From: Isurus oxyrinchus
Taxonomy: Eukaryota
Direction: 5' to 3'
Assembly (NCBI GenBank): GCA_026770705.1
Contig: JANJGN010000034.1
Coordinates: 15,748,001 to 15,812,000 of the forward strand
DNA length: 64,000 nucleotides
In this document: positions 1 through 64,000 of the stretch, piece after piece
Layout of the letters: the number at the start of each line of letters is the position of its first letter
How positions within the stretch are numbered: position 1 is the stretch's first letter
The notes under the pieces: generated by a model
What the model saw: the letters and a program-made list of their open reading frames with translations, nothing else
Database searches by the model: none
Told to the model about the DNA's origin: nothing
Translations under genes and position numbers: made by a program

Positions 1-59
1 TCCTGATTCCCCCCTCCCTTTGATCACTGCTGAAATGTTCCAGCAGTCACAGCACTTAC

Positions 60-117
60 CTGAAACAGCAGCAACAACACTGAGCAGCAGCAGGAGTAGT
101 TTCTGTAAGTTGTGTCC
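60..117 (-). CDS. Gene G1 leader (signal peptide) exon; gene runs off the window start
   Basis: ttcttgttgcag|GGA...TCA G|gtaagt encodes GHNLQKLLLLLLSVVAAVS(G), phase 0 to 1. Mirror of 58237-58294. Confidence 0.8.
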
Positions 118-227
118 CTGCAACAAGAAACCACAGTTACCCCCTTTACAACAGATTCACTTCTGGTTGATGACTGGGCTGGGCCCAGCTAAGCGCATGT
201 GTAGGTTTGATCCCCGCCCCTTTTTAC

Positions 228-245
228 CTGCAGCTCCTTTTCCAT
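228..245 (-). CDS. Gene G1 candidate first coding micro-exon MEKELQ
   Basis: ATG GAA AAG GAG CTG CAG|gtaaaa. The phase-0 donor matches the leader exon acceptor 110 nt downstream. Confidence 0.55.
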
Positions 246-654
246 CCATTCCGGCCAATACAAGCTTAAAGGTAAAAGTCGATCCTTTCACCATTTCAAA
301 AATCTACAGCGATCCGATAGAGGAAACTGGCTTTTTATTCACGAATAGAACTGCAGCATCTCAATCAACACATCCGAAAACTACCGGCCGCTCAGTCTCT
401 CCCTTTACCTCAAAACAACTCGTTTGTCTCATTCTCTCTTTCTGGGCGCACCCGCTCCACTGAATAAACCAGGAAAAACACCCTCTGCTGTGAGAAAACT
501 GCAGCAAAGACTGAAATATCCGAGCAGCCAGAGATATGTGGCTTTCAGCTAAATTATATACCAAATAAACAATCCCACAGTGACTCCGGACTGAAAACCC
601 GCTCGTGCAGCAGCCAAGAGCGGGTGGATAAAATACAAACAGGTAAAAACAGAG

Positions 655-1012
655 AGTTCAGTGAGAATAAACCCGCAGTCTGGTTCCTGTATTAAAGGGG
701 TTCAGTCAGATAAACGCAGAGTATGGTTCCTGTATTAAAGGGGTTCAGCGAGAATAAACCCAGAGTTTGGTTCCTGTATTGAAAGGGTTCAGCGAGAATA
801 AACCCAGAGTTTGGTTCCTGTATTAAAGGGGTCCAGTGAGAATAAACCCAGAGTCTGGTTCCTGTATTAAAGGGGTTCAGTGAGAATAAACCCAGAGTCT
901 GGTTCCTGTATTAAAGGGTTCAGTCAGATAAACCCAATGTCTGATTCCTGTATTAAAGGGGTTCAGTGAGAATAAACCCAGAGTCCGGTTCCTGTATTAA
1001 AGGGGTCCAGTC
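655..1012. repeat. 41-42-bp tandem array (ggggttcagtgagaataaacccagagtctggttcctgtattaaa), about 8-9 units
   Basis: Directly visible. Mirror at 57258-57700. Short copies at 23878-23965, 31685-31730 and 35118-35205. Confidence 0.95.
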
Positions 1013-1067
1013 ACATGATGGAGCTACTGAGTTCAGTATTGCAGGGACATTTGAGCATTTTTGATAA

Positions 1068-1740
1068 CAAGACTTGCATTGATATAGCACCTTTCATGGC
1101 CACAGGATGTCCCAAAGTGATTTATAATCAACAAAATACTTTACTACTTACAATAAAATAATATACTAACTGTGAAGTGAAGTCTTTTTGAACCATGGTA
1201 ATGCATGAAATGCGGCAATTAATTTGCGCACAGTTAACTCCCACAAATGCTGGCTCAGGACAAAAGCAGATCTCACCTGTTTTTAATGATGTGGGTTCAG
1301 GGATAAATATTGGGCTCAGGTCTTCGGGAAAACTCGCCCTGCTTAACTTCTAAATAGTGGCCATGGGATTTTTCTCATTTCTCTGAGAGCAGACAGGCTT
1401 CGGTTTAATGTTTCATCCAAACAACAGCATATCCAACAGTGTGGGTCTCCCAATCTGTAGACCCTCCGACAATGCAGCATTCCCTCAGTACTGACCCTCC
1501 GACAATGCAGCATTCCCTCAGTACTGACCCTCCGACAATGCAGCATTCCCTCAGTACTGACCCTCCGACAGTACAGTGTCCCCTCAATACTGATCCTCTG
1601 ACAGTGCAGTTCCCCCTCAGTACTGAAAGTCAGAAAATGCAGTACTCCCTCAGTATTGCACTGGGAATGTTAGACTGGATCTGGGGCTCATGTCTCTGGA
1701 ATGGGATTCAGAAGTGAGAGTGTTCCCCACTCAGTCATTG
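1068..1740 (-). mobile_element. Deu-domain SINE (SacSINE1/AmnSINE-like) with internal 33-bp tandem expansion
   Basis: Reverse strand reads cagtactgagggagtgctgcactgtcggagg...atcccatggccactattt...aatatttatccct...gctatatcaatgcaagtctt, recognised from memory as the shark DeuSINE body and tail. Confidence 0.75.
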
Positions 1741-2764
1741 TCGGACTTTAATACAGACACTCAGCACTGGATCAATGCTGTCCTGAATTGTTCCCAGTAG
1801 ATGTGAAACCCAGTCTATACATTCAAGGCTGAGAGGTTTTGACTCAAAGGGATATGATGATCAGATGGAAAGTGGAGTTGATGGAGAAGATCAGGCACGA
1901 TCTTATTGAGGGGGCAAGTTTTGAGGGGATGAATGGCCTCCTCCTGCTCCTATTTCTGATGTGTTTGGAATGGATGTTCCCAGTGTGGGATGGACAATCT
2001 TGCCTATTCCCTTGTCCCTTACAGTGTGTAGTCAAGACCCGACGGTGTGAGGGACTGAAACCTCCCTCAGCATCCCAACTACCCTGCGGTTCAGTGGGTA
2101 GCTCTGAGTCTGAAGGTCGTGAGTTCACAGAGCCGCTCCAGAGAGCTGAGCATGAAATTCAGGCCAACACCAGCTTCACTGCGATGCCAGATTAAACCTC
2201 CCCACATCACTTTTCCCTTCTTTGAGAATCTGCCTAAAACTTTTTTCCTCTAATATCCCCTCACGTGGATCTGGCTAAAGGGCCATCTGGACCCCAGAGG
2301 GAAAAGATGCCTCAGCCAGAGCAGCAGCTAATATTGATCTCAGTGCTCAGAGTGAGAGAGGGGAATGACTTGTTGACATTCCTGTCCTGGTCCCTGTCTG
2401 GAAACTCCTGCTGGACATCAGGATCAGGCTTCGATGCAATGTTACATAAGCTGCTGAATCTAAAGGATTTGTCTAACAAGGCTCTGCTCCCAGCAGCGAG
2501 TCTTCCTACACAGTGAATGTAGTCACAGAGAAAGGGCTACAACACAGCTGGTCAAATGTTCCAACGCTCACTTACCCTGAATGAGGATCCACATTGAGGA
2601 TTAAACCTTGTGAAATTAAATCCCCTCTGTCAAAACTCTGACAGATGAAGGATGGATGTTTATGTGGGGCTAACGGAGGGTGACAGGTATCCACATGTCA
2701 CCATGATTCAGTGGGTAACACTCTCACTCAGAGTCTGAAGGTTGTGGGTTTAAACCCCACTCCA

Positions 2765-3240
2765 GGCTGGTGGGGTGGAAGGTGAGGACAAGGGGACTCC
2801 TAACGTGGTCTTCGGGGGTGGGGGGTCAGAGGGGTGAGAGCATAAGTGCAGGAAATGGGATGGGGGTCTTGTTAACCACATTGCTGGGGAATTGGTTAAG
2901 GAAAAAGATCAGTTCTACGATCAGAACAGATGTTACCAAGTGGGAGAAAATTGTGAGAAGTATCGTCGAGGTAGCTGTGGGATTGGGTGGGATTCTAGTG
3001 AATATTCTTTGACAGGAGATCCCCAGAAATTCAGTCATCATCATCAACGTAGCAGTAAAAGAGGTGGGGGATGGGGCCCAAGTAGGACTGGACCAAGGAA
3101 AGTTCCACATATCCTACTAAAAGGCCGGCAGAGCTAGTGTCCACGTGGGTGCTAATAGCTCACACCTTTGATGTAAAGTGAATGAGTGGAGGTAAAGGTG
3201 AGAACAAGTTCAGCCAGGTGGAGAAGGATGGAGGCAGGAG
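2765..3240 (-). mobile_element. Old decayed Penelope-like RT fragment (copies at ~28935-29550 and ~54895-55490)
   Basis: gtgaggacaagggg and gtgagaacaagttcagccag match the RT/thumb region of the young element at 22960-23610. Confidence 0.7.
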
Positions 3241-4740
3241 GAGAAACTGGCAGCCAAAGAGAATTTGTGTTTTTGGGGGCTGCAATGTAACTCCATTTAT
3301 ATTAAAAGAGAATTTTTCCTTAAAAGGTGTCTGCAATTCAGTTGTCTGGGCCCCAAGCTCTGGAAAACTGATCTCATTTTCATCCTCTGACCTAATGCCT
3401 CCAGATGTGGTTTGGTATCAAATTCTCTTTTATAATGCTCTGTGAAGCACCTTGGGACATTTAAAAAACACCTTTAACATTATAAAATACAACTTGTTCA
3501 TGACGAGATTCAGGAACAAGTCTGGACTCCTGTCATTATTCAGTTGCTATTGTGATGTGTGAATACTATTTCCAAGTTCCTGTATTTTCTCTCCGTGTCT
3601 GTATAAGGGTTTCCACCTGTGAAGAAGTTGAATCGCTCTGTTTGTTCATGCCAAAACCATTTCCACCCCAGGAAAGGTGAAGGGAGATCACACACTCCCT
3701 CCGTCCCAATCCCTTCCCTTCCCCTAATGCCCAATCACCAGAGGTGCTGACTGCATGATCACTCCTGGCCTCCGGAAGTTCCCACAATCACAGATACCAG
3801 TCTTCAGCCAATCTCATTCACTTCTCACATCGGGAGACTTACTGCCTGCAGACAGCATGACCTCTGTTCAGGCAGTGACTACCAGAGTCATTAAACATCA
3901 GACTGTAGATCCACTCATTTCAGCATCGGTCTATCTTTAATTAGACCTTGGATCAAAAATGACATGTAGAAAAGTAAGAAATATACCTGACAAATGTATA
4001 GACACATACAAAAATATTTAGATTAGAAATTTTAGACATCCTTTGTCAAATATGATCAATTACTGTTTGGAATAAAAGCTGCATTTAAAAAAGGCAAGAT
4101 TCAAATATACCAAATGTATCTGCATCATTTCTGGCAAGAAACAGTTTCAATCTGTAAACTATCTACAATCTGAATTCTGGCTGTAAAACACTTGCTGACA
4201 ATAATGTCGTTGCTGGCTTTTGCCCAGAGGGAGTTTCTGAAGCCTCTTCCCATGTTCAACACTGTGGAAGCAGCATCACTACAAGGGCTGCAGTGTTTAA
4301 AATTGAGACGGACAATAAACGGGACCCTGGCAGCATCACCCACACTGAGAACAAGTGAATAAACTCATCAGAAATTACCTGATGTTCCCACTCATTCATC
4401 AGTAGGAAGTTACCATCTCACACAGGGAGTGATCAATGGGTACACAGCTAAAGATGGTCCTGTACGTTCCTGAGACTAGGTTTAGACACAGGCTGTAACA
4501 GGAATGCAGACAGATAATGCAGAGAATGAAATACTTGGAGAGCTTTTCTAGTAAATGGAGAATACTTCCACTGGGAGATTCCCTCCTGAGATTGTGCTGG
4601 TCAGGACGGTTTGTGCAAAGTGGGAAGTGATTGTTGATCCCAATCCTGAGCTCAGACATTCCACCAGGAATCACTAGATAACCACAATACTGGCCTGATT
4701 TTCCCCTCCCTGACACATGCTCAGTGCAGGGGAAACTCAG

Positions 4741-4850
4741 CTAGTGCTGGACAGACCTGATCCCCTGAAGGTTTTCTTCTCCAGCCGCTCCATCCTGCTG
4801 CTCAGGTGCTGTTGTCACAAGGCCCCGTGCGTCACCCCAACAGGTCACCT
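4741..4850 (-). other. Possible terminal cytoplasmic exon of G2 (EVTCWGDARGLVTTAPEQQDGAAGEENLQGIRSVQH*); mirror starts at 53286
   Basis: gtcgcag acceptor with an open phase-1 frame and hydrophilic composition. Its link to upstream exons is unresolved. Confidence 0.3.
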
Positions 4851-5592
4851 CTGCGACAACGTAAGATGCTTCATTTTGATTGATATGGTGTCTACTTTGT
4901 TTCCCAGGAGAGAAAAACCAGCAGAGTTCAGGTGACATTAAAAGAATCCAACACTTTGGACAAGTGTGTAAAGGAGCCGTTCAGGAGCACAGACCAATTA
5001 AATTACACTCAACATCCTGGGTACCAATAGCAGCTGGAAAATGGGTCACAGGAGCCGCATGGTGATGGAGCACAGACTGTAGAGGAGAGGAGGCTCATAG
5101 GGGAAGCAATGGGCAAGAGGTGGACACTCCACAGGAGCTGTGCTGACCGACAGAGGAAGGGTCAGTGGATAGAGTTAGAAATCCTGCAATCGTCCCTCCT
5201 CCCACTGCGAGGGGTGTATGTGGGGACAGGCGGTGAACATGGAGATGTGGATATTGAGTGAAACAAGGGAATCCAAGATGGACTTCCCAGTGACTAAATC
5301 ATCAAATATCCGGGTTAAAGGGCGGTGATTTGAAAAGTGTAGGAGGAGACTGAACAGCAACAACTTGCATTTATATAGCCCAATTCCTTCACCGGCCTAT
5401 ATCTCTTTGCAGCCTCTTTGTATCCTCCTCAGTTTACTTTCCCATTGAGCTTTGTATCATCAGCAAAATTGGACATATTACACTCTATCCCCTCACCTAA
5501 GTCTTTGATCTAGATTGTGAATAACTGATGATTCAGCACCAGTTACATTGTGAGCTTTAATCTTGTGGAACAGCCTGTTGTGTGGCACCTGA

Positions 5593-6181
5593 TCAAATTC
5601 CTTCTGAAATTCCAAATATATTCCTCATCCACTCGCCGAGCACCAGTACCCGAGGCTGGAGCTCGCCGAGCACCAGTAGCCGAGGCTGGAGCTCGCCGAG
5701 CACCAGTAGCCGAGGCTGGAGCTCGCCGAGCACCAGTAGCCGAGGCTGGAGCTCGCCGAGCACCAGTAGCCGAGGCTGCAGCTCGCCGAGCACCAGTAGC
5801 CGAGGCTGGAGCTCGCCGAGCACCAGTAGCCAAGGCTGGAGCTCGCCGAGCACCAGGACCCGAGGCTGGAGCTCGCCGAGCACCAGTAGCCGAGGCTGGA
5901 GCTCGCCGAGCACCAGTACCCGAGGCTGGAGCTCGCCGAGCACCAGTACCCGAGGCTGGAGCTCGCCGAGCACCAGTACCCGAGTCTGGAGCTCGCCATG
6001 CACCAGTACCCGAGTCTGGAGCTCGCCGAGCTCCAGTACCCGAGTCCGCAGCTCGCCGGGCACCTGTACCCAAGTCCGCAGCTCTCTGGGCCCTCCTGCT
6101 GAAGCGATCGGATCCAACCTCCGCCCGGGACACAAAATCTCCAGGCAGTTTCCCCCTCCTCTCAAGATGCTAGCTAACTGA
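5593..6181 (-). CDS. G2 candidate cytoplasmic exon: QLASILRGGGNCLEILCPGRR...(LGELQPRLLV)n...[13 protein letters not shown]
   Basis: Acceptor tactgatctttttcacag|T. Only the phase-2 frame is open after it, and the TM exon ends in phase 2 (TG|). Part of ORF 5593-6372. Confidence 0.45.
5632..6085. repeat. 30-bp GC-rich minisatellite (gctcgccgagcaccagtagccgaggctgga), about 15 units
   Basis: Directly visible. Unit length is divisible by 3. Confidence 0.97.
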
Positions 6182-7312
6182 CTGTGAAAAAGATCAGTAA
6201 CCAGTGCCCTGTAGTTTTGGGTTGTGTCCAGGGATAGGCTGGGAGCCAAAACTGAATCACAGGGTCGCACTAACAGTAAATCTGCCACTGACAATGGAAT
6301 ATCCACAAGTGTCTGCTGTAGAGAATTCCAAACAGCCAGGCGGAAATAGCCTTTCAACATCAACCCTGTCAAGACAGAATATTATGTTTCATGGTGATCA
6401 TTCTCTTTTTGAACTTCAGAGAATGCAGATCCATTTTACTTATTCTCTCCTTGTCGGTCACCCCAGTGAACCCAGGATTGAGCCTACTGAACCTTTGTTA
6501 CACTCCCTTATCACTCCATCACTCCCTCAAGTCACACATAACCTGCCTAGGAGAAGCAGACCAAACTATACACAGTTCTCCCGGCTTTGGTCCAATCCAT
6601 GCCCCATATAAACTGCAGTGAATCTTCCTCACTCTTCTACTCCAAACACTTGCAATAAAGGCTAACCTCCTATTTACCTTCCAAATCATCCGCATGTTAA
6701 GTTGGTGATTTGTGTATAAATCACTCCAAATGTCTTTTACCGATGTCCTGCCTTGAAAATATATTCTACTTTTCCATTTTCCAAATGTTCACAATTTCAA
6801 CATTATACTCCATCTGCCTCCATTTTTGCCCAATTACTTCACCGGCCTATATCTCTTTGCAGCCTCTTTGTATCCTCCTCAGCTTACTTTCCCATTGAGC
6901 TTTGTATCATCAGCAAAATTGGACATATTACACTCTATCCCCTCACCTCAGTCATTGATCTAGACTGTGAATAACTGATGATTCAGCACCAGTTACATTG
7001 TGAGCCCTAATCTTGTGGAACAACCTGTTGTGTGGCACCTGATCAAATTCCTTCCGATATTCCAAATATATTGCTCATCCACTGGTTCCCCCAGAAGGAT
7101 AATATTTGTTCATTTTCAATCCATGGGGAATGTTCAGCAGCTACAGGATGACAAGCTGGAAGTGATTGGATAATGCTGCTCAATGATAGGGTGGATTGAA
7201 GCATCCTCACAGCTCAGTAAATGGACAGGTTTAGATGTCAGCAACATTTAAGAGAACATTATAAAACAAAAACAGGATTAAAATGGAAACAATGAAACAT
7301 TCTAGAACTCAC

Positions 7313-7442
7313 CATGTTTGTCGCCTTTGGAATACACAAACCGCAATTCCAGAAAGCAAAACTCCAGCAAAAAAACCAACAGCAACTCCAACTCCAATTC
7401 CAAATCCAAATCCAGGCCGTGCTCCTGTACAAAGTACAGGAC
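7313..7442 (-). CDS. G2 transmembrane exon (GPVLCTGARPGFGFGIGVGVAVGFFAGVLLSGIAVCVFQRRQT)
   Basis: tctctag|GT...ACA TG|gtgagt. Hydrophobic span followed by basic stop-transfer QRRQ. Phase 1 to 2. Confidence 0.85.
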
Positions 7443-8184
7443 CTAGAGACAGAATGAAGACATTAACAGACTGGGACACACTTACATAACTAACAGCAGA
7501 GATCATTAGCATCTAGTGTTTCAGAACCAGCCCCAGTACAAACAGATCCCTGGTTAATTCTAGTCCTGGTGGGATGTGGGAGGTTACATACCAATAATCA
7601 CACACACACCAGGCCACCTACAGCTCCGTGCACACAAACACTGTACCACAATGTGTCCAATACATGCTTTCCAATAGAGATAACTGGACACTGACCAGCA
7701 GCAGCCTCCCTTCAATTAAAGCTAACAACCTGCTGAAAGAGAGAAGGGGAATTTTAAAAAAATAATGTTTTTTGGCTGGGAATGCAATGAGGTTGGATGG
7801 GTTACCAGTTTGTACCCAGATCAATATGATTCTCCACTGAATTCAATGTTGACGATTCCCCGGGTCACTCCCTCCCGACTGTATATCACTGTGCCCACAC
7901 CTCTGTTGGGTCTGTCCTGCTGGTGGGACAGGACATGCCCAGGGATGGTGATAGAGGAGTCTGAGATGTAGGGCTGATTCTGAGAGTATGATTATGTCAC
8001 ACAGCTCTCCCAACTTGGACACAAGTCCCCAGATGTTAGTGAAGGAACATTGCAGAGTTGACTGGGCTGGGTGTGTCTTTGTTGTTTCCTGATTCGATAC
8101 CTGGGTCTCAACCAGTGATCCGTTCAGTTTCGTTCCGTTTTTTCTGTCTCACGGTTTGATACAACCTGAATGAAGTGGCCGAGT

Positions 8185-8490
8185 AAGTCAGAGGACAGTT
8201 AAAAGTCAACCAGGTTAATGTGGGACTGGAGTCACAGAGACCAGACTGGTTAAGGACGGCAGGTTTCCTTCACTAAAGGGACATTTGTGAACCAGTTGGG
8301 GTTTTACAATAATCCAACAGCTTCAGGGTCACTTTTATTGGGACCAGCTTGATATTTCCCAGATTTTAAATTTAAATTCAGTTAATTAATTAAAATGCCA
8401 TCGTGGGTCTGAATTCACATTGTGTGGGTGATTAGTCCAGGCCTCCGGATTTCTAGTCTAGTAACATAATCACTGCACTACCAAACCCAT
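8185..8490 (-). mobile_element. Shark tRNA-type SINE (paralogous copies at ~49745-50050, ~63440-63720, ~62195-62575, ~44950-45190, ~12760-12995)
   Basis: Shared motifs ttcaaatcccaccatggca, gtgaccctgaagctgttggattgttgtaaaaccc and gtgactccagtcccaca. Confidence 0.7.
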
Positions 8491-8535
8491 CACTCAGAGA
8501 TTAAATACAGGACACCTGAAACAGAAACTTCTCAC

Positions 8536-8807
8536 CTCTTACAGAGAGATGGATGTGATCAGTGTGCTCCCAGTGTAACCCTGCACCTGTTCTCTTGTAA
8601 ATCTGACATCGATCCTGGTTCTGGTCTGACTTCCTGAGGTCAGAGATTAGAACTGACCTGTTGCCTTATTCCAGTTGATCAGTGAACAGGTTTGTTCTGT
8701 TTCTGAACTGTGGGTCTTGTCCTGTCACTTCCCATTCCCATTGACAAATTTCACACTCAGATACCCCCCAGGCTACCAGTAAATCTGAGACTGGGACATT
8801 CCCTTTG
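8536..8807 (-). pseudogene. 5'-truncated second IgV pseudo-exon (V2) in the G2 intron
   Basis: Reverse strand encodes ...QDPQFRNRTNLFTDQLE*GNRSVLISDLRKSDQNQDRCQIY. In-frame TAA. About 600 bp including the exon start is deleted relative to arm B 48828-49428. Confidence 0.85.
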
Positions 8808-9150
8808 AAATCTGAAACAAAAATTGCTGCAAAAACTCAGCAGGTCTGACAGCATCTGTGGAGAGGAAGACAGAGTTAATGTTTTGAGTCTGTTGGACTC
8901 TACATCAGAACTAAAGGGGATCAGAAATGTGGTGAAATATAAGCTGTTTAAGGGGGGGTGGGACAGGTGGAGCTGGACAGAGGGCCAGTGATAAGTGGAG
9001 GCAATGGAGAGATTGCTAAAGATGTAATAAATAAAGGGACAAAGGGGTGTTGACGGCAGTGATATTAGCTAAAGGATGTGCTAATGGTGACATTAATGGT
9101 AGAAAGCAGGATAAGCAAGTGACAGATGGCCCTTCTGGGGTGGGGTGGGG
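8808..9150 (-). mobile_element. Old Penelope pLTR-derived element with degenerate hammerhead (mirror ~48490-48850)
   Basis: aaaactcagcaggtctg...aaatataagctg(t)ttaag, same layout as the young pLTRs. HHR-like stretch at 8874-8912. Confidence 0.7.
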
Positions 9151-9159
9151 TGAAGGGAT

Positions 9160-12100
9160 CCTAATATCCTCACCAGGACGTTTGGTCGTGCTGTTGGGGA
9201 AGGTTTAAACTTGATTGGCAGGGGGATGGGAACCTGGGGTGGGTAAATTCAGAGTGCAGAGGAGAAAAACTGGCAGTGGGAAGTAGAGAAATATCAACTC
9301 ATAATGAGGATATATCAGAGAGATGCATCAAGGTAGATAGGATATCTGGAGAGTTTGCTAGAATTAGAGTTGGCAACAGTAAGACATTAGGTGGGGTCAG
9401 GATAAGGGGGAAAAGAAAAAGCCGAAATAAGGGCTAATGTGCATGTATGTGAATGCACAGAGTGTGATTAATAAGACTGGTGAACCGCAGGCACAGGTTG
9501 ACAAGTGGAATTATGATATTATCGCTATAACAGAGACCTGGCTCAAAGAAGGGCAGGACAGGGCATTAAATATTCCTGGGTAAAAGGTGTTTAGGAGCGA
9601 CAGGAAAGGAAGAAACAGGAAAGGAGTGACAATATTGGTTAACGATAGCATTACAGTACTGGACAGAGAGGATGTTCCAGAGGAGTCAGGGATGGAATCT
9701 CTCTGCCTAGAGGTAAGGAATGGGAAAGGTGCAATAACATTGATTGGTGTGGTATATAGAGCACCAACTAGTGGAAGGGATGTGGAGAAACAAATTTGCA
9801 AAAGAAATTATGGAGACGTGCAAGAGTTATAGAGAATCATACGGGTACCTTCCATCCTCCAAATATAGACTGGGATAGGAATAGTACAAAACATAAGAGG
9901 GGCGAGAGTGTTCCTGGAACGTGTTCAAGATCATTTTCTACAGCAGTATGTTTCCATCCAACAAGAAGACCTGCACTTTTGGACCTGATTCTGGGAAATG
10001 TGTTGGCTCATGTGGATCAAATATCAGTGGGAGAGCATCTACAGGATAGTGACCATGTATCATAAGGTTTAGGTTAATCACGGAAAAGGACAGAGAACAA
10101 TCCACAGCAGAAATAATTAATTGGAGGAGAGCAAACTTTAATGGGATGAGAATGCATCTGAGTTGAGTGAGTTGGAATCAAGTGTTGGCAGAAAAGACAA
10201 TGGCTGAACAATGGGCTGCCTTCAAACAAAAAGTATTCCAGGCAATATCAAGATGTATTCCTTTGAAGGGGAAAGGTCGGACAAATAAATCCAGAGTGTC
10301 CTGGATGATGAGACAGATAGCAGTAAAGATGAAAAGGAAGAAGTGCACGTACGACAGACGTCAGGTAGAAAATACAATGGAGAATCAGACTGAATATAGA
10401 GGGACTAGAAAGGATGTGAAGGACTAAAAAGTAAAGCAAGGAGAGAGCATGAAAAGAGGCTGGCAGCAAACAAAAAAAGGTATCTTAAGGTCATCTATAA
10501 GCAGGTAAACAATAAAAGGATAGTAAAAGGAAGAGTAGGGCTGATTAGGGACAAAAAAAAAAGGAAGCTGCATGTGGAGGATGGGGAAATTGCGCAGGTG
10601 TTGAACGAGTACTTTAAATCTGTCTTTACAAAGAAAACTTGTTATCCAGGCCGAGGTGGGACAGTAGGTAACTGGAACACTTACAATTGAGAGGAAGGTG
10701 GTGTTGGAAAGTCTACCTTTACTTAAAATATCAGTACCAGAAGTGGATGAGATGCATCCAAGGGTACTGAGAGGAGTGAGAGTGGAAATTACAGAGGCAC
10801 TAGTAATACTATTCCAATCTTCCTTAGGCACAGGGGAGGAGAAATGCAAATGTTACACCCTTATCCAAAAGTGGGTGCAAGGATAAAGCTGACAACTACA
10901 GGCCAGTCAGTTTGACACCAATGGGAGGGAAACTTCTGAAAACTATAGTACGGGATGAAATCAATAATCACTTAGACAAGTGCAGGATAATTAGGGAAAG
11001 CCAGCATGGATTCATCAGGGGAAAATCATGTATAACTAACTTGACGGAATGTTTTGAGGAGGTAACAGAGAAGGTTGATAAGGGCAATGCTGTTGATGTG
11101 GTGTATATGGATTTTCAAAAGGCATGTGATACAGTGCCACACAATAGACTTGAGTGGAATGAAAGGGAAAGTAGGCACTTGGATAAGAAATTGGCTGAGT
11201 GATAGGAAACAGAGAATAGTGATAAATGGTTGTTTTTCAGATTGAAGGAAGATTTGTAGTGGAGTTCCTCAGGGGTCAGTGTTTGGACCCTTGCTCTTCC
11301 TGACATATATTAATGACCTAGACTGTGGTGTGCAGGGCATGATTTCAAAATTTAAAGATGGTACAAAGATTAGAAATGTTATCAACTGTGATGGGAATAA
11401 TCCTGAACTTCAAAAGGACATAGGCATGTTGGTGGATTGGGCAGACAAGTAGCAGATGAAGTTCAATGCAGAGAAGAGTGAGGTGATTCATTTTGGCAGG
11501 AAAGATATGGTGAGAGAGTATAAAATAAAGGGAGATCCTCTAAAGGAGGTGCAGGAACAGAGAGATATTGATGTATATGTACTTTGGTCATTGAAGATGA
11601 TTGGGCATGTCCAGAGTGCAATTAATAAAGCATATAGTATCTTAGGGATTATTAATAGGGGTATTGAGTACAAGAGTAAGGAGGTCATGTTAAACTTGTA
11701 TAAGACACTAGTTAGGCCTCATCTGGAGTACTGCGTCCAGTTCTGGGTGCCATACTTGAGGAAAGATGGGAAGGCATTGGAGAGAGTACAGAGGAGATTC
11801 ACAAGGATAATTCCTGGGATGAAGAACTGGAGCTATGAGGATAGATTAGAGGTTGGGACTGTTTTCCTTGGAGAAAAGAAGGCTGAGAGGAGACTTGATA
11901 GAGGAATTCGAGATCCTGAGGGGTAAAGACAGGGTAAATAGTGAGAAACTGTTCCCACTCAGGAGATCATCAAGAACTAGAGGGCACAGATACAAAATAA
12001 TTGGTAAAGGAGTAAATGTGATGTGGGGAAAGTCTTTTTCACCCAGAGGGTGGTTGGAGTCTGGAACAAACTTCCTGAAAGGGTGGTGGAGGCAGGATCG

Positions 12101-12260
12101 ATCGAGGTATTCTAAAGAGAATCAGATTGCTCCCTGAAAAGAGAGAATGTGCAAGGTTATGGGGATAAGGCAGTGGAGTGAGACTAGGCAGATTGCTCTT
12201 TCAGAGAGCCAGTGCAAACACAATGAGCCAAATGTCCTCTTTCTGCACTGTAAAGATACT
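9160..12260 (+). mobile_element. Decayed CR1-type LINE (end of ORF1, then APE endonuclease and RT of ORF2)
   Basis: Fragments YDIIAITETW, GVVYRAP, ESQHGFIRGKSCITNL, DVVYMDFQKA, LYKTLVRPHLEYCVQFW. Many stops and frameshifts. Confidence 0.93.
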
Positions 12261-13529
12261 GTGATATCTGTACAGGTACATTATCCTGTACTCCCCCCTC
12301 ACTTATTCTGTAAATCAGCTGCTGCTGCTGTCAATATTAACTATCAAAAGGAAATAGGATGAATTATTAAAGGGAAGGATAATTACAGGGAGAAAAAAAA
12401 TTTGAACAATTGATTTGGCCTTGCGACTGATAAAATCATTTCAGAAGCAGGGAGAGATCATTTGTCTCTGAGTGAATGAATTTAAAAGGGGACAAAGTGT
12501 CTCTTCCTCAAACCCATTTCTCGATCTTGTGATTAAAGTGATACAACCCCACCCTCTGCTGTCGGATGGACGCAACTACACAAGCAAAGGAGATCTCACC
12601 AAACATACAGTCAGAGAGCAGGTCAATCAAAAATGACAGGGAAAGAATAGTTCAATATCTTCAGAGGAAAGCTGTAATGTACAGGTCGGGTGAAGTAGAA
12701 ATGAAGTTCTATTTTTGATTGGAAAATCAGGGGAGAGTGCCAGCGCAGTACCCCCACGCCTGGAGTCACATCTCGACCAGACTGGGTAAGGTTGGCAGGT
12801 TTCCATCCCTAAAGAGACATCAATGAACCAATTGGGGTTTTACAACAATCCAACAGCTTCATGGTACTTTTATTGCAACTAACTTCAGATTTCCAGATTT
12901 TTATTTAATCAACTCAATTTAAATTCTTTAAGTGCTATGTTGGGATTTGAACTCTCATTCTCCGGAGTATTAGTGTGGTAAGAGAACCATAGCATGACCA
13001 AATCTTCCCCACATGGTACATTTGGTCACTTTACCGCACCTTTCCCCTCCTCCTCCAATACCGACCCTCCTACAGTGCAGCGCTCCCTCAGTACTAACCC
13101 TCTGACAGTACAAAACACTCGCTCAGTACTGAGCCTCGGACAATGCAGCACTCCCACAGTAGGGATGTGGTGTTTTCTGGGAACACTAGGATTTACACAC
13201 TGAGTATTTACGGAGTGGGAATTGGGACACTTAAACTGTGCCCTGTTTACTGAGTGGATCCAGGATCACATGGATTTACAGGACCAGTCGTGAATAGCAG
13301 CAGATTGTTGGAGGGGGAACCGCACAGACTCCAGCGTCTGAATGAGTGACTCCTGTTCCTGGGAACAAACTGAACACTGCAATGGGAAGGAAAGGGCTCA
13401 CTCACACAGACACATTCTATGGTGAAATATTACATAGCATTTCAAACATTCCAATGTAACTACCTGTATCTGCAGCATGATCAAATGTAAGAGCTGAAAA
13501 CACATGCAGTAGTTCAGAAACAGATTTAC

Positions 13530-13568
13530 CTGGTACAGGTGTACTTGGTACAGATGTGTATGACGTCG
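13530..13568 (-). CDS. G2 candidate stalk micro-exon ATSYTSVPSTPVP (can extend in frame to 13464)
   Basis: ttttctttacag|CG ACG...CCA G|gtaaat. 39 nt, phase 1 to 1, S/T/P-rich, located between V and TM. Confidence 0.65.
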
Positions 13569-14724
13569 CTGTAAAGAAAACAACATGTGTTTAATATTTT
13601 GTATGAAACCAACTGAAGAAATATTCAAACACTCTATCGGGCTTTAAGGAAACACATCCTGGGAAGAACGAGACTCGGGTCAAACTGATTGGGAAGGGTC
13701 AGGAACAGGGTTGGCAGAGTGAAAAATCCAAAAGGATTGTATTAACTGTGGTGGGTAGAATGGATGTTTCCCAGAGTTACCCTGAGCAGAATCATTCCCA
13801 GCAGCCTACATCCCCCTGTGGAGAGAATCTCCACAGGATCCTGGGTCTACTGGGATACACTTTCACACTAAGTGCACTGGGTCTTGTAAAGGTTGCCTGA
13901 GAGGTGCGATGGGCCCCACCTCCTGCACCCCAAAATCTGGAGACAAACGGAGCTCTATGCTGGAGAGTGAGTGCAGTTTGATAGCTCCATTAACTCTTTC
14001 CATCACACAGTTTGACAGCTCTGTCCTTCAAGGCTCCATCAGCTTGGTCAGTGATGGTATTACTGACCCACCCTCGGTGATGGACAGTGAAGTCCCAACT
14101 CAGTACATTCTGTGTCCTTGCCACCTCACTGCTTCCTCCAATTGGTGTTCAGCATGGGGGAGTACTGATTCATCAGCTGACGGAGGGCAGTTGGTGATAA
14201 TCAGCAGAAGGTTTCTCGGGTCCATGTTTCACCTGAAGCTGTGAGACTTCATGGGGATCAGAGTCAATGTTGAGGATTTTTGGGACCGCTCCCTCCGGAC
14301 TGTATACCACACCACTGGTGGGTCTGTCCTGCCAGTGGGACAGGACATACCCAGGGATGGTGACAGAGGAGACTGGGATTCAGGCTTAATTCTGTGAGTA
14401 TGACTCTGCCAGACAGCTCTCCCAACTTGGACACCAGTCCCCAGAGGTTAGTGAGGGGACTTTGCAATCTTGACTGGCCTGAGCTTGTCTGTGTTGTTTC
14501 CTGATTCGAGCTTGGGATGAAGCCAATGAGGATTCAGTTTTATTCTATTCTTTTTTTCCAATGGTTTAATATCAATTCATTTTCAACTGCCCTCTTACCT
14601 GCTAGGCCAGTTTAACCAACCAGGTTACTGTGGGACTGGAGTCACATAGAGACCAGATTGGGTAAAGGGACATTCGTGAACCAGCTGGGGTTTTACAACA
14701 ATCCAACAGCTTCAGGGTCACTTT

Positions 14725-17700
14725 AAGACCATAGGACATAGGAGCTATTCGGCCCATTGAGTCTGCTCTGCCATTCAATCATGGCTGATAAGTTTCTCAA
14801 CCCCATTCTCCCGCCTTCTCCCCGTAACCTTTGATCTCCTTACCAATCAAGAACCTATCTATCTTGGTCTTAAATACACTCAGTGACCTGGCCTCCACAG
14901 CCTTCTGTGGCAATGAATTCCATAGATTCACCACTCTCTGGCTAAAGATGTTTCTCCTCATCTCTCTTCTAAAAGGTCTTCCCTTTACTCTGAGGCTGTG
15001 CCCTCGGGTCCTAGTCTCTCCTACTAATGGAAACATCTTTCCCACGTCCATTCTATCCAGGCCTTTCAGTATTCTGTAAGTTTCAATCAGATCCCCCCTC
15101 ATCCTTCTAAACTCCATCGAGTATAGACCCAGAGTCCTCAAACGTTCCTCATATGTTAAGCCTTTCATTCCTGGGTTCGTTCTCGTGAACCTCCTCTGGA
15201 CCATCTCCAGGGCCAGAACATCCTTCCTGAGAAAAGGGGCTCAAAATTACTCACAATATTCTAAATGTGGTCTGACCAGAGCCTTATAAAGCCTCAGCAG
15301 CATATCCCTGCTTTTATATTCCAGTCCTCTCAAAATAAATGCCAACATTGCATTTGCTTTCCTAACTACCGACTCAACCTGCAAGTTAATCTTAAGAGAA
15401 TCTTGGACAGGGACTCCAAAGTCCCTTTGCACTCCAGATTTCTGAATTCTCTCCCCATTTAGAAAATAGTCTATGCCTCTATTCTTCCTACCAAAGTGCA
15501 TGACCTCACACTTCCCCACGTTGTATTCCATCTGCCACTTCTTTGCCCATTCTCCTAACCTGTCCAAATCCTCCTGCAGCCTCCCTGCCTCCTCAATACT
15601 ACCTGTCCCTCCACCTATCTTTGTGTCATCTGCAAACTTAGCCAGGATGCCCTCGGTTCCTTCATCTAGATCATTAATGTATAAAGTGAAAAGTTGTGGT
15701 CCCAACACTGACCCCTGCGGAACTCCACTAATCACCAACTGCCATCCTGAGAAGGACCCCCTTATCCCCACTCTCTGCCTCCTGCCAGACAGCCAATCTT
15801 CTATCCATGCTAGTACCTTGCCTCTAACACCTGGGCTCTTATCTTACTGAGCAGCCTCCTGTGCGGCACCTTGTCAAAGGCCTTCTGGAAGTTCAAGAAG
15901 ATAACATCCAATGGCTCTCCTTTGTCTAACCTACTCGTTACCACCTCAAAGAATTCTAACAGATTTGTCAGGCATGACTTCCCCTTGATGAAACCATTGC
16001 TGACTTTGCCATTTTTTACCACGCACTTCCAAGTATTCTGAAATCTCATCCTTAATGGACTCTAAAATCTTACCAACGACCGAGGTCAGGCTAAACGGCC
16101 TGTCATTTCCTGTCTTTTGCCTCACTCCCTTCTTAAACAGAGGGGTTACATTAGCGATTTTCCAGTCCTCTGGGACCCTCCCTGACTCCAGTGATTCCTA
16201 AAAGATCACCACTAATGCCTCCACTATCTCTTCAGCTATCTCCTTCAGAACTCTGGGGTGTAATCCATCTGCTTCCGGTGATTTATCCACCTTCAGACCT
16301 TTCAGTTTTCCTAGCACCTTCTCCTTGGTAATGGCCACCATACACACCTCTGCCCCCCCGACTCACTTGAACTTGGGGGATGTCACTCGTGTCTTCCACC
16401 ATGAAGACTGACACAAAGTACCCATTCAGTTCCTCCGCCATTTCTTTGTTCCCCACTACCACTTCTCCAGCGTCATTTTCCAGCAGCCCAAAGTCCACTT
16501 TTGCCTCTCTCTTACCCTTTATGTATATAAAAAATCTCTTGCTAACTTCTTTTATATTACTGGCTAGTTTACCCTCATATTTAATCTTTTCCCTCCTTAT
16601 TTCTTTTTTAGTTATCCTCTGTTGGTCTTTGTAGGCTTCCCAATTCCCTAGTTTCCCACTGCTCTTCACCGCATTGTATGCTTTCTCTTTAGCTTTTATG
16701 CTGTCCCTGACTTCCCTTGTCAGCCATGGTTGCCTTGTCCTCCTTTACTATGCTTCTTCTTCCTAGGGATGAATTTTTGCTGTGTCTCCCAGAAACTCCT
16801 GCCATTGCTGTTCCACTGTCTTTCCAGCTAGGCTCATCTCCCAGTCAATTCTGGCCAGCTCCTCCCTCATGCCTCTGTAGTTGCCTTTATTCAACTGTAA
16901 TACCGTTACATCTGATTCCAGCTTTGTCCTCTCAAATTGCAGGGTAAATTCTATCATATTATGGTCACTTCCTCCTAAGGGCTCCTTCACCTTAAGCTCC
17001 CTTATCAAATCTGCCTCATTACACATCACTAAATCTGGAATTGCCTATTCCCTAGTGGGCTCCACCACAAGCTGCTCCAAAAAGCCATCTCGTAGACATT
17101 CTACAAATTCCTTTTCTTGGGATCCACTACTAACCTGATTTTTCCAGTCTACCTGCGTATTGAAATCCCCCATGATCACTGTAACCATGCCTTTCTTACA
17201 CGCCTTTACTAACTCCTGGTGTATCTTGTCCCCCACATCCTGATTACTGTTCGGAGGCCTGTACATAACTCCCATTATGGTTTTTTTACCTTTGCGGTTC
17301 CTCAACTCTACCCATACAGATTCTGCATCATCTGACCCTACGTCATTTCTTGCTATCGATTCAATTTCATTTCTTACTAACAAAGCAAACCCACCCCCTC
17401 TGCCAACCTGCCTATCTTTTCAATAGGATGCATATCCTTGGATATTTCGCTCCCAGTCCTGATCCGCTTGCAGCCATGTCTCCGTGATGCCCACCCTATC
17501 ATACCTGCCAATTTCAATCCACGCCACAAGCTCATTTACCTTATTTTGTATAATGCGTACATTCAGATACAACACCTTCAGTCCTGCATTTCCCATCCCC
17601 TTTCTCATTGTCGTCCCTTTATTTGATGTGCTTGAAGTTAGATTCCTAGCCCTTTCCAAACACTCTGTCCTATTTTGTGTTCTGGGGACTTTAATAGCCT

Positions 17701-17985
17701 CTCCTGGGCTCTCCTTTTTTTTCAGTTTTTTCATAATTTTCCATGAAGTTGAATCCACACCACCACCGCCCCCCCTCACCACTAACCTGCTGCTTTGTTT
17801 CCCGTTAGTCATACTTCTTGGTGTTTTACCCTCCCCACCCTCCACTTTCTAGTTTAAACTTCTGTTGACCACCCTATTTACCCTTTTCGCTAGAATACTG
17901 GTCCCAGATCAGATCAGGTGGAGACCGTCCCAATGGTACAGATCTCTCCTGTTCCACTACTGATGCCAGTGCCCCACGAAATGGT
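14725..17985 (-). mobile_element. CR1-type LINE, 5'-truncated, inserted into a SINE
   Basis: SGVPQGSVLGPQLFTLYINDL, KFADDTK, GITETW, MGDFN motifs. 3' tail gctcctatgtcctatggtctta. Confidence 0.95.
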
Positions 17986-18171
17986 TTATTGGAACTAACT
18001 TTATATTTCAAGGTTTGTATTTAATAAACAATTTAAATTCTGGTAGTGCCATGGTGGGATTTGAACTCTCATCTTCTGGATTATTAGTCCAGGCCTCTGC
18101 ATTTCTAGTCTAGTAACTGAACTACCAAACCCGTACAGAGATTAAATACAGAATACCTGAATACCTCTCAC

Positions 18172-18516
18172 CTGTCACAGAAAGATGGATGATATCAGTT
18201 TGCTCCCATTTATAACCCACAGCTATCCTTTTGTAAATGTGACACTGATACTGGTTCTGGTCTGACTCCCTGAGGTCAGAGATCAGAACTGACCAGTTGC
18301 CTTGTTCCAGTTGATCTTTGAACAGGTTTGTTCTGTTTCTGAATCGTGGGTCTTGTTCTGTCAAATCGTCGTTCCCAACGATGAACTTGTGTAAATTTTC
18401 ACTCTTGGCTGTATCCCAGATTACCAGTAAATTAGAGACTGGGGCAGTCCCTTTGGAGGTACAGGGCAGCACAACCTGCTCCCCAAAGAATCCAGAAACT
18501 GGGACAGGCGAGTCAC
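18172..18516 (-). CDS. G2 IgV exon, B7/butyrophilin-type V-set domain (open frame)
   Basis: ttttccag|GT GAC...ACA G|gtgag, 345 nt, phase 1 to 1. LPC...IW...EQDPRFRNRTNLFKDQLEQGNWSVLISDLRESDQNQYQC matches the CD276/VTCN1/BTN/MOG V-set signature. Confidence 0.92.
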
Positions 18517-19473
18517 CTGGAAAAGATTGAAAGTATTTATCCACAGATATAACCTCCCTGCTGGTACATCACATCCCAAGCTTCACATGGTTACACTGTG
18601 GTGCTTGATTTGCAATAAGCACTGATTAGTAACTCACTGCTTTCATTTCTGTGGGACGGTTAAAGCTAAGGCATTAAGGGCCTTCAACTAAATCCACATG
18701 TGCTGGATATTTGTAAGCACAGAGCAGCTGGACAGCACTTTGAATAACGTATCTCATTCATACACATGCTGGGAGAACAGATCAGGATATTGGTCACCTC
18801 CCCTTGGGAGAAAAATCACAGACTGGGGTTGCACAATACGAGGTGGAGCTCAGGAACAGAAATCTGACCCTGAAACGTAAAGACAGGAATGGGTGGGGGA
18901 AGGGGGTACCCAGGAAGCTGGAAAGGGTTTTGGATTGGTTGGGGAACAGTGACGGACGAATGCACCGTGTAGGGGGTGATGCAGAACCTGATTGTCTGAA
19001 AGGGGCTGTGGCAATATGGATCCTCACCTCCCTCCACCACGAACATGTCAGGCCTTGCTCCTCCCCCAATACGGCCAGACTCTGCCCCCTCCCAGGACCC
19101 AAAGCCCAGTTCCCAGTCCTGAAGTCCCTACTCCAAATCAATTCGCAGCTCCAACCAATCCCCAGCTCTAGTTGATCCCAGGAATGTCCCAGACTCCTGA
19201 TCCCAGTGCTCAGGGTACCATCCCAGGCCCACTGGATACCAGTCACCCATTGCAGTATCACCGAGTGATGCTCAGTGTCCCACAGTTCACATCACATGGA
19301 TTAATCTAAACACATTAACTGCCTCCCGTCCAGCTCTCAGGATCATGATGTGTGATGTGAACCTAATGTGTCCACTCCCTCAATGGCTCCACTTGCAGTA
19401 CACACAGCTCCTTAAAGCAAGATGAATTCCTGATTCCCCCACCCTTTGATCACTGAAATGTTCCAGCAATCAT

Positions 19474-19528
19474 CTGAAACAGCAGCTGCAACATTGAGCA
19501 GCAGCAGTAGTTTCTGTAAGTTGTGTCT
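19474..19528 (-). pseudogene. G2 leader exon with lost splice donor (RHNLQKLLLLLNVAAAVS)
   Basis: Acceptor ttgtag is present. After TCAG the sequence reads atgattgc instead of gtaagtgctgtgactgc. No phase-1 GT occurs before the in-frame TAA. Confidence 0.7.
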
Positions 19529-19656
19529 CTACAACAGGAAAACACAGTTAGCCCCTTTACAACAGATTCACTTCCTCATCTGATTGAGGAGGGGCCTGGG
19601 CCGAGTTAAGCGCCTGCGTGGGTTTATGACCCGCCCCTTGAAGATGGACAGGGGAC

Positions 19657-19707
19657 GCGCATGCGCCTCGGAACTGGAGAAAGGGCCCGGGAGAGGAGCA
19701 TGCGCAC
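19657..19707. promoter_or_regulatory. Two NRF1-like GCGCATGCGC motifs in a CpG-rich stretch (mirror 38000-38050; related motif ~58152)
   Basis: gcgcatgcgc at 19657-19666 and gcatgcgcac at 19698-19707. Confidence 0.5.
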
Positions 19708-19865
19708 TGAGGCCGAGTTAAACAGTTTTCTCCCTCCCGATCTTAGTTCCATTTTTTAATGTTTATCGCGGATCAGTTCAGTTTGCTTTTTCCCCACATT
19801 TCACCCGCATCCAACATCCAACCCCCACCCCCCCACCCCACCCACCCCACCCCAACACCCGGTAC

Positions 19866-19883
19866 CCGCAGCTCCTTTCCCAT
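19866..19883 (-). CDS. G2 candidate first micro-exon MGKELR
   Basis: ATG GGA AAG GAG CTG CGG|gtaccg, paralogous to the MEKELQ exon. The donor is weak. Confidence 0.4.
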
Positions 19884-20054
19884 CCATTCGGGTCCACACC
19901 GGGATCAGGGAGAGACCAGTGGGGGGAGATCCCGGTTGATTTTCTGGGTGTGATATAGAAATTCACCCGGGGGGCGGGGGGGTTCTCGCTCTTACCGACT
20001 CCGCTCCGGTAACGTTAAACACAGAAAGTGAAACAAAACAGCGCAGTAAATCCT

Positions 20055-20318
20055 GCCTCCTTCATCCTCTCATTGGACACAGAACAGCAACCCCCGCCTT
20101 CCTCATCCTCTGATTGGATAGACAAGAACTCCCGCCTTCCTCATCCTCTCATTGGACACAGAACAGCAACTCCCGCCTTCCCCATCCTCTGATTGGATAG
20201 ACAAGAACTCCCGCCTTCCTCATCCTCTCATTGGACACAGAACAGCAACTCCCGCCTTCCCCATCCTTTGATTGGATAGACAACAAGAACTCCCGCCTTC
20301 CCCATCCTCTCATTGGAC
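20055..20318. repeat. 38-41-bp tandem array with a CCAAT box in each unit and a CCCGCC box in most (7 units)
   Basis: ctcccgccttcctcatcctctcattggacacagaacagcaa alternates with a ...tgattggatagacaagaa variant. Confidence 0.9.
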
Positions 20319-20333
20319 ATTATTCCAGACGGA

Positions 20334-21602
20334 AATGAAAACAAAGAAAACTGCGGATGCTGGAAATCTAAAACAAAAACAGAATTACCTGGAAAAACTC
20401 AGTAGGTCTGGCAGCATCGGCGGAGAAGAAAAGAGTTGACGTTTCGAGTCCTCATGACCCTTCGACAGAACTTGATTTCGAGTCCAGGAAAGAGTTGAAA
20501 TATAAGCTGGTTTAAGGTGTGTGGGGTGGGGGGGGGGGGGAAGGAGAGAGAGAGAGAGAGAGACAGAGGTGCTTGTGTAGACAAACAAGCAGTGATAGAA
20601 GCAGATCATCAAAAGATGTCAGTAACAATGGTGCAAAAGAACACATAGGTGTTAAAGTTAAAGTTGGTGATATTATCTAAACGAATGTGCTAATTAAGAA
20701 TGGATGGTAGGGCACTCAAGGTACAGCTCTAGTGGGGGTGGGGGGAGCATAAAGGATTTTAAAATATTTAAAAATAATGGAAATAGGTGGGAAAAGAAAA
20801 ATCTATAAAATTTATAGGGAAAAAAAAGGGGGAAAAAAAGGGGGAAACAGAAAGGGGGTGGGGATGGGGGAGGGAGCTCACGACCTAAAGTTATTGAATT
20901 CAATATTCAGACCGGAAGGCTGTAAGGTGCCTAGTCGGAAGATGAGGTGTTGTTCCTCCAGTTTGCGTTGGGCTTCACTGGAACAATGCAGTAAGCCAAG
21001 GACAGACATGTGGGCAAGAGAGCAGGGTGGAGTGTTAAAATGGCAAGCCACAGGGAGGTTTGGGTCATTCTTGCGGACAGACCGCAGGTGTTCTGCAAAG
21101 CGGTCGCCCAGTTTACGTTTGGTCTCTCCAATGTAGAGGAGACCACATTGGGAGCAACGAATGCAGTAGACTAAGTTGGGGGAAATGCAAGTGAAATGCT
21201 GCTTCACTTGAAAGGAATGTTTGGGCCCTTGGACGGTGAGGAGAGAGGAAGTGAAGGGGCAGGTGTTACATCTTTTGCGTGGGCATGGGGTGGTGCCATA
21301 GGAGGGGGTTGAGGAGTAGGGGGTGATGGAGGAGTGGACCAGGGTGTCCCGGAGGGAGCGATCCCTACGGAATGCCGATAAGGGGGGTGAAGGGAAGATG
21401 TGTTTGGTGGTGGCATCATGCTGGAGTTGGCGGAAATGGCGGAGGATGATCCTTTGAATGCGGAGGCTGGTGGGGTGATAAGTGAGGACAAGGGGGACCC
21501 TATCATGTTTCTGGGAGGGAGGAGAAGGCGTGAGGGCGGATGCGCGGGAGATGGGCCGGACACGGTTGAGGGCCCTGTCAACGACCGTGGGTGGAAAGAC
21601 GG
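20334..21602 (-). mobile_element. Arm-A-specific, 5'-truncated Penelope-like element (GIY-YIG region plus pLTR) with 15-bp TSD
   Basis: attattccagacgga at 20319-20333 and 21603-21617. Empty site in arm B (~37449-37463). ORF 20878-21207 contains LVYCIRC...LYIGET. Confidence 0.93.
20434..20472 (-). ncRNA. Minimal type I hammerhead ribozyme motif
   Basis: AGUU CUGUCGA A GGGUC augag GACUC GAAAC GUC AACU: stem I, stem II and palindromic ACGU stem III. Confidence 0.75.
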
Positions 21603-21928
21603 ATTATTCCAGACGGATTCTCCATCGCCATTGGTCTCTGACCTGTCATCAGATAAAACCATAAGAAAGCGGGTTTTAGTAAACACCTTGTCAAACACCA
21701 GGACGGAAATGGAAAGCAAAGAAGGTGAACAAGGCAACAGAGAGATACGGAAATCTTGTCGCAGAGAGGAACAGAACTTCTTCAAGGAGGTAGGCATTTC
21801 TTGAAGAGCAGTGGCAGTCAATTAAACACAGATAAAACAAAAAAACTGCGGATGCTGGAAATCCAAAACAAAAACAGAATTACCAGGAAAAACTCAGCAG
21901 GTCTGGCAGCATCGGCGAAGAAGAAAAG

Positions 21929-21967
21929 AGTTGACGTTTCGAGTCCTCATGACCCTTCGACAGAACT
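21929..21967 (-). ncRNA. Minimal hammerhead ribozyme motif in the PLE pLTR
   Basis: Same sequence as 20434-20472. Confidence 0.75.
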
Positions 21968-22359
21968 TGATTTCGAGTCCAAGAAAGAGTTGAAATATAA
22001 GCTGGTTTAAGGTGTGTGTGTGGGGGGCGGAGAGAGAGAGAGAGACAGAGGTGCTTGTGTAGACAAACAAGCAGTGAGAGAAGCAGATCATCAAAAGATG
22101 TCAGTGACAATGGTACAAAAGAACACATAGGTGTTAAAGTTAAAGTTGGTGATATTATCTAAACGAATGTGCTAATTAAGAATGGATGGTAGGGCACTCA
22201 AGGTACAGCTCTAGTGGGGGTGGGGGGAGCATAAAAGATTTTAAAATATTTAAAAATAATGGAAATAGGTGGGAAAAGAAAAATCTATAAAATTTATAGG
22301 GAAAAAAACAAGGGGAAAAAAGGGGGAAACAGAAAGGGGGTGGGGATGGGGGAGGGAGC

Positions 22360-23589
22360 TCACGACCTAAAGTTGTTGAATTCAATATTCAGACCGGAAG
22401 GCTGTAAGGTGCCTAGTCGGAAGATGAGGTGTTGTTCCTCCAGTTTGCGTTGGGCTTCACTGGAACAATGCAGTAAGCCAAGGACAGACATGTGGGCAAG
22501 AGAGCAGGGTGGAGTGTTAAAATGGCAAGCGACAGGGAGGTTTGGGTCATTCTTGCGGACAGACCGCAGGTGTTCTGCAAAGCGGTCGCCCAGTTTACGT
22601 TTGGTCTCTCCAATGTAGAGGAGACCACATTGGGAGCAACGAATGCAGTAGACTAAGTTGGGGGAAATGCAAGTGAAATGCTGCTTCACTTGAAAGGAGT
22701 GTTTGGGCCCTTGGACGGTGAGGAGAGAGGAAGTGAAGGGGCAGGTGTTACATCTTTTGCGTGGGCATGGGGTGGTGCCATAGGAGGGGGTTGAGGAGTA
22801 GGGGGTGATGGAGGAGTGGACCAGGGTGTCCCGGAGGGAGCGATCCCTACGGAATGCCGATAAGGGGGGTGAAGGAAAGATGTGTTTGGTGGTGGCATCA
22901 TGCTGGAGTTGGCGGAAATGGCGGAGGATGATCCTTTGAATGCGGAGGCTGGTGGGGTGATAAGTGAGGACAAGGGGGACCCTATCATGTTTCTGGGAGG
23001 GAGGAGAAGGCGTGAGGGCGGATGCGCGGGAGATGGGCCGGACACGGTTGAGGGCCCTGTCAACGACCGTGGGTGGAAAACCTCGGTTAAGGAAGAAGGA
23101 GGACATGTCAGAGGAACCGTTTTTGAAGGTAGCATCATCGGAACAGATGCGACGAAGGCGAAGGAACTGGGAGAATGGGATGGAGTCCTTACAGGAAGCG
23201 GGGTGTGAGGAGCTGTAGTCGAGGTAGCTGTGGGAGTCGGTGGGTTTGTAATGGGTATTGGTGGACAGTCTATCACCAGAGATAGAGACAGAGAGGTCAA
23301 GGAAGGGAAGGGAAGTGTCAGAGATGGACCACGTGAAAATGATGGAGGGGTGGAGATTGGAAGCAAAATTAATAAATTTTTCCAAGTCCCGACGAGAGCA
23401 TGAAGCGGCACCGAAGTAATCATCGATGTACCGGAGAAAAAGTTGTGGAAGGGGGCCGGGGTAGGACTGCAACAAGGAATGTTCCACATATCCCATAAAG
23501 AGACAGGCATAGCTGGGGCCCATGCGGGTACCCAGAGCCACACCTTTTATTTGGAGAAAGTGAGAGGAGTTGAAGGAGAAATTGTTCAA
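22360..23589 (-). CDS. Penelope-like RT plus GIY-YIG endonuclease (partial; upstream TAA at ~23641-23643)
   Basis: 409-aa ORF with YIDD catalytic motif and GIY-YIG core. Confidence 0.9.
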   Translation of the reverse strand: MNNFSFNSSHFLQIKGVALGTRMGPSYACLFMGYVEHSLLQSYPGPLPQLFLRYIDDYFGAASCSRRDLEKFINFASNLHPSIIFTWSISDTSLPFLDLSVSISGDRLSTNTHYKPTDSHSYLDYSSSHPASCKDSIPFSQFLRLRRICSDDATFKNGSSDMSSFFLNRGFPPTVVDRALNRVRPISRASALTPSPPSQKHDRVPLVLTYHPTSLRIQRIILRHFRQLQHDATTKHIFPSPPLSAFRRDRSLRDTLVHSSITPYSSTPSYGTTPCPRKRCNTCPFTSSLLTVQGPKHSFQVKQHFTCISPNLVYCIRCSQCGLLYIGETKRKLGDRFAEHLRSVRKNDPNLPVACHFNTPPCSLAHMSVLGLLHCSSEAQRKLEEQHLIFRLGTLQPSGLNIEFNNFRS

Positions 23590-24029
23590 TGTGAGAACAA
23601 GTTCAGCCAGACGGAGGAGAGTAGTGGTGGATGGGGATTGTTAGGGCCTCTGTTCGAGGAAGAAGCTAAGGGCCCTCAGACCATCCTGGTGGGGGATGGA
23701 GGTGTAGAGGGATTGGACGTCCATGGTGAAGAGGAAGCGGTTGGAGCCAGGGAACTGGAAATTGTTGATGTGACGTAAGGTGTCAGAGGAATCACGGATG
23801 TAGGTGGGAAGGGACTGGACAAGGGGAGAGAGAAGGGAGTCAAGATAACGAGAAACCTGTTCCTGCGTTAACTGGTTTCATTCAGATAAACCCAGAGTCT
23901 GGTTCCTGTATTAAAGGGGTTCAGTCAGATAAACCCAGAGTCCCGTTCCTGTATTAAAGGGGTTTATCCAGGAGATGGTGAGGTGAATAAAGGTCAGTAT
24001 TGCAGGGAATCCTTTGAATAACTGTGAAA

Positions 24030-24620
24030 AAAGACTTAGATTTATATACTGCCTTCACACACCAAAGCTATTTACACCTAATAGTTTTTGAAGAGTGGTC
24101 ACTGTTGTAAAGTAGGAAATAACACAAATGGAACAACTTCCCAAAACTGGCATCATCAGAAACAAACTCAGCTTATCTGAGAGAGAAACTCCCTGCTCCC
24201 GTTCCGAATCGTGGCTGTCGGAGTTTCTCCATCAGAGATGGGAGACAGAGCTTTGGTTAAAGAACGCGTCCAAAAGACAGCATCTCCCTGTGTGGTGTCG
24301 CATCATTACCATACCTCCGACAGTGCAGAGCTCCCTCAGTACCAACCCACTGACAGTGCGGAGATCCCTCGGTACTGACCCTCCAACAGTGTCGTTCAAA
24401 ACCCGCAACAGACATGTGAGCTCATAAGAAATGCTGACATTCCCACTGCAGCACTGAGGGAGTGCTGCAGTGTTCGAGATTCCGTGTTTCAGTCGAGACA
24501 TTGAACTAAGGGCCCTTTTTGACCCTTCCCATGGATGAAAGTGATCCTACAGCCAGTACTGGCAGTGGAATAGGTGACTTCCTGCAGGTTTCTTTGCCAA
24601 TATTTGGCCATCAACCAACA
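24030..24620. mobile_element. Two DeuSINE fragments in opposite orientation (mirror ~34470-35055)
   Basis: cctccgacagtgcag/cagtac on one strand; cactgagggagtgctgcagtg and gccaatattt on the other. Confidence 0.6.
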
Positions 24621-25289
24621 TCCCAAGCAGAGCTCTAGGTTACCAGGAAAGATGCAATATAAACACAGGTCTGTCTTTAATGTTGGAATCATCTTGGAAG
24701 TGATGGGAGAAAATTGAAACTGGAACTTACCTGTCTGAGATATGTTGAACTGCTGGTTGGGGTACTCTCCTCGTGTCGCTATGATTGGAAACATGTTTTA
24801 CTGTCTGTGCGGCCTCAACACACACGACTTTCAATGACTTCCACACTTAAGGATAAACTGGACCTTCCTCATTGTTGTGATTGAGTTTACTGCAGTACCC
24901 AGCACACATTGATCAATCCATTTAGTTGCTGTTGGTCTTGGTTCAGTGTACGAGGCACAATGAACATCCTCATGGCTGTGGCATTTTAACCAGGTACTTT
25001 TTAATACAATCCCAACTTGTTGCCTCTACCCTGGTGAGCAGAGGTGAGAATTCCAGTCTCTTTGATATTGGGTTGACATCCAGCAGGGAACTGGAAGTCA
25101 ACCCACTGCCCATTGTATCCACCCAGACCCTCCTGGTAGCTCATTGTTAGTCAGCATAAGGACGTGTTCAGATAAAAAGAGTCTTGCTTATGGAGCACAA
25201 TCCACTGGAGGTAAAAGCAGGGGAAGGAATCAGTTGTTTCATCTTTACAATGATATATTAATTTTTGAGACGTGAGTGTCTTTGACGAA

Positions 25290-25575
25290 GCCGACATTTA
25301 TTGTCCATCCCGAGACGCCCCTTGAGAAGGTGATGATGAGCCGCCATCTTCAACCATTTCAGCCCCGTGTGGTGAAGGGGCTCCCACGAAGCCGTTAGGG
25401 AGACAGTTCCAGGATTTTGACCCAGTGACGATGAAGGAACGGCCGGTATATCTCCAAGTCGAGGCGGTGTGTGTGTGACTGGGAGGGGAGCTCGGTGGTG
25501 ATGCTGTTCCCATGCTCCTGCTGCCCTTGTCCTTCTCGGGGAGGCTGGAGGTTGTGGGTTTGGGAGGTTTTATTG
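25290..25575 (-). mobile_element. 3' end of a shark LINE (mirror ~33385-33680)
   Basis: Reverse strand reads agaaggacaagggcagcag...catgggaac...cttggag..ata..gccgttccttcatcgtcactgggtcaaaatcctggaact...gggatggacaataaatg. The tail resembles the SINE end at ~62515-62575. Confidence 0.65.
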
Positions 25576-25799
25576 AAGAACGTGGGGCTGGGAACAGAAG
25601 AGAAAGAAAACTTGTTATAATAAAAGCAAAAATACTGCAGATGCTGCAAGTTTAAACTAAAAACAGAAAAGCACCAACATTAAACTGGAATCATTAACTG
25701 TTTCTCTCCTGATCTGCTCAGTGTTTCCAGAATATTCCAATTTCACAAACTCATTCGAATGACGTTTCTCCCCACCCATAGCAGCGAAAACAGAGTCAA

Positions 25800-26130
25800 A
25801 GCCAATCAGCTGCTGGGTCACCCTGTCAATCTGTGTTCACCCCGCCCCAGCACAAACCGGATCCAATCAGCTGCCGGGTCACACTGTCAATCTGTGTTCA
25901 CCCCGCCCCAGCACAAACCGGATCCAATCAGCTGCTGGGTCGCCCTGTCAATCTGTGTTCACCCCACCGCAGCACAAACCAGATCCAATCAGTTGCCGGG
26001 TCGCCCTGTCAATCTGTGTTCACCCCGATTCAGCACAAACCGGATCCAATCAGCTGCCGGGTCGCCCTGTCAATGTGTTCACCCCGCCCCAGCACAAACC
26101 GGATCCAATCAGCTGCCGGGACGCCCTGTC
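25800..26130. repeat. 61-bp tandem array with CCAATCAGCTG, CTGTCAATC and CCCCGCCCC in each unit (about 5.5 units)
   Basis: Directly visible. 6 CCAAT boxes. Confidence 0.95.
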
Positions 26131-26152
26131 GATCAGAATCTCCACATGTGCT

Positions 26153-26163
26153 GCCGCCATTTT
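26153..26163. promoter_or_regulatory. YY1-type motif GCCGCCATTTT beside the 61-bp array (mirror 32551-32561)
   Basis: Consensus match within a CpG-rich stretch. Confidence 0.5.
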
Positions 26164-26829
26164 CTCTCGTTTTTTTTTACTGATTCTGATCCCTCCAAAA
26201 ATGACAGTTTAATCCGGTATCAGCAGGAGGAACCGCACTCCCCGCTCCCCACGGTCCCCACTCCCGCTCCCGGTCCCCGCTCCCGCTCCCCACTCCCCAC
26301 GGTCCGCACTCCCGCTCCCCGCTCCCGGTCTTCACTGAGGGACCCGCGGCTCCTTTTCCAACCATTAACCCCCCGGATAAAGAGCTGAATCCCGGTGAAG
26401 ATAAAGGAAAGTTACCCCTCGGGTGTGAGACACTGACAGGACCTGCAGCTCCTTTCCATCCATTCCCCGAGTGAGGGATCCGCTCAGAGCCGGGGACAGG
26501 GGGTCAACAGGAGAAACACTCTCACCGACCCGAAATAGGAAAGAGGCGGGGCCTGTGTCCGGCTCCATTCAGACAGGATGGGGGGGGGGGGGTGGGGGAG
26601 ATAGATCATTCCTTGTCTCTCCTCCCTCTCCCCCCGGGGCTGAAGTGAACAGTTTCCCCGGAGCCGGAAGTCGGATTATTTATTACATCCAATTCCTTCA
26701 GGGGAAAATCAGCTTTGAATCCGGCTTTTACTGATAGAGGCTGTGATATAATCCCTCACCCCCACCTAACTCACAGACAATGGAACAATCCGGTCTCCGC
26801 CCCGCCCCCCCGGTGATAAAACAAAGGAA

Positions 26830-27474
26830 CAATGTCTCCTTTAACTCCTCTCACTTTCTGCCTGCTGCAGTGAAGCCCAATGCAAACTGGAGGAACAACA
26901 CCTCATCTTCCGACTAGGCACCTTACAGCCTTCCGGTCTGAATATTGAGTTCAATAACTTTAGGTCGTGAGCTCCCTCCCCCATCCCCACCCCCTTTCTG
27001 TTTCCCCCTTTTTCCCTTTTTTTTCCCTATAAATTTTATAGATTTTTCTTTTCCCACCTATTTCCATTATTTTTAAATATTTTAAAATCTTTTATGCTCC
27101 CCCCACCCCCACTAGAGCTATACCTTGAATGCCCTACCATACATTCTTAATTAGCACATTCGTTTAGATAATATCACCAACTTTTAACTTTAACACCTAT
27201 GTGTTCTTTTGTCCCATTGTCACTGACATCTTTTGATGATCTGCTTCTATCACTGCTTGTTTGTCTACACAAGCACCTCTCTCTCTCTCTATCTCTCCGC
27301 CTCCCCCCCCCCCCCCCCCCCCACACACACCTTAAACCAGCTTATATTTCAACTCTTTCCTGGACTCGAACTCAAGTTCTGTCGAAGGGTCATGAAGACT
27401 CGAAACGTCAACTCTTTTCTTCTCCGCCGATGCTGCCAGACCTGCTGAGTTTTTCCAGGTAATTCTGTTTTTGT
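26830..27474 (+). mobile_element. Internally deleted Penelope-like fragment nested in the tail of an oppositely oriented pLTR element
   Basis: About 30 bp of RT (caatgtctcctttaactcctctcacttt) fused to the GIY-YIG 3' end and pLTR. aaaggaa is repeated at 26823-26829 and 27475-27481. Confidence 0.8.
27375..27413 (+). ncRNA. Minimal hammerhead ribozyme motif
   Basis: agtt ctgtcga a gggtc atgaa gactc gaaac gtc aact. Confidence 0.75.
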
Positions 27475-27700
27475 AAAGGAAACTGCGGATGCTGGAAATC
27501 CAAAACAAAAACAGAATTACCTGGAAAAACTCAGCAGGTCTGGCAGCATCAGCGGAGAAGAAAAGAGTTGACGTTTCGAGTCTTCATGACCCTTCGACAG
27601 AACTTTGAGTTCGAGTCCAAGAAAGAGTTGAAATATAAGCTGGTTTAAGGTGTGTGTGGGGGGGGCGGAGCGAGAGAGAGAAGTGGAGAGGGGGGTGGGG
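27475..27700 (-). mobile_element. pLTR-derived element at the junction of arm A and the third copy
   Basis: aactgcggatgctggaaatcc...aaatataagctggtttaagg. Its first bases (gataaaacaaag) lie at 26815-26829. Confidence 0.85.
27566..27604 (-). ncRNA. Minimal hammerhead ribozyme motif (inverted partner of 27375-27413)
   Basis: Exact reverse complement of the motif at 27375-27413. Confidence 0.75.
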
Positions 27701-30700
27701 CTGTGTAACCCATTGATCACTCCCTGTGTGAGATGGTAACTTCCTACTGATGAGTGAGTGGGAACATCTGGCAGTTCCTGGTGACTTTATTCACTTAGTG
27801 TGGATGATGCTGCCAGGGTCCCATTTATTGTCCATCTCTACTTGAACCACTGCAGTCTTGTCGTGATTTGTGCTCCCATAGAGGTAAATATGGGAAGAGG
27901 CTTCAGAAACTCCCTCTGCAGCAGCATCTGCTCAGTAAAAACCAGCAACGACATTATTGTCAGCAACTGTTTTATATCCTGAATTCAGATCGTAGATGGT
28001 TCACAGATTGAAACTGTTTCTTGCCAGAAATTATGAAGATATATTCGGTATATTTTAATTTTGTCTTTTTTATATAGTTTTTTGTGGCAAACAGTGAGTG
28101 GTCATATTTTACAAAGGATGTATAAAATTTCTAATGTAAATATTTTCTGAATGTGTCTATACATTTCTGTCTGGTATATTTTTTACTTTTCTACATGTTG
28201 TTTTTGATCCAAGATCTACTTAAAGATAAACCGATGCTGAAATGAGTGGATCTACAGTCTGATGTTTAATGACTCTGGTAGTCACTGCCTGAACAGAGGT
28301 CATGCTGTCTGCAGGCAGTAAGTCTCCCGATGTGAGATGTGAATGAGATTGGCTGAAGACTGGTATCTGTGATTGTGGGAATTTCCGGAGGACAGGTATG
28401 ATCATGCAGTCAGCCTTTCTGGTGATTGGGCATTAGGGGAAGGGGAGGTGTGGGGAGAAGGATTGGGAGGGAGGGAGTGTGTGATCTCCCTTCACCTTTC
28501 CTGGGGTGGAAGTGGTTAAGGCATGAACAAGCAGAGCAATTCAACTTCTTCAGGGGTGGAGACCCTTACACAGACACGGAGAGAAAATACAGGAACTTGG
28601 AAATAGTGTTCACACATCACAATAGCAACTGAATAATGACAGGAGTCCAGACTTGTTGAACCTCGTCATGAACAAGTTATATTTTATAATGTTAAAGGTG
28701 TTTTATAAATGTCCCAAGGTGCTTCACAGGAACATGCTAAAAGAGAATTTGATACCAAACCACATCTGGAGACATTAGGTCAGAGGATGAAAATGAGATC
28801 AGTTTTCCAGAGCTTGGGGCCCAGACAACTGAATTGCAGACACCTTTTAAGGAAAAATTCTCTTTTAATATAAATGTGGTTACATTGCAGCCCCCAAAAA
28901 CACAAATTCTCTTTGGCTGCCAGTTTCTCCTCCTGCCTCCATCCTTCTCCACCTGGCTGAACTTGTTCTCACCTTTACCTCCGCTCACTCACTCCACATC
29001 AAAGGTGTGAGCTATGAGCACCCACATGGACACTAGCTCTGCCGGCCTTTTAGTAGGATATGTGGAACTTTCCTTGGTCCAGTCCTACTCGGGCCCCATC
29101 CCCCACCTCTTTTACTGCTACGTTGATGACGATGACTGAATTGGTGCTGCTTTAGACTCACCCTGAACTGGAAAATTTCTTCATCTCTGCTTTCATTTTC
29201 CACCCTTTCCTCACTTTCACACAGTCCATTTCCAACTCTTGCTTTCCTCAAATTCTCTGTCACCATTTCTGGGGATGGCCTGTCAAAGAATATTCACTAG
29301 AATCCCACCCAATCCCACAGTTACCTCGACGATACTTCTCACAAGTTTCTCCCACTTGGTAACTTCTGTTCTGATCGTACAACTGATCTTTTTCCTTAAC
29401 CAATTCCCCAACACTGTGGTTAACAAGACCCCCATCCCATTTCCTGCACTTATTCTCTCACCCCTCTGACCCCTCCCACCCTACCCCCATTGCCCACTGA
29501 ACACCATGTCAGTAGTCCCCTTGTCCTCACCTTCCACCCCACCAGCCTGGAGTGGGGTTTAAACCCACAGCCTTCAGACTCTGAGTGAGTGTGTTACCCA
29601 CTGAGTCATGGCTGACGTGGGATACCTGCAGCCCTCTGTTAGCCCCACATTAACATCCAACCTTCATCTGTCAGAGTTTTAACAGAGGGGATTTAATTTC
29701 ACAGGGTTTAATCCTCAATGTGGATCCTCACTCAGGGTAAGTGAGAGTTGGAACATTTGACCAGCTGTGTTGTAGCCCTTTCTCTGTGACTACATTCACT
29801 GTGTAGGAAGACTCACTGCTGAGAGCAGAGCCTTGTTAGACAAATCCTTTAGATTCAGCAGCTTATGTAACATTGCATCGAAGCCTGATCCTGATGTCCA
29901 GCAGGAGTTTCCAGACAGGGACCCGGACAGGAATGTCATCAAGTCATTCCCCTCTCTCACTCTGAGCACTGAGATCAATATTAGCTGCTGCTCTGGCTGA
30001 GGCATCTTTTCCCTCTGGGGTCCAGATGGTCCTTTAGTCAGATCCACGTGAGGGGATATTAGAGGAAAAAACATATTCAAAGTTTTAGGCAGATTCTCAA
30101 AGAAGGGAAGAGAGATGTGGGGAGGTTTAATCTGGCATCGCAGTGAAGCTGGTGTCGGCCTGAATTTCATGCTCCGTTCTCTGGAGCAGCTCTGTGAACT
30201 CACGACCTTCAGACTCAGAGCTACCCACTGAACCAAAGGTGTGCGGGGAAGTTTGGGGAGGTTTCAGTCTCTCACACCACGGGGTCCGTTACACACTATG
30301 GTACAGGGGAATAGGCGGGGCTGTACATCCCACACTGGGAACATCCATTTCAAACACATCAGAAATAGGAGCAGGAGGAGGCCTTTCAGCCCCTCAACAC
30401 CCTTTCCCCCCCTCATTAAGATCATGCCTGATCTTGTACATCAACTCCACTTTCCACCTGATCATCACATCCTGGAATTCCCTTCGAGTCAAAATCTCTC
30501 AGCCTTGAATATACCGGTTGGCTTTCACATCTCCTGGGATCCAATTCAGGACAGCATTGATTCAGTGCTGAGTGTCTGTATTAAAATCCAACAATGACTT
30601 AGTGGGAACACTCTCACTTCTGAATCCCATTCCAGAGACATGAGCCCCATATCCAGTCTAACATTCCCAGTGCAATACTGAGGGAGTGCTGAACTTTCGG

Positions 30701-31460
30701 GGTTTCAGTAAAGGGCGTACTTCACTGTTAGAGGGTCAGTGCTGAGGGAGTTCTGCACTGTTGAAGCGTCAGTACTGAGGGAGTGCTGCACTGTCCGAGG
30801 GTCAGTACTGAGGGAGCACTGCACTGTCGGAGCATCAGGACTGAGGGAGTGCTGCACTGTCGGATGGTCAGTATTGAGGGAGTGCTGCACTGTCGGATGG
30901 TCAGCACTGAGGGAGTGTTGCACTGTCCGAGCGTCAGTACCGAGGGAGTGCTGCACTGTCGCAGGGTCAGTACTGAGTGAGTGCCGCACTGTCGGAGGGT
31001 CAGGACTGAGGGAGTGCTGCACTGTCGGAGGATCCACATGCCGGGAGAGCTGCACTGTTGGATATGCTGTTGTTCGGATGAAACATTAAACCAAAGCCTG
31101 TCTGCTCTCTCAGAGAAATGAGAAAAATCCCATGGTCACTATTTGGAAGTTAATCGTGGGGAGTTTTCCCGATGACCTGGGCCCAATATTTATCCCTAAA
31201 CCCACATCATTAAAAACAGGTGATCTGCTTTTGTCCTGACCCAGCATTTGTGGAAGCTTGCTGTGCACAAATTCACTACCGCAATTTATGCATTACCATG
31301 GTTCAAAAAGAATTCACTTCCCAGTTTGTATATTATTTTATTGTAAGTAGTAAAGTATGTTGTTGATTATAAATCACTTCGGGAGATCTTGTGTCCATGA
31401 AAGCTGCTATATCAATGCAAGTCTTGTCATCATAGAAGCTCAAAATATCTCTCTGCAATA
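27700..31460 (+). repeat. Third, more diverged copy of the arm segment 53690-57230 (reverse complement of ~1040-4450), inside the spacer
   Basis: gctgtgtaacccattgatcactccctgtgtgag at ~27700 and ~53690. Collinear through the ctgcaatactg after the SINE tail. Confidence 0.93.
30595..31430 (+). mobile_element. DeuSINE with about 10 internal 33-bp units
   Basis: (cagtactgagggagtgctgcactgtcggagggt)n followed by the SINE body and gctatatcaatgcaagtctt. Confidence 0.78.
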
Positions 31461-32581
31461 CTGGCCTTTGTTCACCTGGTGGCGCTGGTGCTCAGCAGCG
31501 GCATCAAGTGACTGACTCCATGGCAGTGGAGAGACCATGATCATGAAGCTGTTTCTGGCAGGACGAGACCAGCCCATTGCACTTCGGGTGTGCGGACGCC
31601 TGTGACGTCCCCATACGGGATACTCGACTGCAAAGTTTGTGGTAGTGGGGGACTCCGTTCGTGCTCTCCCCAGAAAAATAAAGAAACCCTTTAATACAGG
31701 AACCAGACTCTGGGTTTATCTGACTGAACCAATTTAACATGTTAATAAGTTTAGAAATAAAAACTATTAAATGAAGGATCATCGCCGGATGGTTGGGTTA
31801 GATGTGAAAACCCCGTTAACCCTGAAAGGACTCGTCCAGTCTCTGTCCCGGAAATGACGTTTACCTTTGGGAGGTTAGGGCATTACTGGGGGGGGCGGGG
31901 CGGAAACCGGATTGTTCCATTGTCTGTGAGTTAGGTGGGGGTGAGGGATTATATCACAGCCTCTATCAGTAAAAGCCGGATTCAAAGCTGATTTTCCCTG
32001 AAGGAATTGGATGTAATAAATAATCCGACTTCCGGCTCCGGGGAAACTATTCACTTCAGCCCCGGGGGGAGAGGGAGGAGAGACCGGGAATGATCTTCCC
32101 CCCCCCACCCCCCCCCCCCCCCCCCCCCATCCTGTCTGAATGGAGCCGGACACAGGCCCCGCCTCTTTCCCATTCGCGACGGTGCGAATGTCTGTCTCTA
32201 CGTTTTGACCTGTCCCCGGCTTTGAGCGGATCCCTCACTCGGGGAATGGATGGAAAGGAGCTGCAGGTCCTGTCAGTGTCTCACACCCGAGGGGTAACTT
32301 TCCTTTATCTTCACCGGGATTTAACTCTTTATCCGGGGGGGGTAATGGATGGAAAAGGAGCCGCGGGTCCCTCAGTGAAGACCGGGAGCGGGGAGCGGGA
32401 GTGCGGACCGTGGGGAGCGGGGAGCGGGAGTGGGGACCGTGGGGAGCGGGAGTGGGGACCGTGGGGAGCGGGGAGTGTGCGGTTCCTCCTGCTGATACCG
32501 GATTAAACTGTCATTTTTGGAGGGATCAGAATCAGTAAACAAAACGAGAGAAAATGGCGGCAGCACATGTGGAGATTCTGA

Positions 32582-33157
32582 TCGACAGGGCGTCTCGGCA
32601 GCTGATTGGATCCGGTTTGTGCTGGGGCGGGGTGAACGCAGATTGACAGGGCGACCCGGCAGCTGATTGGATCCGGTTTGTGCTGAATCGGGGTGAACAC
32701 AGATTGACAGGGCGATCCGGCAGCTAATTGGATCCGGTTTGTGCTGGGGCGGGGTGAACACAGATTGACAGGGCGACCCAGCAGCTGATTGGATCCGGTT
32801 TGTGCTGGGGCGGGGTGAACACAGATTGACAGTGAGACCCGGCAGCTGATTGGATCCGGTTTGTGCTGGGGCGGGGTGAACACAGATTGACATGGCGTCT
32901 CGGCAGCTGATTGGATCCGGTTTGTGCTGGGGCGGGGTGAACACATTGACAGGGCGTCCCGGCAGCTGATTGGATCCGGTTTGTGCTGGGGCGGGGTGAA
33001 CACAGATTGACAGTGAGACCCGGCAGCTGATTGGATCCGGTTTGTGCTGGGGCGGGGTGAACACAGATTGACAGGGCGACCCGGCAGCTGATTGGATCCG
33101 GTTTGTGCTGGGGCGGGGTGAACACAGATTGACAGGGCGACCCGGCAGCTGATTGGC
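32582..33157. repeat. 61-bp CCAAT/GC-box array, arm B copy (about 9.5 units)
   Basis: 10 ATTGG boxes at ~61-bp spacing. Confidence 0.95.
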
Positions 33158-33941
33158 TTTGACTCTGGTTTCGCTGCTATGGGTGGGGAGAAACGTCATT
33201 CGAATGAGTTTGTGAAATTGGAATATTCTGGAAACACTGAGCAGATCAGGAGAGAAACAGTTAATGATTCCAGTTTAATGTTGGTGCTTTTCTGTTTTTA
33301 GTTTAAACTTGCAGCATCTGCAGTATTTTTGCTTTTATTATAACAAGTTTTCTCTCTCTTCTGTTCCCAGCCCCACGTTCTTCAATAAAACCTCCCAAAC
33401 CCACAACCTCCAGCCTCCCCGAGAAGGACAAGGGCAGCAGGAGCATGGGAACAGCATCACCACCGAGCTCCCCTCCCAGTCACACACACACCGCCTCGAC
33501 TTGGAGATATACCGGCCGTTCCTTCATCGTCACTGGGTCAAAATCCTGGAACTGTCTCCCTAACGGCTCCGTGGGAGCCCCTTCACCACACGGGGCTGAA
33601 ACGGGTGAAGATGGCGGCTCATCATCACCTTCTCAAGGGGCGTCTCGGGATGGACAATAAATGTCGGCTTTGTCAAAGACACTCACGTCTCAAAAATTAA
33701 TATATCATTGTAAAGATGAAACAACTGATTCCTTCCCCTGCTTTTACCTCCAGTGGATTGTGCTGCATAAGGAAGACTCTTTTTATCTGAACATGTCCTT
33801 ATGCTGACTAACAATGAGCTACCAGGAGGGTCTGGGTGGATACAATGGGCAGTGGGTTGACTTCCAGTTCCCTGCTGGATGTCAACCCAATATCAAAGAG
33901 ACTGGAATTCTCACCTCTGCTCACCAGGGTAGAGGCAACAA

Positions 33942-34061
33942 AACAAAAACAGAATTACCTGGAAAAAACTCAGCAGGTCTGGCAGCATTGGCGGAGAAGA
34001 AAAGAGTTGACGTTTCGAGTCCTCATGACCCTTCGACAGAACTTGATTTCGAGTTCCAACA
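33942..34061 (-). mobile_element. Arm-B-specific 120-bp pLTR mini-insertion carrying the hammerhead (34005-34043), with 11-bp TSD
   Basis: agaggcaacaa at 33931-33941 and 34062-34072. Empty site in arm A at ~25017-25027. Confidence 0.9.
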
Positions 34062-35227
34062 AGAGGCAACAAGTTGGGATTGTAATAAAAAGTACCTGGT
34101 TAAAATGCCACAGCCATGAGGATGTTCATTGTGCCTCAGACACTGAACCAAGACCAACAGCAACTAAATGGATTGATCAATGTGTGCTGGGTACTGCAGT
34201 AAACTCAATCACAACAATGAGGAAGGTCCAGTTTATCCTTAAGTGTGGAAGTCATTGAAAGTCGTGTGTGTTGAGGCCGCACAGACAGTAAAACATGTTT
34301 CCAATTATAGCGACACGAGGAGAGGACCCCAACTAGCAGTTCAACATATCTCAGACAGGTAAGTTTCAGTTTTCTCCCATCACTTCCAAGATGATTCCAA
34401 CATTAAAGACAGACCTGTGTTTATATTGCATCTTTCCTGGTAACCTAGAGCTCTGCTTGGGATGTTGGTTGATGGCCAAATATTGGCAAACAAACCTGGA
34501 GGAAGTCACCTATTCCACTGCCAGTACTGGCTGTACGATCACTTTCATCCATGGGAAGGGTCAAAAAGGGCCCTTAGTTCATTGTCTCGACTGAAACATG
34601 GAACCTCGAACACTGCAGCACTCCCTCAGTGCTGCAGTGGGAACGTCAGCATTTCTTATGAGCTCACATGTCTGTTGCGGGTTTTGAACGACACTGTTGG
34701 AGGGTCAGTACCGAGGGATCTCCGCACTGTCAGGGGGTTGGTACTGAGGGAGCTCTGCACTGTCGGAGGTATGGTAATGATGCGACACCACACAGGGAGA
34801 TGCTGTCTTTTGGACGCGTTCTTTAACCAAAGCTCTGTCTCCCATCTCTGATGGAGAAACTCCGACAGCCACGATTCGGAACGGGAGCAGGGAGTTTCTC
34901 TCTCAGATAAGCTGAATTTGTTTCTGATGATGCCAGTTTTGGGAAGTTGCTCCATTTGTGTTATTTCCTACTTTACAACAGTGACCACTCTTCAAAAACT
35001 ATTAGGTGTAAATAGCTTTGGTGTGTGAAGGCATTATATAAATCTAAGTCTTTTTTCACAGTTATTCAAAGGATTCCCTGCAATACTGACCTTTATTCAC
35101 CTCACCATCTCCTGGATAAACCCCTTTAATACAGGAACGGGACTCTGGGTTTATCTGACTGAACCCCTTTAATACAGGAACCAGACTCTGGGTTTATCTG
35201 AATGAAACCAGTTAACGCAGGAACAGG

Positions 35228-37400
35228 TTTCTCGTTATCTTGACTCCCTTCTCTCTCCCCTTGTCCAGTCCCTTCCCACCTACATCCGTGATTCCTCTGA
35301 CACCTTACGTCACATCAACAATTTCCAGTTCCCTGGCTCCAACCGCTTCCTCTTCACCATGGACGTCCAATCCCTCTACACCTCCATCCCCCACCAGGAT
35401 GGTCTGAAGGCCCTGAGCTTCTTCCTCGAACAGAGGCCCGAACAATCCCCATCCACCACTACTCTCCTCCATCTGGCTGAACTTGTTCTCACGTTGAACA
35501 ATTTCTCCTTCAACTCCTCTCACTTTCTCCAAATAAAAGGTGTGGCTCTGGGTACCCGCATGGGCCCCAGCTATGCCTGTCTCTTTATGTGATATGTGGA
35601 ACATTCCTTGTTGCAGTCCTACCCCGGCCCCCTTCCACAACTTTTTCTCCGGTACATCGATGATTACTTCGGTGCCGCTTCATGCTCTCGTCGGGACTTG
35701 GAAAAATTTATTAATTTTGCTTCCAATCTCCACCCCTCCATCATTTTCACGTGGTCCATCTCTGACACGTCCCTTCCCTTCCTTGACCTCTCTGTCTCAA
35801 TCTCTGGTGATAGACTGTCCACCAATATCCATTACAAACCCACCGACTCCCACAGCTCCCTCGACTACAGCTCCTCACACCCCGCTTCCTGTAAGGACTC
35901 CATCCCATTCTCCCAGTTCCTTCGCCTTCGTCGCATCTGTTCCGATGATGCTACCTTCAAAAACGGTTCCTCTGACATGTCCTCCTTCTTCCTTAACCGA
36001 GGTTTTCCACCGACGGTCGTTGACAGGGCCCTCAACCGTGTCCGGCCCATCTCCCGCGCATCCGCCCTCACGCCTTCTCCTCCCTCCCAGAAACATGATA
36101 GGGTCCCCCTTGTCCTCACTTATCACCCCACCAGCCTCCGCATTCAAAGGATCATCCTCCACCATTTCCGCCAACTCCAGCATGATGCCACCACCAAACA
36201 CATCTTTCCTTCACCCCCCTTATCGGCATTCCGTAGGGATCGCTCCCTCTGGGACACCCTGGTCCACTCCTCCATCACCCCCTACTCCTCAACCCCCTCC
36301 TATGGCACCACCCCATGCCCACGCAAAAGATGTAACACCTGCCCCTTCACTTCCTCTCTCCTCACCGTCCAAGGGCCCAAACACTCCTTTCAAGTGAAGC
36401 AGCATTTCACTTGCATTTCCCCCAACTTAGTCTACTGCATTCGTTGCTCCCAATGTGGTCTCCTCTACATTGGAGAGACCAAACGTAAACTGGGCGACCG
36501 CTTTGCAGAACACCTGCGGTCTGTCCGCAAGAATGACCCAAACCTCCCTGTCGCTTGCCATTTTAACACTCCACCCTGCTCTCTTGCCCACATGTCTGTC
36601 CTTGGCTTACTGCATTGTTCCAGTGAAGCCCAACGCAAACTGGAGGAACAACACCTCATCTTCCGACTAGGCACCTTACAGCCTTCCGGTCTGAATATTG
36701 AATTCAATAACTTTAGGTCGTGAGCTCCCTCCCCCATCCCCACCCCCTTTCTGTTTCCCCCTTTTTTCCCCTATAAATTTTATAGATTTTTCTTTTCCCA
36801 CCTATTTCCATTATTTTTAAATATTTTAAAATCTTTTATGTTCCCCCCACCCCCACTAGAGCTGTACCTTGAGTGCCCTACCATCCATTCTTAATTAGCA
36901 CATTCGTTTAGATAATATCACCAACTTTTAACTTTAACACCTATGTGTTCTTTTGTCCCATTGTCACTGACATCTTTTGATGATCTGCTTCTATCACAGC
37001 TTGTTTGTCTACACAAGCACCTCTGTCTCTCTCTCTCTCTCTCCGCCCCACACACACACACCTTAAACCAGCTTATATTTCAACTCTTTCTTGGACTCGA
37101 AATCAAGTTCTGTCGAAGGGTCATGAGGACTCGAAACGTCAACTCTTTTCTTCTCCGCCGATGCTGCCAGACCTGCTGAGTTTTTCCAGGTAATTCTGTT
37201 TTTGTTTTGGATTTCCAGCATCCGCAGTTTTTTTGTTTTATCTCTGTGTTTAATTGACTGCCACTGCTCTTCAAGAAATGCCTACCTCCTTGAAGAAGTT
37301 CTGTTCCTCTCTGCGACAAGATTTCCGTATCTCTCTGTTGCCCTGTTCACCTTCCATTTCCGTCCTGGTGTTTGACAAGGAGTTTGCTAACTCCCGCTTT
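35228..37400 (+). mobile_element. Neptune-type Penelope-like element, arm B copy (ORFs 35359-35592 and 35596-36723, split by TGA)
   Basis: Mirror of 21664-23855. Hammerhead at 37106-37144. Confidence 0.95.
37106..37144 (+). ncRNA. Minimal hammerhead ribozyme motif
   Basis: agtt ctgtcga a gggtc atgag gactc gaaac gtc aact. Confidence 0.75.
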
Positions 37401-37463
37401 CTTATGGTTTTAGCTGATGATTGGTCAGAGACCAATGGCGATGGAGAATCCGTCTGGAATAAT

Positions 37464-37660
37464 GTCCAATGAGGATGAGGAAGGCGGGAGTTCCTGTTCT
37501 GTGTCCAATGAGAGGATGAAGGAGGCAGGATTTCCTGTCCTGTGTCCAATCAGAGGATGGGGAAGGCGGGAGTTCCTGTTCTGTGTCCAATCAGAGGATG
37601 AGGAAGGCGGGAGTTCCTGTCCTGTGTCCAATGAGAGGATGAAGGAGGCAGGATTTCCTG
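37464..37660. repeat. ~40-bp CCAAT/GC-box array, arm B copy (5 units)
   Basis: gtccaatgagaggatgaggaaggcgggagttcctgttctgt-like units. Confidence 0.9.
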
Positions 37661-37820
37661 CGCTGTTTTGTTTGACTTTCTGTGTTTCACGTTTCCGGAG
37701 CGGAGTCGGTAAGAGCGAGAACCCCCCCGCCCCCCGGGTGAATTTCTATATCACACCCAGAAAATCAACCGGGATCTCCCCCCACTGGACTCTCCCTGAT
37801 CCCGGTGTGGACCCGAATGG

Positions 37821-37838
37821 ATGGGAAAGGAGCTGCGG
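37821..37838 (+). CDS. G3 candidate first micro-exon MGKELR
   Basis: ATG GGA AAG GAG CTG CGG|gtaccg. Confidence 0.4.
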
Positions 37839-38084
37839 GTACCGGGTGTTGGGGTGGGGTGGGGTGGGGTGGGGGGGGTGGGGATTGGATGTTGGATGCG
37901 GGTGAAATGTGGGGAAAAAGCAAACTGAACTGATCCGCGATAAACATTAAAAAATGGAACTTAGATCGGGAGGGAGAAAACTGTTTAACTCGGCCTCAGT
38001 GCGCATGCTCCTCTCCCGGGCCCTTGCTCCAGTTCCGAGGCGCATGCGCATCCCGTTCCTGTCAGTCATCAACCAGATCAGATG

Positions 38085-38350
38085 TGAAGTTTTGATGATC
38101 TGCTCCTATCAGTGCTTGTTTGTCCCTACAACACCACCGCCCTCCCCCACCCCCACTTCTCTCCCTCCACCTTAAACCAGCTTATATTTCACCCCTCTCC
38201 TTGGATTCACCTCGTTCTGTTGAAGGGTCATGAAGACTCGAAACGTCAACTCTTCTCTTCTCCGCCGATGCTGCCGGATCTGCTGAGTTTTTCCAGGTCA
38301 TTCTGTTTTTGTTCTGGATTTCCAGCATCCGCAGTTTTTTTGTTTTTATC
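38085..38350 (+). mobile_element. pLTR-derived insertion absent from arm A, with hammerhead at ~38214-38251 (CUGUUGA core)
   Basis: ccttaaaccagcttatatttc...gaagggtcatgaagactcgaaacgtcaac...catccgcagtttttt. Arm A reads atcagatgaggaagtgaa uninterrupted. Confidence 0.85.
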
Positions 38351-38398
38351 AGGAAGTGAATCTGTTGTAAAGGGGGTAACTGTGTTTTCTTGTTGCAG

Positions 38399-38459
38399 GG
38401 ACACAACTTACAGAAACTACTCCTGCTGCTGCTGCTCAGTGTTGTTGCTGCTGTTTCAG
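38399..38459 (+). CDS. G3 leader exon (GHNLQKLLLLLLLSVVAAVS), intact
   Basis: ttcttgttgcag|GGA...TCA G|gtaagt. Confidence 0.8.
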
Positions 38460-39428
38460 GTAAGTGCTGTGACTGCTGGAACATTTCAGCAGTGATCAAA
38501 GGGAGGGGGAATCAGGAATTCATCTTGCTTTAAGGAGCTGTGTGTACTGCAAGTGGAGCCATTGAGGGAGTGGACACAGTAGGTTCACATCACACATCAT
38601 GATCCTGAGAGCTGGACGGGAGGCAGTTAATGTCTTTAGATTAATCCATGTGATGTGAACTGTGGGACACTGAGCACCACTCGGTGACACTGCAATGGGT
38701 GACTGGTATCCAGTGGGCCTGGGATGGTACCCTGAACACTGGGATCAGGAGTCTGGGACATTCCTGGGATCAAGTAGAGCTGGGGATTGGTTGGAGCTGC
38801 AAATTGGTTTGGAGTAGGGACTTCAGGACTGGGAACTGGGCTTTGGGTCCTGGGAGGGGGCAGAGTCTGGCCGTATTGGGGGAGGAGCAAGGCCTGACAT
38901 GTTCGTGGTGGAGGGAGGTGAGGATCCATATTGCCTCAGCCCCTTTCAGACAATCAGGTTCTGCATCACCCCCTACACGGTGCATTCGTCCGTCGCTGTT
39001 CCCCAACCTATCCAAAACCCTTTCCAGCTCCTGGGGTACCCCCTTCCCCCACCCGTTCCTGTCTTTACGTTTCAGGGTCAGATTTCCGTTCCTGAGCTCC
39101 ACCTCGTATTGTGCAACCCCAGTCTGTGATTTTTCTCCCAAGGGGAGGTGACCAATATCCTGATCTGTTCTCCCAGCATGTGTATGAATGAGATACGTGA
39201 TTCAAAGTGCTGTCCAGCTGCTCTGTGCTTACAAATATCCAGCACATGTGGATTTAGTTGAAGGCCCTTAATGCCTTAGCTTTAACCGTCCCACAGAAAT
39301 GAAAGCAGTGAGTTACTAAACAGTGCTTATTGCAAATCAAGCACCACAGTGTAACCATGTGAAGCTTGGGATGTGATGTACCAGCAGGGAGGTTATATCT
39401 GTGGATAAATACTTTCAATCTTTTCCAG

Positions 39429-39773
39429 GTGACTCGCCTGTCCCAGTTTCTGGATTCTTTGGGGAGCAGGTTGTGCTGCCCTGTACCTCCAAAGGGACTA
39501 CCCCAGTCTCTGATTTACTGGTTATCTGGGATACAGCCAAGAGTGAAAATTTACACAAGTTCATCGTTGGGCACGACGATTTGACAGAACAAGACCCATG
39601 ATTCAGAAACAGAACAAACCTGTTCAAAGATCAACTGGAACAAGGCAACTGGTCAGTTCTGATCTCTGACCTCAGGGAGTCAGACCAGAACCAGTATCAG
39701 TGTCACATTTACAAAAGGATAGCTGTGGGTTATAAATGGGAGCAAACTGATATCATCCATCTTTCTGTGACAG
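39429..39773 (+). pseudogene. G3 IgV exon with a premature stop
   Basis: Mirror of 18172-18516, with CGA>TGA at 39599-39601 (EQDP*). Confidence 0.9.
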
Positions 39774-39960
39774 GTGAGAGGTATTCAGGTATTCTGTATT
39801 TAATCTCTGTATGGGTTTGGTAGTTCAGTTACTAGACTAGAAATGCAGAGGCCTGGACTAATAATCCAGAAGATGAGAGTTCAAATCCCACCATGGCACT
39901 TCCAGAATTTAAATTGTTTATTAAATAAAAACCTGGAAATATAAAGTTAGTTCCAATAAA

Positions 39961-42900
39961 CCATTTCGTGGGGCACTGGCATCAGTAGTGGAAGAGGAGA
40001 GATCTGTACCATTGGGACGGTCTCCACCTGATCTGATCTGGGACCAATATTCTAGCGAAAAGGGTAAATAGGGTGGTCAACAGGAGTTTAAACTAGAAAG
40101 TGGAGGGTGGGGAGGGTAAAACACCAAGAAGTATGACTAATGGGAAACAAAGCAGCAGGTTAGTGGTTGTGGGGGGGCGGTGGTGGTGTGGATTCCACTT
40201 CATGGAAAATTATGAAAAAACTGAAAAAAGAGAGCCCAGGAGAGGCTATTCAAGTCCCCAGAACACAAAATAGGACAGAGTGTTTGGAAAGGGCTAGGAA
40301 TCTAACTTCAAGCACATCAAATAAAGGGACGACAATGAGAAAGGGGATGGGAAATGCAGGACTGAAGGTGTTGTATCTGAATGTATGCATTATATGAAAT
40401 AAGGTAAATGAGCTTGTGGCATAGATTGAAATTGGCAGGTATGATGGGGTGGGCATCACGGAGACATGGCTGCAAGCGGATCAGGACTGGGAGCTAAATA
40501 TCCAAGGATATGCATCCTATTGAAAAGATAGGCAGGTTGGCAGAGGGGGTGGGTTTGCTTTGTTAGTAAGAAATGAAATTGAATCGATCGCAAGAAATGA
40601 CGTAAGGTCAGATGATGTAGAATCTGTATGGGTAGAGTTGAGGAACTGCAAAGGTAAAAAAAACCATAATGGGAGTTATGTACAGGCCTCCGAACAGTAG
40701 TCAGGATGTGGGGGACAAGATACACCAGGAGTTAGAAAAGGCGTGTAAGAAAGGCATGGTTACAGTGATCATGGGGGATTTCAATATGCAGGTAGACTGG
40801 AAAAATCAGGTTAGTAGTGGATCCCAAGAAAAGGAATTTGTAGAATGTCTACGAGATGGCTTTTTGGAGCAGCTTATGGTGGAGCCCACTAGGGAATAGG
40901 CAATTCTAGATTTAGTGATGTGTAATGAGGCAGATTTGATAAGGGAGCTTAAGGTGAAGGAGCCCTTAGGAGGAAGTGACCATAATATGATAGAATTTAC
41001 CTTGCAATTTGAGAGGACAAAGCTGGAATCAGATGTAACGGTATTACAGTTGAATAAAGGCAACTACAGAGGCATGAGGGAGGAGCTGGCCAGAATTGAC
41101 TGGGAGATGAGCCTAGCAGGAAAGACAGTGGAACAGCAATGGCAGGAGTTTCTGGGAGACACAGCAAAAATTCATCCCTAGGAAGAAGAAGCATAGTAAA
41201 AGGAGGACAAGGCAACCATGGCTGACAAGGGAAGTCAGGGACAGCATAAAAGCTAAAGAGAAAGCATACAATGCGGTGAAGAGCAGTGGGAAACTAGGGG
41301 ATTGGGAAGCCTACAAAGACCACAGAGGACAACTAAAAAAGAAATAAGGAGGGAAAAGATTAAATATGAGGGTAAACTAGCCAGTAATATAAAAGAAGTT
41401 AGCAAGAGATTTTTTAGATACATAATGGGTAAGAGAGAGGCAAAAGTGGACTTTGGGCTGCTGGAAAATGACGCTGGAGAAGTGGTAGTGGGGAACAAAG
41501 AAATGGCAGAGGAACTGAATGGGTACTTTGTGTCAGTCTTCATGGTGGAAGACACGAGTGACATCCCCCAAGTTCAAGAGAGTCGGGGGGGCAGAGGTGT
41601 GTATGGTGGCCATTACCAAGGAGAAGGTGCTAGGAAAACTGAAAGGTCTGAAGGTGGATAAATCACCGGAAGCAGATGGATTACACCCCAGAGTTCTGAA
41701 GGAGATAGCTGAAGAGATAGTGGAGGCATTAGTGGTGATCTTTTAGGAATCACTGGAGTCAGGGAGGGTCCCAGAGGACTGGAAAATCGCTAATGTAACC
41801 CCCTTGTTTAAGAAGGGAGTGAGGCAAAAGACAGGAAATTACAGGCCGTTTAGCCTGACGTCGGTCGTTGGTAAGATTTTAGAGTCCATTATTAAGGATG
41901 AGATTTCAGAATACTTGGAAGTGCATGGTAAAAAATGGCAAAGTCAGCAATGGTTTCATCAAGGGGAAGTCATGCCTGACAAATGTGTTAGAATTCTTTG
42001 AGGAGGTAACGAGTAGGTTAGACAAAGGAGAGCCATTGGATGTTATCTTCTTGGACTTCCAGAAGGCCTTTGACAAGGTGCCGCACAGGAGGCTGCTCAG
42101 TAAGATAAGAGCCCAGGTGTTAGAGGCAAGGTACTAGCATGGATAGAAGATTGGCTGTCTGGCAGGAGGCAGAGAGTGGGGATAAGGGGGTCCTTCTCAG
42201 GATGGCAGTTGGTGACTAGTGGAGTTCCGCAGGGGTCAGTGTTGGGACCACAACTTTTCACTTTATACATTAATGATCTAGATGAAGGAACCGAGGGCAT
42301 CCTGGCTAAGTTTGCAGATGACACAAAGATAGGTGGAGGGACAGGTAGTATTGAGGAGGCAGGGAGGCTGCAGGAGGATTTGGACAGGTTAGGAGAATGG
42401 GCAAAGAAGTGGCAGATGGAATACAACGTGTGGAAGTGTGAGGTCATGCACTTTGGTAGGAAGAATAGAGACATAGACTATTTTCTAAATGGGGAAAGAA
42501 TTCAGAAATCTGGAGTGCAAAGGGACTTTGGAGTCCCTGTCCAAGATTCTCTTAAGATTAACTTGCAGGTTGAGTCGGTAGTTAGGAAAGCAAATGCAAT
42601 GTTGGCATTTATTTTGAGAGGACTGGAATATAAAAGCAGGGATGTGCTGCTGAGGCTTTATAAGGCTCTGGTCAGACCACATTTAGAATATTGTGAGTAA
42701 TTTTGAGCCCCGTATCTCAGGAAGGATGTTCTGGCCCTGGAGATGGTCCAGAGGAGGTTCACGAGAACGAACCCAGGAATGAAAGGCTTAACATATGAGG
42801 AACGTTTGAGGACTCTGGGTCTATACTCGATGGAGTTTAGAAGGATGAGGGGGGATCTGATTGAAACTTACAGAATACTGAAAGGCCTGGATAGAATGGA

Positions 42901-43222
42901 CGTGGGGAAGATGTTTTCATTAGTAGGAGAGACTAGGACCCGAGGGCACAGCCTCAGAGTAAAGGGAAGACCTTTTAGAAGAGAGATGAGGAGAAACATC
43001 TTTAGCCAGAGAGTGGTGAATCTATGGAATTCATTGCCACAGAAGGCTGTGGAGGCCAGGTCACTGAGTGTATTTAAGACCAAGATAGATAGGTTCTTGA
43101 TTGGTAAGGAGATCAAAGGTTACGGGGAGAAGGCGGGAGAATGGGGTTGGGAAACTTATCAGCCATGATTGAATGGCAGAGCAGACTCAATGGGCCGAAT
43201 AGCTCCTATGTCCTATGGTCTT
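39961..43222 (+). mobile_element. CR1-type LINE splitting a SINE (SINE halves ~39815-39960 and ~43223-43350)
   Basis: Mirror of 14725-17985. ccaataaa|...|aagtgaccctgaag is contiguous in the paralogous SINE at ~49894-49915. Confidence 0.95.
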
Positions 43223-44378
43223 AAAGTGACCCTGAAGCTGTTGGATTGTTGTAAAACCCCAGCTGGTTCACGAATGTCCCTTTACCCAATCTGGTCTCTA
43301 TGTGACTCCAGTCCCACAGTAACCTGGTTGGTTAAACTGGCCTAGCAGGTAAGAGGGCAGTTGAAAATGAATTGATATTAAACCATTGGCAAAAAAGAAT
43401 AGAATAAAACTGAATCCTCATTGGCTTCATCCCAAGCTCGAAACAGGAAACAACACAGACAAGCTCAGGCCAGTCAAGATTGCAAAGTCCCCTCACTAAC
43501 CTCTGGGGACTGGTGTCCAAGTTGGGAGAGCTGTCTGGCAGAGTCATACTCACAGAATTAAGCCTGAATCCCAGTCTCCTCTGTCAACATCCCTGGGTAT
43601 GTCCTGTCCCACTGGCAGGACAGACCCACCAGTGGTGTGGTATACAGTCCGGAGGGAGCGGTCCCAGGAATCCTCAACATTGACTCTGATCCCCATGAAG
43701 TCTCACAGCTTCAGGTGAAACATGGACCCGAGAAACCTTCTGCTGATTATCACCAACTGCCCTCCGTCAGCTGATGAATCAGTACTCCCCCATGCTGAAC
43801 ACCAATTGGAGGAAGCAGTGAGGTGGCAAGGACACAGAATGTACTGAGTTGGGACTTCACTGTCCATCACCAAGGGTAGGTCAGTAATACCATCACTGAC
43901 CAAGCAGATGGAGCCTTGAAGGACAGAGCTGTCAAACTGTGTGATGGAAAGAGTTAATGGAGCTATCAAACTGCACTCACTGTCCAGCATAGAGCTCCGT
44001 TTGTCTCCAGATTTTGGGGTGCAGGAGGTGGGCCCCATCCCACCTCTCAGGCAACCTTTACAAGACCCAGTGCACTTAGTGTGAAAGTGTATCCCAGTAG
44101 ACCCAGGATCCTGTGGAGATTCTCTCCACAGGGGGATGTAGGCTGCTGGGAATGATCCTGCTCAGGGTAACTCTGGGAAACATCCATTCTACCCACCACA
44201 GTTAATACAATCCTTTTGGATTTTTCACTCTGCCGACCCTGTTCCTGACCCTTCCCAATCAGTTTGACCCGAGTCTCGTTCTTCCCAGGATGTGTTTCCT
44301 TAAAGCCCGATAGAGTGTTTGAATATTTCTTCCGTTGGTTTCATACAAAATATTAAACACATGTTGTTTTCTTTACAG

Positions 44379-44417
44379 CGACGTCATACACATCTGTACC
44401 AAGTACACCTGTACCAG
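44379..44417 (+). CDS. G3 candidate stalk micro-exon ATSYTSVPSTPVP (can extend in frame to 44483)
   Basis: ttttctttacag|CG...CCA G|gtaaat, with a second donor ACA G|gtagtt at 44484. Confidence 0.6.
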
Positions 44418-45684
44418 GTAAATCTGTTTCTGAACTACTGCATGTGTTTTCAGCTCTTACATTTGATCATGCTGCAGATACAGGTAGTTACATTGGAATG
44501 TTTGAAATGCTGTGTGATATTTCACCATAGAATGTGTCTGTGTGAGTGAGCCCTTTCCTTCCCATTGCAGTGTTCAGTTTGTTCCCAGGAACAGGAGTCA
44601 CTCATTCAGACACTGGAGTCTGTGCGGTTCCCCCTCCAACAATCTGCTGCTGTTCACGACTGGTCCTGTAAATCCATGTGATCCTGGATCCACACAGTAA
44701 ACAGGGCACAGTTTAAGTGTCCCAATTCCCACTCCATAAATACTCAGTGTGTAAATCCTAGTGTTCCCAGAAAACACCACATCCCTACTGTGGGAGTGCT
44801 GCATTGTCCGAGGCTCAGTACTGAGCGAATGTTTTGTACTGTCAGAGGGTTAGTACTGAGGGAGCACTGCCCTATAGGAGGGTCGGTATTGGAGGAGGAG
44901 GGGAAAGGTGCGGTGAAGTGACCAAATGTACCATGTGGGGAAGATTTGGTCATGCTATGGTTCTCTTACCACACTAATACTCCGGAGAATGAGAGTTCAA
45001 ATCCCAACATAGCACCTAAAGAATTTAAATTGAGTTGATTAAATAAAAATCTGGAAATCTGAAGTTAGTTGCAATAAAAGTACCATGAAGCTGTTGGATT
45101 GTTGTAAAACCCCAATTGGTTCATTGATGTCTCTTTAGGGATGGAAACCTGCCAACCCTACCCAGTCTGGTCGAGATGTGACTCCAGGCGTGGGGGTACT
45201 GCGCTGGCACTCTCCCCTGATTTTCCAATCAAAAATAGAACTTAATTTCTACTTCACCCGACCTGTACATTACAGCTTTCCTCTGAAGATACTGAACTAT
45301 TCTTTCCCTGTCATTTTTGATTGACCTGCTCTCTGACTGTATGTTTGGTGAGATCTCCTTTGCTTGTGTAGTTGCGTCCATCCGACAGCAGAGGGTGGGG
45401 TTGTATCACTTTAATCACAAGAACGAGAAATGGGTTTGAGGAAGAGACACTTTGTCCCCTTTTAAATTCATTCACTCAGAGACAAATGATCTCTCCCTGC
45501 TTCTGAAATGATTTTATCACTCGCAAGGCCAAATCAATTGTTCAAATTTTTTTTCTCCCTGTAATTATCCTTCCCTTTAATAATTCATCCAATTTCCTTT
45601 TGATAGTTAATATTGACAGCAGCAGCAGCTGATTTACAGAATAAGTGAGGGGGGAGTACAGGATAATGTACCTGTACAGATATC

Positions 45685-48480
45685 ACAGTATCTTTACAGT
45701 GCAGAAAGAGGACATTTGGCTCATTGTGTTTGCACTGGCTCTCTGAAAGAGCAATCTGCCTAGTCTCACTCCACTGCCTTATCCCCATAACCTTGCACAT
45801 TCTCTCTTTTCAGGGAGCAATCTGATTCTCTTTAGAATACCTCGATCGATCCTGCCTCCACCACCCTTTTAGGAAGTTTGTTGCAGACTCCAACCACCCT
45901 CTGGGTGAAAAAATCTTTCCCCACATCACATTTACTCCTTTACCAATTATTTTGTATCTGTGCCCTCTAGTTCTTGATGATCTCCTGAGTGGGAACAGTT
46001 TCTCACTATTTACCCTGTCTTTAATCATCTTCAATGACCAAAGTACATATACATCAATATCTGTCTGTTCCTGCACCTCCTTGAGAGGATCTCCCTTTAT
46101 TTGATACTCTCTCACCATATCTTTCCTGCCAAAATGAATCACCTCACTCTTCTCTGCATTGAACTTCATCTGCTACTTGTCTGCCCAATCCACCAACATG
46201 CCTATGTCCTTTTGAAGTTCAGGATTATTCCCATCACAGTTGATAACATTTCTAATCTTTGTACCATCTTTAAATTTTGAAATCATGCCCTGCACACCAC
46301 AGTCTAGGTCATTAATATATATCAGGAAGAGCAAGGGTCCCAACACTGACCCCTGAGGAACTCCACTACAAATCTTCCTTCAATCTGAAAAACAACCATT
46401 TATCACTATTCTCTGTTTTCTATCACTCAGCCAATTTCTTATCCAAGTGCCTACTTTCCCTTTTATTCCATGAGCTAGAATTTTACTCAAGTCTGTTGTG
46501 TGGCACTGTATTCAATGCCTTTTGAAAATCCATATACACCACGTCAACAGCATTGCCCTTATCAACCTTCTCTGTTACCTCCTCAAAACATTCCATCAAA
46601 GTTAGTTATACATGATTTTCCCCTGATGAATCCATGCTGGCTTTCCCTAATTATCCTGCACTTGTCTAAGTGATTATTGATTTCATCCCCTACTATAGTT
46701 TTCAGAAGTTTCCCTCCCATTGGTGTCAAACTGACTGGCCTGTAGTTGTCAGCTTTATCCTTGCACCCACTTTTGGATAAGGGTGTAACATTTGCATTTC
46801 TCCTTCCCTGTGCCTGAGGAAGACTGGAATAGTATTACTAGTGCCTCTGTAATTTCCACTCTCACTCCTCTCAGTACCCTTGGATGCATCTCATCCACTT
46901 CTGGTACTGATATTTTAAGTAAAGGTAGACTTTCCCAACACCTTCTTCCTCTCAATTGTAAGTGTTCCAGTTACCTACTGTCCCACCTCGGCCTGGATAA
47001 CAAGTTTTCTTTGTGAAGACAGATTTAAAGTACTCGTTCAACACCTGCGCTATTTCCCCATCCTCCACATGCAGGTCCCTTTTTTTTTTGTCCCTAATCA
47101 GCCCTACTCTTCCTTTTACTATCCTTTTATTGTTTACCTGCTTATAGATGACCTTAAGATTCCTTTTTTTGTTTGCTGCCAGCCTCTTTTCATGCTCTCT
47201 CCTTGCTTTACTTTTTAGTCCTTCACATCCTTTCTAGTCCCTCTATATTCAGTCTGATTCTCCATTGTATTTTCTACCTGACATCTGTCGTACGTGCACT
47301 ACTTCCTTTTCATCTTTACTGCTATCTCTCTCATCATCCAGGGCACTCTGGATTTATTTGTCCGACCTTTCCCCTTCAAGGGAATACATCTTGAAATTGC
47401 CTGGAATACTTTTTGTTTGAAGGCAGCCCATTGTTCAGCCATTGTCTTTTCTGCCAACACTTGATTCCAACTCACTCAACTCAGATGCATTCTCATCCCA
47501 TTAAAGTTTGCTCTCTTCCAATTAATTATTTCTGGTGTGGATTGTTCTCTGTCCTTTTCCATGATTAACCTAAACCTTATGATACATGGTCACTATCCTG
47601 TAGATGCTCTCCCACTGATATTTGATCCACATGAGCCAACACATTTCCCAGAACCAGGTCCAAAAGTGCAGGTCTTCTTGTTGGATGGAAACATACTGCT
47701 GTAGAAAATGATCTTGAACACGTTCCAGGAACACTCTCGCCCCTCTTATGTTTTGTACTATTCCTATCCCAGTCTATATTTGGAGAATGGAAGGTACCCG
47801 TATGATTCTCTATAACTCTTGCACGTCTCCATAATTTCTTTTGCAAATTTGTTTCTCCGCATCCCTTCCACTAGTTGGTGCTCTATATACCACACCAATC
47901 AATGTTATTGCACCTTTCCCATTCCTTACCTCTAGCCAGAGAGATTCCATCCCAGACTCCTCTGGAACATCCTCTCTCTCCAGTACTGTAATGCTATCGT
48001 TAACCAATATTGTCACTCCTTTCCTGTTTCTTCCTTTCCTGTCTCTCCTAAACACCTTTTACCCAGGAATATTTAATGCCCTGTCCTGCCCTTCTTTGAG
48101 CCAGGTCTCTGTTATAGCGATAATATCATAATTCCACTTGTCAACCTGTGCCTGCGGTTCACCAGTCTTATTAATCACACTCTGTGCATTCACATACATG
48201 CACATTAGCCCTTATTTAGGCTTTTTCTTTTCCCCCTTATCCTGACCCCACCTAATGTCTTACTGTTGAAAACTCTAATTCTAGCAAACTCTCCAGATAT
48301 CCTATCTACCTTGATGCATCTCTCTGATATATCCTCATTATGAGTTGATATTTCTCTACTTCCCACTGCCAGTTTTTCTCCTCTGCACTCTGAATTTACC
48401 CACCCCAGGTTCCCATCCCCCTGCCAATCAAGTTTAAACCTTCCCCAACAGCACGACCAAACGTCCTGGTGAGGATATTA
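45685..48480 (-). mobile_element. Decayed CR1 LINE, arm B copy, with a ~320-bp internal deletion
   Basis: Mirror of 9160-12260. The junction near 46022 removes arm A ~11602-11923. Confidence 0.93.
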
Positions 48481-49366
48481 GGATCCCTTTACCCCACCCC
48501 ACCCCAAAAGGGCCATCTGTCACTTGCTTATCCTGCTTTCTACCATTAATGTCACCATTAGCACATCCTTTAGCTAATATCACTGCCGTCAACACCCCTT
48601 TGTTTATTACATCTTTGGCAATCTCTCCTTTGCCTCCACTTATCACTGGCCCTCTGTCCAGCTCCACCTGTCCCACCCCCCCTTAAACAGCTTATATTTC
48701 ACCACATTTCTATTCCTCTTTAGTTCTGATGTAGAGTCCAACGGACTCAAAACATTAACTCTGTCTTCCCTTCCACAGATGCTGTCAGACCTGCTGAGTT
48801 TTTGCAGCAATTTTTGTTTCAGATTTCCAGCATCCGCGGTATTTTGTTTTTATTTTATGGAATTTATAGCTATGTTTCTGAGCCCCACCTTCCTGTCCCT
48901 CAGATGCAAAACTCTGAGGATTCCTGCTTCGCACTAGTATTAGTGTGTCTGGAATTCTGTGTGGAAATTATAACCGAACACTCCTGTTGGGGAATTGACG
49001 GGATTGGGTGTAACGCTGGTTGAAGTCAGTGGAAAGTAATATTGACCCAGGTGTAAACAGACATTCCACCCAATCCTGTGGAAAAAGGGAATTTTAAAAA
49101 CATTTTGAGATTTTCTTTATGCCAAGTGTGAGAATGAGATGTTTCCATTTAAAAAGAATGGCAAGAATTGTTCTCGCTGCGCAGGGAACTTGTCATTATA
49201 AATAGTATATTTCTGAGCTTTAACCTGCCCACAGAAATGAAAGCAGTGAGTTACTGATCAGTGCTTCTTGCAAATCGAGCATCTCGATGTACCCACGTGA
49301 AGCCTCGTCTGTAATGTACAATCAGGGAGGTTATATCTGTGGATAAATACTTTCAATCTTTCCCTG

Positions 49367-49699
49367 GTGACTCGTCTGTGTCAATTTCTGGGTTCCTTTG
49401 GGAGCAGCTTGTGCTGCCTTGCACCTACAAAGGGAATGTCCCAGTCTCCGATTTACTGGTATCCTGGGGGGTGTCTGAGTGTGAAATTTGTCAATGGGAA
49501 TGGGAAGTGACAGGACAAGACCCACAGTTCAGAAACAGAACAAACCTGTTCACTAATCAACTGGAATAAGGCAACAGGTCAGTTCTAATCTCTGACCTCA
49601 GGAAGTCAGACCAGAACCAGGATCGATGTCAGATTTACAAGAGAACAGGTGCAGGGTTACACTGGGAGCACACTGATCACATCCATCTCTCTGTAAGAG
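49367..49699 (+). pseudogene. Second IgV pseudo-exon (V2) in the G3 intron
   Basis: Acceptor mutated (tccctg|GT for ttccag|GT), locally disturbed frame, TAA at 49567-49569. Donor AGA G|gtgag retained. Confidence 0.88.
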
Positions 49700-50789
49700 G
49701 TGAGAAGTTTCTGTTTCAGGTGTCCTGTATTTAATCTCTGAGTTATGGGTTTGGTAGTGCAGTGATTATGTTACTAGACTAGAAATCCGGACGCCTGGAC
49801 TAATCACCCACACAATGTGAATTCAGACCCACGATGGCATTTTAATTAATTAACTGAATTTAAATTTAAAATCTGGGAAATATAAAGTTGGTGCCAATAA
49901 AAGTGACCCTGAAGCTGTTGGATTATTGTAAAACCCCAACTGGTTCACAAATGTCCCTTTAGTGAAGGAAACCTGCCGTCCTTAACCAGTCTGGTCTCTG
50001 TAACTCCAGTCCCACATTAACCTGGTTGACTTTTAACTGTCCTCTGACTTACTTGGCCACTTCATTCAGTTTGTATCAAACAGTGAAACAGAAAAAACGG
50101 AACGAAACTGAACGGATCACTGGTTGAGACCCAGGTATCGAATCAGGAAACACAAAGACACACCCAGCCCAGTCAGCTCTGCAATGTTCCTTCACTAACA
50201 TCTGGGGACTTGTGTCCAAGTTGGGAGAGCTGTGTGACATAGTCATACTCTCAGAATCAGCCCTACATCTCAGACTCCTCTATCACCATCCCTGGGCATG
50301 TCCTGTCCCACCAGCAGGACAGACCCAACAGAGGTGTGGGCACAGTGATATACAGTCGGGAGAGAGTGACCCGGGGAATCGTCAACATTGAATTCAGTGG
50401 AGAATCATATTGATCTGGGTACAAATAGGTGACCTATCCAACCTCATTGCATTCCCAGCCAAAAATGTTATTTTTTAAATTGCCCCTCTCTCTCTTTCAG
50501 CAGGTTGTTAGCTTTAATTGAAGGGGGGCTGCCGCTGGTCAGTGCCCAGTTATCTCGATTGGAAAGCGTGTATCGATCACAGTGTGGTACAGTGTGTGCG
50601 TGCACGGAGCTGTGGGGTGGCCTGGTGTGTGTGATTATTGTTATCTGACCTCCCACATCCCTCCAGGACTAGAATTAACCAGGGATCTGTTTGTACTGGG
50701 GTTGATTCTGAAACAGTCAGTGCTGAAGGTCTCTGCTGTTAGTTATGTAAGTGTGTCCCAGTCTGTTAATGTCTTCATTCTGTCTCTAG

Positions 50790-50913
50790 GTCCTGTACTT
50801 TGTACAGGAGCACGGCCTGGATTTGGAATTGGAGTTGGAGTTGCTGTTGGTTTTTTTGCTGGAGTTTTGCTTTCTGGATTTGTGGTTTGTGTATTCCAAA
50901 GGCGACAAAAATG
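50790..50913 (+). CDS. G3 transmembrane exon (GPVLCTGARPGFGIGVGVAVGFFAGVLLSGFVVCVFQRRQK)
   Basis: tctctag|GT...AAA TG|gtgagt. Confidence 0.85.
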
Positions 50914-52044
50914 GTGAGTTCTAGAATGTTTCATTGTTTCCATTTTAATCCTGTTTTTGTTTTATAATGTTTTCTTAAATGTTGCTGACATCTAAATCTG
51001 TCCATTTACTGAGCTGTGAGAATGCTTCAATCCACCCTATCATTGAGCAGCATTATCCAATCACTTCCAGCTTGTCATCCTGTAGCTGCTGAACATTCCC
51101 CATGGATTGAAAAGGAACAAACATTATCCCTCTGGGGGAACCAGTGGATGAGGAATATATTTGGAATATCAGAAGGAATTTGATCAGGTGCCACACAACA
51201 GGCTGTTCCACAAGATTAGGCCTCACAATGTAACTGGTGCTGAATCATCAGATATTCACAGTCTAGATCAATGACTGAGGTGAGGGGATAGAGTGTAATA
51301 TGTCCAATTTTGCTGATGATACAAAGCTCAATGGGAAAGTAAACTGGGGAGGATACAAAGAGGCTGCAAAGAGATATAGGCCGGTGAAGTAATTGGGCAA
51401 AAATGGAGGCAGATGGAGTATAATGTGGAAATTGTGAACATTTGGAAAATGGAAAAGTAGAATATATTTTCAAGGCAGGACATCGGTTAAAGACATTTGG
51501 AGTGATTTATACACAAATCACCAAGTTAACATGCGGATGATTTGGAAGGTAAATAGGAGGTTAGCCTTTATTGCAAGTGTTTGGAGTAGAAGAGTGAGGA
51601 AGATTCACTGCAGTTTATATGGGGCATGGATTGGACCAAAGCCGGGAGAACTGTGTATAGTTTGGTCTGCTTCTCCTAGGCAGGTTATGTGTGACTTGAG
51701 GGAGTGATGGAGTGATAAGGGAGTGTAACAAAGGTTCAGTACGCTCAATCCTGGGTTCACTGGGCTGACCGACAAGGAGAGAATAAGTAAAATGGATCTG
51801 CTTTCTCTGAAGTTCAAAAAGAGAATGATCACCATGAAACATAATATTCTGTCTTGACAGGGTTGATGTTGAAAGGCTATTTCCACCTGGCTGTTTGGAA
51901 TTCTGTACAGCAGACATTTGTGGATATTCCATTGTCAGTGGCAGATTTACTGTTAGTGCGACCCTGTGCTTCAGTTTTGGCTCCCAGCCTATCCCTGGAC
52001 ACAACCCAAAACTACAGGGCACTGGTTACTGATCTTTTTCACAG

Positions 52045-52210
52045 TCAGTTAGCTAGCATCTGGAGAGGACGGGGAAACTGCCTGGAGATTTTGTGTCCCG
52101 GGCGGAGGTTGGATCCGATCGCTTCAGCAGGAGGGCTCAGAGAGCTGCGGACTTGGGTACAGGTGCCCGGTGAGCTGCGGACTTGGGTACTGGAGCTCAG
52201 CGAGCTCTAG
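52045..52210 (+). other. G3 candidate cytoplasmic exon, cut short by CAG>TAG at 52208-52210 (or spliced at CCG|gtgagc, 52169)
   Basis: Same acceptor as arm A 6181. Frame QLASIWRGRGNCLEILCPGRR...ELSEL*. Confidence 0.4.
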
Positions 52211-52505
52211 ACTCGGGTACCGGTGCTCAGCGAGCTCCAGACTCGGGTACCGGTGCTCGGCGAGCTCCAGACTCGGGTACCGGTGCTCGGCGAGCTCCAG
52301 ACTCGGGTACCGGTGCTCGGCGAGCTCCAGACTCGGGTCCCGGTGCTCGGCGAGCTCCAGACTCGGGTCCCGGTGCTCGGCGAGCTCCAGACTCGGGTCC
52401 CGGTGCTCGGCGAGCTCCAGCCTCGGGTCCCGGTGCTCGGCGAGCTCCAGCCTCGGGTCCCGGTGCTCGGCGAGCTCCAGCCTCGGGTCCCGGTGCTCGG
52501 CGAGC
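52142..52505. repeat. 30-bp minisatellite, arm B copy (about 12 units, ctcggcgagctccagactcgggtaccggtg variants)
   Basis: Directly visible. Confidence 0.97.
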
Positions 52506-55500
52506 GGATGAGGAATATATTTGGAATTTCAGAAGGAATTTGATCAGGTGCCACACAACAGGCTGTTCCACAAGATTAAGGCTCACAATGTAACTGGTGC
52601 TGAATCATCAGTTATTCACAATCTAGATCAATAACTTAGGTGAGGGGATAGAGTGTAATATGTCCAATTTTGCTGATGATACAAAGCTCAATGGGAAAGT
52701 AAACTGCGGAGGATACAAAGAGGCTGCAAAGAGATATAGGCCGGTGAAGGAATTGGGCTATATAAATGCAAGTTGTTGCTGTTCAGTCTCCTCCTACACT
52801 TTTCAAATCACCGCCCTTTAACCCGGATATTTGATGATTTAGTCACTGGGAAGGCCATCTTGGATTCCCTTGTTTCACTCAATATCCACATCTCCATGTT
52901 CACCGCCTGTCCCCATATACACCCCTCGCAGTGGGAGGAGGGATGATTGCAGGATTTCTAACTCTATCCACTGACCCTTCCTCTGTCGGTCAGCACAGCT
53001 CCTGTGGAGTGTCCACCTCTTGCCCATTGCCTCCCCTGTGAGCCTGCTCTCCTCTACAGTCTGTGCTCCATCACCATGCGGCTCCTGTGACCTATTTTCC
53101 AGCTGCTATTGGTGCCCAGGATGTTGAATGTAATTTAATTGGTCTGTGCTCCTGAACGGCTCCTTTACACACTTGTCCAAAGTGTTGGATTCTTTTAATG
53201 TCACCTGAACTCTGCTGGTTTTTCTCTCCTGGGAAACAAAGTAGACACCATATCAATCAAAATGAAGCATCTTACATTGTCGCAGAGGTGACCTGTTGGG
53301 GTGACGCACGGGGCCTTGTGACAACAGCACCTGAGCAGCAGGATGGAGCGGCTGGAGAAGAAAACCTTCAGGGGATCAGGTCTGTCCAGCACGAACTGAG
53401 TTTCCCCTGCACTGAGCCTGAGTCAGGGAGGGGAAAATCAGCCCAGTATTGTGGTTATCTAGTGATTGCTGGTGTAAAGGCTGAGCTCAGGATTGGGATC
53501 AACAATCACTTCCCACTTTGCGCAAACCGTCCTGACCAGCACAATCTCAGGAGGGAATCTCCCAGTGGAAGTATTCTCCATTTACTAGAAAAGCTCTCCA
53601 AGTATTTTATTCTCTGCATTATCTCTCTGCATTCCTGTTACAGACTGTGTCTAAACCTAGTCTCAGGAACGTACAGGACCATCTTTAGCTGTGTAACCCA
53701 TTGATCACTCCCTGTGTGAGATGGTAACTTCCTATTGATGAGTGAGTGGGAACATCAGGTAATTTGTGAAGAGTTTATTCACTTGTTCTCAGTGTGGGTG
53801 ATGCTGCCAGGGTCCCATTTATTGTCCATCTCAATTTTAAACACTGCAGCCCTTGTAGTGATGCTGCTTCCACAGTGTTGAACATGGGAAGAGGCTTCAG
53901 AAACTCCCTCTGGGCAAAAGCCAGCAACGACATTATTGTCAGCAAGTGTTTTACAGCCAGAATTCAGATTGTAGATAGTTTACAGATTGAAACTGTTTCT
54001 TGCCAGAAATGATGCAGATACATTTGGTATATTTGAATCTTGCCTTTTTTAAATGCAGCTTTTATTCCAAACAGTGATTGATCATATTTGACAAAGGATG
54101 TCTAGAATTTCTAATCTAAATATTTTTGTATGTGTCTATACATTTCTGTCAGGTATTTTTCTTACTTTTCTACATGTCATTTTTGATCCAAGGTCTAATT
54201 AAAGATAGACCGATGCTGAAATGAATGGATCTAAAGTCTGATGTTTAATGACTCTGGTAGTCACTGCCTGAACAGAGGTCATGCTGTCTGCAGTCAGTAA
54301 ATCTCCCGATGTGAGATGTGAATGAGATTGGCTGAAGACTGGTATCTGTGATTGTGGGAACTTCCGTAGGCCAGGAATGATCATGCAGTCAGCCTTTCTG
54401 GTGATTGGGCATTAGGGGACGGGGAGGGAGGGAGTGTGTGATCTCCCTTCACCTTTCCTGGGGTGGAAATGGTTTTGGCATGAACAAACAGAGCAATTCA
54501 ACTTCTTCAGGGGTGGAGACCCTTACACAGACACGGAGAGAAAATACAGGAACGTGGAAATAGTATTCACACATCACAATAGCAACTGAATAATGACAGG
54601 AGTCCAGACTTGTTCCTGAATCTCGTCATGAACAAGTTGTATTTTATAATGCTAAAGGTGTTTTATAAATGTCCCAAGGTGCTTCACAGAGCATTATAAA
54701 AGAGAATTTGATACCAAACCACATCTAGAGAAATTAGGTCAGAGGATGAAAATGAGATCAGTTTTCCAGAGCTTGGGGCCCAGACAACTGAATTGCAGAC
54801 ACCTTTTAAGGAAAAATTCTCTTTTAATATAAATGTGGTTACATTGCAGCCCCCAAAAACACAAATTCTCTTTGGCTGCCAGTTTCTCTTCCTACCTCCA
54901 TCCTTCTCCACCTGGCTGAACTTGTTCTCACCTTTACCTCCGCTCACTCACTTTACATCAAAGGTGTGAGCTATGAGCACCCACATGGACACTAGCTCTG
55001 CCGGCCTTTTAGTAGGATATGTGGAACTTTCCTTGGTCCAGTCCTACTCTGGCCCCATCCCCCACCTCTTTTACTGCTACGTTGATGACGATGACTGAAT
55101 TGGTGCTGCTTTAGACTCTCAGCCTGAACTGGAAAATTTCTTCAACTCTGCTTTCATTTTCCACCCTTTCCTCACCTTCATACAGTCCATTTCCAACTCT
55201 TGCTTTCCTCAAATTCTCTGTCACCATTTCTGGGGATCTCCTGTCAAAGAATATTCACTAGAATCCCACCCAATCCCACAGTTACCTCGACGATACTTCT
55301 CACAAGTTTCTACCGCTTGGTAACATCGGTTCTGATCGTACAACTGATCTTTTTCCTTAACCAATTCCCCAACACTGTGGTTAACAAGACCCCCATCCCA
55401 TTTCCTGCACTTATGCTCTCACCCGTCTGACCCCCCACCCCCGAAGACCATGTTAGGAGTCCCCTTGTCCTCACCTTCTACCCCACCAGCCTGGAGTGGG

Positions 55501-56524
55501 GTTTAAACCCACAGCCTTCAGACTCTGAGTGAGAGTGTTACCCACTGAGTCATGGCTGACATGTGGATACCTGTCACCCTCTGTTAGCCCCACATAAACA
55601 TCCATCCTTCATCTGTCAGAGTTTTGACAGAGGGGATTTAATTTCACAAGGTTTAATCCTCAATGTGGATCCTCACTCAGGGTAAGTGAGGGTTGGAACA
55701 TTTGACCAGCTGTGTTGTAGCCCTTTCTCTGTGACTACATTCACTGTGTAGGAAGACTCGCTGCTGGGAGCAGAGCCTTGTTAGACAACTCCTTTAGATT
55801 CAGCAGTTTATCTAACATTGCATCGAAGCCTGATCCTGATGTCCAGCAGGAGTTTCCAGACAGGGACCAGGACAGGAATGTCAACAAGTCATTCCCCTCT
55901 CTCACTCTGAGCACTGAGATCAATATTAGCTGCTGCTCTGGCTGAGGCATCTTTTCCCTCTGGGGTCCAGATGGTCCTTTAGTCAGATCCACGTGAGGGG
56001 ATATTAGAGGAAAAAACATATTCAAAGGTTTAGGCAGATTCTCAAAGAAGGGAAAAGTGATGTGGGGAGGTTTAATCTGGCATCGCAGTGAAGCTGGTGT
56101 TGGCCTGAATTTCATGCTCCACTCTCTGGAGCGGCTCTGTGAACACACGACCTTCAGACTCAGAGCTACCCACTGAACCGCAGGATAGTTGGGATGCTGG
56201 GGGAGGTTTCAGTCCCTCACACCGTCGGGTCTTGACTACACACTGTAAGTGACAAGGGAATAGGCAAGATTGTCCATCCCACACTGGGAACATCCATTCC
56301 AAACACATCAGAAATAGGAGCAGGAGGAGGCCATTCATCCCCTCAAAACTTGCCCCCTCAATAAGATCGTGCCTGATCTTCTCCATCAACTCCACTTTCC
56401 ATCTGATCATCATATCCCTTTGAGTCAAAACCTCTCAGCCTTGAATGTATAGACTGGGTTTCACATCTACTGGGAACAATTCAGGACAGCATTGATCCAG
56501 TGCTGAGTGTCTGTATTAAAGTCC

Positions 56525-57205
56525 GACAATGACTGAGTGGGGAACACTCTCACGTCTGAATCCCATTCCAGAGACATGAGCCCCAGATCCAGTCTAACAT
56601 TTCCAGTGCAATACTGAGGGAGTACTGCATTTTCTGACTGTCAGTACTGAGGGGGAACTGCACTGTCAGAGGATCAGTATTGAGGGGACACTGTACTGTC
56701 GGAGGGTCAGTACTAAGGGAATGCTGCATTGTCGGAGGGTCAGTACTGAGGGAATGCTGCATTGTCGGAGGGTCAGTACTGAGCGAGTGCCGCATTGTCG
56801 GAGGGTCTACAGATTGGGAGACCCACACTGTTGGTTATGCTGTTGTTTGGATGAAACATTAAACCGAAGCCTGTCTGCTCTCTCAGAGAAATGAGAAAAA
56901 TCCCATGGCCACTATTTAGAAGTTAAGCAGGGCGAGTTTTCCCGAAGACCTGAGCCCAATATTTATCCCTGAACCCACATCATTAAAAACAGGTGAGATC
57001 TGCTTTTGTCCTGAGCCAGCATTTGTGGGAGTTAACTGTGCGCAAATTAATTGCCGCATTTCATGCATTACCATGGTTCAAAAAGACTTCACTTCACAGT
57101 TAGCACATTATCTTATTGTAAGTAGTTAAGTATTTTGTTGATTATAAATCACTTTGGGACATCCTGTGGCCACGAAAGGTGCTATATCAATGCAAGTCTT
57201 GTTAT
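56525..57205 (+). mobile_element. DeuSINE with internal 33-bp units
   Basis: Mirror of 1068-1740. Confidence 0.75.
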
Positions 57206-57257
57206 CAAAAATGCTCAAATATCCCTGCAATACTGAACTCAGTAGTGCCATCATGTG

Positions 57258-57700
57258 ACTGAACCCCTTTAATACAGGAACCAGACTCTGGGTTTATTCT
57301 CACTGAACTCCTTTAATACAGTAACCAGACTCTGGGTTTATCTGACTGAACCCCTTTAATACAGGAACCAGACTCTGGGTTTATCTGACTGAACCCCTTT
57401 AATACAGGAACCAGACTCTGGGTTTATCTGACTGAACCCCTATAATACAGGAACCAGACTCTGGGTTTATCTGACTGAACCCCTTTAATACAGGAACCAG
57501 ACTCTGGGTTTATTCTCACTGGACCCCTTTAATACAGGAACCAAACTCTGGGTTTATCTGACTGAACCCCTTTAATACAGGAACCAGACTGTGGGTTTAT
57601 TCTCGCTGAACCCCTTTAATACAGAAACCATACTCTGCGTTTATCTGACTGAACCCCTTTAATACAGGAACCAGACTCTAAGTTTATTCTCACTGAACTC
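57258..57700. repeat. 41-42-bp tandem array, about 10-11 units
   Basis: (ctgaacccctttaatacaggaaccagactctgggtttatctga)n. Confidence 0.95.
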
Positions 57701-58108
57701 TCTGTTTTTACCTGTTTGTGTTTTATCCACCCGCTCTTGGCTGCTACAGGAGGGAGTGTTCAGTCCGGAGTCACTGTGGGATTGTTTATTTGGTATATAA
57801 TTTAGCCGAAAGCCACATATCTCTGGCTGCTCGGATATTTCAGTCTTTGCTGCAGTTTTCTCACTGCAGAGGGTGTTTTTCCTGGTTTATTCAGTGGAGC
57901 GGGTGCGCCCAGAAAGAGAGAATGAGACAAACGAGTTGTTATGAGGTTAAGGGAGAGACTGAGCAGCCGGTAGTTTTCGGCTATGTCAATTGAGATACTG
58001 CGGGTCTGTTGGTGAATAAAAAGCCAGTTTCCTCTATCGGATCGCTGCAGATTTCTGAAATAGTGAAAGGATCGACTTTTACCTTTAACCCTGTATTGGC
58101 CGGAATGG

Positions 58109-58126
58109 ATGGAAAAGGAGCTGCAG
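58109..58126 (+). CDS. G4 candidate first micro-exon MEKELQ
   Basis: ATG GAA AAG GAG CTG CAG|gtaaaa, followed by a 110-nt intron to the leader exon. Confidence 0.55.
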
Positions 58127-58236
58127 GTAAAAAGGGGTGGGGATCAAACCCACGCATGCGCTTCGCCCGACCCAGCCCAGTCATCAACCAGAAGTGAATC
58201 TGTTGTAAAGGGTGTAACTGTGGTTTCTTGTTGCAG

Positions 58237-58294
58237 GGACACAACTTACAGAAACTACTCCTGCTGCTGCTCAGTGTTGTTGCTGCTGTTTCAG
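58237..58294 (+). CDS. G4 leader exon (GHNLQKLLLLLLSVVAAVS)
   Basis: Canonical AG/GT. Phase 0 to 1, joining the V exon at 63060 as G|GT (Gly). Confidence 0.85.
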
Positions 58295-58564
58295 GTAAGT
58301 GCTGTGACTGCTGGAACATTTCAGCAGTGATCAAAGGGAGGGGGGAATCAGGAATTCATCTTGCTTTCAGGAGCTGTGTACTGCTGTGCACTGCAAGTGG
58401 TGCCATTGAGGGAGTGGACACAGTAGCTTCACATTACACATCATGATCCTGAGAACTGAAAGGGAGGCAGTTAATGTCTTTAGATTAACCCCTGTGATGT
58501 GAACAGTGGGACACTGAGCAACACTCGGTGACACTGGGATGGGTGACTGGGACCCAGTGACTCA

Positions 58565-61500
58565 GTCTGATATTGCTGTTACAGACAAATGGTTGCAAGG
58601 TGACCATGCCAGGACTTGAATATTGCAGTGTATTTGAACATTTCTGAAGATCTGGAAGAAAGGAGAATAAGGTGGGGTGGCTCTGTTAATCAAGGATAAA
58701 ACCAGTACAATAATGAGAAATAATCTTGGTCTGGAGAATCAAAATGCAGAATCAGCCTGGAGATGAGAAGAAGCAAAAGAAGGAAGTTACTGGTGGGACA
58801 AGTTTATAGGCCCCCTGACAGTAGCTATACTGTAGGACAGAGTATAAATAAATAAAATGGGGGAGGGGAGTTACTTGTTAAAAAAAAAGAACTGTAATAA
58901 TTATGAGAGATGTTAATCTTCATTTGGATTGGACAAATTAAATTGGCAAAGCTAGCCTGGAGAATGGGTCCATAGAGTTTATTTGGGACAGCTTCTTAGA
59001 AACATACATTCTGGAGCCAACCAGGGAATGTACTACTTTAGACCTGGTATTGTGCAATGAGACAGGACTAATAACTGACCTCATATCAGGGATCCTCTAG
59101 GGAAGAATGATCATGATAGAATTTCACATTCGGTTTGAGGGTGAGAACTTTGGGTCTGAAACTAGTGCCTTAAAGTTAAATAAAGACTGTTACAAGGGTA
59201 CAAAGGCAGAGCTGGCTAAACTGGATTGGGAGCATAGGTTAAAATAAAGGACAGTAGAGAAGCATTGGCAGAAATTTAAGGAGATATTCAGTAACCCTCA
59301 ACAAAAATATATTCCATTAAGAAAGAGAGGGTGCACCATGTGTGGCTAACTAAGGATGAAATCAACTTGAAAGAAAAGATGTACAATGCTGCAAAGTTTA
59401 GAAATTGGCAGAAGATTGGGAAAATTTTAGAAACCAGCAAAGGATGACTAAGAAATAATAGAGACAGAAATTGGAGTATAAGAGGAAACTAGCAAAAAAT
59501 ATAGAAACAGACAGTCAAGGCTTCTACAAGTATAAAAAGAATAGTGATGATGAGCGTTGATCCCTTAGAGAGTGAGACTGAGGAATTAATGAGAAACAAG
59601 GAAATGACAGAGACATTGAACACGTTTTTTGTATTTTCACAGCAGAAGACACACAAAGCATCCCAGGAATAATAGAAAAGTAGGGAACAAAAAGGGAGAG
59701 AGGGACTTAAAAGATCACAATCACCAGAGAAAAACCAGTGGGACAATAGGCTGACAAGTCCCATGGACCTGATGGCCTGCATCCTAGGGAGTTAAAGGAA
59801 GCGGCTACAGAGATAGTGCATCCATTGGTTATAATCCACAAAAAATTTCCTAGATTCTGTAAAGGTCCCACCGGATTGGAAATTCGCAAATTTTACATTT
59901 CTGTTCAAGAAAGGAAGGAGACAGAAAACTAGAAACTATATAGGCCAGTTAGTCTAACATCTGTCATTGCCATTATCAATATCCTGGAGGGTTAGCATTG
60001 ACTAGAAACTGAACTGGACCAGCCATATAAATACCATGGCTTCAAGAGCAGGTCAGCGGCTGGGAATCCTGATGAGAGTCACTCACCTCGTTACCCTCCC
60101 CCGCCAAGCCTGCCCACCATCTACAAGTCAGGCGTACGGTGGAATAATCTCCACTTGTCTGGATGAGTGCAGTTCCAGCAACACTCAAGCAGTTTGACAC
60201 CATTCAGATCATAGCAGTCTACTTAATTGGCACCCCATCCACCAACTTCAACATCCACTATCGACTCAGTGGCAGCAGTGTGTACCATCTACAAGATGCA
60301 CTGCAGGAACTCACCAAGGCTCCTTCGACATTTCATTCAAAAACCTCAACCTCTGCCACCACCACCACCTGGATTCCATTGTTAAGGAGATAGTAGAAGG
60401 ACATTTAGAAAATCTTAACACAATTAGGTGGAGTAAACATGGTTTTGCAAAAGGTTTTGACAAATTTAGTAGAATTCTTTGAGGACATAACAAGCTGGAT
60501 GGATAAAGAGGAACCAGTTGATGTCATGTATTTCAATTCCTAGAAGGCACTCAATAAGGTGCCACATCTTCTGAAATAACATTTTATCCCCTTTTCCATC
60601 CTTTTCCCCCTCCCCCACACATCCCTCAAAAGGACCAGCTGTTACTTCTTCCATGTTGTTTTTTCACAGTGATAACCCTTGTCCTGCAATTAACACATTC
60701 TGCTGTCTGACCTTTAAGCTACTATCAGCACCTCCTTTAGTCCTTACCACTACCATTAACACTCCCTTTGTTTTTTTCGTCCATGACATCTTTGTCAATT
60801 TCTCTTTTGCTATCCCCACCTATCGCTGGCCTTCTATCCAGCTTCACCTTTTCCACCACCTTAAAACAGTATAAATTTCATCACATTTCTTACCTCTCTT
60901 TAGCTCTGAATAAGGGTCATACAGACTCGAAACTTTGACTCTATTTCTCTCTCCACAGATGCTGTCAGACCTGCTGAGTTTTTCCAGGATTTTCTGTTAT
61001 TCCTTCAGATTTCCAACATCTGCAGCATTTAGTTTTTAACCGTTTATGTTGCTGGAGATGATGTATTGGCATAGATTAAGGATTAGCAAACTAACAGAGA
61101 ACAGAACATTGTGGTAAATGGATATTTCTCAGGTCGGCAAACTATAACTAGTGCAATGCCACAGGGACCAGTGCTGGAGTCTCAGCTGCATACAACCTAT
61201 ATTATTGACTTGAATAAAGGGACTGACTGTATTGTATCTAATTTGGTGCTGGTACAGAAATGGAAAGCAAGACAAGATAAAGATGCAATGAGATACAGAC
61301 AGGTAAAGTGAGCGGGCAAAAGTTTGGCAGATGGAGCAGAATGTGGGAAATGTGAACTTGTCCACTTTGGCAGCAAGAATGGAAAAGCAGAATGTTATTT
61401 GAAACGGAGAGAGACTGCAGAATGTTACAGTAAAGAGGGATCTGGGTGTCCTTGTACATGAATCACAAAAAGGTCAGCATGCAGGCACAGCAAGTAATTA

Positions 61501-62140
61501 GGAAGGCAAATGAATGTTGGTCTTTATTGCAAGGGGGATGGAGTATAAAAGTAGGGAAGTCTTGCTACAGCTGTACAGGGCATTGGTGAGACCATACCTG
61601 GTGTACCGTGTACAGTTTTGGTCTCCTTACTTAAGGAGAGATATACTTGCATTAGAGGCAGTTCAGAGAATGTTCACTCGGCTGATTCCTGGGATGAAGG
61701 GGTTTGTGTTAGGAGGAAAGGTTGAGCAGGCTGTCCCTGTATCCGTTGGAGTTTAGGGGAACGGGAGATGATCTTATTGAAACAGATCAGATTCTGAGGG
61801 AGCTTGATAGGATAGACACTGAAAGGAGATTTCCCCTTGTAGGGGAATCTGGAACTATGGGGTACAGTTTAAAAATAAGATGTCTGGTATTTAAGATGGA
61901 AATGAGGAATTTCTTCTCTGAGGGTTGTTAGACTTTGGAATTCTCTTCCCCGGAGAGCAGTGAAGGCTGGCTCATTGAATATAACCAAGGCTGAGTTAGA
62001 CAGAATTTTGATTGACAAGGGGGCACAGGCAAGAAAGTGGAGTTAAGGCCACGATCAGATCAGCCATGATCTTATTGAATGAGACAGCAGGCTTGAGGGG
62101 CCAAATGGCTTACTCCTGCACCTGTATCCTCTGACCTTGT
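58565..62140 (+). mobile_element. Old CR1 LINE in the G4 intron, with a nested LINE fragment (~59970-60370) and an old pLTR element (~60570-61040, degenerate HHR at 60902-60940)
   Basis: Remnants VYRPPDS, AMPQGPVLESQL, LYRALVRPYLVYRVQFWSPYLR. Absent from the paralogous G3 intron. Confidence 0.88.
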
Positions 62141-62194
62141 AATCTTGAGGGTGGTGAGAATACACATTGCCTCAATCCTTTTCAGTCCAGTGGA

Positions 62195-62575
62195 GAGATG
62201 GTAATAGTGGCACTGTCACAGGACTAGGAACCCAGGGGCCCAGACTAATGCTCTGGGGACATGAGTTCAAATCCCACCATGGCAACTAGTTAATAAATCT
62301 ATGATAATATTATCATAATATATAATAATACGAATCTACAATATATGAAAGAAACTTTCTGATTTTAGTAAAAACCCATCTGGTTTATGAATGCCCTCTT
62401 ATGAAGCGAAATCTGCTGTCCTGACTTTGTGACTACAGACCCAGACAGCAATGTGGTTGACTCTGAATTGTCCTCTGAAGTAGCCGAGCAAGCCACTCAG
62501 ATCAAGGACCATTCGGGGTGGACAACAAATTCTGGACCTGCCAGCGATGCCCACATCCCATGAAAGAATAAAGAA
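62195..62575 (+). mobile_element. Near full-length shark SINE
   Basis: ggactagg...gagttcaaatcccaccatggca (box-B-like)...gccagcgatgcccacatcccatgaaagaataaa. Confidence 0.75.
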
Positions 62576-63059
62576 AGTAAATCAGGTTCTGCCTCAAACC
62601 CCTACCCAGTGTATTCGACCGTCATTCCCTCCCACCCCCAAGCTGTCCAAACCCCTTCCTGCTTCCTTGGGAACCCCCACCCCACCTGTTCATATCATTA
62701 CATTTCAGGGTCATTTTTCAGCTGCTGAGCTCCACCTCACATTGTGTACCCCCGGTCTCTGAATTCCTCCAAAGGACAGGTGACCAATATACTGATGAGT
62801 TCTCCCAGCATGTGTATAAATGGAAAACGTGATTCAAATACTGTCCATCTGCTCTGTGTGAACAAATATCCAGCACAAGCTGGGTTTAGTTGAAGGCCTT
62901 AATGCCTGAGCTTTAACCTTCCCACAGGAATGAAAGCTGTGAGTTACTGATCAGTGCATCTTGCAAATCGAGCATTGCAGTGTAACCACGTGACGCTTGG
63001 GATGTGACGTACCAGCAGGGAGGTTATCTCTGTGGATAAATGCTTTCAATCTTTTCCAG

Positions 63060-63386
63060 GTGACTGGTCAGTTTCCGGGTTCCTTGGAGAGCAGATTGTG
63101 CTGCCCTGTACCTACAAAGGGAATGTCCCAGTCTCAGATTTACAGGTGATTTGGGGAATATCAAGATCTGAAATTTTACACAAGTTTGTCGATGGCAATG
63201 ATGATTTGACAGAACAAGACCCACGGTTCAGAAACAGAACAAAACTGTTCAAAGATCAACTGGAACAAGGCAACTGGTCAATTCTGATCTCTGACCTCAG
63301 GAAGTCTGACACGAAAGTGTATGAGTGTCACATTTACAAGAAGAAAGAGGAGGTGAAATCTGATCTCGTCCATCTCTTTGTGTTGG
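63060..63386 (+). CDS. G4 IgV exon, B7/butyrophilin-type, open frame; gene continues past the window end
   Basis: ttttccag|GT GAC TGG...TTG G|gtaag, 327 nt. LPC..IW..EQDPRFRNRTKLFKDQLEQGNWSILISDLRKSDTKVYEC. Confidence 0.93.
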
Positions 63387-64000
63387 GTAAGAAGCTTTTG
63401 TTTCAGGTATTCTGTATTTAATCCCTGACTTTATGGGGTCGGTGGTTAAATTACTAGATGAGTAATCCAGAGGCCTGGACTAATAATCCAGAGAATGAAA
63501 TCCCACCATGGCACTGTCAGATTTTAAATTCAGTTCTTTAAATACAAACCTGGAAATATCAATTTGGTCCCAGGAAAAGTGACCCTGAAGCTGTTGGATT
63601 GTTGTAAAACCCCAACTGGTTCACTAATGTCTCTTTAGGGAAGGAAACCTGCCGTCCATACCCAGTCTGGTCTCCATGTGACTCCAGTCCCACGTTAACC
63701 TAGTTGCTTATTAACTGACCTGTATCGGTTTGTATCTAAGGCTGGAGAGCAAAACAGGATAAAACTGAATGGATCACTGGCTGTGACCCAGGTATTGAAT
63801 CAGGATACAACAAAGACACACCCAACCCAGTCGACACTGCAAAGTCCCTTCACTAACACCTGGGAACTGCTGTACAAGTTGGGAGAGCTGTCTGGCAGAG
63901 TCATACACACAGAATTAACCCCACATCCCAAACTCCATCACCATCCCTGGGTATGTCCTGTCACATGGTGGGGGCACAGTGGTATACAGTCCGGAGTCAG

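Follow-up and report, generated by a model that had tools for sequence, protein, structure and literature searches.

The window, a stretch of 64,000 nucleotides from contig JANJGN010000034.1 of Isurus oxyrinchus, contains exons of two genes, A and B, on opposite strands to the left and right of the mirror centre (Table 1); positions are counted from its first base, and those that are negative or exceed 64,000 lie outside it. The N-terminus MDGKELQ of gene A also occurs in the white shark model P0019. The V exon of gene B-L is open and lies at -3639..-3977, outside the window, and the R1 tract resembling E-type paralogues holds an intact signal-peptide exon (38399-38459). A gene A with two V domains (V and V2) was considered and rejected, since V2 has a stop codon and has lost its acceptor, and the spliced joints listed bypass it.

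Table 1 Features of the locus (L, left copy; R1 and R2, right copies; TM, transmembrane)
Feature	Position	Strand	Remarks
Copy L of the ~41-kb A+B unit	1..26815	-	inverted; extends beyond the window edge, as far as about -13112
Gene B-L, possible exon 1 and signal-peptide exon	59..252	-	remainder outside the window
A-L tail exon	4739..4903	-	acceptor GG, not AG
A-L TM exon	7313..7442	-	
Left pseudo-V2 exon	8535..8808	-	5' part lost to a 601-bp deletion
A-L Pro/Thr-rich stalk exon	13530..13568	-	
A-L IgV exon	18172..18516	-	open
A-L signal-peptide exon	19474..19528	-	splice donor deleted, as in R2
Penelope-like element with 1.3-kb partial tandem duplication	20338..23855	-	left arm only among L, R1 and R2; counterpart 35228-37239
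A-L exon 1, coding part (MDGKELQ)	26443..26463	-	in promoter-like, G+C-rich sequence at the inner end of the arm
True strand switch	26816..27681	.	Penelope-like remnants, ~690 bp of them at 26815-27504
"Spacer"	27504..31884	+	truncated copy of the unit's 3' flank
Copy R1 of the unit	31885..64000	+	goes on to about 72850
A-R1 exon 1, coding part (MDGKELQ)	32246..32266	+	
R1 tract nearer E-type paralogues	38055..38667	+	95-98.6% to E-type; about 10% off L and R2
A-R1 IgV exon	39429..39773	+	private TGA at 39599-39601; CGA in L
A-R1 stalk exon	44379..44417	+	splice joints
Right pseudo-V2 exon	49367..49699	+	stop codon, acceptor lost; bypassed by spliced joints listed
A-R1 TM exon	50790..50913	+	
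A-R1 tail exon	53233..53397	+	acceptor GG at 53231-53232
Gene B-R1, possible exon 1 and signal-peptide exon	58107..58294	+	signal-peptide exon 58237-58294
B-R1 IgV exon	63060..63386	+	open, 12 nt deleted in frame; mirror counterpart of the B-L V exon beyond the window
Third copy R2	73026-111292		follows R1

The first-pass annotation had called the family immune-type, and the V domain indeed belongs to Pfam V-set, with CD276 (E = 3e-13) and VTCN1 as its best solved matches, followed by PD-L1 and MOG; in the ESM Atlas, only chordate V-set clusters were found. Sharks accounted for 55 of the 56 protein matches (top identity 96%, white shark). Neither a C-set match nor a B30.2 domain was detected in any of the 16 homologues scanned, no C exon lies between the V and TM exons, and the tail comprises about 55 residues. 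The tail exons of the five intact copies encode no tyrosine and thus no ITIM-type motif. The genes encode V-only, B7-H3-like membrane proteins that are present across sharks and likely immune, and they are predicted to act at the cell surface, as ligands in immune co-signalling or in adhesion. A literature search, with most subscription journals outside its scope, returned no paper describing such a shark V-only B7-H3-like family; it is apparently unstudied, its members carrying automatic names only. Homologues were located on scaffolds of 40, 44 and 165 Mb, outside the 16.4-28.8 Mb range of the shark X, and on scaffolds of 16.5 and 19.0 Mb, inside it. No homeobox match was found on the contig of the window among the 150 of 459 candidates scored, a result uninformative for X-linkage. 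The cluster is probably autosomal.

The proposed birth-and-death turnover agrees with the state of the genes (five of nine in the cluster look intact and four are defective) and with species-specific clades in a quick V-domain tree, built without the two V exons that carry frameshifts and without the left V2, which is truncated. Single-group clades comprised 10/10 horn shark rows (support 80), 4/4 sawshark rows (98) and 4/4 houndshark rows (90). The three B copies grouped apart from the white-shark copies (support 88), as did the A copies, with the branching of A unresolved. Concerted evolution would give similar species-specific clades. In the 17.5-Mb cluster, two of five V exons were defective. 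As a measure of diversifying selection on the ligand-binding domain, the dN/dS ratios were 1.2-2.6 between A, E and cluster-2 types, on just 1-6 synonymous differences, and 0.56-0.71 for B versus the others, with too few changes overall.

Spliced joints were recovered from leader to V exon in 4/4 runs and from V to stalk and from stalk to TM exon in 3/4. In addition, the donor of the TM exon was joined to a leader-exon acceptor in all four presumed-RNA runs. Circular RNA may be the source of this joint; given the dead tail acceptor and the white-shark model P0003, whose exons follow the A-then-B order of the Isurus oxyrinchus cluster, read-through into the next gene's leader (at 58237, 96% alike) is the simpler explanation. 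The stretch compared for spliced joints ended at 52100, short of that leader.

To characterize the mirrored arrangement, which had been described as a palindrome with arms of at least 26.5 kb (1-26815 and 31885-58353), we compared the window with itself and aligned the arms. Inverted homology was found between 1-26811 and 58353-31889 in blocks of 93-98% identity. The alignment contained 676 mismatches in 24,261 columns when poorly aligned ends were included and 576 in 23,669 columns after gap-masking (2.43%, or arms 97.6% identical), in line with the estimate of a few percent at most; these 576 differences comprised 319 transitions, 100 of them CpG-type, and 257 transversions. The mirrored stretch is thus real in this assembly, and it is one flipped ~41-kb unit facing same-direction copies. 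Flanking genome tiles extended the arms past both window ends to -13112..26815 and 31885..72533, about 40 kb each, and a looser mirror was seen further out (-13 to -30 kb versus 132-150 kb). It weakens outward, the E copies being 86-98% identical, and gives way to unrelated flanking sequence; no inverted match to the right-hand cluster was found for left tiles beyond -38 kb, and no N (assembly gap) was present within the 304 kb examined.

Inverted arms of more than 10 kb therefore exist, but the two-arm layout does not hold, since the ~41-kb two-gene (A+B) unit is repeated in tandem on the right side. The cluster spans 190 kb, with E, B and A on the left (-) and A, B, A, B, D and E on the right (+); the 5' part of gene D is E-like and its 3' part B-like. 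Family exons are all on the minus strand left of the centre and on the plus strand right of it, so that, as had been noted, the genes point away from the centre (9/9 cluster copies). Of the four gene copies counted originally, the two of gene A stand; the two of gene B are represented by their first exons only, and the second V exon of each arm is a pseudo-exon. Similarly, many of the insertions and deletions thought private to one arm are common to R2, although the 1.3-kb Penelope partial duplication is confined to the left arm. Indels of 322 and 131 bp group the right arm with R2, a 127-bp indel groups the left arm with R2, and a rearrangement at 52503-52758 is common to L and R1 and absent from R2. 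Private nonsense changes had been ascribed to both arms; the TGA in the right-arm V exon is the only one in coding exons. The leader-donor deletion of the left arm is common to R2, and the dead tail acceptor to all three copies.

The ~5-kb spacer is not single-copy: four further copies were found at about 95-97% identity. The segment 27504-31737 matched 68280-72505 (96.9%) and, inverted, -8867..-13084 (94.9%), with partial matches at 109067-111292 (95.0%) and 128196-131603 (95.7%). It begins exactly at a ~180-bp pLTR-like remnant that is present in 4/4 paralogous copies aligned. The neighbouring 26854-27474 is the 3' end of a Penelope-like element, and 27312-27668 forms a hairpin whose arms differ at 3/163 bases (inverted terminal repeat). 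The Penelope-type label rests on RT/GIY-YIG ORFs of related copies, in which the GIY-YIG profile scored 21.3-21.4 bits, just below the cut-off of 22.6. Since Penelope-like sequence makes up 10.4% of the region (29 intervals), its presence at the centre may be due to chance.

We then compared L, R1 and R2, and the results did not support the arm-to-arm conversion that had been suggested: L and R1 were the closest pair in 0/7 three-way blocks. In block II (R1 38.9-49.8 kb), the distances were 1.57% for L-R1, 1.58% for L-R2 and 0.51% for R1-R2; in block III (52.9-62.8 kb), they were 2.38%, 0.45% and 2.56%, respectively. This switch in the closest pair was highly significant (Fisher p = 8e-57), and site types formed 287 runs versus 515 ± 13 in 5000 shuffles (minimum 469). 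The longest identical run of L-R1 (457 bp) was within chance (about 340-440 bp; ~340 for L-R1); those of L-R2 and R1-R2 were 1169 and 1409 bp. L and R1 were closest (1.75%) solely in an ~800-bp R2 island that is 5.0-5.3% from both arms. Each arm thus shares a ~10-kb near-identical tract (about 0.5%) with R2, which indicates ectopic recombination or conversion among several copies.

Could the arms be two haplotypes that the assembler mis-joined head to head? Contigs of four DNA runs placed on 26440-26960 never bridged the left junction at 26815, the single contig over 26604-26811 fitting the R2-type promoter (3 substitutions, 1 gap), and the centre junction was not seen in 2/2 runs of organism B. 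These runs (two from one sample of organism A, two from organism B) were read to 48-88% each, and contigs drop variants, so that an unbridged junction is no evidence of absence. The segment 26818-26853 is high-copy in 3/4 DNA runs. Since the divergence of 1.6-2.4%, together with numerous large indels, exceeds the diversity of the epaulette shark about tenfold, a third copy is present, the mirror decays outward without a gap, and the junction has the layout of a typical Penelope inverted repeat (PMC3846280), we regard such a mis-join as very improbable. A subtler error, in which L and R1 are real and R2 is partly the other haplotype (e.g. an arm-exchanged allele) written in tandem, would make the mosaic partly an artefact. 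R2 is 0.45-0.51% from R1 and from L over about 10 kb each, near the allelic range; as this is only about 2.5 times the diversity of the epaulette shark (0.002, PMC10587355), haplotype mixing could mimic the R2 tracts. Inversion between inverted repeats produces such hybrid copies (PMC11534156), and a possible jump point exists where spacer and R1 tail differ by 0-0.2% for ~1 kb. But a single allele of L or R1 would not yield the 5% island, the ~1 kb of 3' flank that matches gene D without a difference or the separate Penelope-truncated end of R2. The R2-type promoter junction is also present in a DNA run, and no N gap was found, which makes this explanation unlikely.

A gene-converting palindrome of L and R1 would account for the separation of the three A and the three B copies from those of the white shark and for the 52503-52758 rearrangement, and the conflicting 601-bp deletion could stem from old conversion. 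The arms are, however, below the >99% identity of converting palindromes (10.1101/800185), their identical runs show no excess and the spacer is not unique, and we consider it quite unlikely. The palindrome merely results from the presence of an inverted unit in an array that mixes tandem and inverted copies and is not a stand-alone driver, and a "young" amplicon is doubtful: at the mutation rate of the epaulette shark, not of this species (PMC10587355), 1.6-2.4% corresponds to about 11-17 million generations.

We therefore favour, as the probable reading, an inverted unit copy facing a tandem array, whose members probably change through ectopic recombination and the conversion of long tracts, involving multiple copies rather than the two mirror arms. 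An inverted duplication may have brought A-B-E to face the array head-on, a Penelope terminal repeat holding one of the breakpoints, and unequal crossing-over would have added units and made gene D. R2 would have received a direct tract of ~11 kb from R1 and an inverted one of ~10-13 kb from L, over a distance of 70-100 kb, the 5%-divergent island being the presumed remainder between the two tracts; hybrid copies arising by NAHR are described in PMC11534156. The direction and order of these events are tentative. The 601-bp deletion that L shares with the copy at -34 kb conflicts with a simple tree. Gene A appears to be decaying in all three copies, and with its tail acceptor lost, its transcripts would be spliced onward to gene B.

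To summarize, the structure is routine segmental-duplication biology in an ordinary duplicated immune-type gene cluster, and it warns that, seen through a window, a single unit of a tandem/inverted array may be mistaken for a clean palindrome. The remaining interest lies in the family, whose V-only B7-H3-like genes underwent separate expansions in many lineages of sharks, and, if the tracts are real, in the traces that exchange between inverted copies has left over long distances in a genome that mutates very slowly. It is conceivable, and we propose it tentatively, that sharks possess a family of V-only immune ligands, derived from B7-H3 and so far undescribed, whose autosomal cluster swaps tracts of 10 kb between inverted copies lying 70-100 kb from each other, and in which a lost splice acceptor makes tandem neighbours read-through units that give receptors with two V domains, of the kind seen in gene models of the white shark and other sharks.

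The proteins share a V-set domain, a signal peptide, one transmembrane helix and a short tail with B7-H3 (CD276), B7-H4 (VTCN1) and PD-L1, but have a 13-residue Pro/Thr stalk in place of the IgC domain and are multi-copy in sharks. With the clustered IgSF families that evolve by birth and death (butyrophilin/MOG, CD300, KIR and CEACAM), the locus has in common its tandem arrangement, its pseudogenes and chimeric genes and its lineage-specific expansions, whereas B30.2, tail tyrosines (five intact copies) and a paired-receptor layout were not seen. Like Penelope-like retroelements (PMC3846280), the central remnant has an inverted pseudo-LTR hairpin at the element end, and related copies have an RT and GIY-YIG ORF; such elements occur at rearrangement junctions, and here the remnant marks the inversion junction, in which it may have had a causal role. 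With mouse X and primate Y palindromes (10.1101/800185), the locus shares inverted arms of >10 kb with duplicated genes, but its arms are 97.6% and not >99% identical, its spacer is multi-copy, the closest match is a third copy, and it is probably autosomal. Although it measures 190 kb rather than megabases and is represented by one haplotype only, the cluster resembles NAHR clusters of the human 10q11.22 type (PMC11534156) in its direct and inverted copies at 94-99%, its hybrid copies with ancestry switches and its gene-family cores.

Self-BLAST returned inverted blocks of 93-98% identity (1-26811 versus 58353-31889). The alignment of the left arm (L) with the right arm (R1) contained 676 mismatches in 24,261 columns, or 576/23,669 (2.43%) after masking near gaps, and these masked differences included 319 transitions, 100 of them CpG-type. 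The mirror of 1-26815 and 31885-58353 described in the first-pass annotation is therefore real in the assembly. Its arms had been given as a minimum, and they are indeed longer: flanks of 100 kb upstream (negative positions) and 140 kb downstream (304 kb in total without N) extended them to -13112 and 72533. Beyond the arms, the left side to about -30 kb still mirrors 132-150 kb; no inverted match to 26.9-153 kb was found for the tiles at -44 to -39 kb on the left. The earlier observation is largely right and its interpretation half right.

Rather than a pair of arms, the locus forms an array in which R1 is followed by R2, a third copy of the same ~41-kb unit with genes A and B. The ~5-kb spacer is itself a copy of the unit's end with four other copies at 95-97%; 27504-31737 matches 68280-72505 at 96.9% and three further copies at 95-96%. 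In the stretch where the orientation switches lie a Penelope-like 3' end, 89-95% identical to ten other copies, and a hairpin with 3 mismatches between its arms in 163 bases. A ~180-bp terminal-repeat remnant, present in 4/4 aligned paralogues, marks the exact start of the spacer homology. Penelope-like elements typically carry inverted pseudo-LTRs (PMC3846280), and recombination between repeats produces inversions in Drosophila (PMC6278893). The tie between the Penelope-like remnant and the switch is only suggestive, because 10.4% of -100..152 kb consists of Penelope-like sequence. A 43-44-bp minisatellite recurs at junctions of one gene's 3' flank with the next promoter and is a possible recombination hot spot.

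Features of the locus and of contig JANJGN010000034.1 (C34; the window is 15748001-15812000 of C34; L-numbers are tiles outside the window)
Feature	Position	Strand	Remark
E-L, B-L, A-L	left of centre, in that order	-	from exon positions
A-R1, B-R1, A-R2, B-R2, D, E-R	right of centre, in that order	+	from exon positions
Full left arm	-13112..26815		
Orientation switch	26815-27504		
Full right arm	31885..72533		
R1	31885-72850		
R2	73026-111292		
Direct copy of A intron	C34:15713529-15717693 (-34472..-30308)		4.1 kb, inside E-L
Decayed LINE	14797-17850; 40345-43168		long, with RT and endonuclease pieces; both arms, intron after V exon
LINE-related copy	about -52 to -55 kb		
Minisatellite	656-1011; 23859-23964; 35112-35224; 57256-57698; 72.5 kb; -20 kb; 136 kb		43-44 bp
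Second cluster	17.48-17.58 Mb (L051-L063)		
Third cluster	7.60-7.62 Mb (L064-L066)		
V exon	16.50 Mb (L022:1402-2208)		between two main clusters
Distant V exon	16.39 Mb		
Satellite array	about 15.938-15.952 Mb (L069-L070)		long; offsets multiples of about 37 bp among repeats listed; distant units about 80% alike
LTR-retroelement-like frames	about 15.648-15.668 Mb (L031-L032)		gag and integrase pieces, by eye

Evidence that L and R1 are paralogues comes from a divergence about ten times epaulette-shark diversity, the third copy, unrelated outer flanks and the lack of gaps. The locus may be partly mis-assembled, since the 0.5% tracts of R2 are closer to allelic divergence and the left junction was bridged by none of the contigs from 4 DNA runs (48-88% of each run was read; contigs drop variants).

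The V exon is a Pfam V-set domain whose best solved matches were CD276, VTCN1, PD-L1 and MOG. Sharks made up 55/56 protein hits, with a top identity of 96% (white shark LOC121271031), which makes a lamniform source likely. The exons follow the order exon 1 (MDGKELQ), signal peptide, V, 13-residue Pro/Thr stalk, transmembrane (TM) exon and ~55-residue tail, and no IgC or B30.2 domain was found in 16/16 scanned homologues; PD-L1/2 have an IgV-IgC layout (PMC12151841). Literature searches of titles and abstract starts found no description of this V-only shark family. Splicing was followed in contigs from 4 presumed-RNA runs, which covered 3 samples and 2 organisms; among the joints listed, leader-V was present in 4/4 runs, and V-stalk and stalk-TM in 3/4 each. 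Since these contigs are 88% alike to the locus and may derive from paralogues, they show the family's exon structure and not expression of these copies. A joint from TM donor to leader acceptor, listed in 4/4 runs, is consistent with read-through from A into B, here out of frame, and the white-shark model P0003 has the A-then-B exon order that read-through would give. In the annotated basking-shark model P0016, a family member is joined with a PRDM7/9-like KRAB-SET protein; read-through or a mis-joined model is the probable cause.

By exon inspection, 5/9 cluster genes (B-L, B-R1, B-R2, D and E-R) are intact, though no exon 1 was found for B-R2. The leader donor is missing in A-L and A-R2, A-R1 has a TGA at 39599, the tail acceptor reads GG in 3/3 A copies, and E-L has a V frameshift, a tail stop and no TM exon that we could find. 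The second cluster contains five V exons (3/5 intact) with one 100-N gap nearby, the third a decayed leader-V-V2-TM gene and an orphan TM exon with stops. The V exon at 16.50 Mb is much closer to CD276 (E 1e-22); a B7-H3-like gene nearby may be the source of the family.

A quick tree built from 83 V domains placed the three A copies with one white-shark A (support 93) and united the three B copies in a clade (88) next to four white-shark B domains. This makes it likely that the A-B pair is older than the white-shark split and the triplication, or its homogenisation, more recent. At 7e-10 mutations per site per generation, a rate from the epaulette shark of another shark order (PMC10587355), 1.6-2.4% divergence corresponds to 11-17 million generations. 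Shark X chromosomes measure 16.4-28.8 Mb (10.1101/2025.02.26.637739); homologues lie on 40-230 Mb scaffolds, which suggests that the locus may be autosomal.

The three-way alignment revealed a mosaic. Private sites of L, R1 and R2 numbered 133, 25 and 26 in block II (38.9-49.8 kb, 10,036 columns) versus 11, 185 and 26 in block III (52.9-62.8 kb, 8,233 columns; Fisher p = 8e-57), and site types formed 287 runs in 823 sites versus 515 ± 13 when shuffled, with 50.9-52.9 kb and the two ends set aside as misaligned. L and R2 were 99.1-99.9% identical in 7/9 1-kb tiles over -4 to +5 kb. A 322-bp deletion common to R1 and R2, and 127-bp and 1069-bp differences common to L and R2, agree with the blocks; in conflict, L's 601-bp deletion junction is also found in the A-intron copy near -34 kb, otherwise the outgroup, despite ~3.7% divergence. 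R1 has a ~610-bp E-type tract spanning the leader exon. Non-allelic homologous recombination (NAHR) is expected to yield such hybrid copies (PMC11534156). The proposed arm-to-arm conversion found no support: L-R1 was the closest pair in 0/7 blocks, and its longest identical run (457 bp; L-R2 1169, R1-R2 1409) is near the chance expectation of about 340-440. L-R1 was closest, at 1.75%, solely in an R2 island 5.0-5.3% from both and flanked by R2's two near-identical halves. Arms closer than orthologues are the recognition mark of converting palindromes (10.1101/800185), whose arms are >99% identical, whereas those described here are 2.43% apart and fall short of that identity.

What the first reader, a model, noticed from the sequence alone, without database searches (positions are those of the whole stretch)
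5593..19883. B7/butyrophilin-type receptor with single V, stalk, TM and repeat tail, and no IgC (BG-like layout)
Seen: a phase-consistent chain of micro-exon (phase 0), leader (0-1), IgV (1-1), S/T/P stalk (1-1), TM (1-2) and tail (2). No IgC or B30.2 ORF appears in the ORF track or by eye. Known: B7 and BTN proteins are usually V-C, whereas chicken BG proteins are single-V, disulfide-linked dimers with a repetitive cytoplasmic tail encoded by a rapidly changing gene cluster. Inference: a lineage-specific, possibly undescribed chondrichthyan family with an analogous design.
Basis: partly seen in the sequence, partly recalled or inferred. Interest (0 to 1): 0.8.

Follow-up and report, generated by a model that had tools for sequence, protein, structure and literature searches.

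The report
Decaying shark B7-like V-only gene
This is a damaged, probably dead copy of a small shark-only membrane protein gene family with B7-type immunoglobulin V domains and no C domain, and the supposed repeat tail is an intronic minisatellite rather than coding sequence.

Summary
The exon chain is real up to the transmembrane (TM) exon. They match predicted proteins of 12 shark species.

Three points of the reading fail or need correction.
- **Tail.** The "repeat tail" is a 30-bp minisatellite, stop-free in five of six frames. Its frame is broken in the mirror copy, and 0 of 75 relatives have a tandem repeat. The conserved, non-repetitive family tail lies outside the interval at 4894-4741.
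- **Second V exon.** A dead second V exon (8806-8536) lies between stalk and TM. The ancestral layout is therefore V-stalk-V-TM-tail, as in two-V relatives.
- **Integrity.** This copy has lost its leader splice donor. The mirror copy carries a stop in its V exon. The locus is probably a transcribed pseudogene.

No IgC or B30.2 is present, in the window or in the relatives. The V domain is B7-type, closest to CD276, B7-H4 and PD-L1.

The family is known only from automated gene models; four searches found no paper on it. The scan had already noted this cluster on the neighbouring window. Contigs show stalk spliced to TM, and TM spliced to a next gene's leader.

The chicken BG analogy is not supported. 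Interest is modest.

The parts
19866..19883 (-). Micro-exon with the start codon (MGKELR, phase 0, donor GT at 19865-19864).
   Evidence: Sequence. It is homologous to the first 6-7 residues of the shark models (MDGKELQ in P0002). The same kind of micro-exon lies upstream of the other leader copies.
19474..19528 (-). Leader (signal peptide) exon, phase 0-1. Its GTAAGT donor is missing: a 9-bp deletion relative to three other copies in the window.
   Evidence: Alignment A1. tblastn of P0002 residues 9-25 gives 94% identity. Read by eye, no in-frame phase-1 GT donor occurs before the next stop.
18172..18516 (-). IgV exon V1: 345 nt, phase 1-1, open reading frame, B7-type.
   Evidence: It is 83% identical to Carcharodon P0002. 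It is about 96% identical over the V exon (my count from the alignment) to the first V of Carcharodon P0034; the whole reported match is 90.5% over 126 columns.
14797..17848 (-). LINE insertion (endonuclease and reverse transcriptase ORFs) in the V1-stalk intron.
   Evidence: Pfam RVT_1 4.5e-12 and Exo_endo_phos_2 5e-05; RVT_1 again.
13530..13568 (-). P/T-rich stalk mini-exon: 39 nt, phase 1-1, identical in both arms.
   Evidence: It corresponds to the ERxPTPxPNTPVP segment of the relatives. Its last 10 bases are joined to the TM exon in contigs of runs X1 and X7.
9276..12137 (+). Second LINE-like insertion, opposite strand, in the stalk-V2 intron. A deletion next to it removed the 5' half of V2 in this arm.
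   Evidence: ORFs with reverse-transcriptase-like motifs. Self-comparison shows about 600 bp present only in arm 2, at 48827-49428.
8536..8806 (-). Dead second V exon (psiV2). It has an in-frame TAA, a 4-codon gap, and is cut at 8807 in this arm. The arm-2 copy (49366-49701) is full length but its acceptor AG is changed to TG and it carries the same stop.
   Evidence: tblastn; sequences.
7313..7442 (-). Glycine-rich transmembrane exon, phase 1-2.
   Evidence: It is 79% identical to P0002 residues 154-191. Contigs lie on it in all four runs laid.
5632..6071 (.). I class it as intronic and non-coding.
Evidence: TRF. The unit is stop-free in five of six frames, and long ORFs run through the array on both strands. 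A 254-bp direct repeat brackets it at 5380-5633 and 6830-7083.
4741..4894 (-). Conserved family tail exon (CDS part), ending in a stop where the relatives end. The acceptor AG at 4896-4895 is inferred.
   Evidence: tblastn gives 72% identity to P0025 residues 169-215 and 53% to the P0002 tail. Sequence; comparison with 17 family tails.
24729..24794 (-). Upstream exon, 22 of 22 residues identical to the first exon of the Carcharodon model P0034, which splices it straight to a V1-like exon. It is not hydrophobic by eye.
39429..39773 (+). Mirror copy of the V1 exon in arm 2, with a TGA stop at 39599-39601 (CGA to TGA).
   Evidence: It differs at 5 of 345 bases from arm 1: 4 amino-acid changing (one of them the stop) and 1 silent.

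Best explanation
The interval holds one copy of a shark-restricted multigene family of small type-I membrane proteins.

**Family plan.**
- Start micro-exon.
- Signal-peptide exon.
- One or two B7-type IgV exons.
- An optional 13-residue P/T stalk mini-exon.
- A glycine-rich TM exon.
- A short conserved cytoplasmic tail without tyrosine motifs.
- No IgC and no B30.2.

**This copy.** It follows the two-V plan (V1, stalk, V2, TM, tail), but V2 is dead, so any mRNA would be single-V by exon skipping. The true tail exon is at 4894-4741. The 30-bp minisatellite at 5632-6071 is intronic.

**State of the locus.** It lies in a 94-98% identical inverted duplication, and both arms carry separate lesions.
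- Arm 1 has lost the leader splice donor.
- Arm 2 has a stop codon in V1.
- The locus is therefore most likely a transcribed pseudogene inside an otherwise active cluster.

**Inferred, not shown.** Intact family members probably act as cell-surface ligands or counter-receptors through the variable C' and FG face of the V domain. They probably oligomerise through the glycine-zipper TM.
For: **Exons and phases.**

**Family.**
- Their precomputed Pfam hits are V-type Ig families only (63 of 74) or none (11 of 74).
- Two-V members with the order V-stalk-V-TM-tail are P0037, P0038, P0040 and P0041.
- V-core motif counts across 75 proteins are 48 with one, 10 with two and 17 with none.

**Tail.** The window's tail exon aligns to the family tail and stops at the same place.

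**V type.**

**Lesions.**
-.
- The arms differ at 5 of 345 V-exon bases, 4 of them non-synonymous. That is close to the roughly 2% divergence of the flanking intron.
- The Carcharodon model P0034 of the orthologous or near-paralogous unit uses an upstream first exon that is not hydrophobic by eye. It also reads the stalk and TM out of frame.

**RNA-like contigs.**
- X1 and X7 join the stalk's end to the TM exon.
- X5 joins the TM donor to a leader exon.
Against: - No contig joining the TM donor to the conserved tail exon was listed. That junction and its acceptor rest on homology only.
- The runs are only guessed to be RNA. They are contigs, and they may come from paralogues at 92% or higher identity.
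- V1 in arm 1 is still an open, well-conserved exon, so a recent or incomplete loss of function cannot be told from an assembly error in the 9-bp deletion.
- Contigs built from 31-letter words cannot cross a 30-bp tandem repeat, so the lack of coverage on the minisatellite is weak evidence.
Confidence: 0.7

Rival explanations
1. One reading: a working single-V receptor whose cytoplasmic tail is the decapeptide repeat encoded by the minisatellite, analogous to chicken BG.
For: A pyrimidine-rich acceptor near 6181 is compatible with phase 2. An ORF of 259 aa runs through the repeats in arm 1.
Against: - The repeat unit is stop-free in five of six frames, and long ORFs cross the array on both strands.
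- Arm 2 has a stop after about 1.5 repeats in that frame, a different repeat consensus and a different copy number.
- 0 of 75 family proteins contain a tandem 8-12 residue repeat.
- Contigs of 3 of the 4 runs cross the proposed acceptor unspliced. None of the 9 listed joints enters 5593-6190 from the TM donor.
Confidence: 0.04
2. The arm-1 copy is still a working single-V gene. It makes a protein of V1, stalk, TM and the conserved tail, using a leader splice that I did not recognise, or the 9-bp deletion is an assembly error.
For: - The V1, stalk, TM and tail exons are all open with good splice sites.
- Stalk-to-TM junction contigs exist.
- The dead V2 has lost its acceptor, so it would be skipped cleanly.
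Against: - The leader donor is absent, and no in-frame GT donor follows.
- The mirror copy has a stop.
- The V exon differs between the arms at about the intron rate, mostly by amino-acid changes.
- The Carcharodon counterpart model is also aberrant.
Confidence: 0.2
3. The chain is a fusion of two former neighbour genes. The micro-exon, leader, V1 and stalk come from one gene, and V2, TM and tail from the next. On this view the TM and tail never belonged to V1, and the two-V layout is secondary.
For: - Tandem genes of this family are co-transcribed and cross-spliced: the TM-to-leader junction in X5, and the Carcharodon models P0033 and P0034.
- Homology of V2 and its downstream flank with the V3 unit starts only about 130 bp upstream of the V exon.
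Against: Two-V proteins with exactly the order V-stalk-V-TM-tail are predicted in Heterodontus, Rhincodon, Scyliorhinus torazame and Chiloscyllium. That fits an inherited two-V gene. No remnants of a TM, tail or leader were found between the stalk and V2.
Confidence: 0.2

Closest known systems
Predicted shark proteins of the same family (RefSeq automated models), for example Carcharodon carcharias LOC121271087 (P0002) and LOC121271031 (P0034, P0035), and Scyliorhinus canicula "sodium channel subunit beta-4-like" and "CD276 antigen homolog" models
   Same: - The same exon plan and the same conserved tail.
- V identity of 60-96%.
- The first exon of P0034 is 22 of 22 identical to window 24794-24729.
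   Different: - This copy has a dead second V exon and a lost leader donor.
- It has two LINE insertions.
- A juxtamembrane Cys replaces the Ser seen in most relatives.
- Its tail lacks about 5 residues at its start compared with lamnid relatives.
B7 family IgV domains (CD276/B7-H3, VTCN1/B7-H4, CD274/PD-L1)
   Same: V-domain sequence and fold: E 1.5e-13 to 2e-09 by sequence, Foldseek E about 1e-10, TM-score 0.73-0.79 and 25-28% identity.
   Different: There is no IgC domain. There are one or two V domains, a family-specific tail, and a tandem multigene cluster restricted to sharks.
Chicken BG (B-G) antigens
   Same: IgV-only ectodomain of the B7/BTN type, a single TM, and a multigene cluster. 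The BG features are recalled, not taken from a call.
   Different: BG tails are long heptad-repeat coiled coils encoded by many small exons (recalled). Here the tail is about 50 residues, non-repetitive and conserved. The apparent repeat is a minisatellite.
Bony-fish multi-V "butyrophilin-like 2 / CD276 homolog / hemicentin-like" predicted proteins (gar, lungfish, eel, teleosts)
   Same: They are the best non-shark matches, with arrays of B7-like V domains. Each has 2-11 matched V stretches.
   Different: Identity is only 25-36%. They are much longer, at 365-1936 aa. The shark tail was not seen in them.
Myelin-oligodendrocyte glycoprotein (MOG)
   Same: A single B7/BTN-type IgV and no IgC. E 8.8e-09 to MOG in the PDB. 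Several shark models are named MOG-like.
   Different: MOG has a second hydrophobic segment after the TM (recalled). None is present in this tail. It is not a one-to-one orthologue, because the sharks carry many paralogues.

Membership tests
Shark V-only B7-like family (RefSeq models P0001-P0075) | B7-type IgV exon in phase 1-1, at least 55% identical to family members | tested here: met
   59-83% identity to 32 family proteins. By my count, about 96% identity over the V exon to the first V of P0034.
Shark V-only B7-like family (RefSeq models P0001-P0075) | Start micro-exon, a leader rich in Leu, the P/T stalk mini-exon and a Gly-rich TM | tested here: met
   All were mapped by tblastn and read in the DNA with splice sites. 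The leader donor is missing in this copy.
Shark V-only B7-like family (RefSeq models P0001-P0075) | Conserved cytoplasmic tail (NQNEAS ... TTAPEHQDG ... VQH-stop) | tested here: met
   Present at 4894-4741 with a stop at the family's C-terminus. The full tail motif is found in 25 of 75 family proteins under a strict pattern.
B7 family (CD80/86, PD-L1, B7-H3, B7-H4) | B7-type IgV domain | tested here: met
B7 family (CD80/86, PD-L1, B7-H3, B7-H4) | Membrane-proximal IgC domain | tested here: not met
   No C-set hit in 37 of 37 gene-strand open segments. None among the precomputed Pfam hits of 74 relatives.
Butyrophilins | Cytoplasmic B30.2 (PRY/SPRY) domain | tested here: not met
   No SPRY/PRY hit in the same scans. 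The relatives end in the short tail.
Chicken BG | Long repetitive (heptad) cytoplasmic tail | tested here: not met
   The repeat is a minisatellite that is not conserved between the arms. 0 of 75 relatives have a tandem-repeat tail.
Chicken BG | Disulfide-linked dimer; location in the MHC | not testable with these tools
   A juxtamembrane Cys exists in this copy only. No MHC marker gene was seen in the window's ORF lists.
MOG | Second hydrophobic membrane-associated segment after the TM; single-copy orthologue | tested here: not met
   The tail is hydrophilic. Many paralogues exist per shark genome.

The most novel reading that the evidence does not exclude
The family's exon phases (leader 0-1, V 1-1, stalk 1-1) and its tight tandem arrangement may let read-through transcripts splice across gene borders. 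A cluster of single-V genes could then also yield V-V and V-stalk-V proteins. That would be a germline, splice-based way of combining B7-like V domains in sharks.

The evidence so far is a TM-donor-to-leader junction in run X5 and the Carcharodon models P0033 and P0034, which string exons of neighbouring units.
Probability: 0.12. Interest if true: 0.6.

Novelty: new variant of a known kind. Interest (0 to 1): 0.3.

Why it matters
The family shows that sharks carry an expanded, lineage-restricted branch of the B7 superfamily. It dispenses with the IgC domain and has its own conserved tail. I found no paper on it, and automated annotation scatters it under at least six unrelated names. A proper description would clean up shark immune-gene annotation and add to the history of co-stimulatory ligands.

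For this particular locus the lessons are cautionary. A stop-free minisatellite can pass for a phase-consistent exon. A neat exon chain can also hide a dead exon and a lost splice site.

Tried and rejected
**Leads that gave nothing or were dropped**
Rejected for the reasons given under the rival explanations.
- **IgC or B30.2 hidden in the introns.** Rejected after Pfam scans of every gene-strand open segment of 70 aa or more and a Cys-Trp-Cys pattern scan.
- **One-to-one orthology with CD276, VTCN1 or MOG.** Rejected.
  - Identity to solved B7 structures is only 25-28%.
  - Each shark genome holds many paralogues.
  - A separate Heterodontus model named CD276 antigen-like (435 aa, 34% identity) also exists.
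- **Tail function.** Pfam on full-length P0002 and P0037 gave nothing for the tail. The protein atlas search on the tail gave no usable hit.
- **Literature.**
  - Four searches found no description of the family.
  - I read only passages found by term search in PMC12841164, PMC12151841, PMC10751288 and PMC11599192. None mentions these genes.
  - Supplements were not opened and could hold gene lists that include them.
- **Synteny with the MHC.** Not testable in this window.
- **Phylogenetic tree.** I built none, because the 53% versus 37% identity gap already separates the family.
- **Batoid and chimaera absence.**
  - This rests on 30 names looked up among the best 150 representatives.
  - Those 30 include 16 of the 17 non-family proteins with E at or below 1e-30 (P0092 was not looked up).
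  - It also rests on the word-based searches.
  - No genome-level tblastn was possible.

Full report
**Setting**

The window has no N runs. It is a large inverted duplication: arm 1 (about 1-26800) mirrors arm 2 (58353 down to about 31889) at 94-98% identity. The arms differ by LINE-associated indels, including about 600 bp present only in arm 2 at 48827-49428. The centre holds Penelope-like elements with GIY-YIG ORFs and several satellites.

**The exon chain**

The window contains five V-like exons:
- V1 in arm 1 (18516-18172), open.
- V1 in arm 2, with a TGA stop.
- A second V (psiV2) in each arm, with an in-frame TAA.
- A third, intact V at 63059-63385.

V1 hits Pfam V-set (E 2.3e-09). Used alone as a query, the V1 ORF found 32 proteins, all from sharks, of 111-245 aa. 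Each has V-set as its only Pfam family or none at all. Their sequences show a fixed plan:
- about 7 residues containing the start;
- a leucine-rich signal peptide;
- the V domain;
- an optional ERxPTPxPNTPVP stalk;
- a glycine-rich TM;
- a tail with NQNEAS, then TTAPEHQDG, ending VQH.

Laying those proteins on the window by tblastn and reading the DNA gives these exons in arm 1.

| Exon | Coordinates | Notes |
|---|---|---|
| Micro-exon | 19883-19866 | Starts at the second ATG, phase 0 |
| Leader | 19528-19474 | Phase 0-1 |
| V1 | 18516-18172 | Phase 1-1 |
| Stalk | 13568-13530 | 39 nt, phase 1-1 |
| TM | 7442-7313 | Phase 1-2 |
| Tail | 4894-4741 | Phase 2, ends in a stop |

Exons were handled one at a time.

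**The tail**

- The unit is stop-free in five of six frames, and long ORFs run through the array on both strands. An ORF there carries no weight.
- In arm 2 the array has 12.4 copies and a different consensus.
- A 254-bp direct repeat carrying a reverse-transcriptase-like fragment brackets it, at 5380-5633 and 6830-7083 (95.7% identical).
- None of the 75 family proteins I hold has a tandem repeat of 8-12 residues.
It is 72% identical to Scyliorhinus P0025 residues 169-215 and ends in a stop where the relatives end.
- The acceptor I assign (AG at 4896-4895) is the first AG after a long pyrimidine run. It keeps the frame but drops about five residues that lamnid relatives have. This acceptor is inferred, not shown.

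**A missed second V exon**

Between the stalk and the TM lies psiV2 (8806-8536).
- It has a TAA stop and a 4-codon gap.
- In arm 1 its 5' half is deleted next to a LINE.
- In arm 2 it is full length, but its acceptor AG has become TG.

A search with the whole Carcharodon protein P0002 found 74 proteins. Several are longer two-V members. P0037, P0038, P0040 and P0041 read leader-V-stalk-V-TM-tail, which is exactly the order in the window. P0033 and P0039 read V-V-TM. By a V-core motif, 10 of the 75 proteins I hold have two V domains. The locus therefore follows the two-V plan and is single-V only because the second exon has died.

**No IgC, no B30.2**

- Pfam scans of all 37 gene-strand stop-free segments of 70 aa or more in 3000-20000 gave one Ig hit (V1) and LINE domains only.
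- A Cys-Trp-Cys pattern scan found only V1 and V3 as Ig-like.
- The precomputed Pfam families of the 74 relatives are V-type Ig families (63) or none (11). None is a C-set or SPRY family.

**What kind of V**

- By sequence, the best solved relatives are CD276 (1.5e-13), B7-H4 (2.3e-12), PD-L1 (about 2e-09) and MOG (8.8e-09).
- An AlphaFold model of the V1 exon, built with 29 further family sequences in the alignment, has mean pLDDT 89.6.
- Its best structural matches are PD-L1 and B7-H4 IgV domains (E about 1e-10, TM-score 0.73-0.79, 25-28% identity).
- Across 67 distinct family V domains the framework is nearly invariant. Variation is concentrated in the C' region and the FG loop.

**Range of the family**

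A full HMMER scan of 1.84 billion representatives with P0002 gave 28 proteins at E 1e-30 or better.
- Eleven of them are the shark family, at 55-75% identity.
- The other 17 are 25-36% identical multi-V proteins.
- I looked up 16 of those 17, and all are from bony fishes: teleosts, gar and lungfish.
- Ten further look-ups among weaker hits gave seven teleost proteins, one frog HHLA2, one Heterodontus model named CD276 antigen-like (34% identity) and one Rhincodon family fragment.
- No skate, ray or chimaera protein appeared. This is suggestive only.

Four literature searches and term-searched passages of four papers found no description of the family.

**Is this copy alive?**

- In arm 1 the leader's GTAAGT donor is missing. 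A 9-bp deletion removes it relative to the arm-2, V3 and window-edge copies. By eye, no in-frame GT donor follows before the next stop.
- In arm 2, V1 has a CGA-to-TGA stop.
- The two V1 exons differ at 5 of 345 bases, of which 4 change the protein. That is about the intron's rate.
- The Carcharodon model P0034 begins with an exon that is 22 of 22 identical to window 24794-24729 and, by eye, is not hydrophobic. It continues into a V about 96% identical to V1 over the exon (my count). It then reads the stalk and TM out of frame and runs on into the leader and V of the next unit, which is about 92% identical to the window's V3. This mirrors the arm-2 layout.
- All of this fits a transcribed but decaying copy.

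**Reads**

The runs found are coded, kept as contigs, and only guessed to be RNA. I laid 3400-9000 on X1, X4, X5 and X7. The tool warns that contig depth cannot rank the parts of a gene, so I rely on where the contigs lie.
- *Stalk to TM.* X1 and X7 each have a contig on the TM exon whose loose end beyond 7444 is the reverse complement of CCTGTACC. With the shared AG, that is the last ten bases of the stalk exon. The junction skips psiV2.
- *TM to a leader.* X5 has two contigs whose loose end before 7312 is, when reverse-complemented, the start of a leader exon. It matches the arm-1 leader at 29 of 30 bases. The TM donor is therefore spliced to a next gene's leader, as in P0034.
- *Listed joints.* None of the nine joints links 7313 to the minisatellite region, and none links it to the conserved tail either.

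Caveats:
- 282 loose ends were not shown.
- Contigs at 92% identity or more can come from paralogues. The high-depth tail contigs differ from the window by 5-8%.
- Contigs built from 31-letter words cannot traverse a 30-bp repeat.

**Mechanism**

Shown:
- the exon plan;
- the V type;
- the absence of IgC and B30.2;
- the lesions;
- the two junctions above.

Inferred:
- Intact members are type-I glycoproteins. NRT and NWS sequons are conserved.
- They probably present one or two B7-like V domains on a short stalk that is likely O-glycosylated.
- They probably associate through a glycine-zipper TM.
- The tail has no ITIM or ITAM-like tyrosine motif, and the TM has no charged residue. They therefore look more like ligands or counter-receptors than like signalling receptors.

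**Earlier scan notes**

- A follow-up on the next window (s1-869589) reached the same view: a shark-only B7-like single-V cluster in a lamniform shark.
- A first-reader note (s1-870009) proposed the minisatellite as a recruited tail exon, which my results contradict.
- Another first-reader note (s1-868833) places a complete gene just before this window. I saw its leader at 123-58.

**Verdict**

The BG-like repeat tail is wrong, and this particular copy is probably dead. The family itself is a real and apparently unpublished V-only branch of the B7 superfamily in sharks. It is already present in automated annotation and was already noted by this scan.

Noticed in passing
window 7312 (TM donor), run X5: Two contigs join the TM exon's donor exactly to the first base of a leader exon of this family. 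This is intergenic splicing between tandem units, matching the chimeric Carcharodon model P0034.
   Followed up: partly
window 26463-26443 (-) and 32246-32266 (+): Two mirror-image start micro-exons (MDGKELQ followed by GT) lie in the centre of the palindrome. No leader exon is nearby. They may be orphans or alternative first exons.
   Followed up: no
window 63059-63385 (+), leader 58231-58296: A third, intact V exon has its own micro-exon and a leader with an intact GTAAGT donor. The gene runs off the window's end. It is about 92% identical to the second V of the Carcharodon models P0033 and P0034.
   Followed up: partly
window 1-26800 versus 58353-31889: A large inverted duplication at 94-98% identity, with a centre rich in Penelope-like elements (GIY-YIG ORFs at 22360-23589 minus and 35596-36723 plus) and 61-bp, 43-bp and 33-bp satellites.
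   Followed up: partly
window 8624 to 7444, run X7: One contig (depth 114, shorter side 22 letters) joins the middle of the dead V2 exon to the TM acceptor, with no GT at the upstream side. I could not tell whether it comes from a paralogue, a cryptic splice or an assembly jump.
   Followed up: no
window 53393-53395 (+) versus 4743-4741 (-): The tail's stop codon (TAG in arm 1) reads GAA in arm 2, which extends the ORF by over 100 codons. Two Cetorhinus models (P0045, P0070) have a similar extension after VQH.
   Followed up: no
window 4174-4580, runs X4 and X5: High-depth contigs skip 405 bases of the presumed 3'UTR (ends TT..AT, so not a splice). This is probably an indel between paralogous 3'UTRs.
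   Followed up: no
window 7430-7428 (-): A juxtamembrane Cys (GPVLCTG) occurs in both arms where most relatives have Ser (GPGLSTG). It is a possible interchain disulfide specific to this copy.
   Followed up: no
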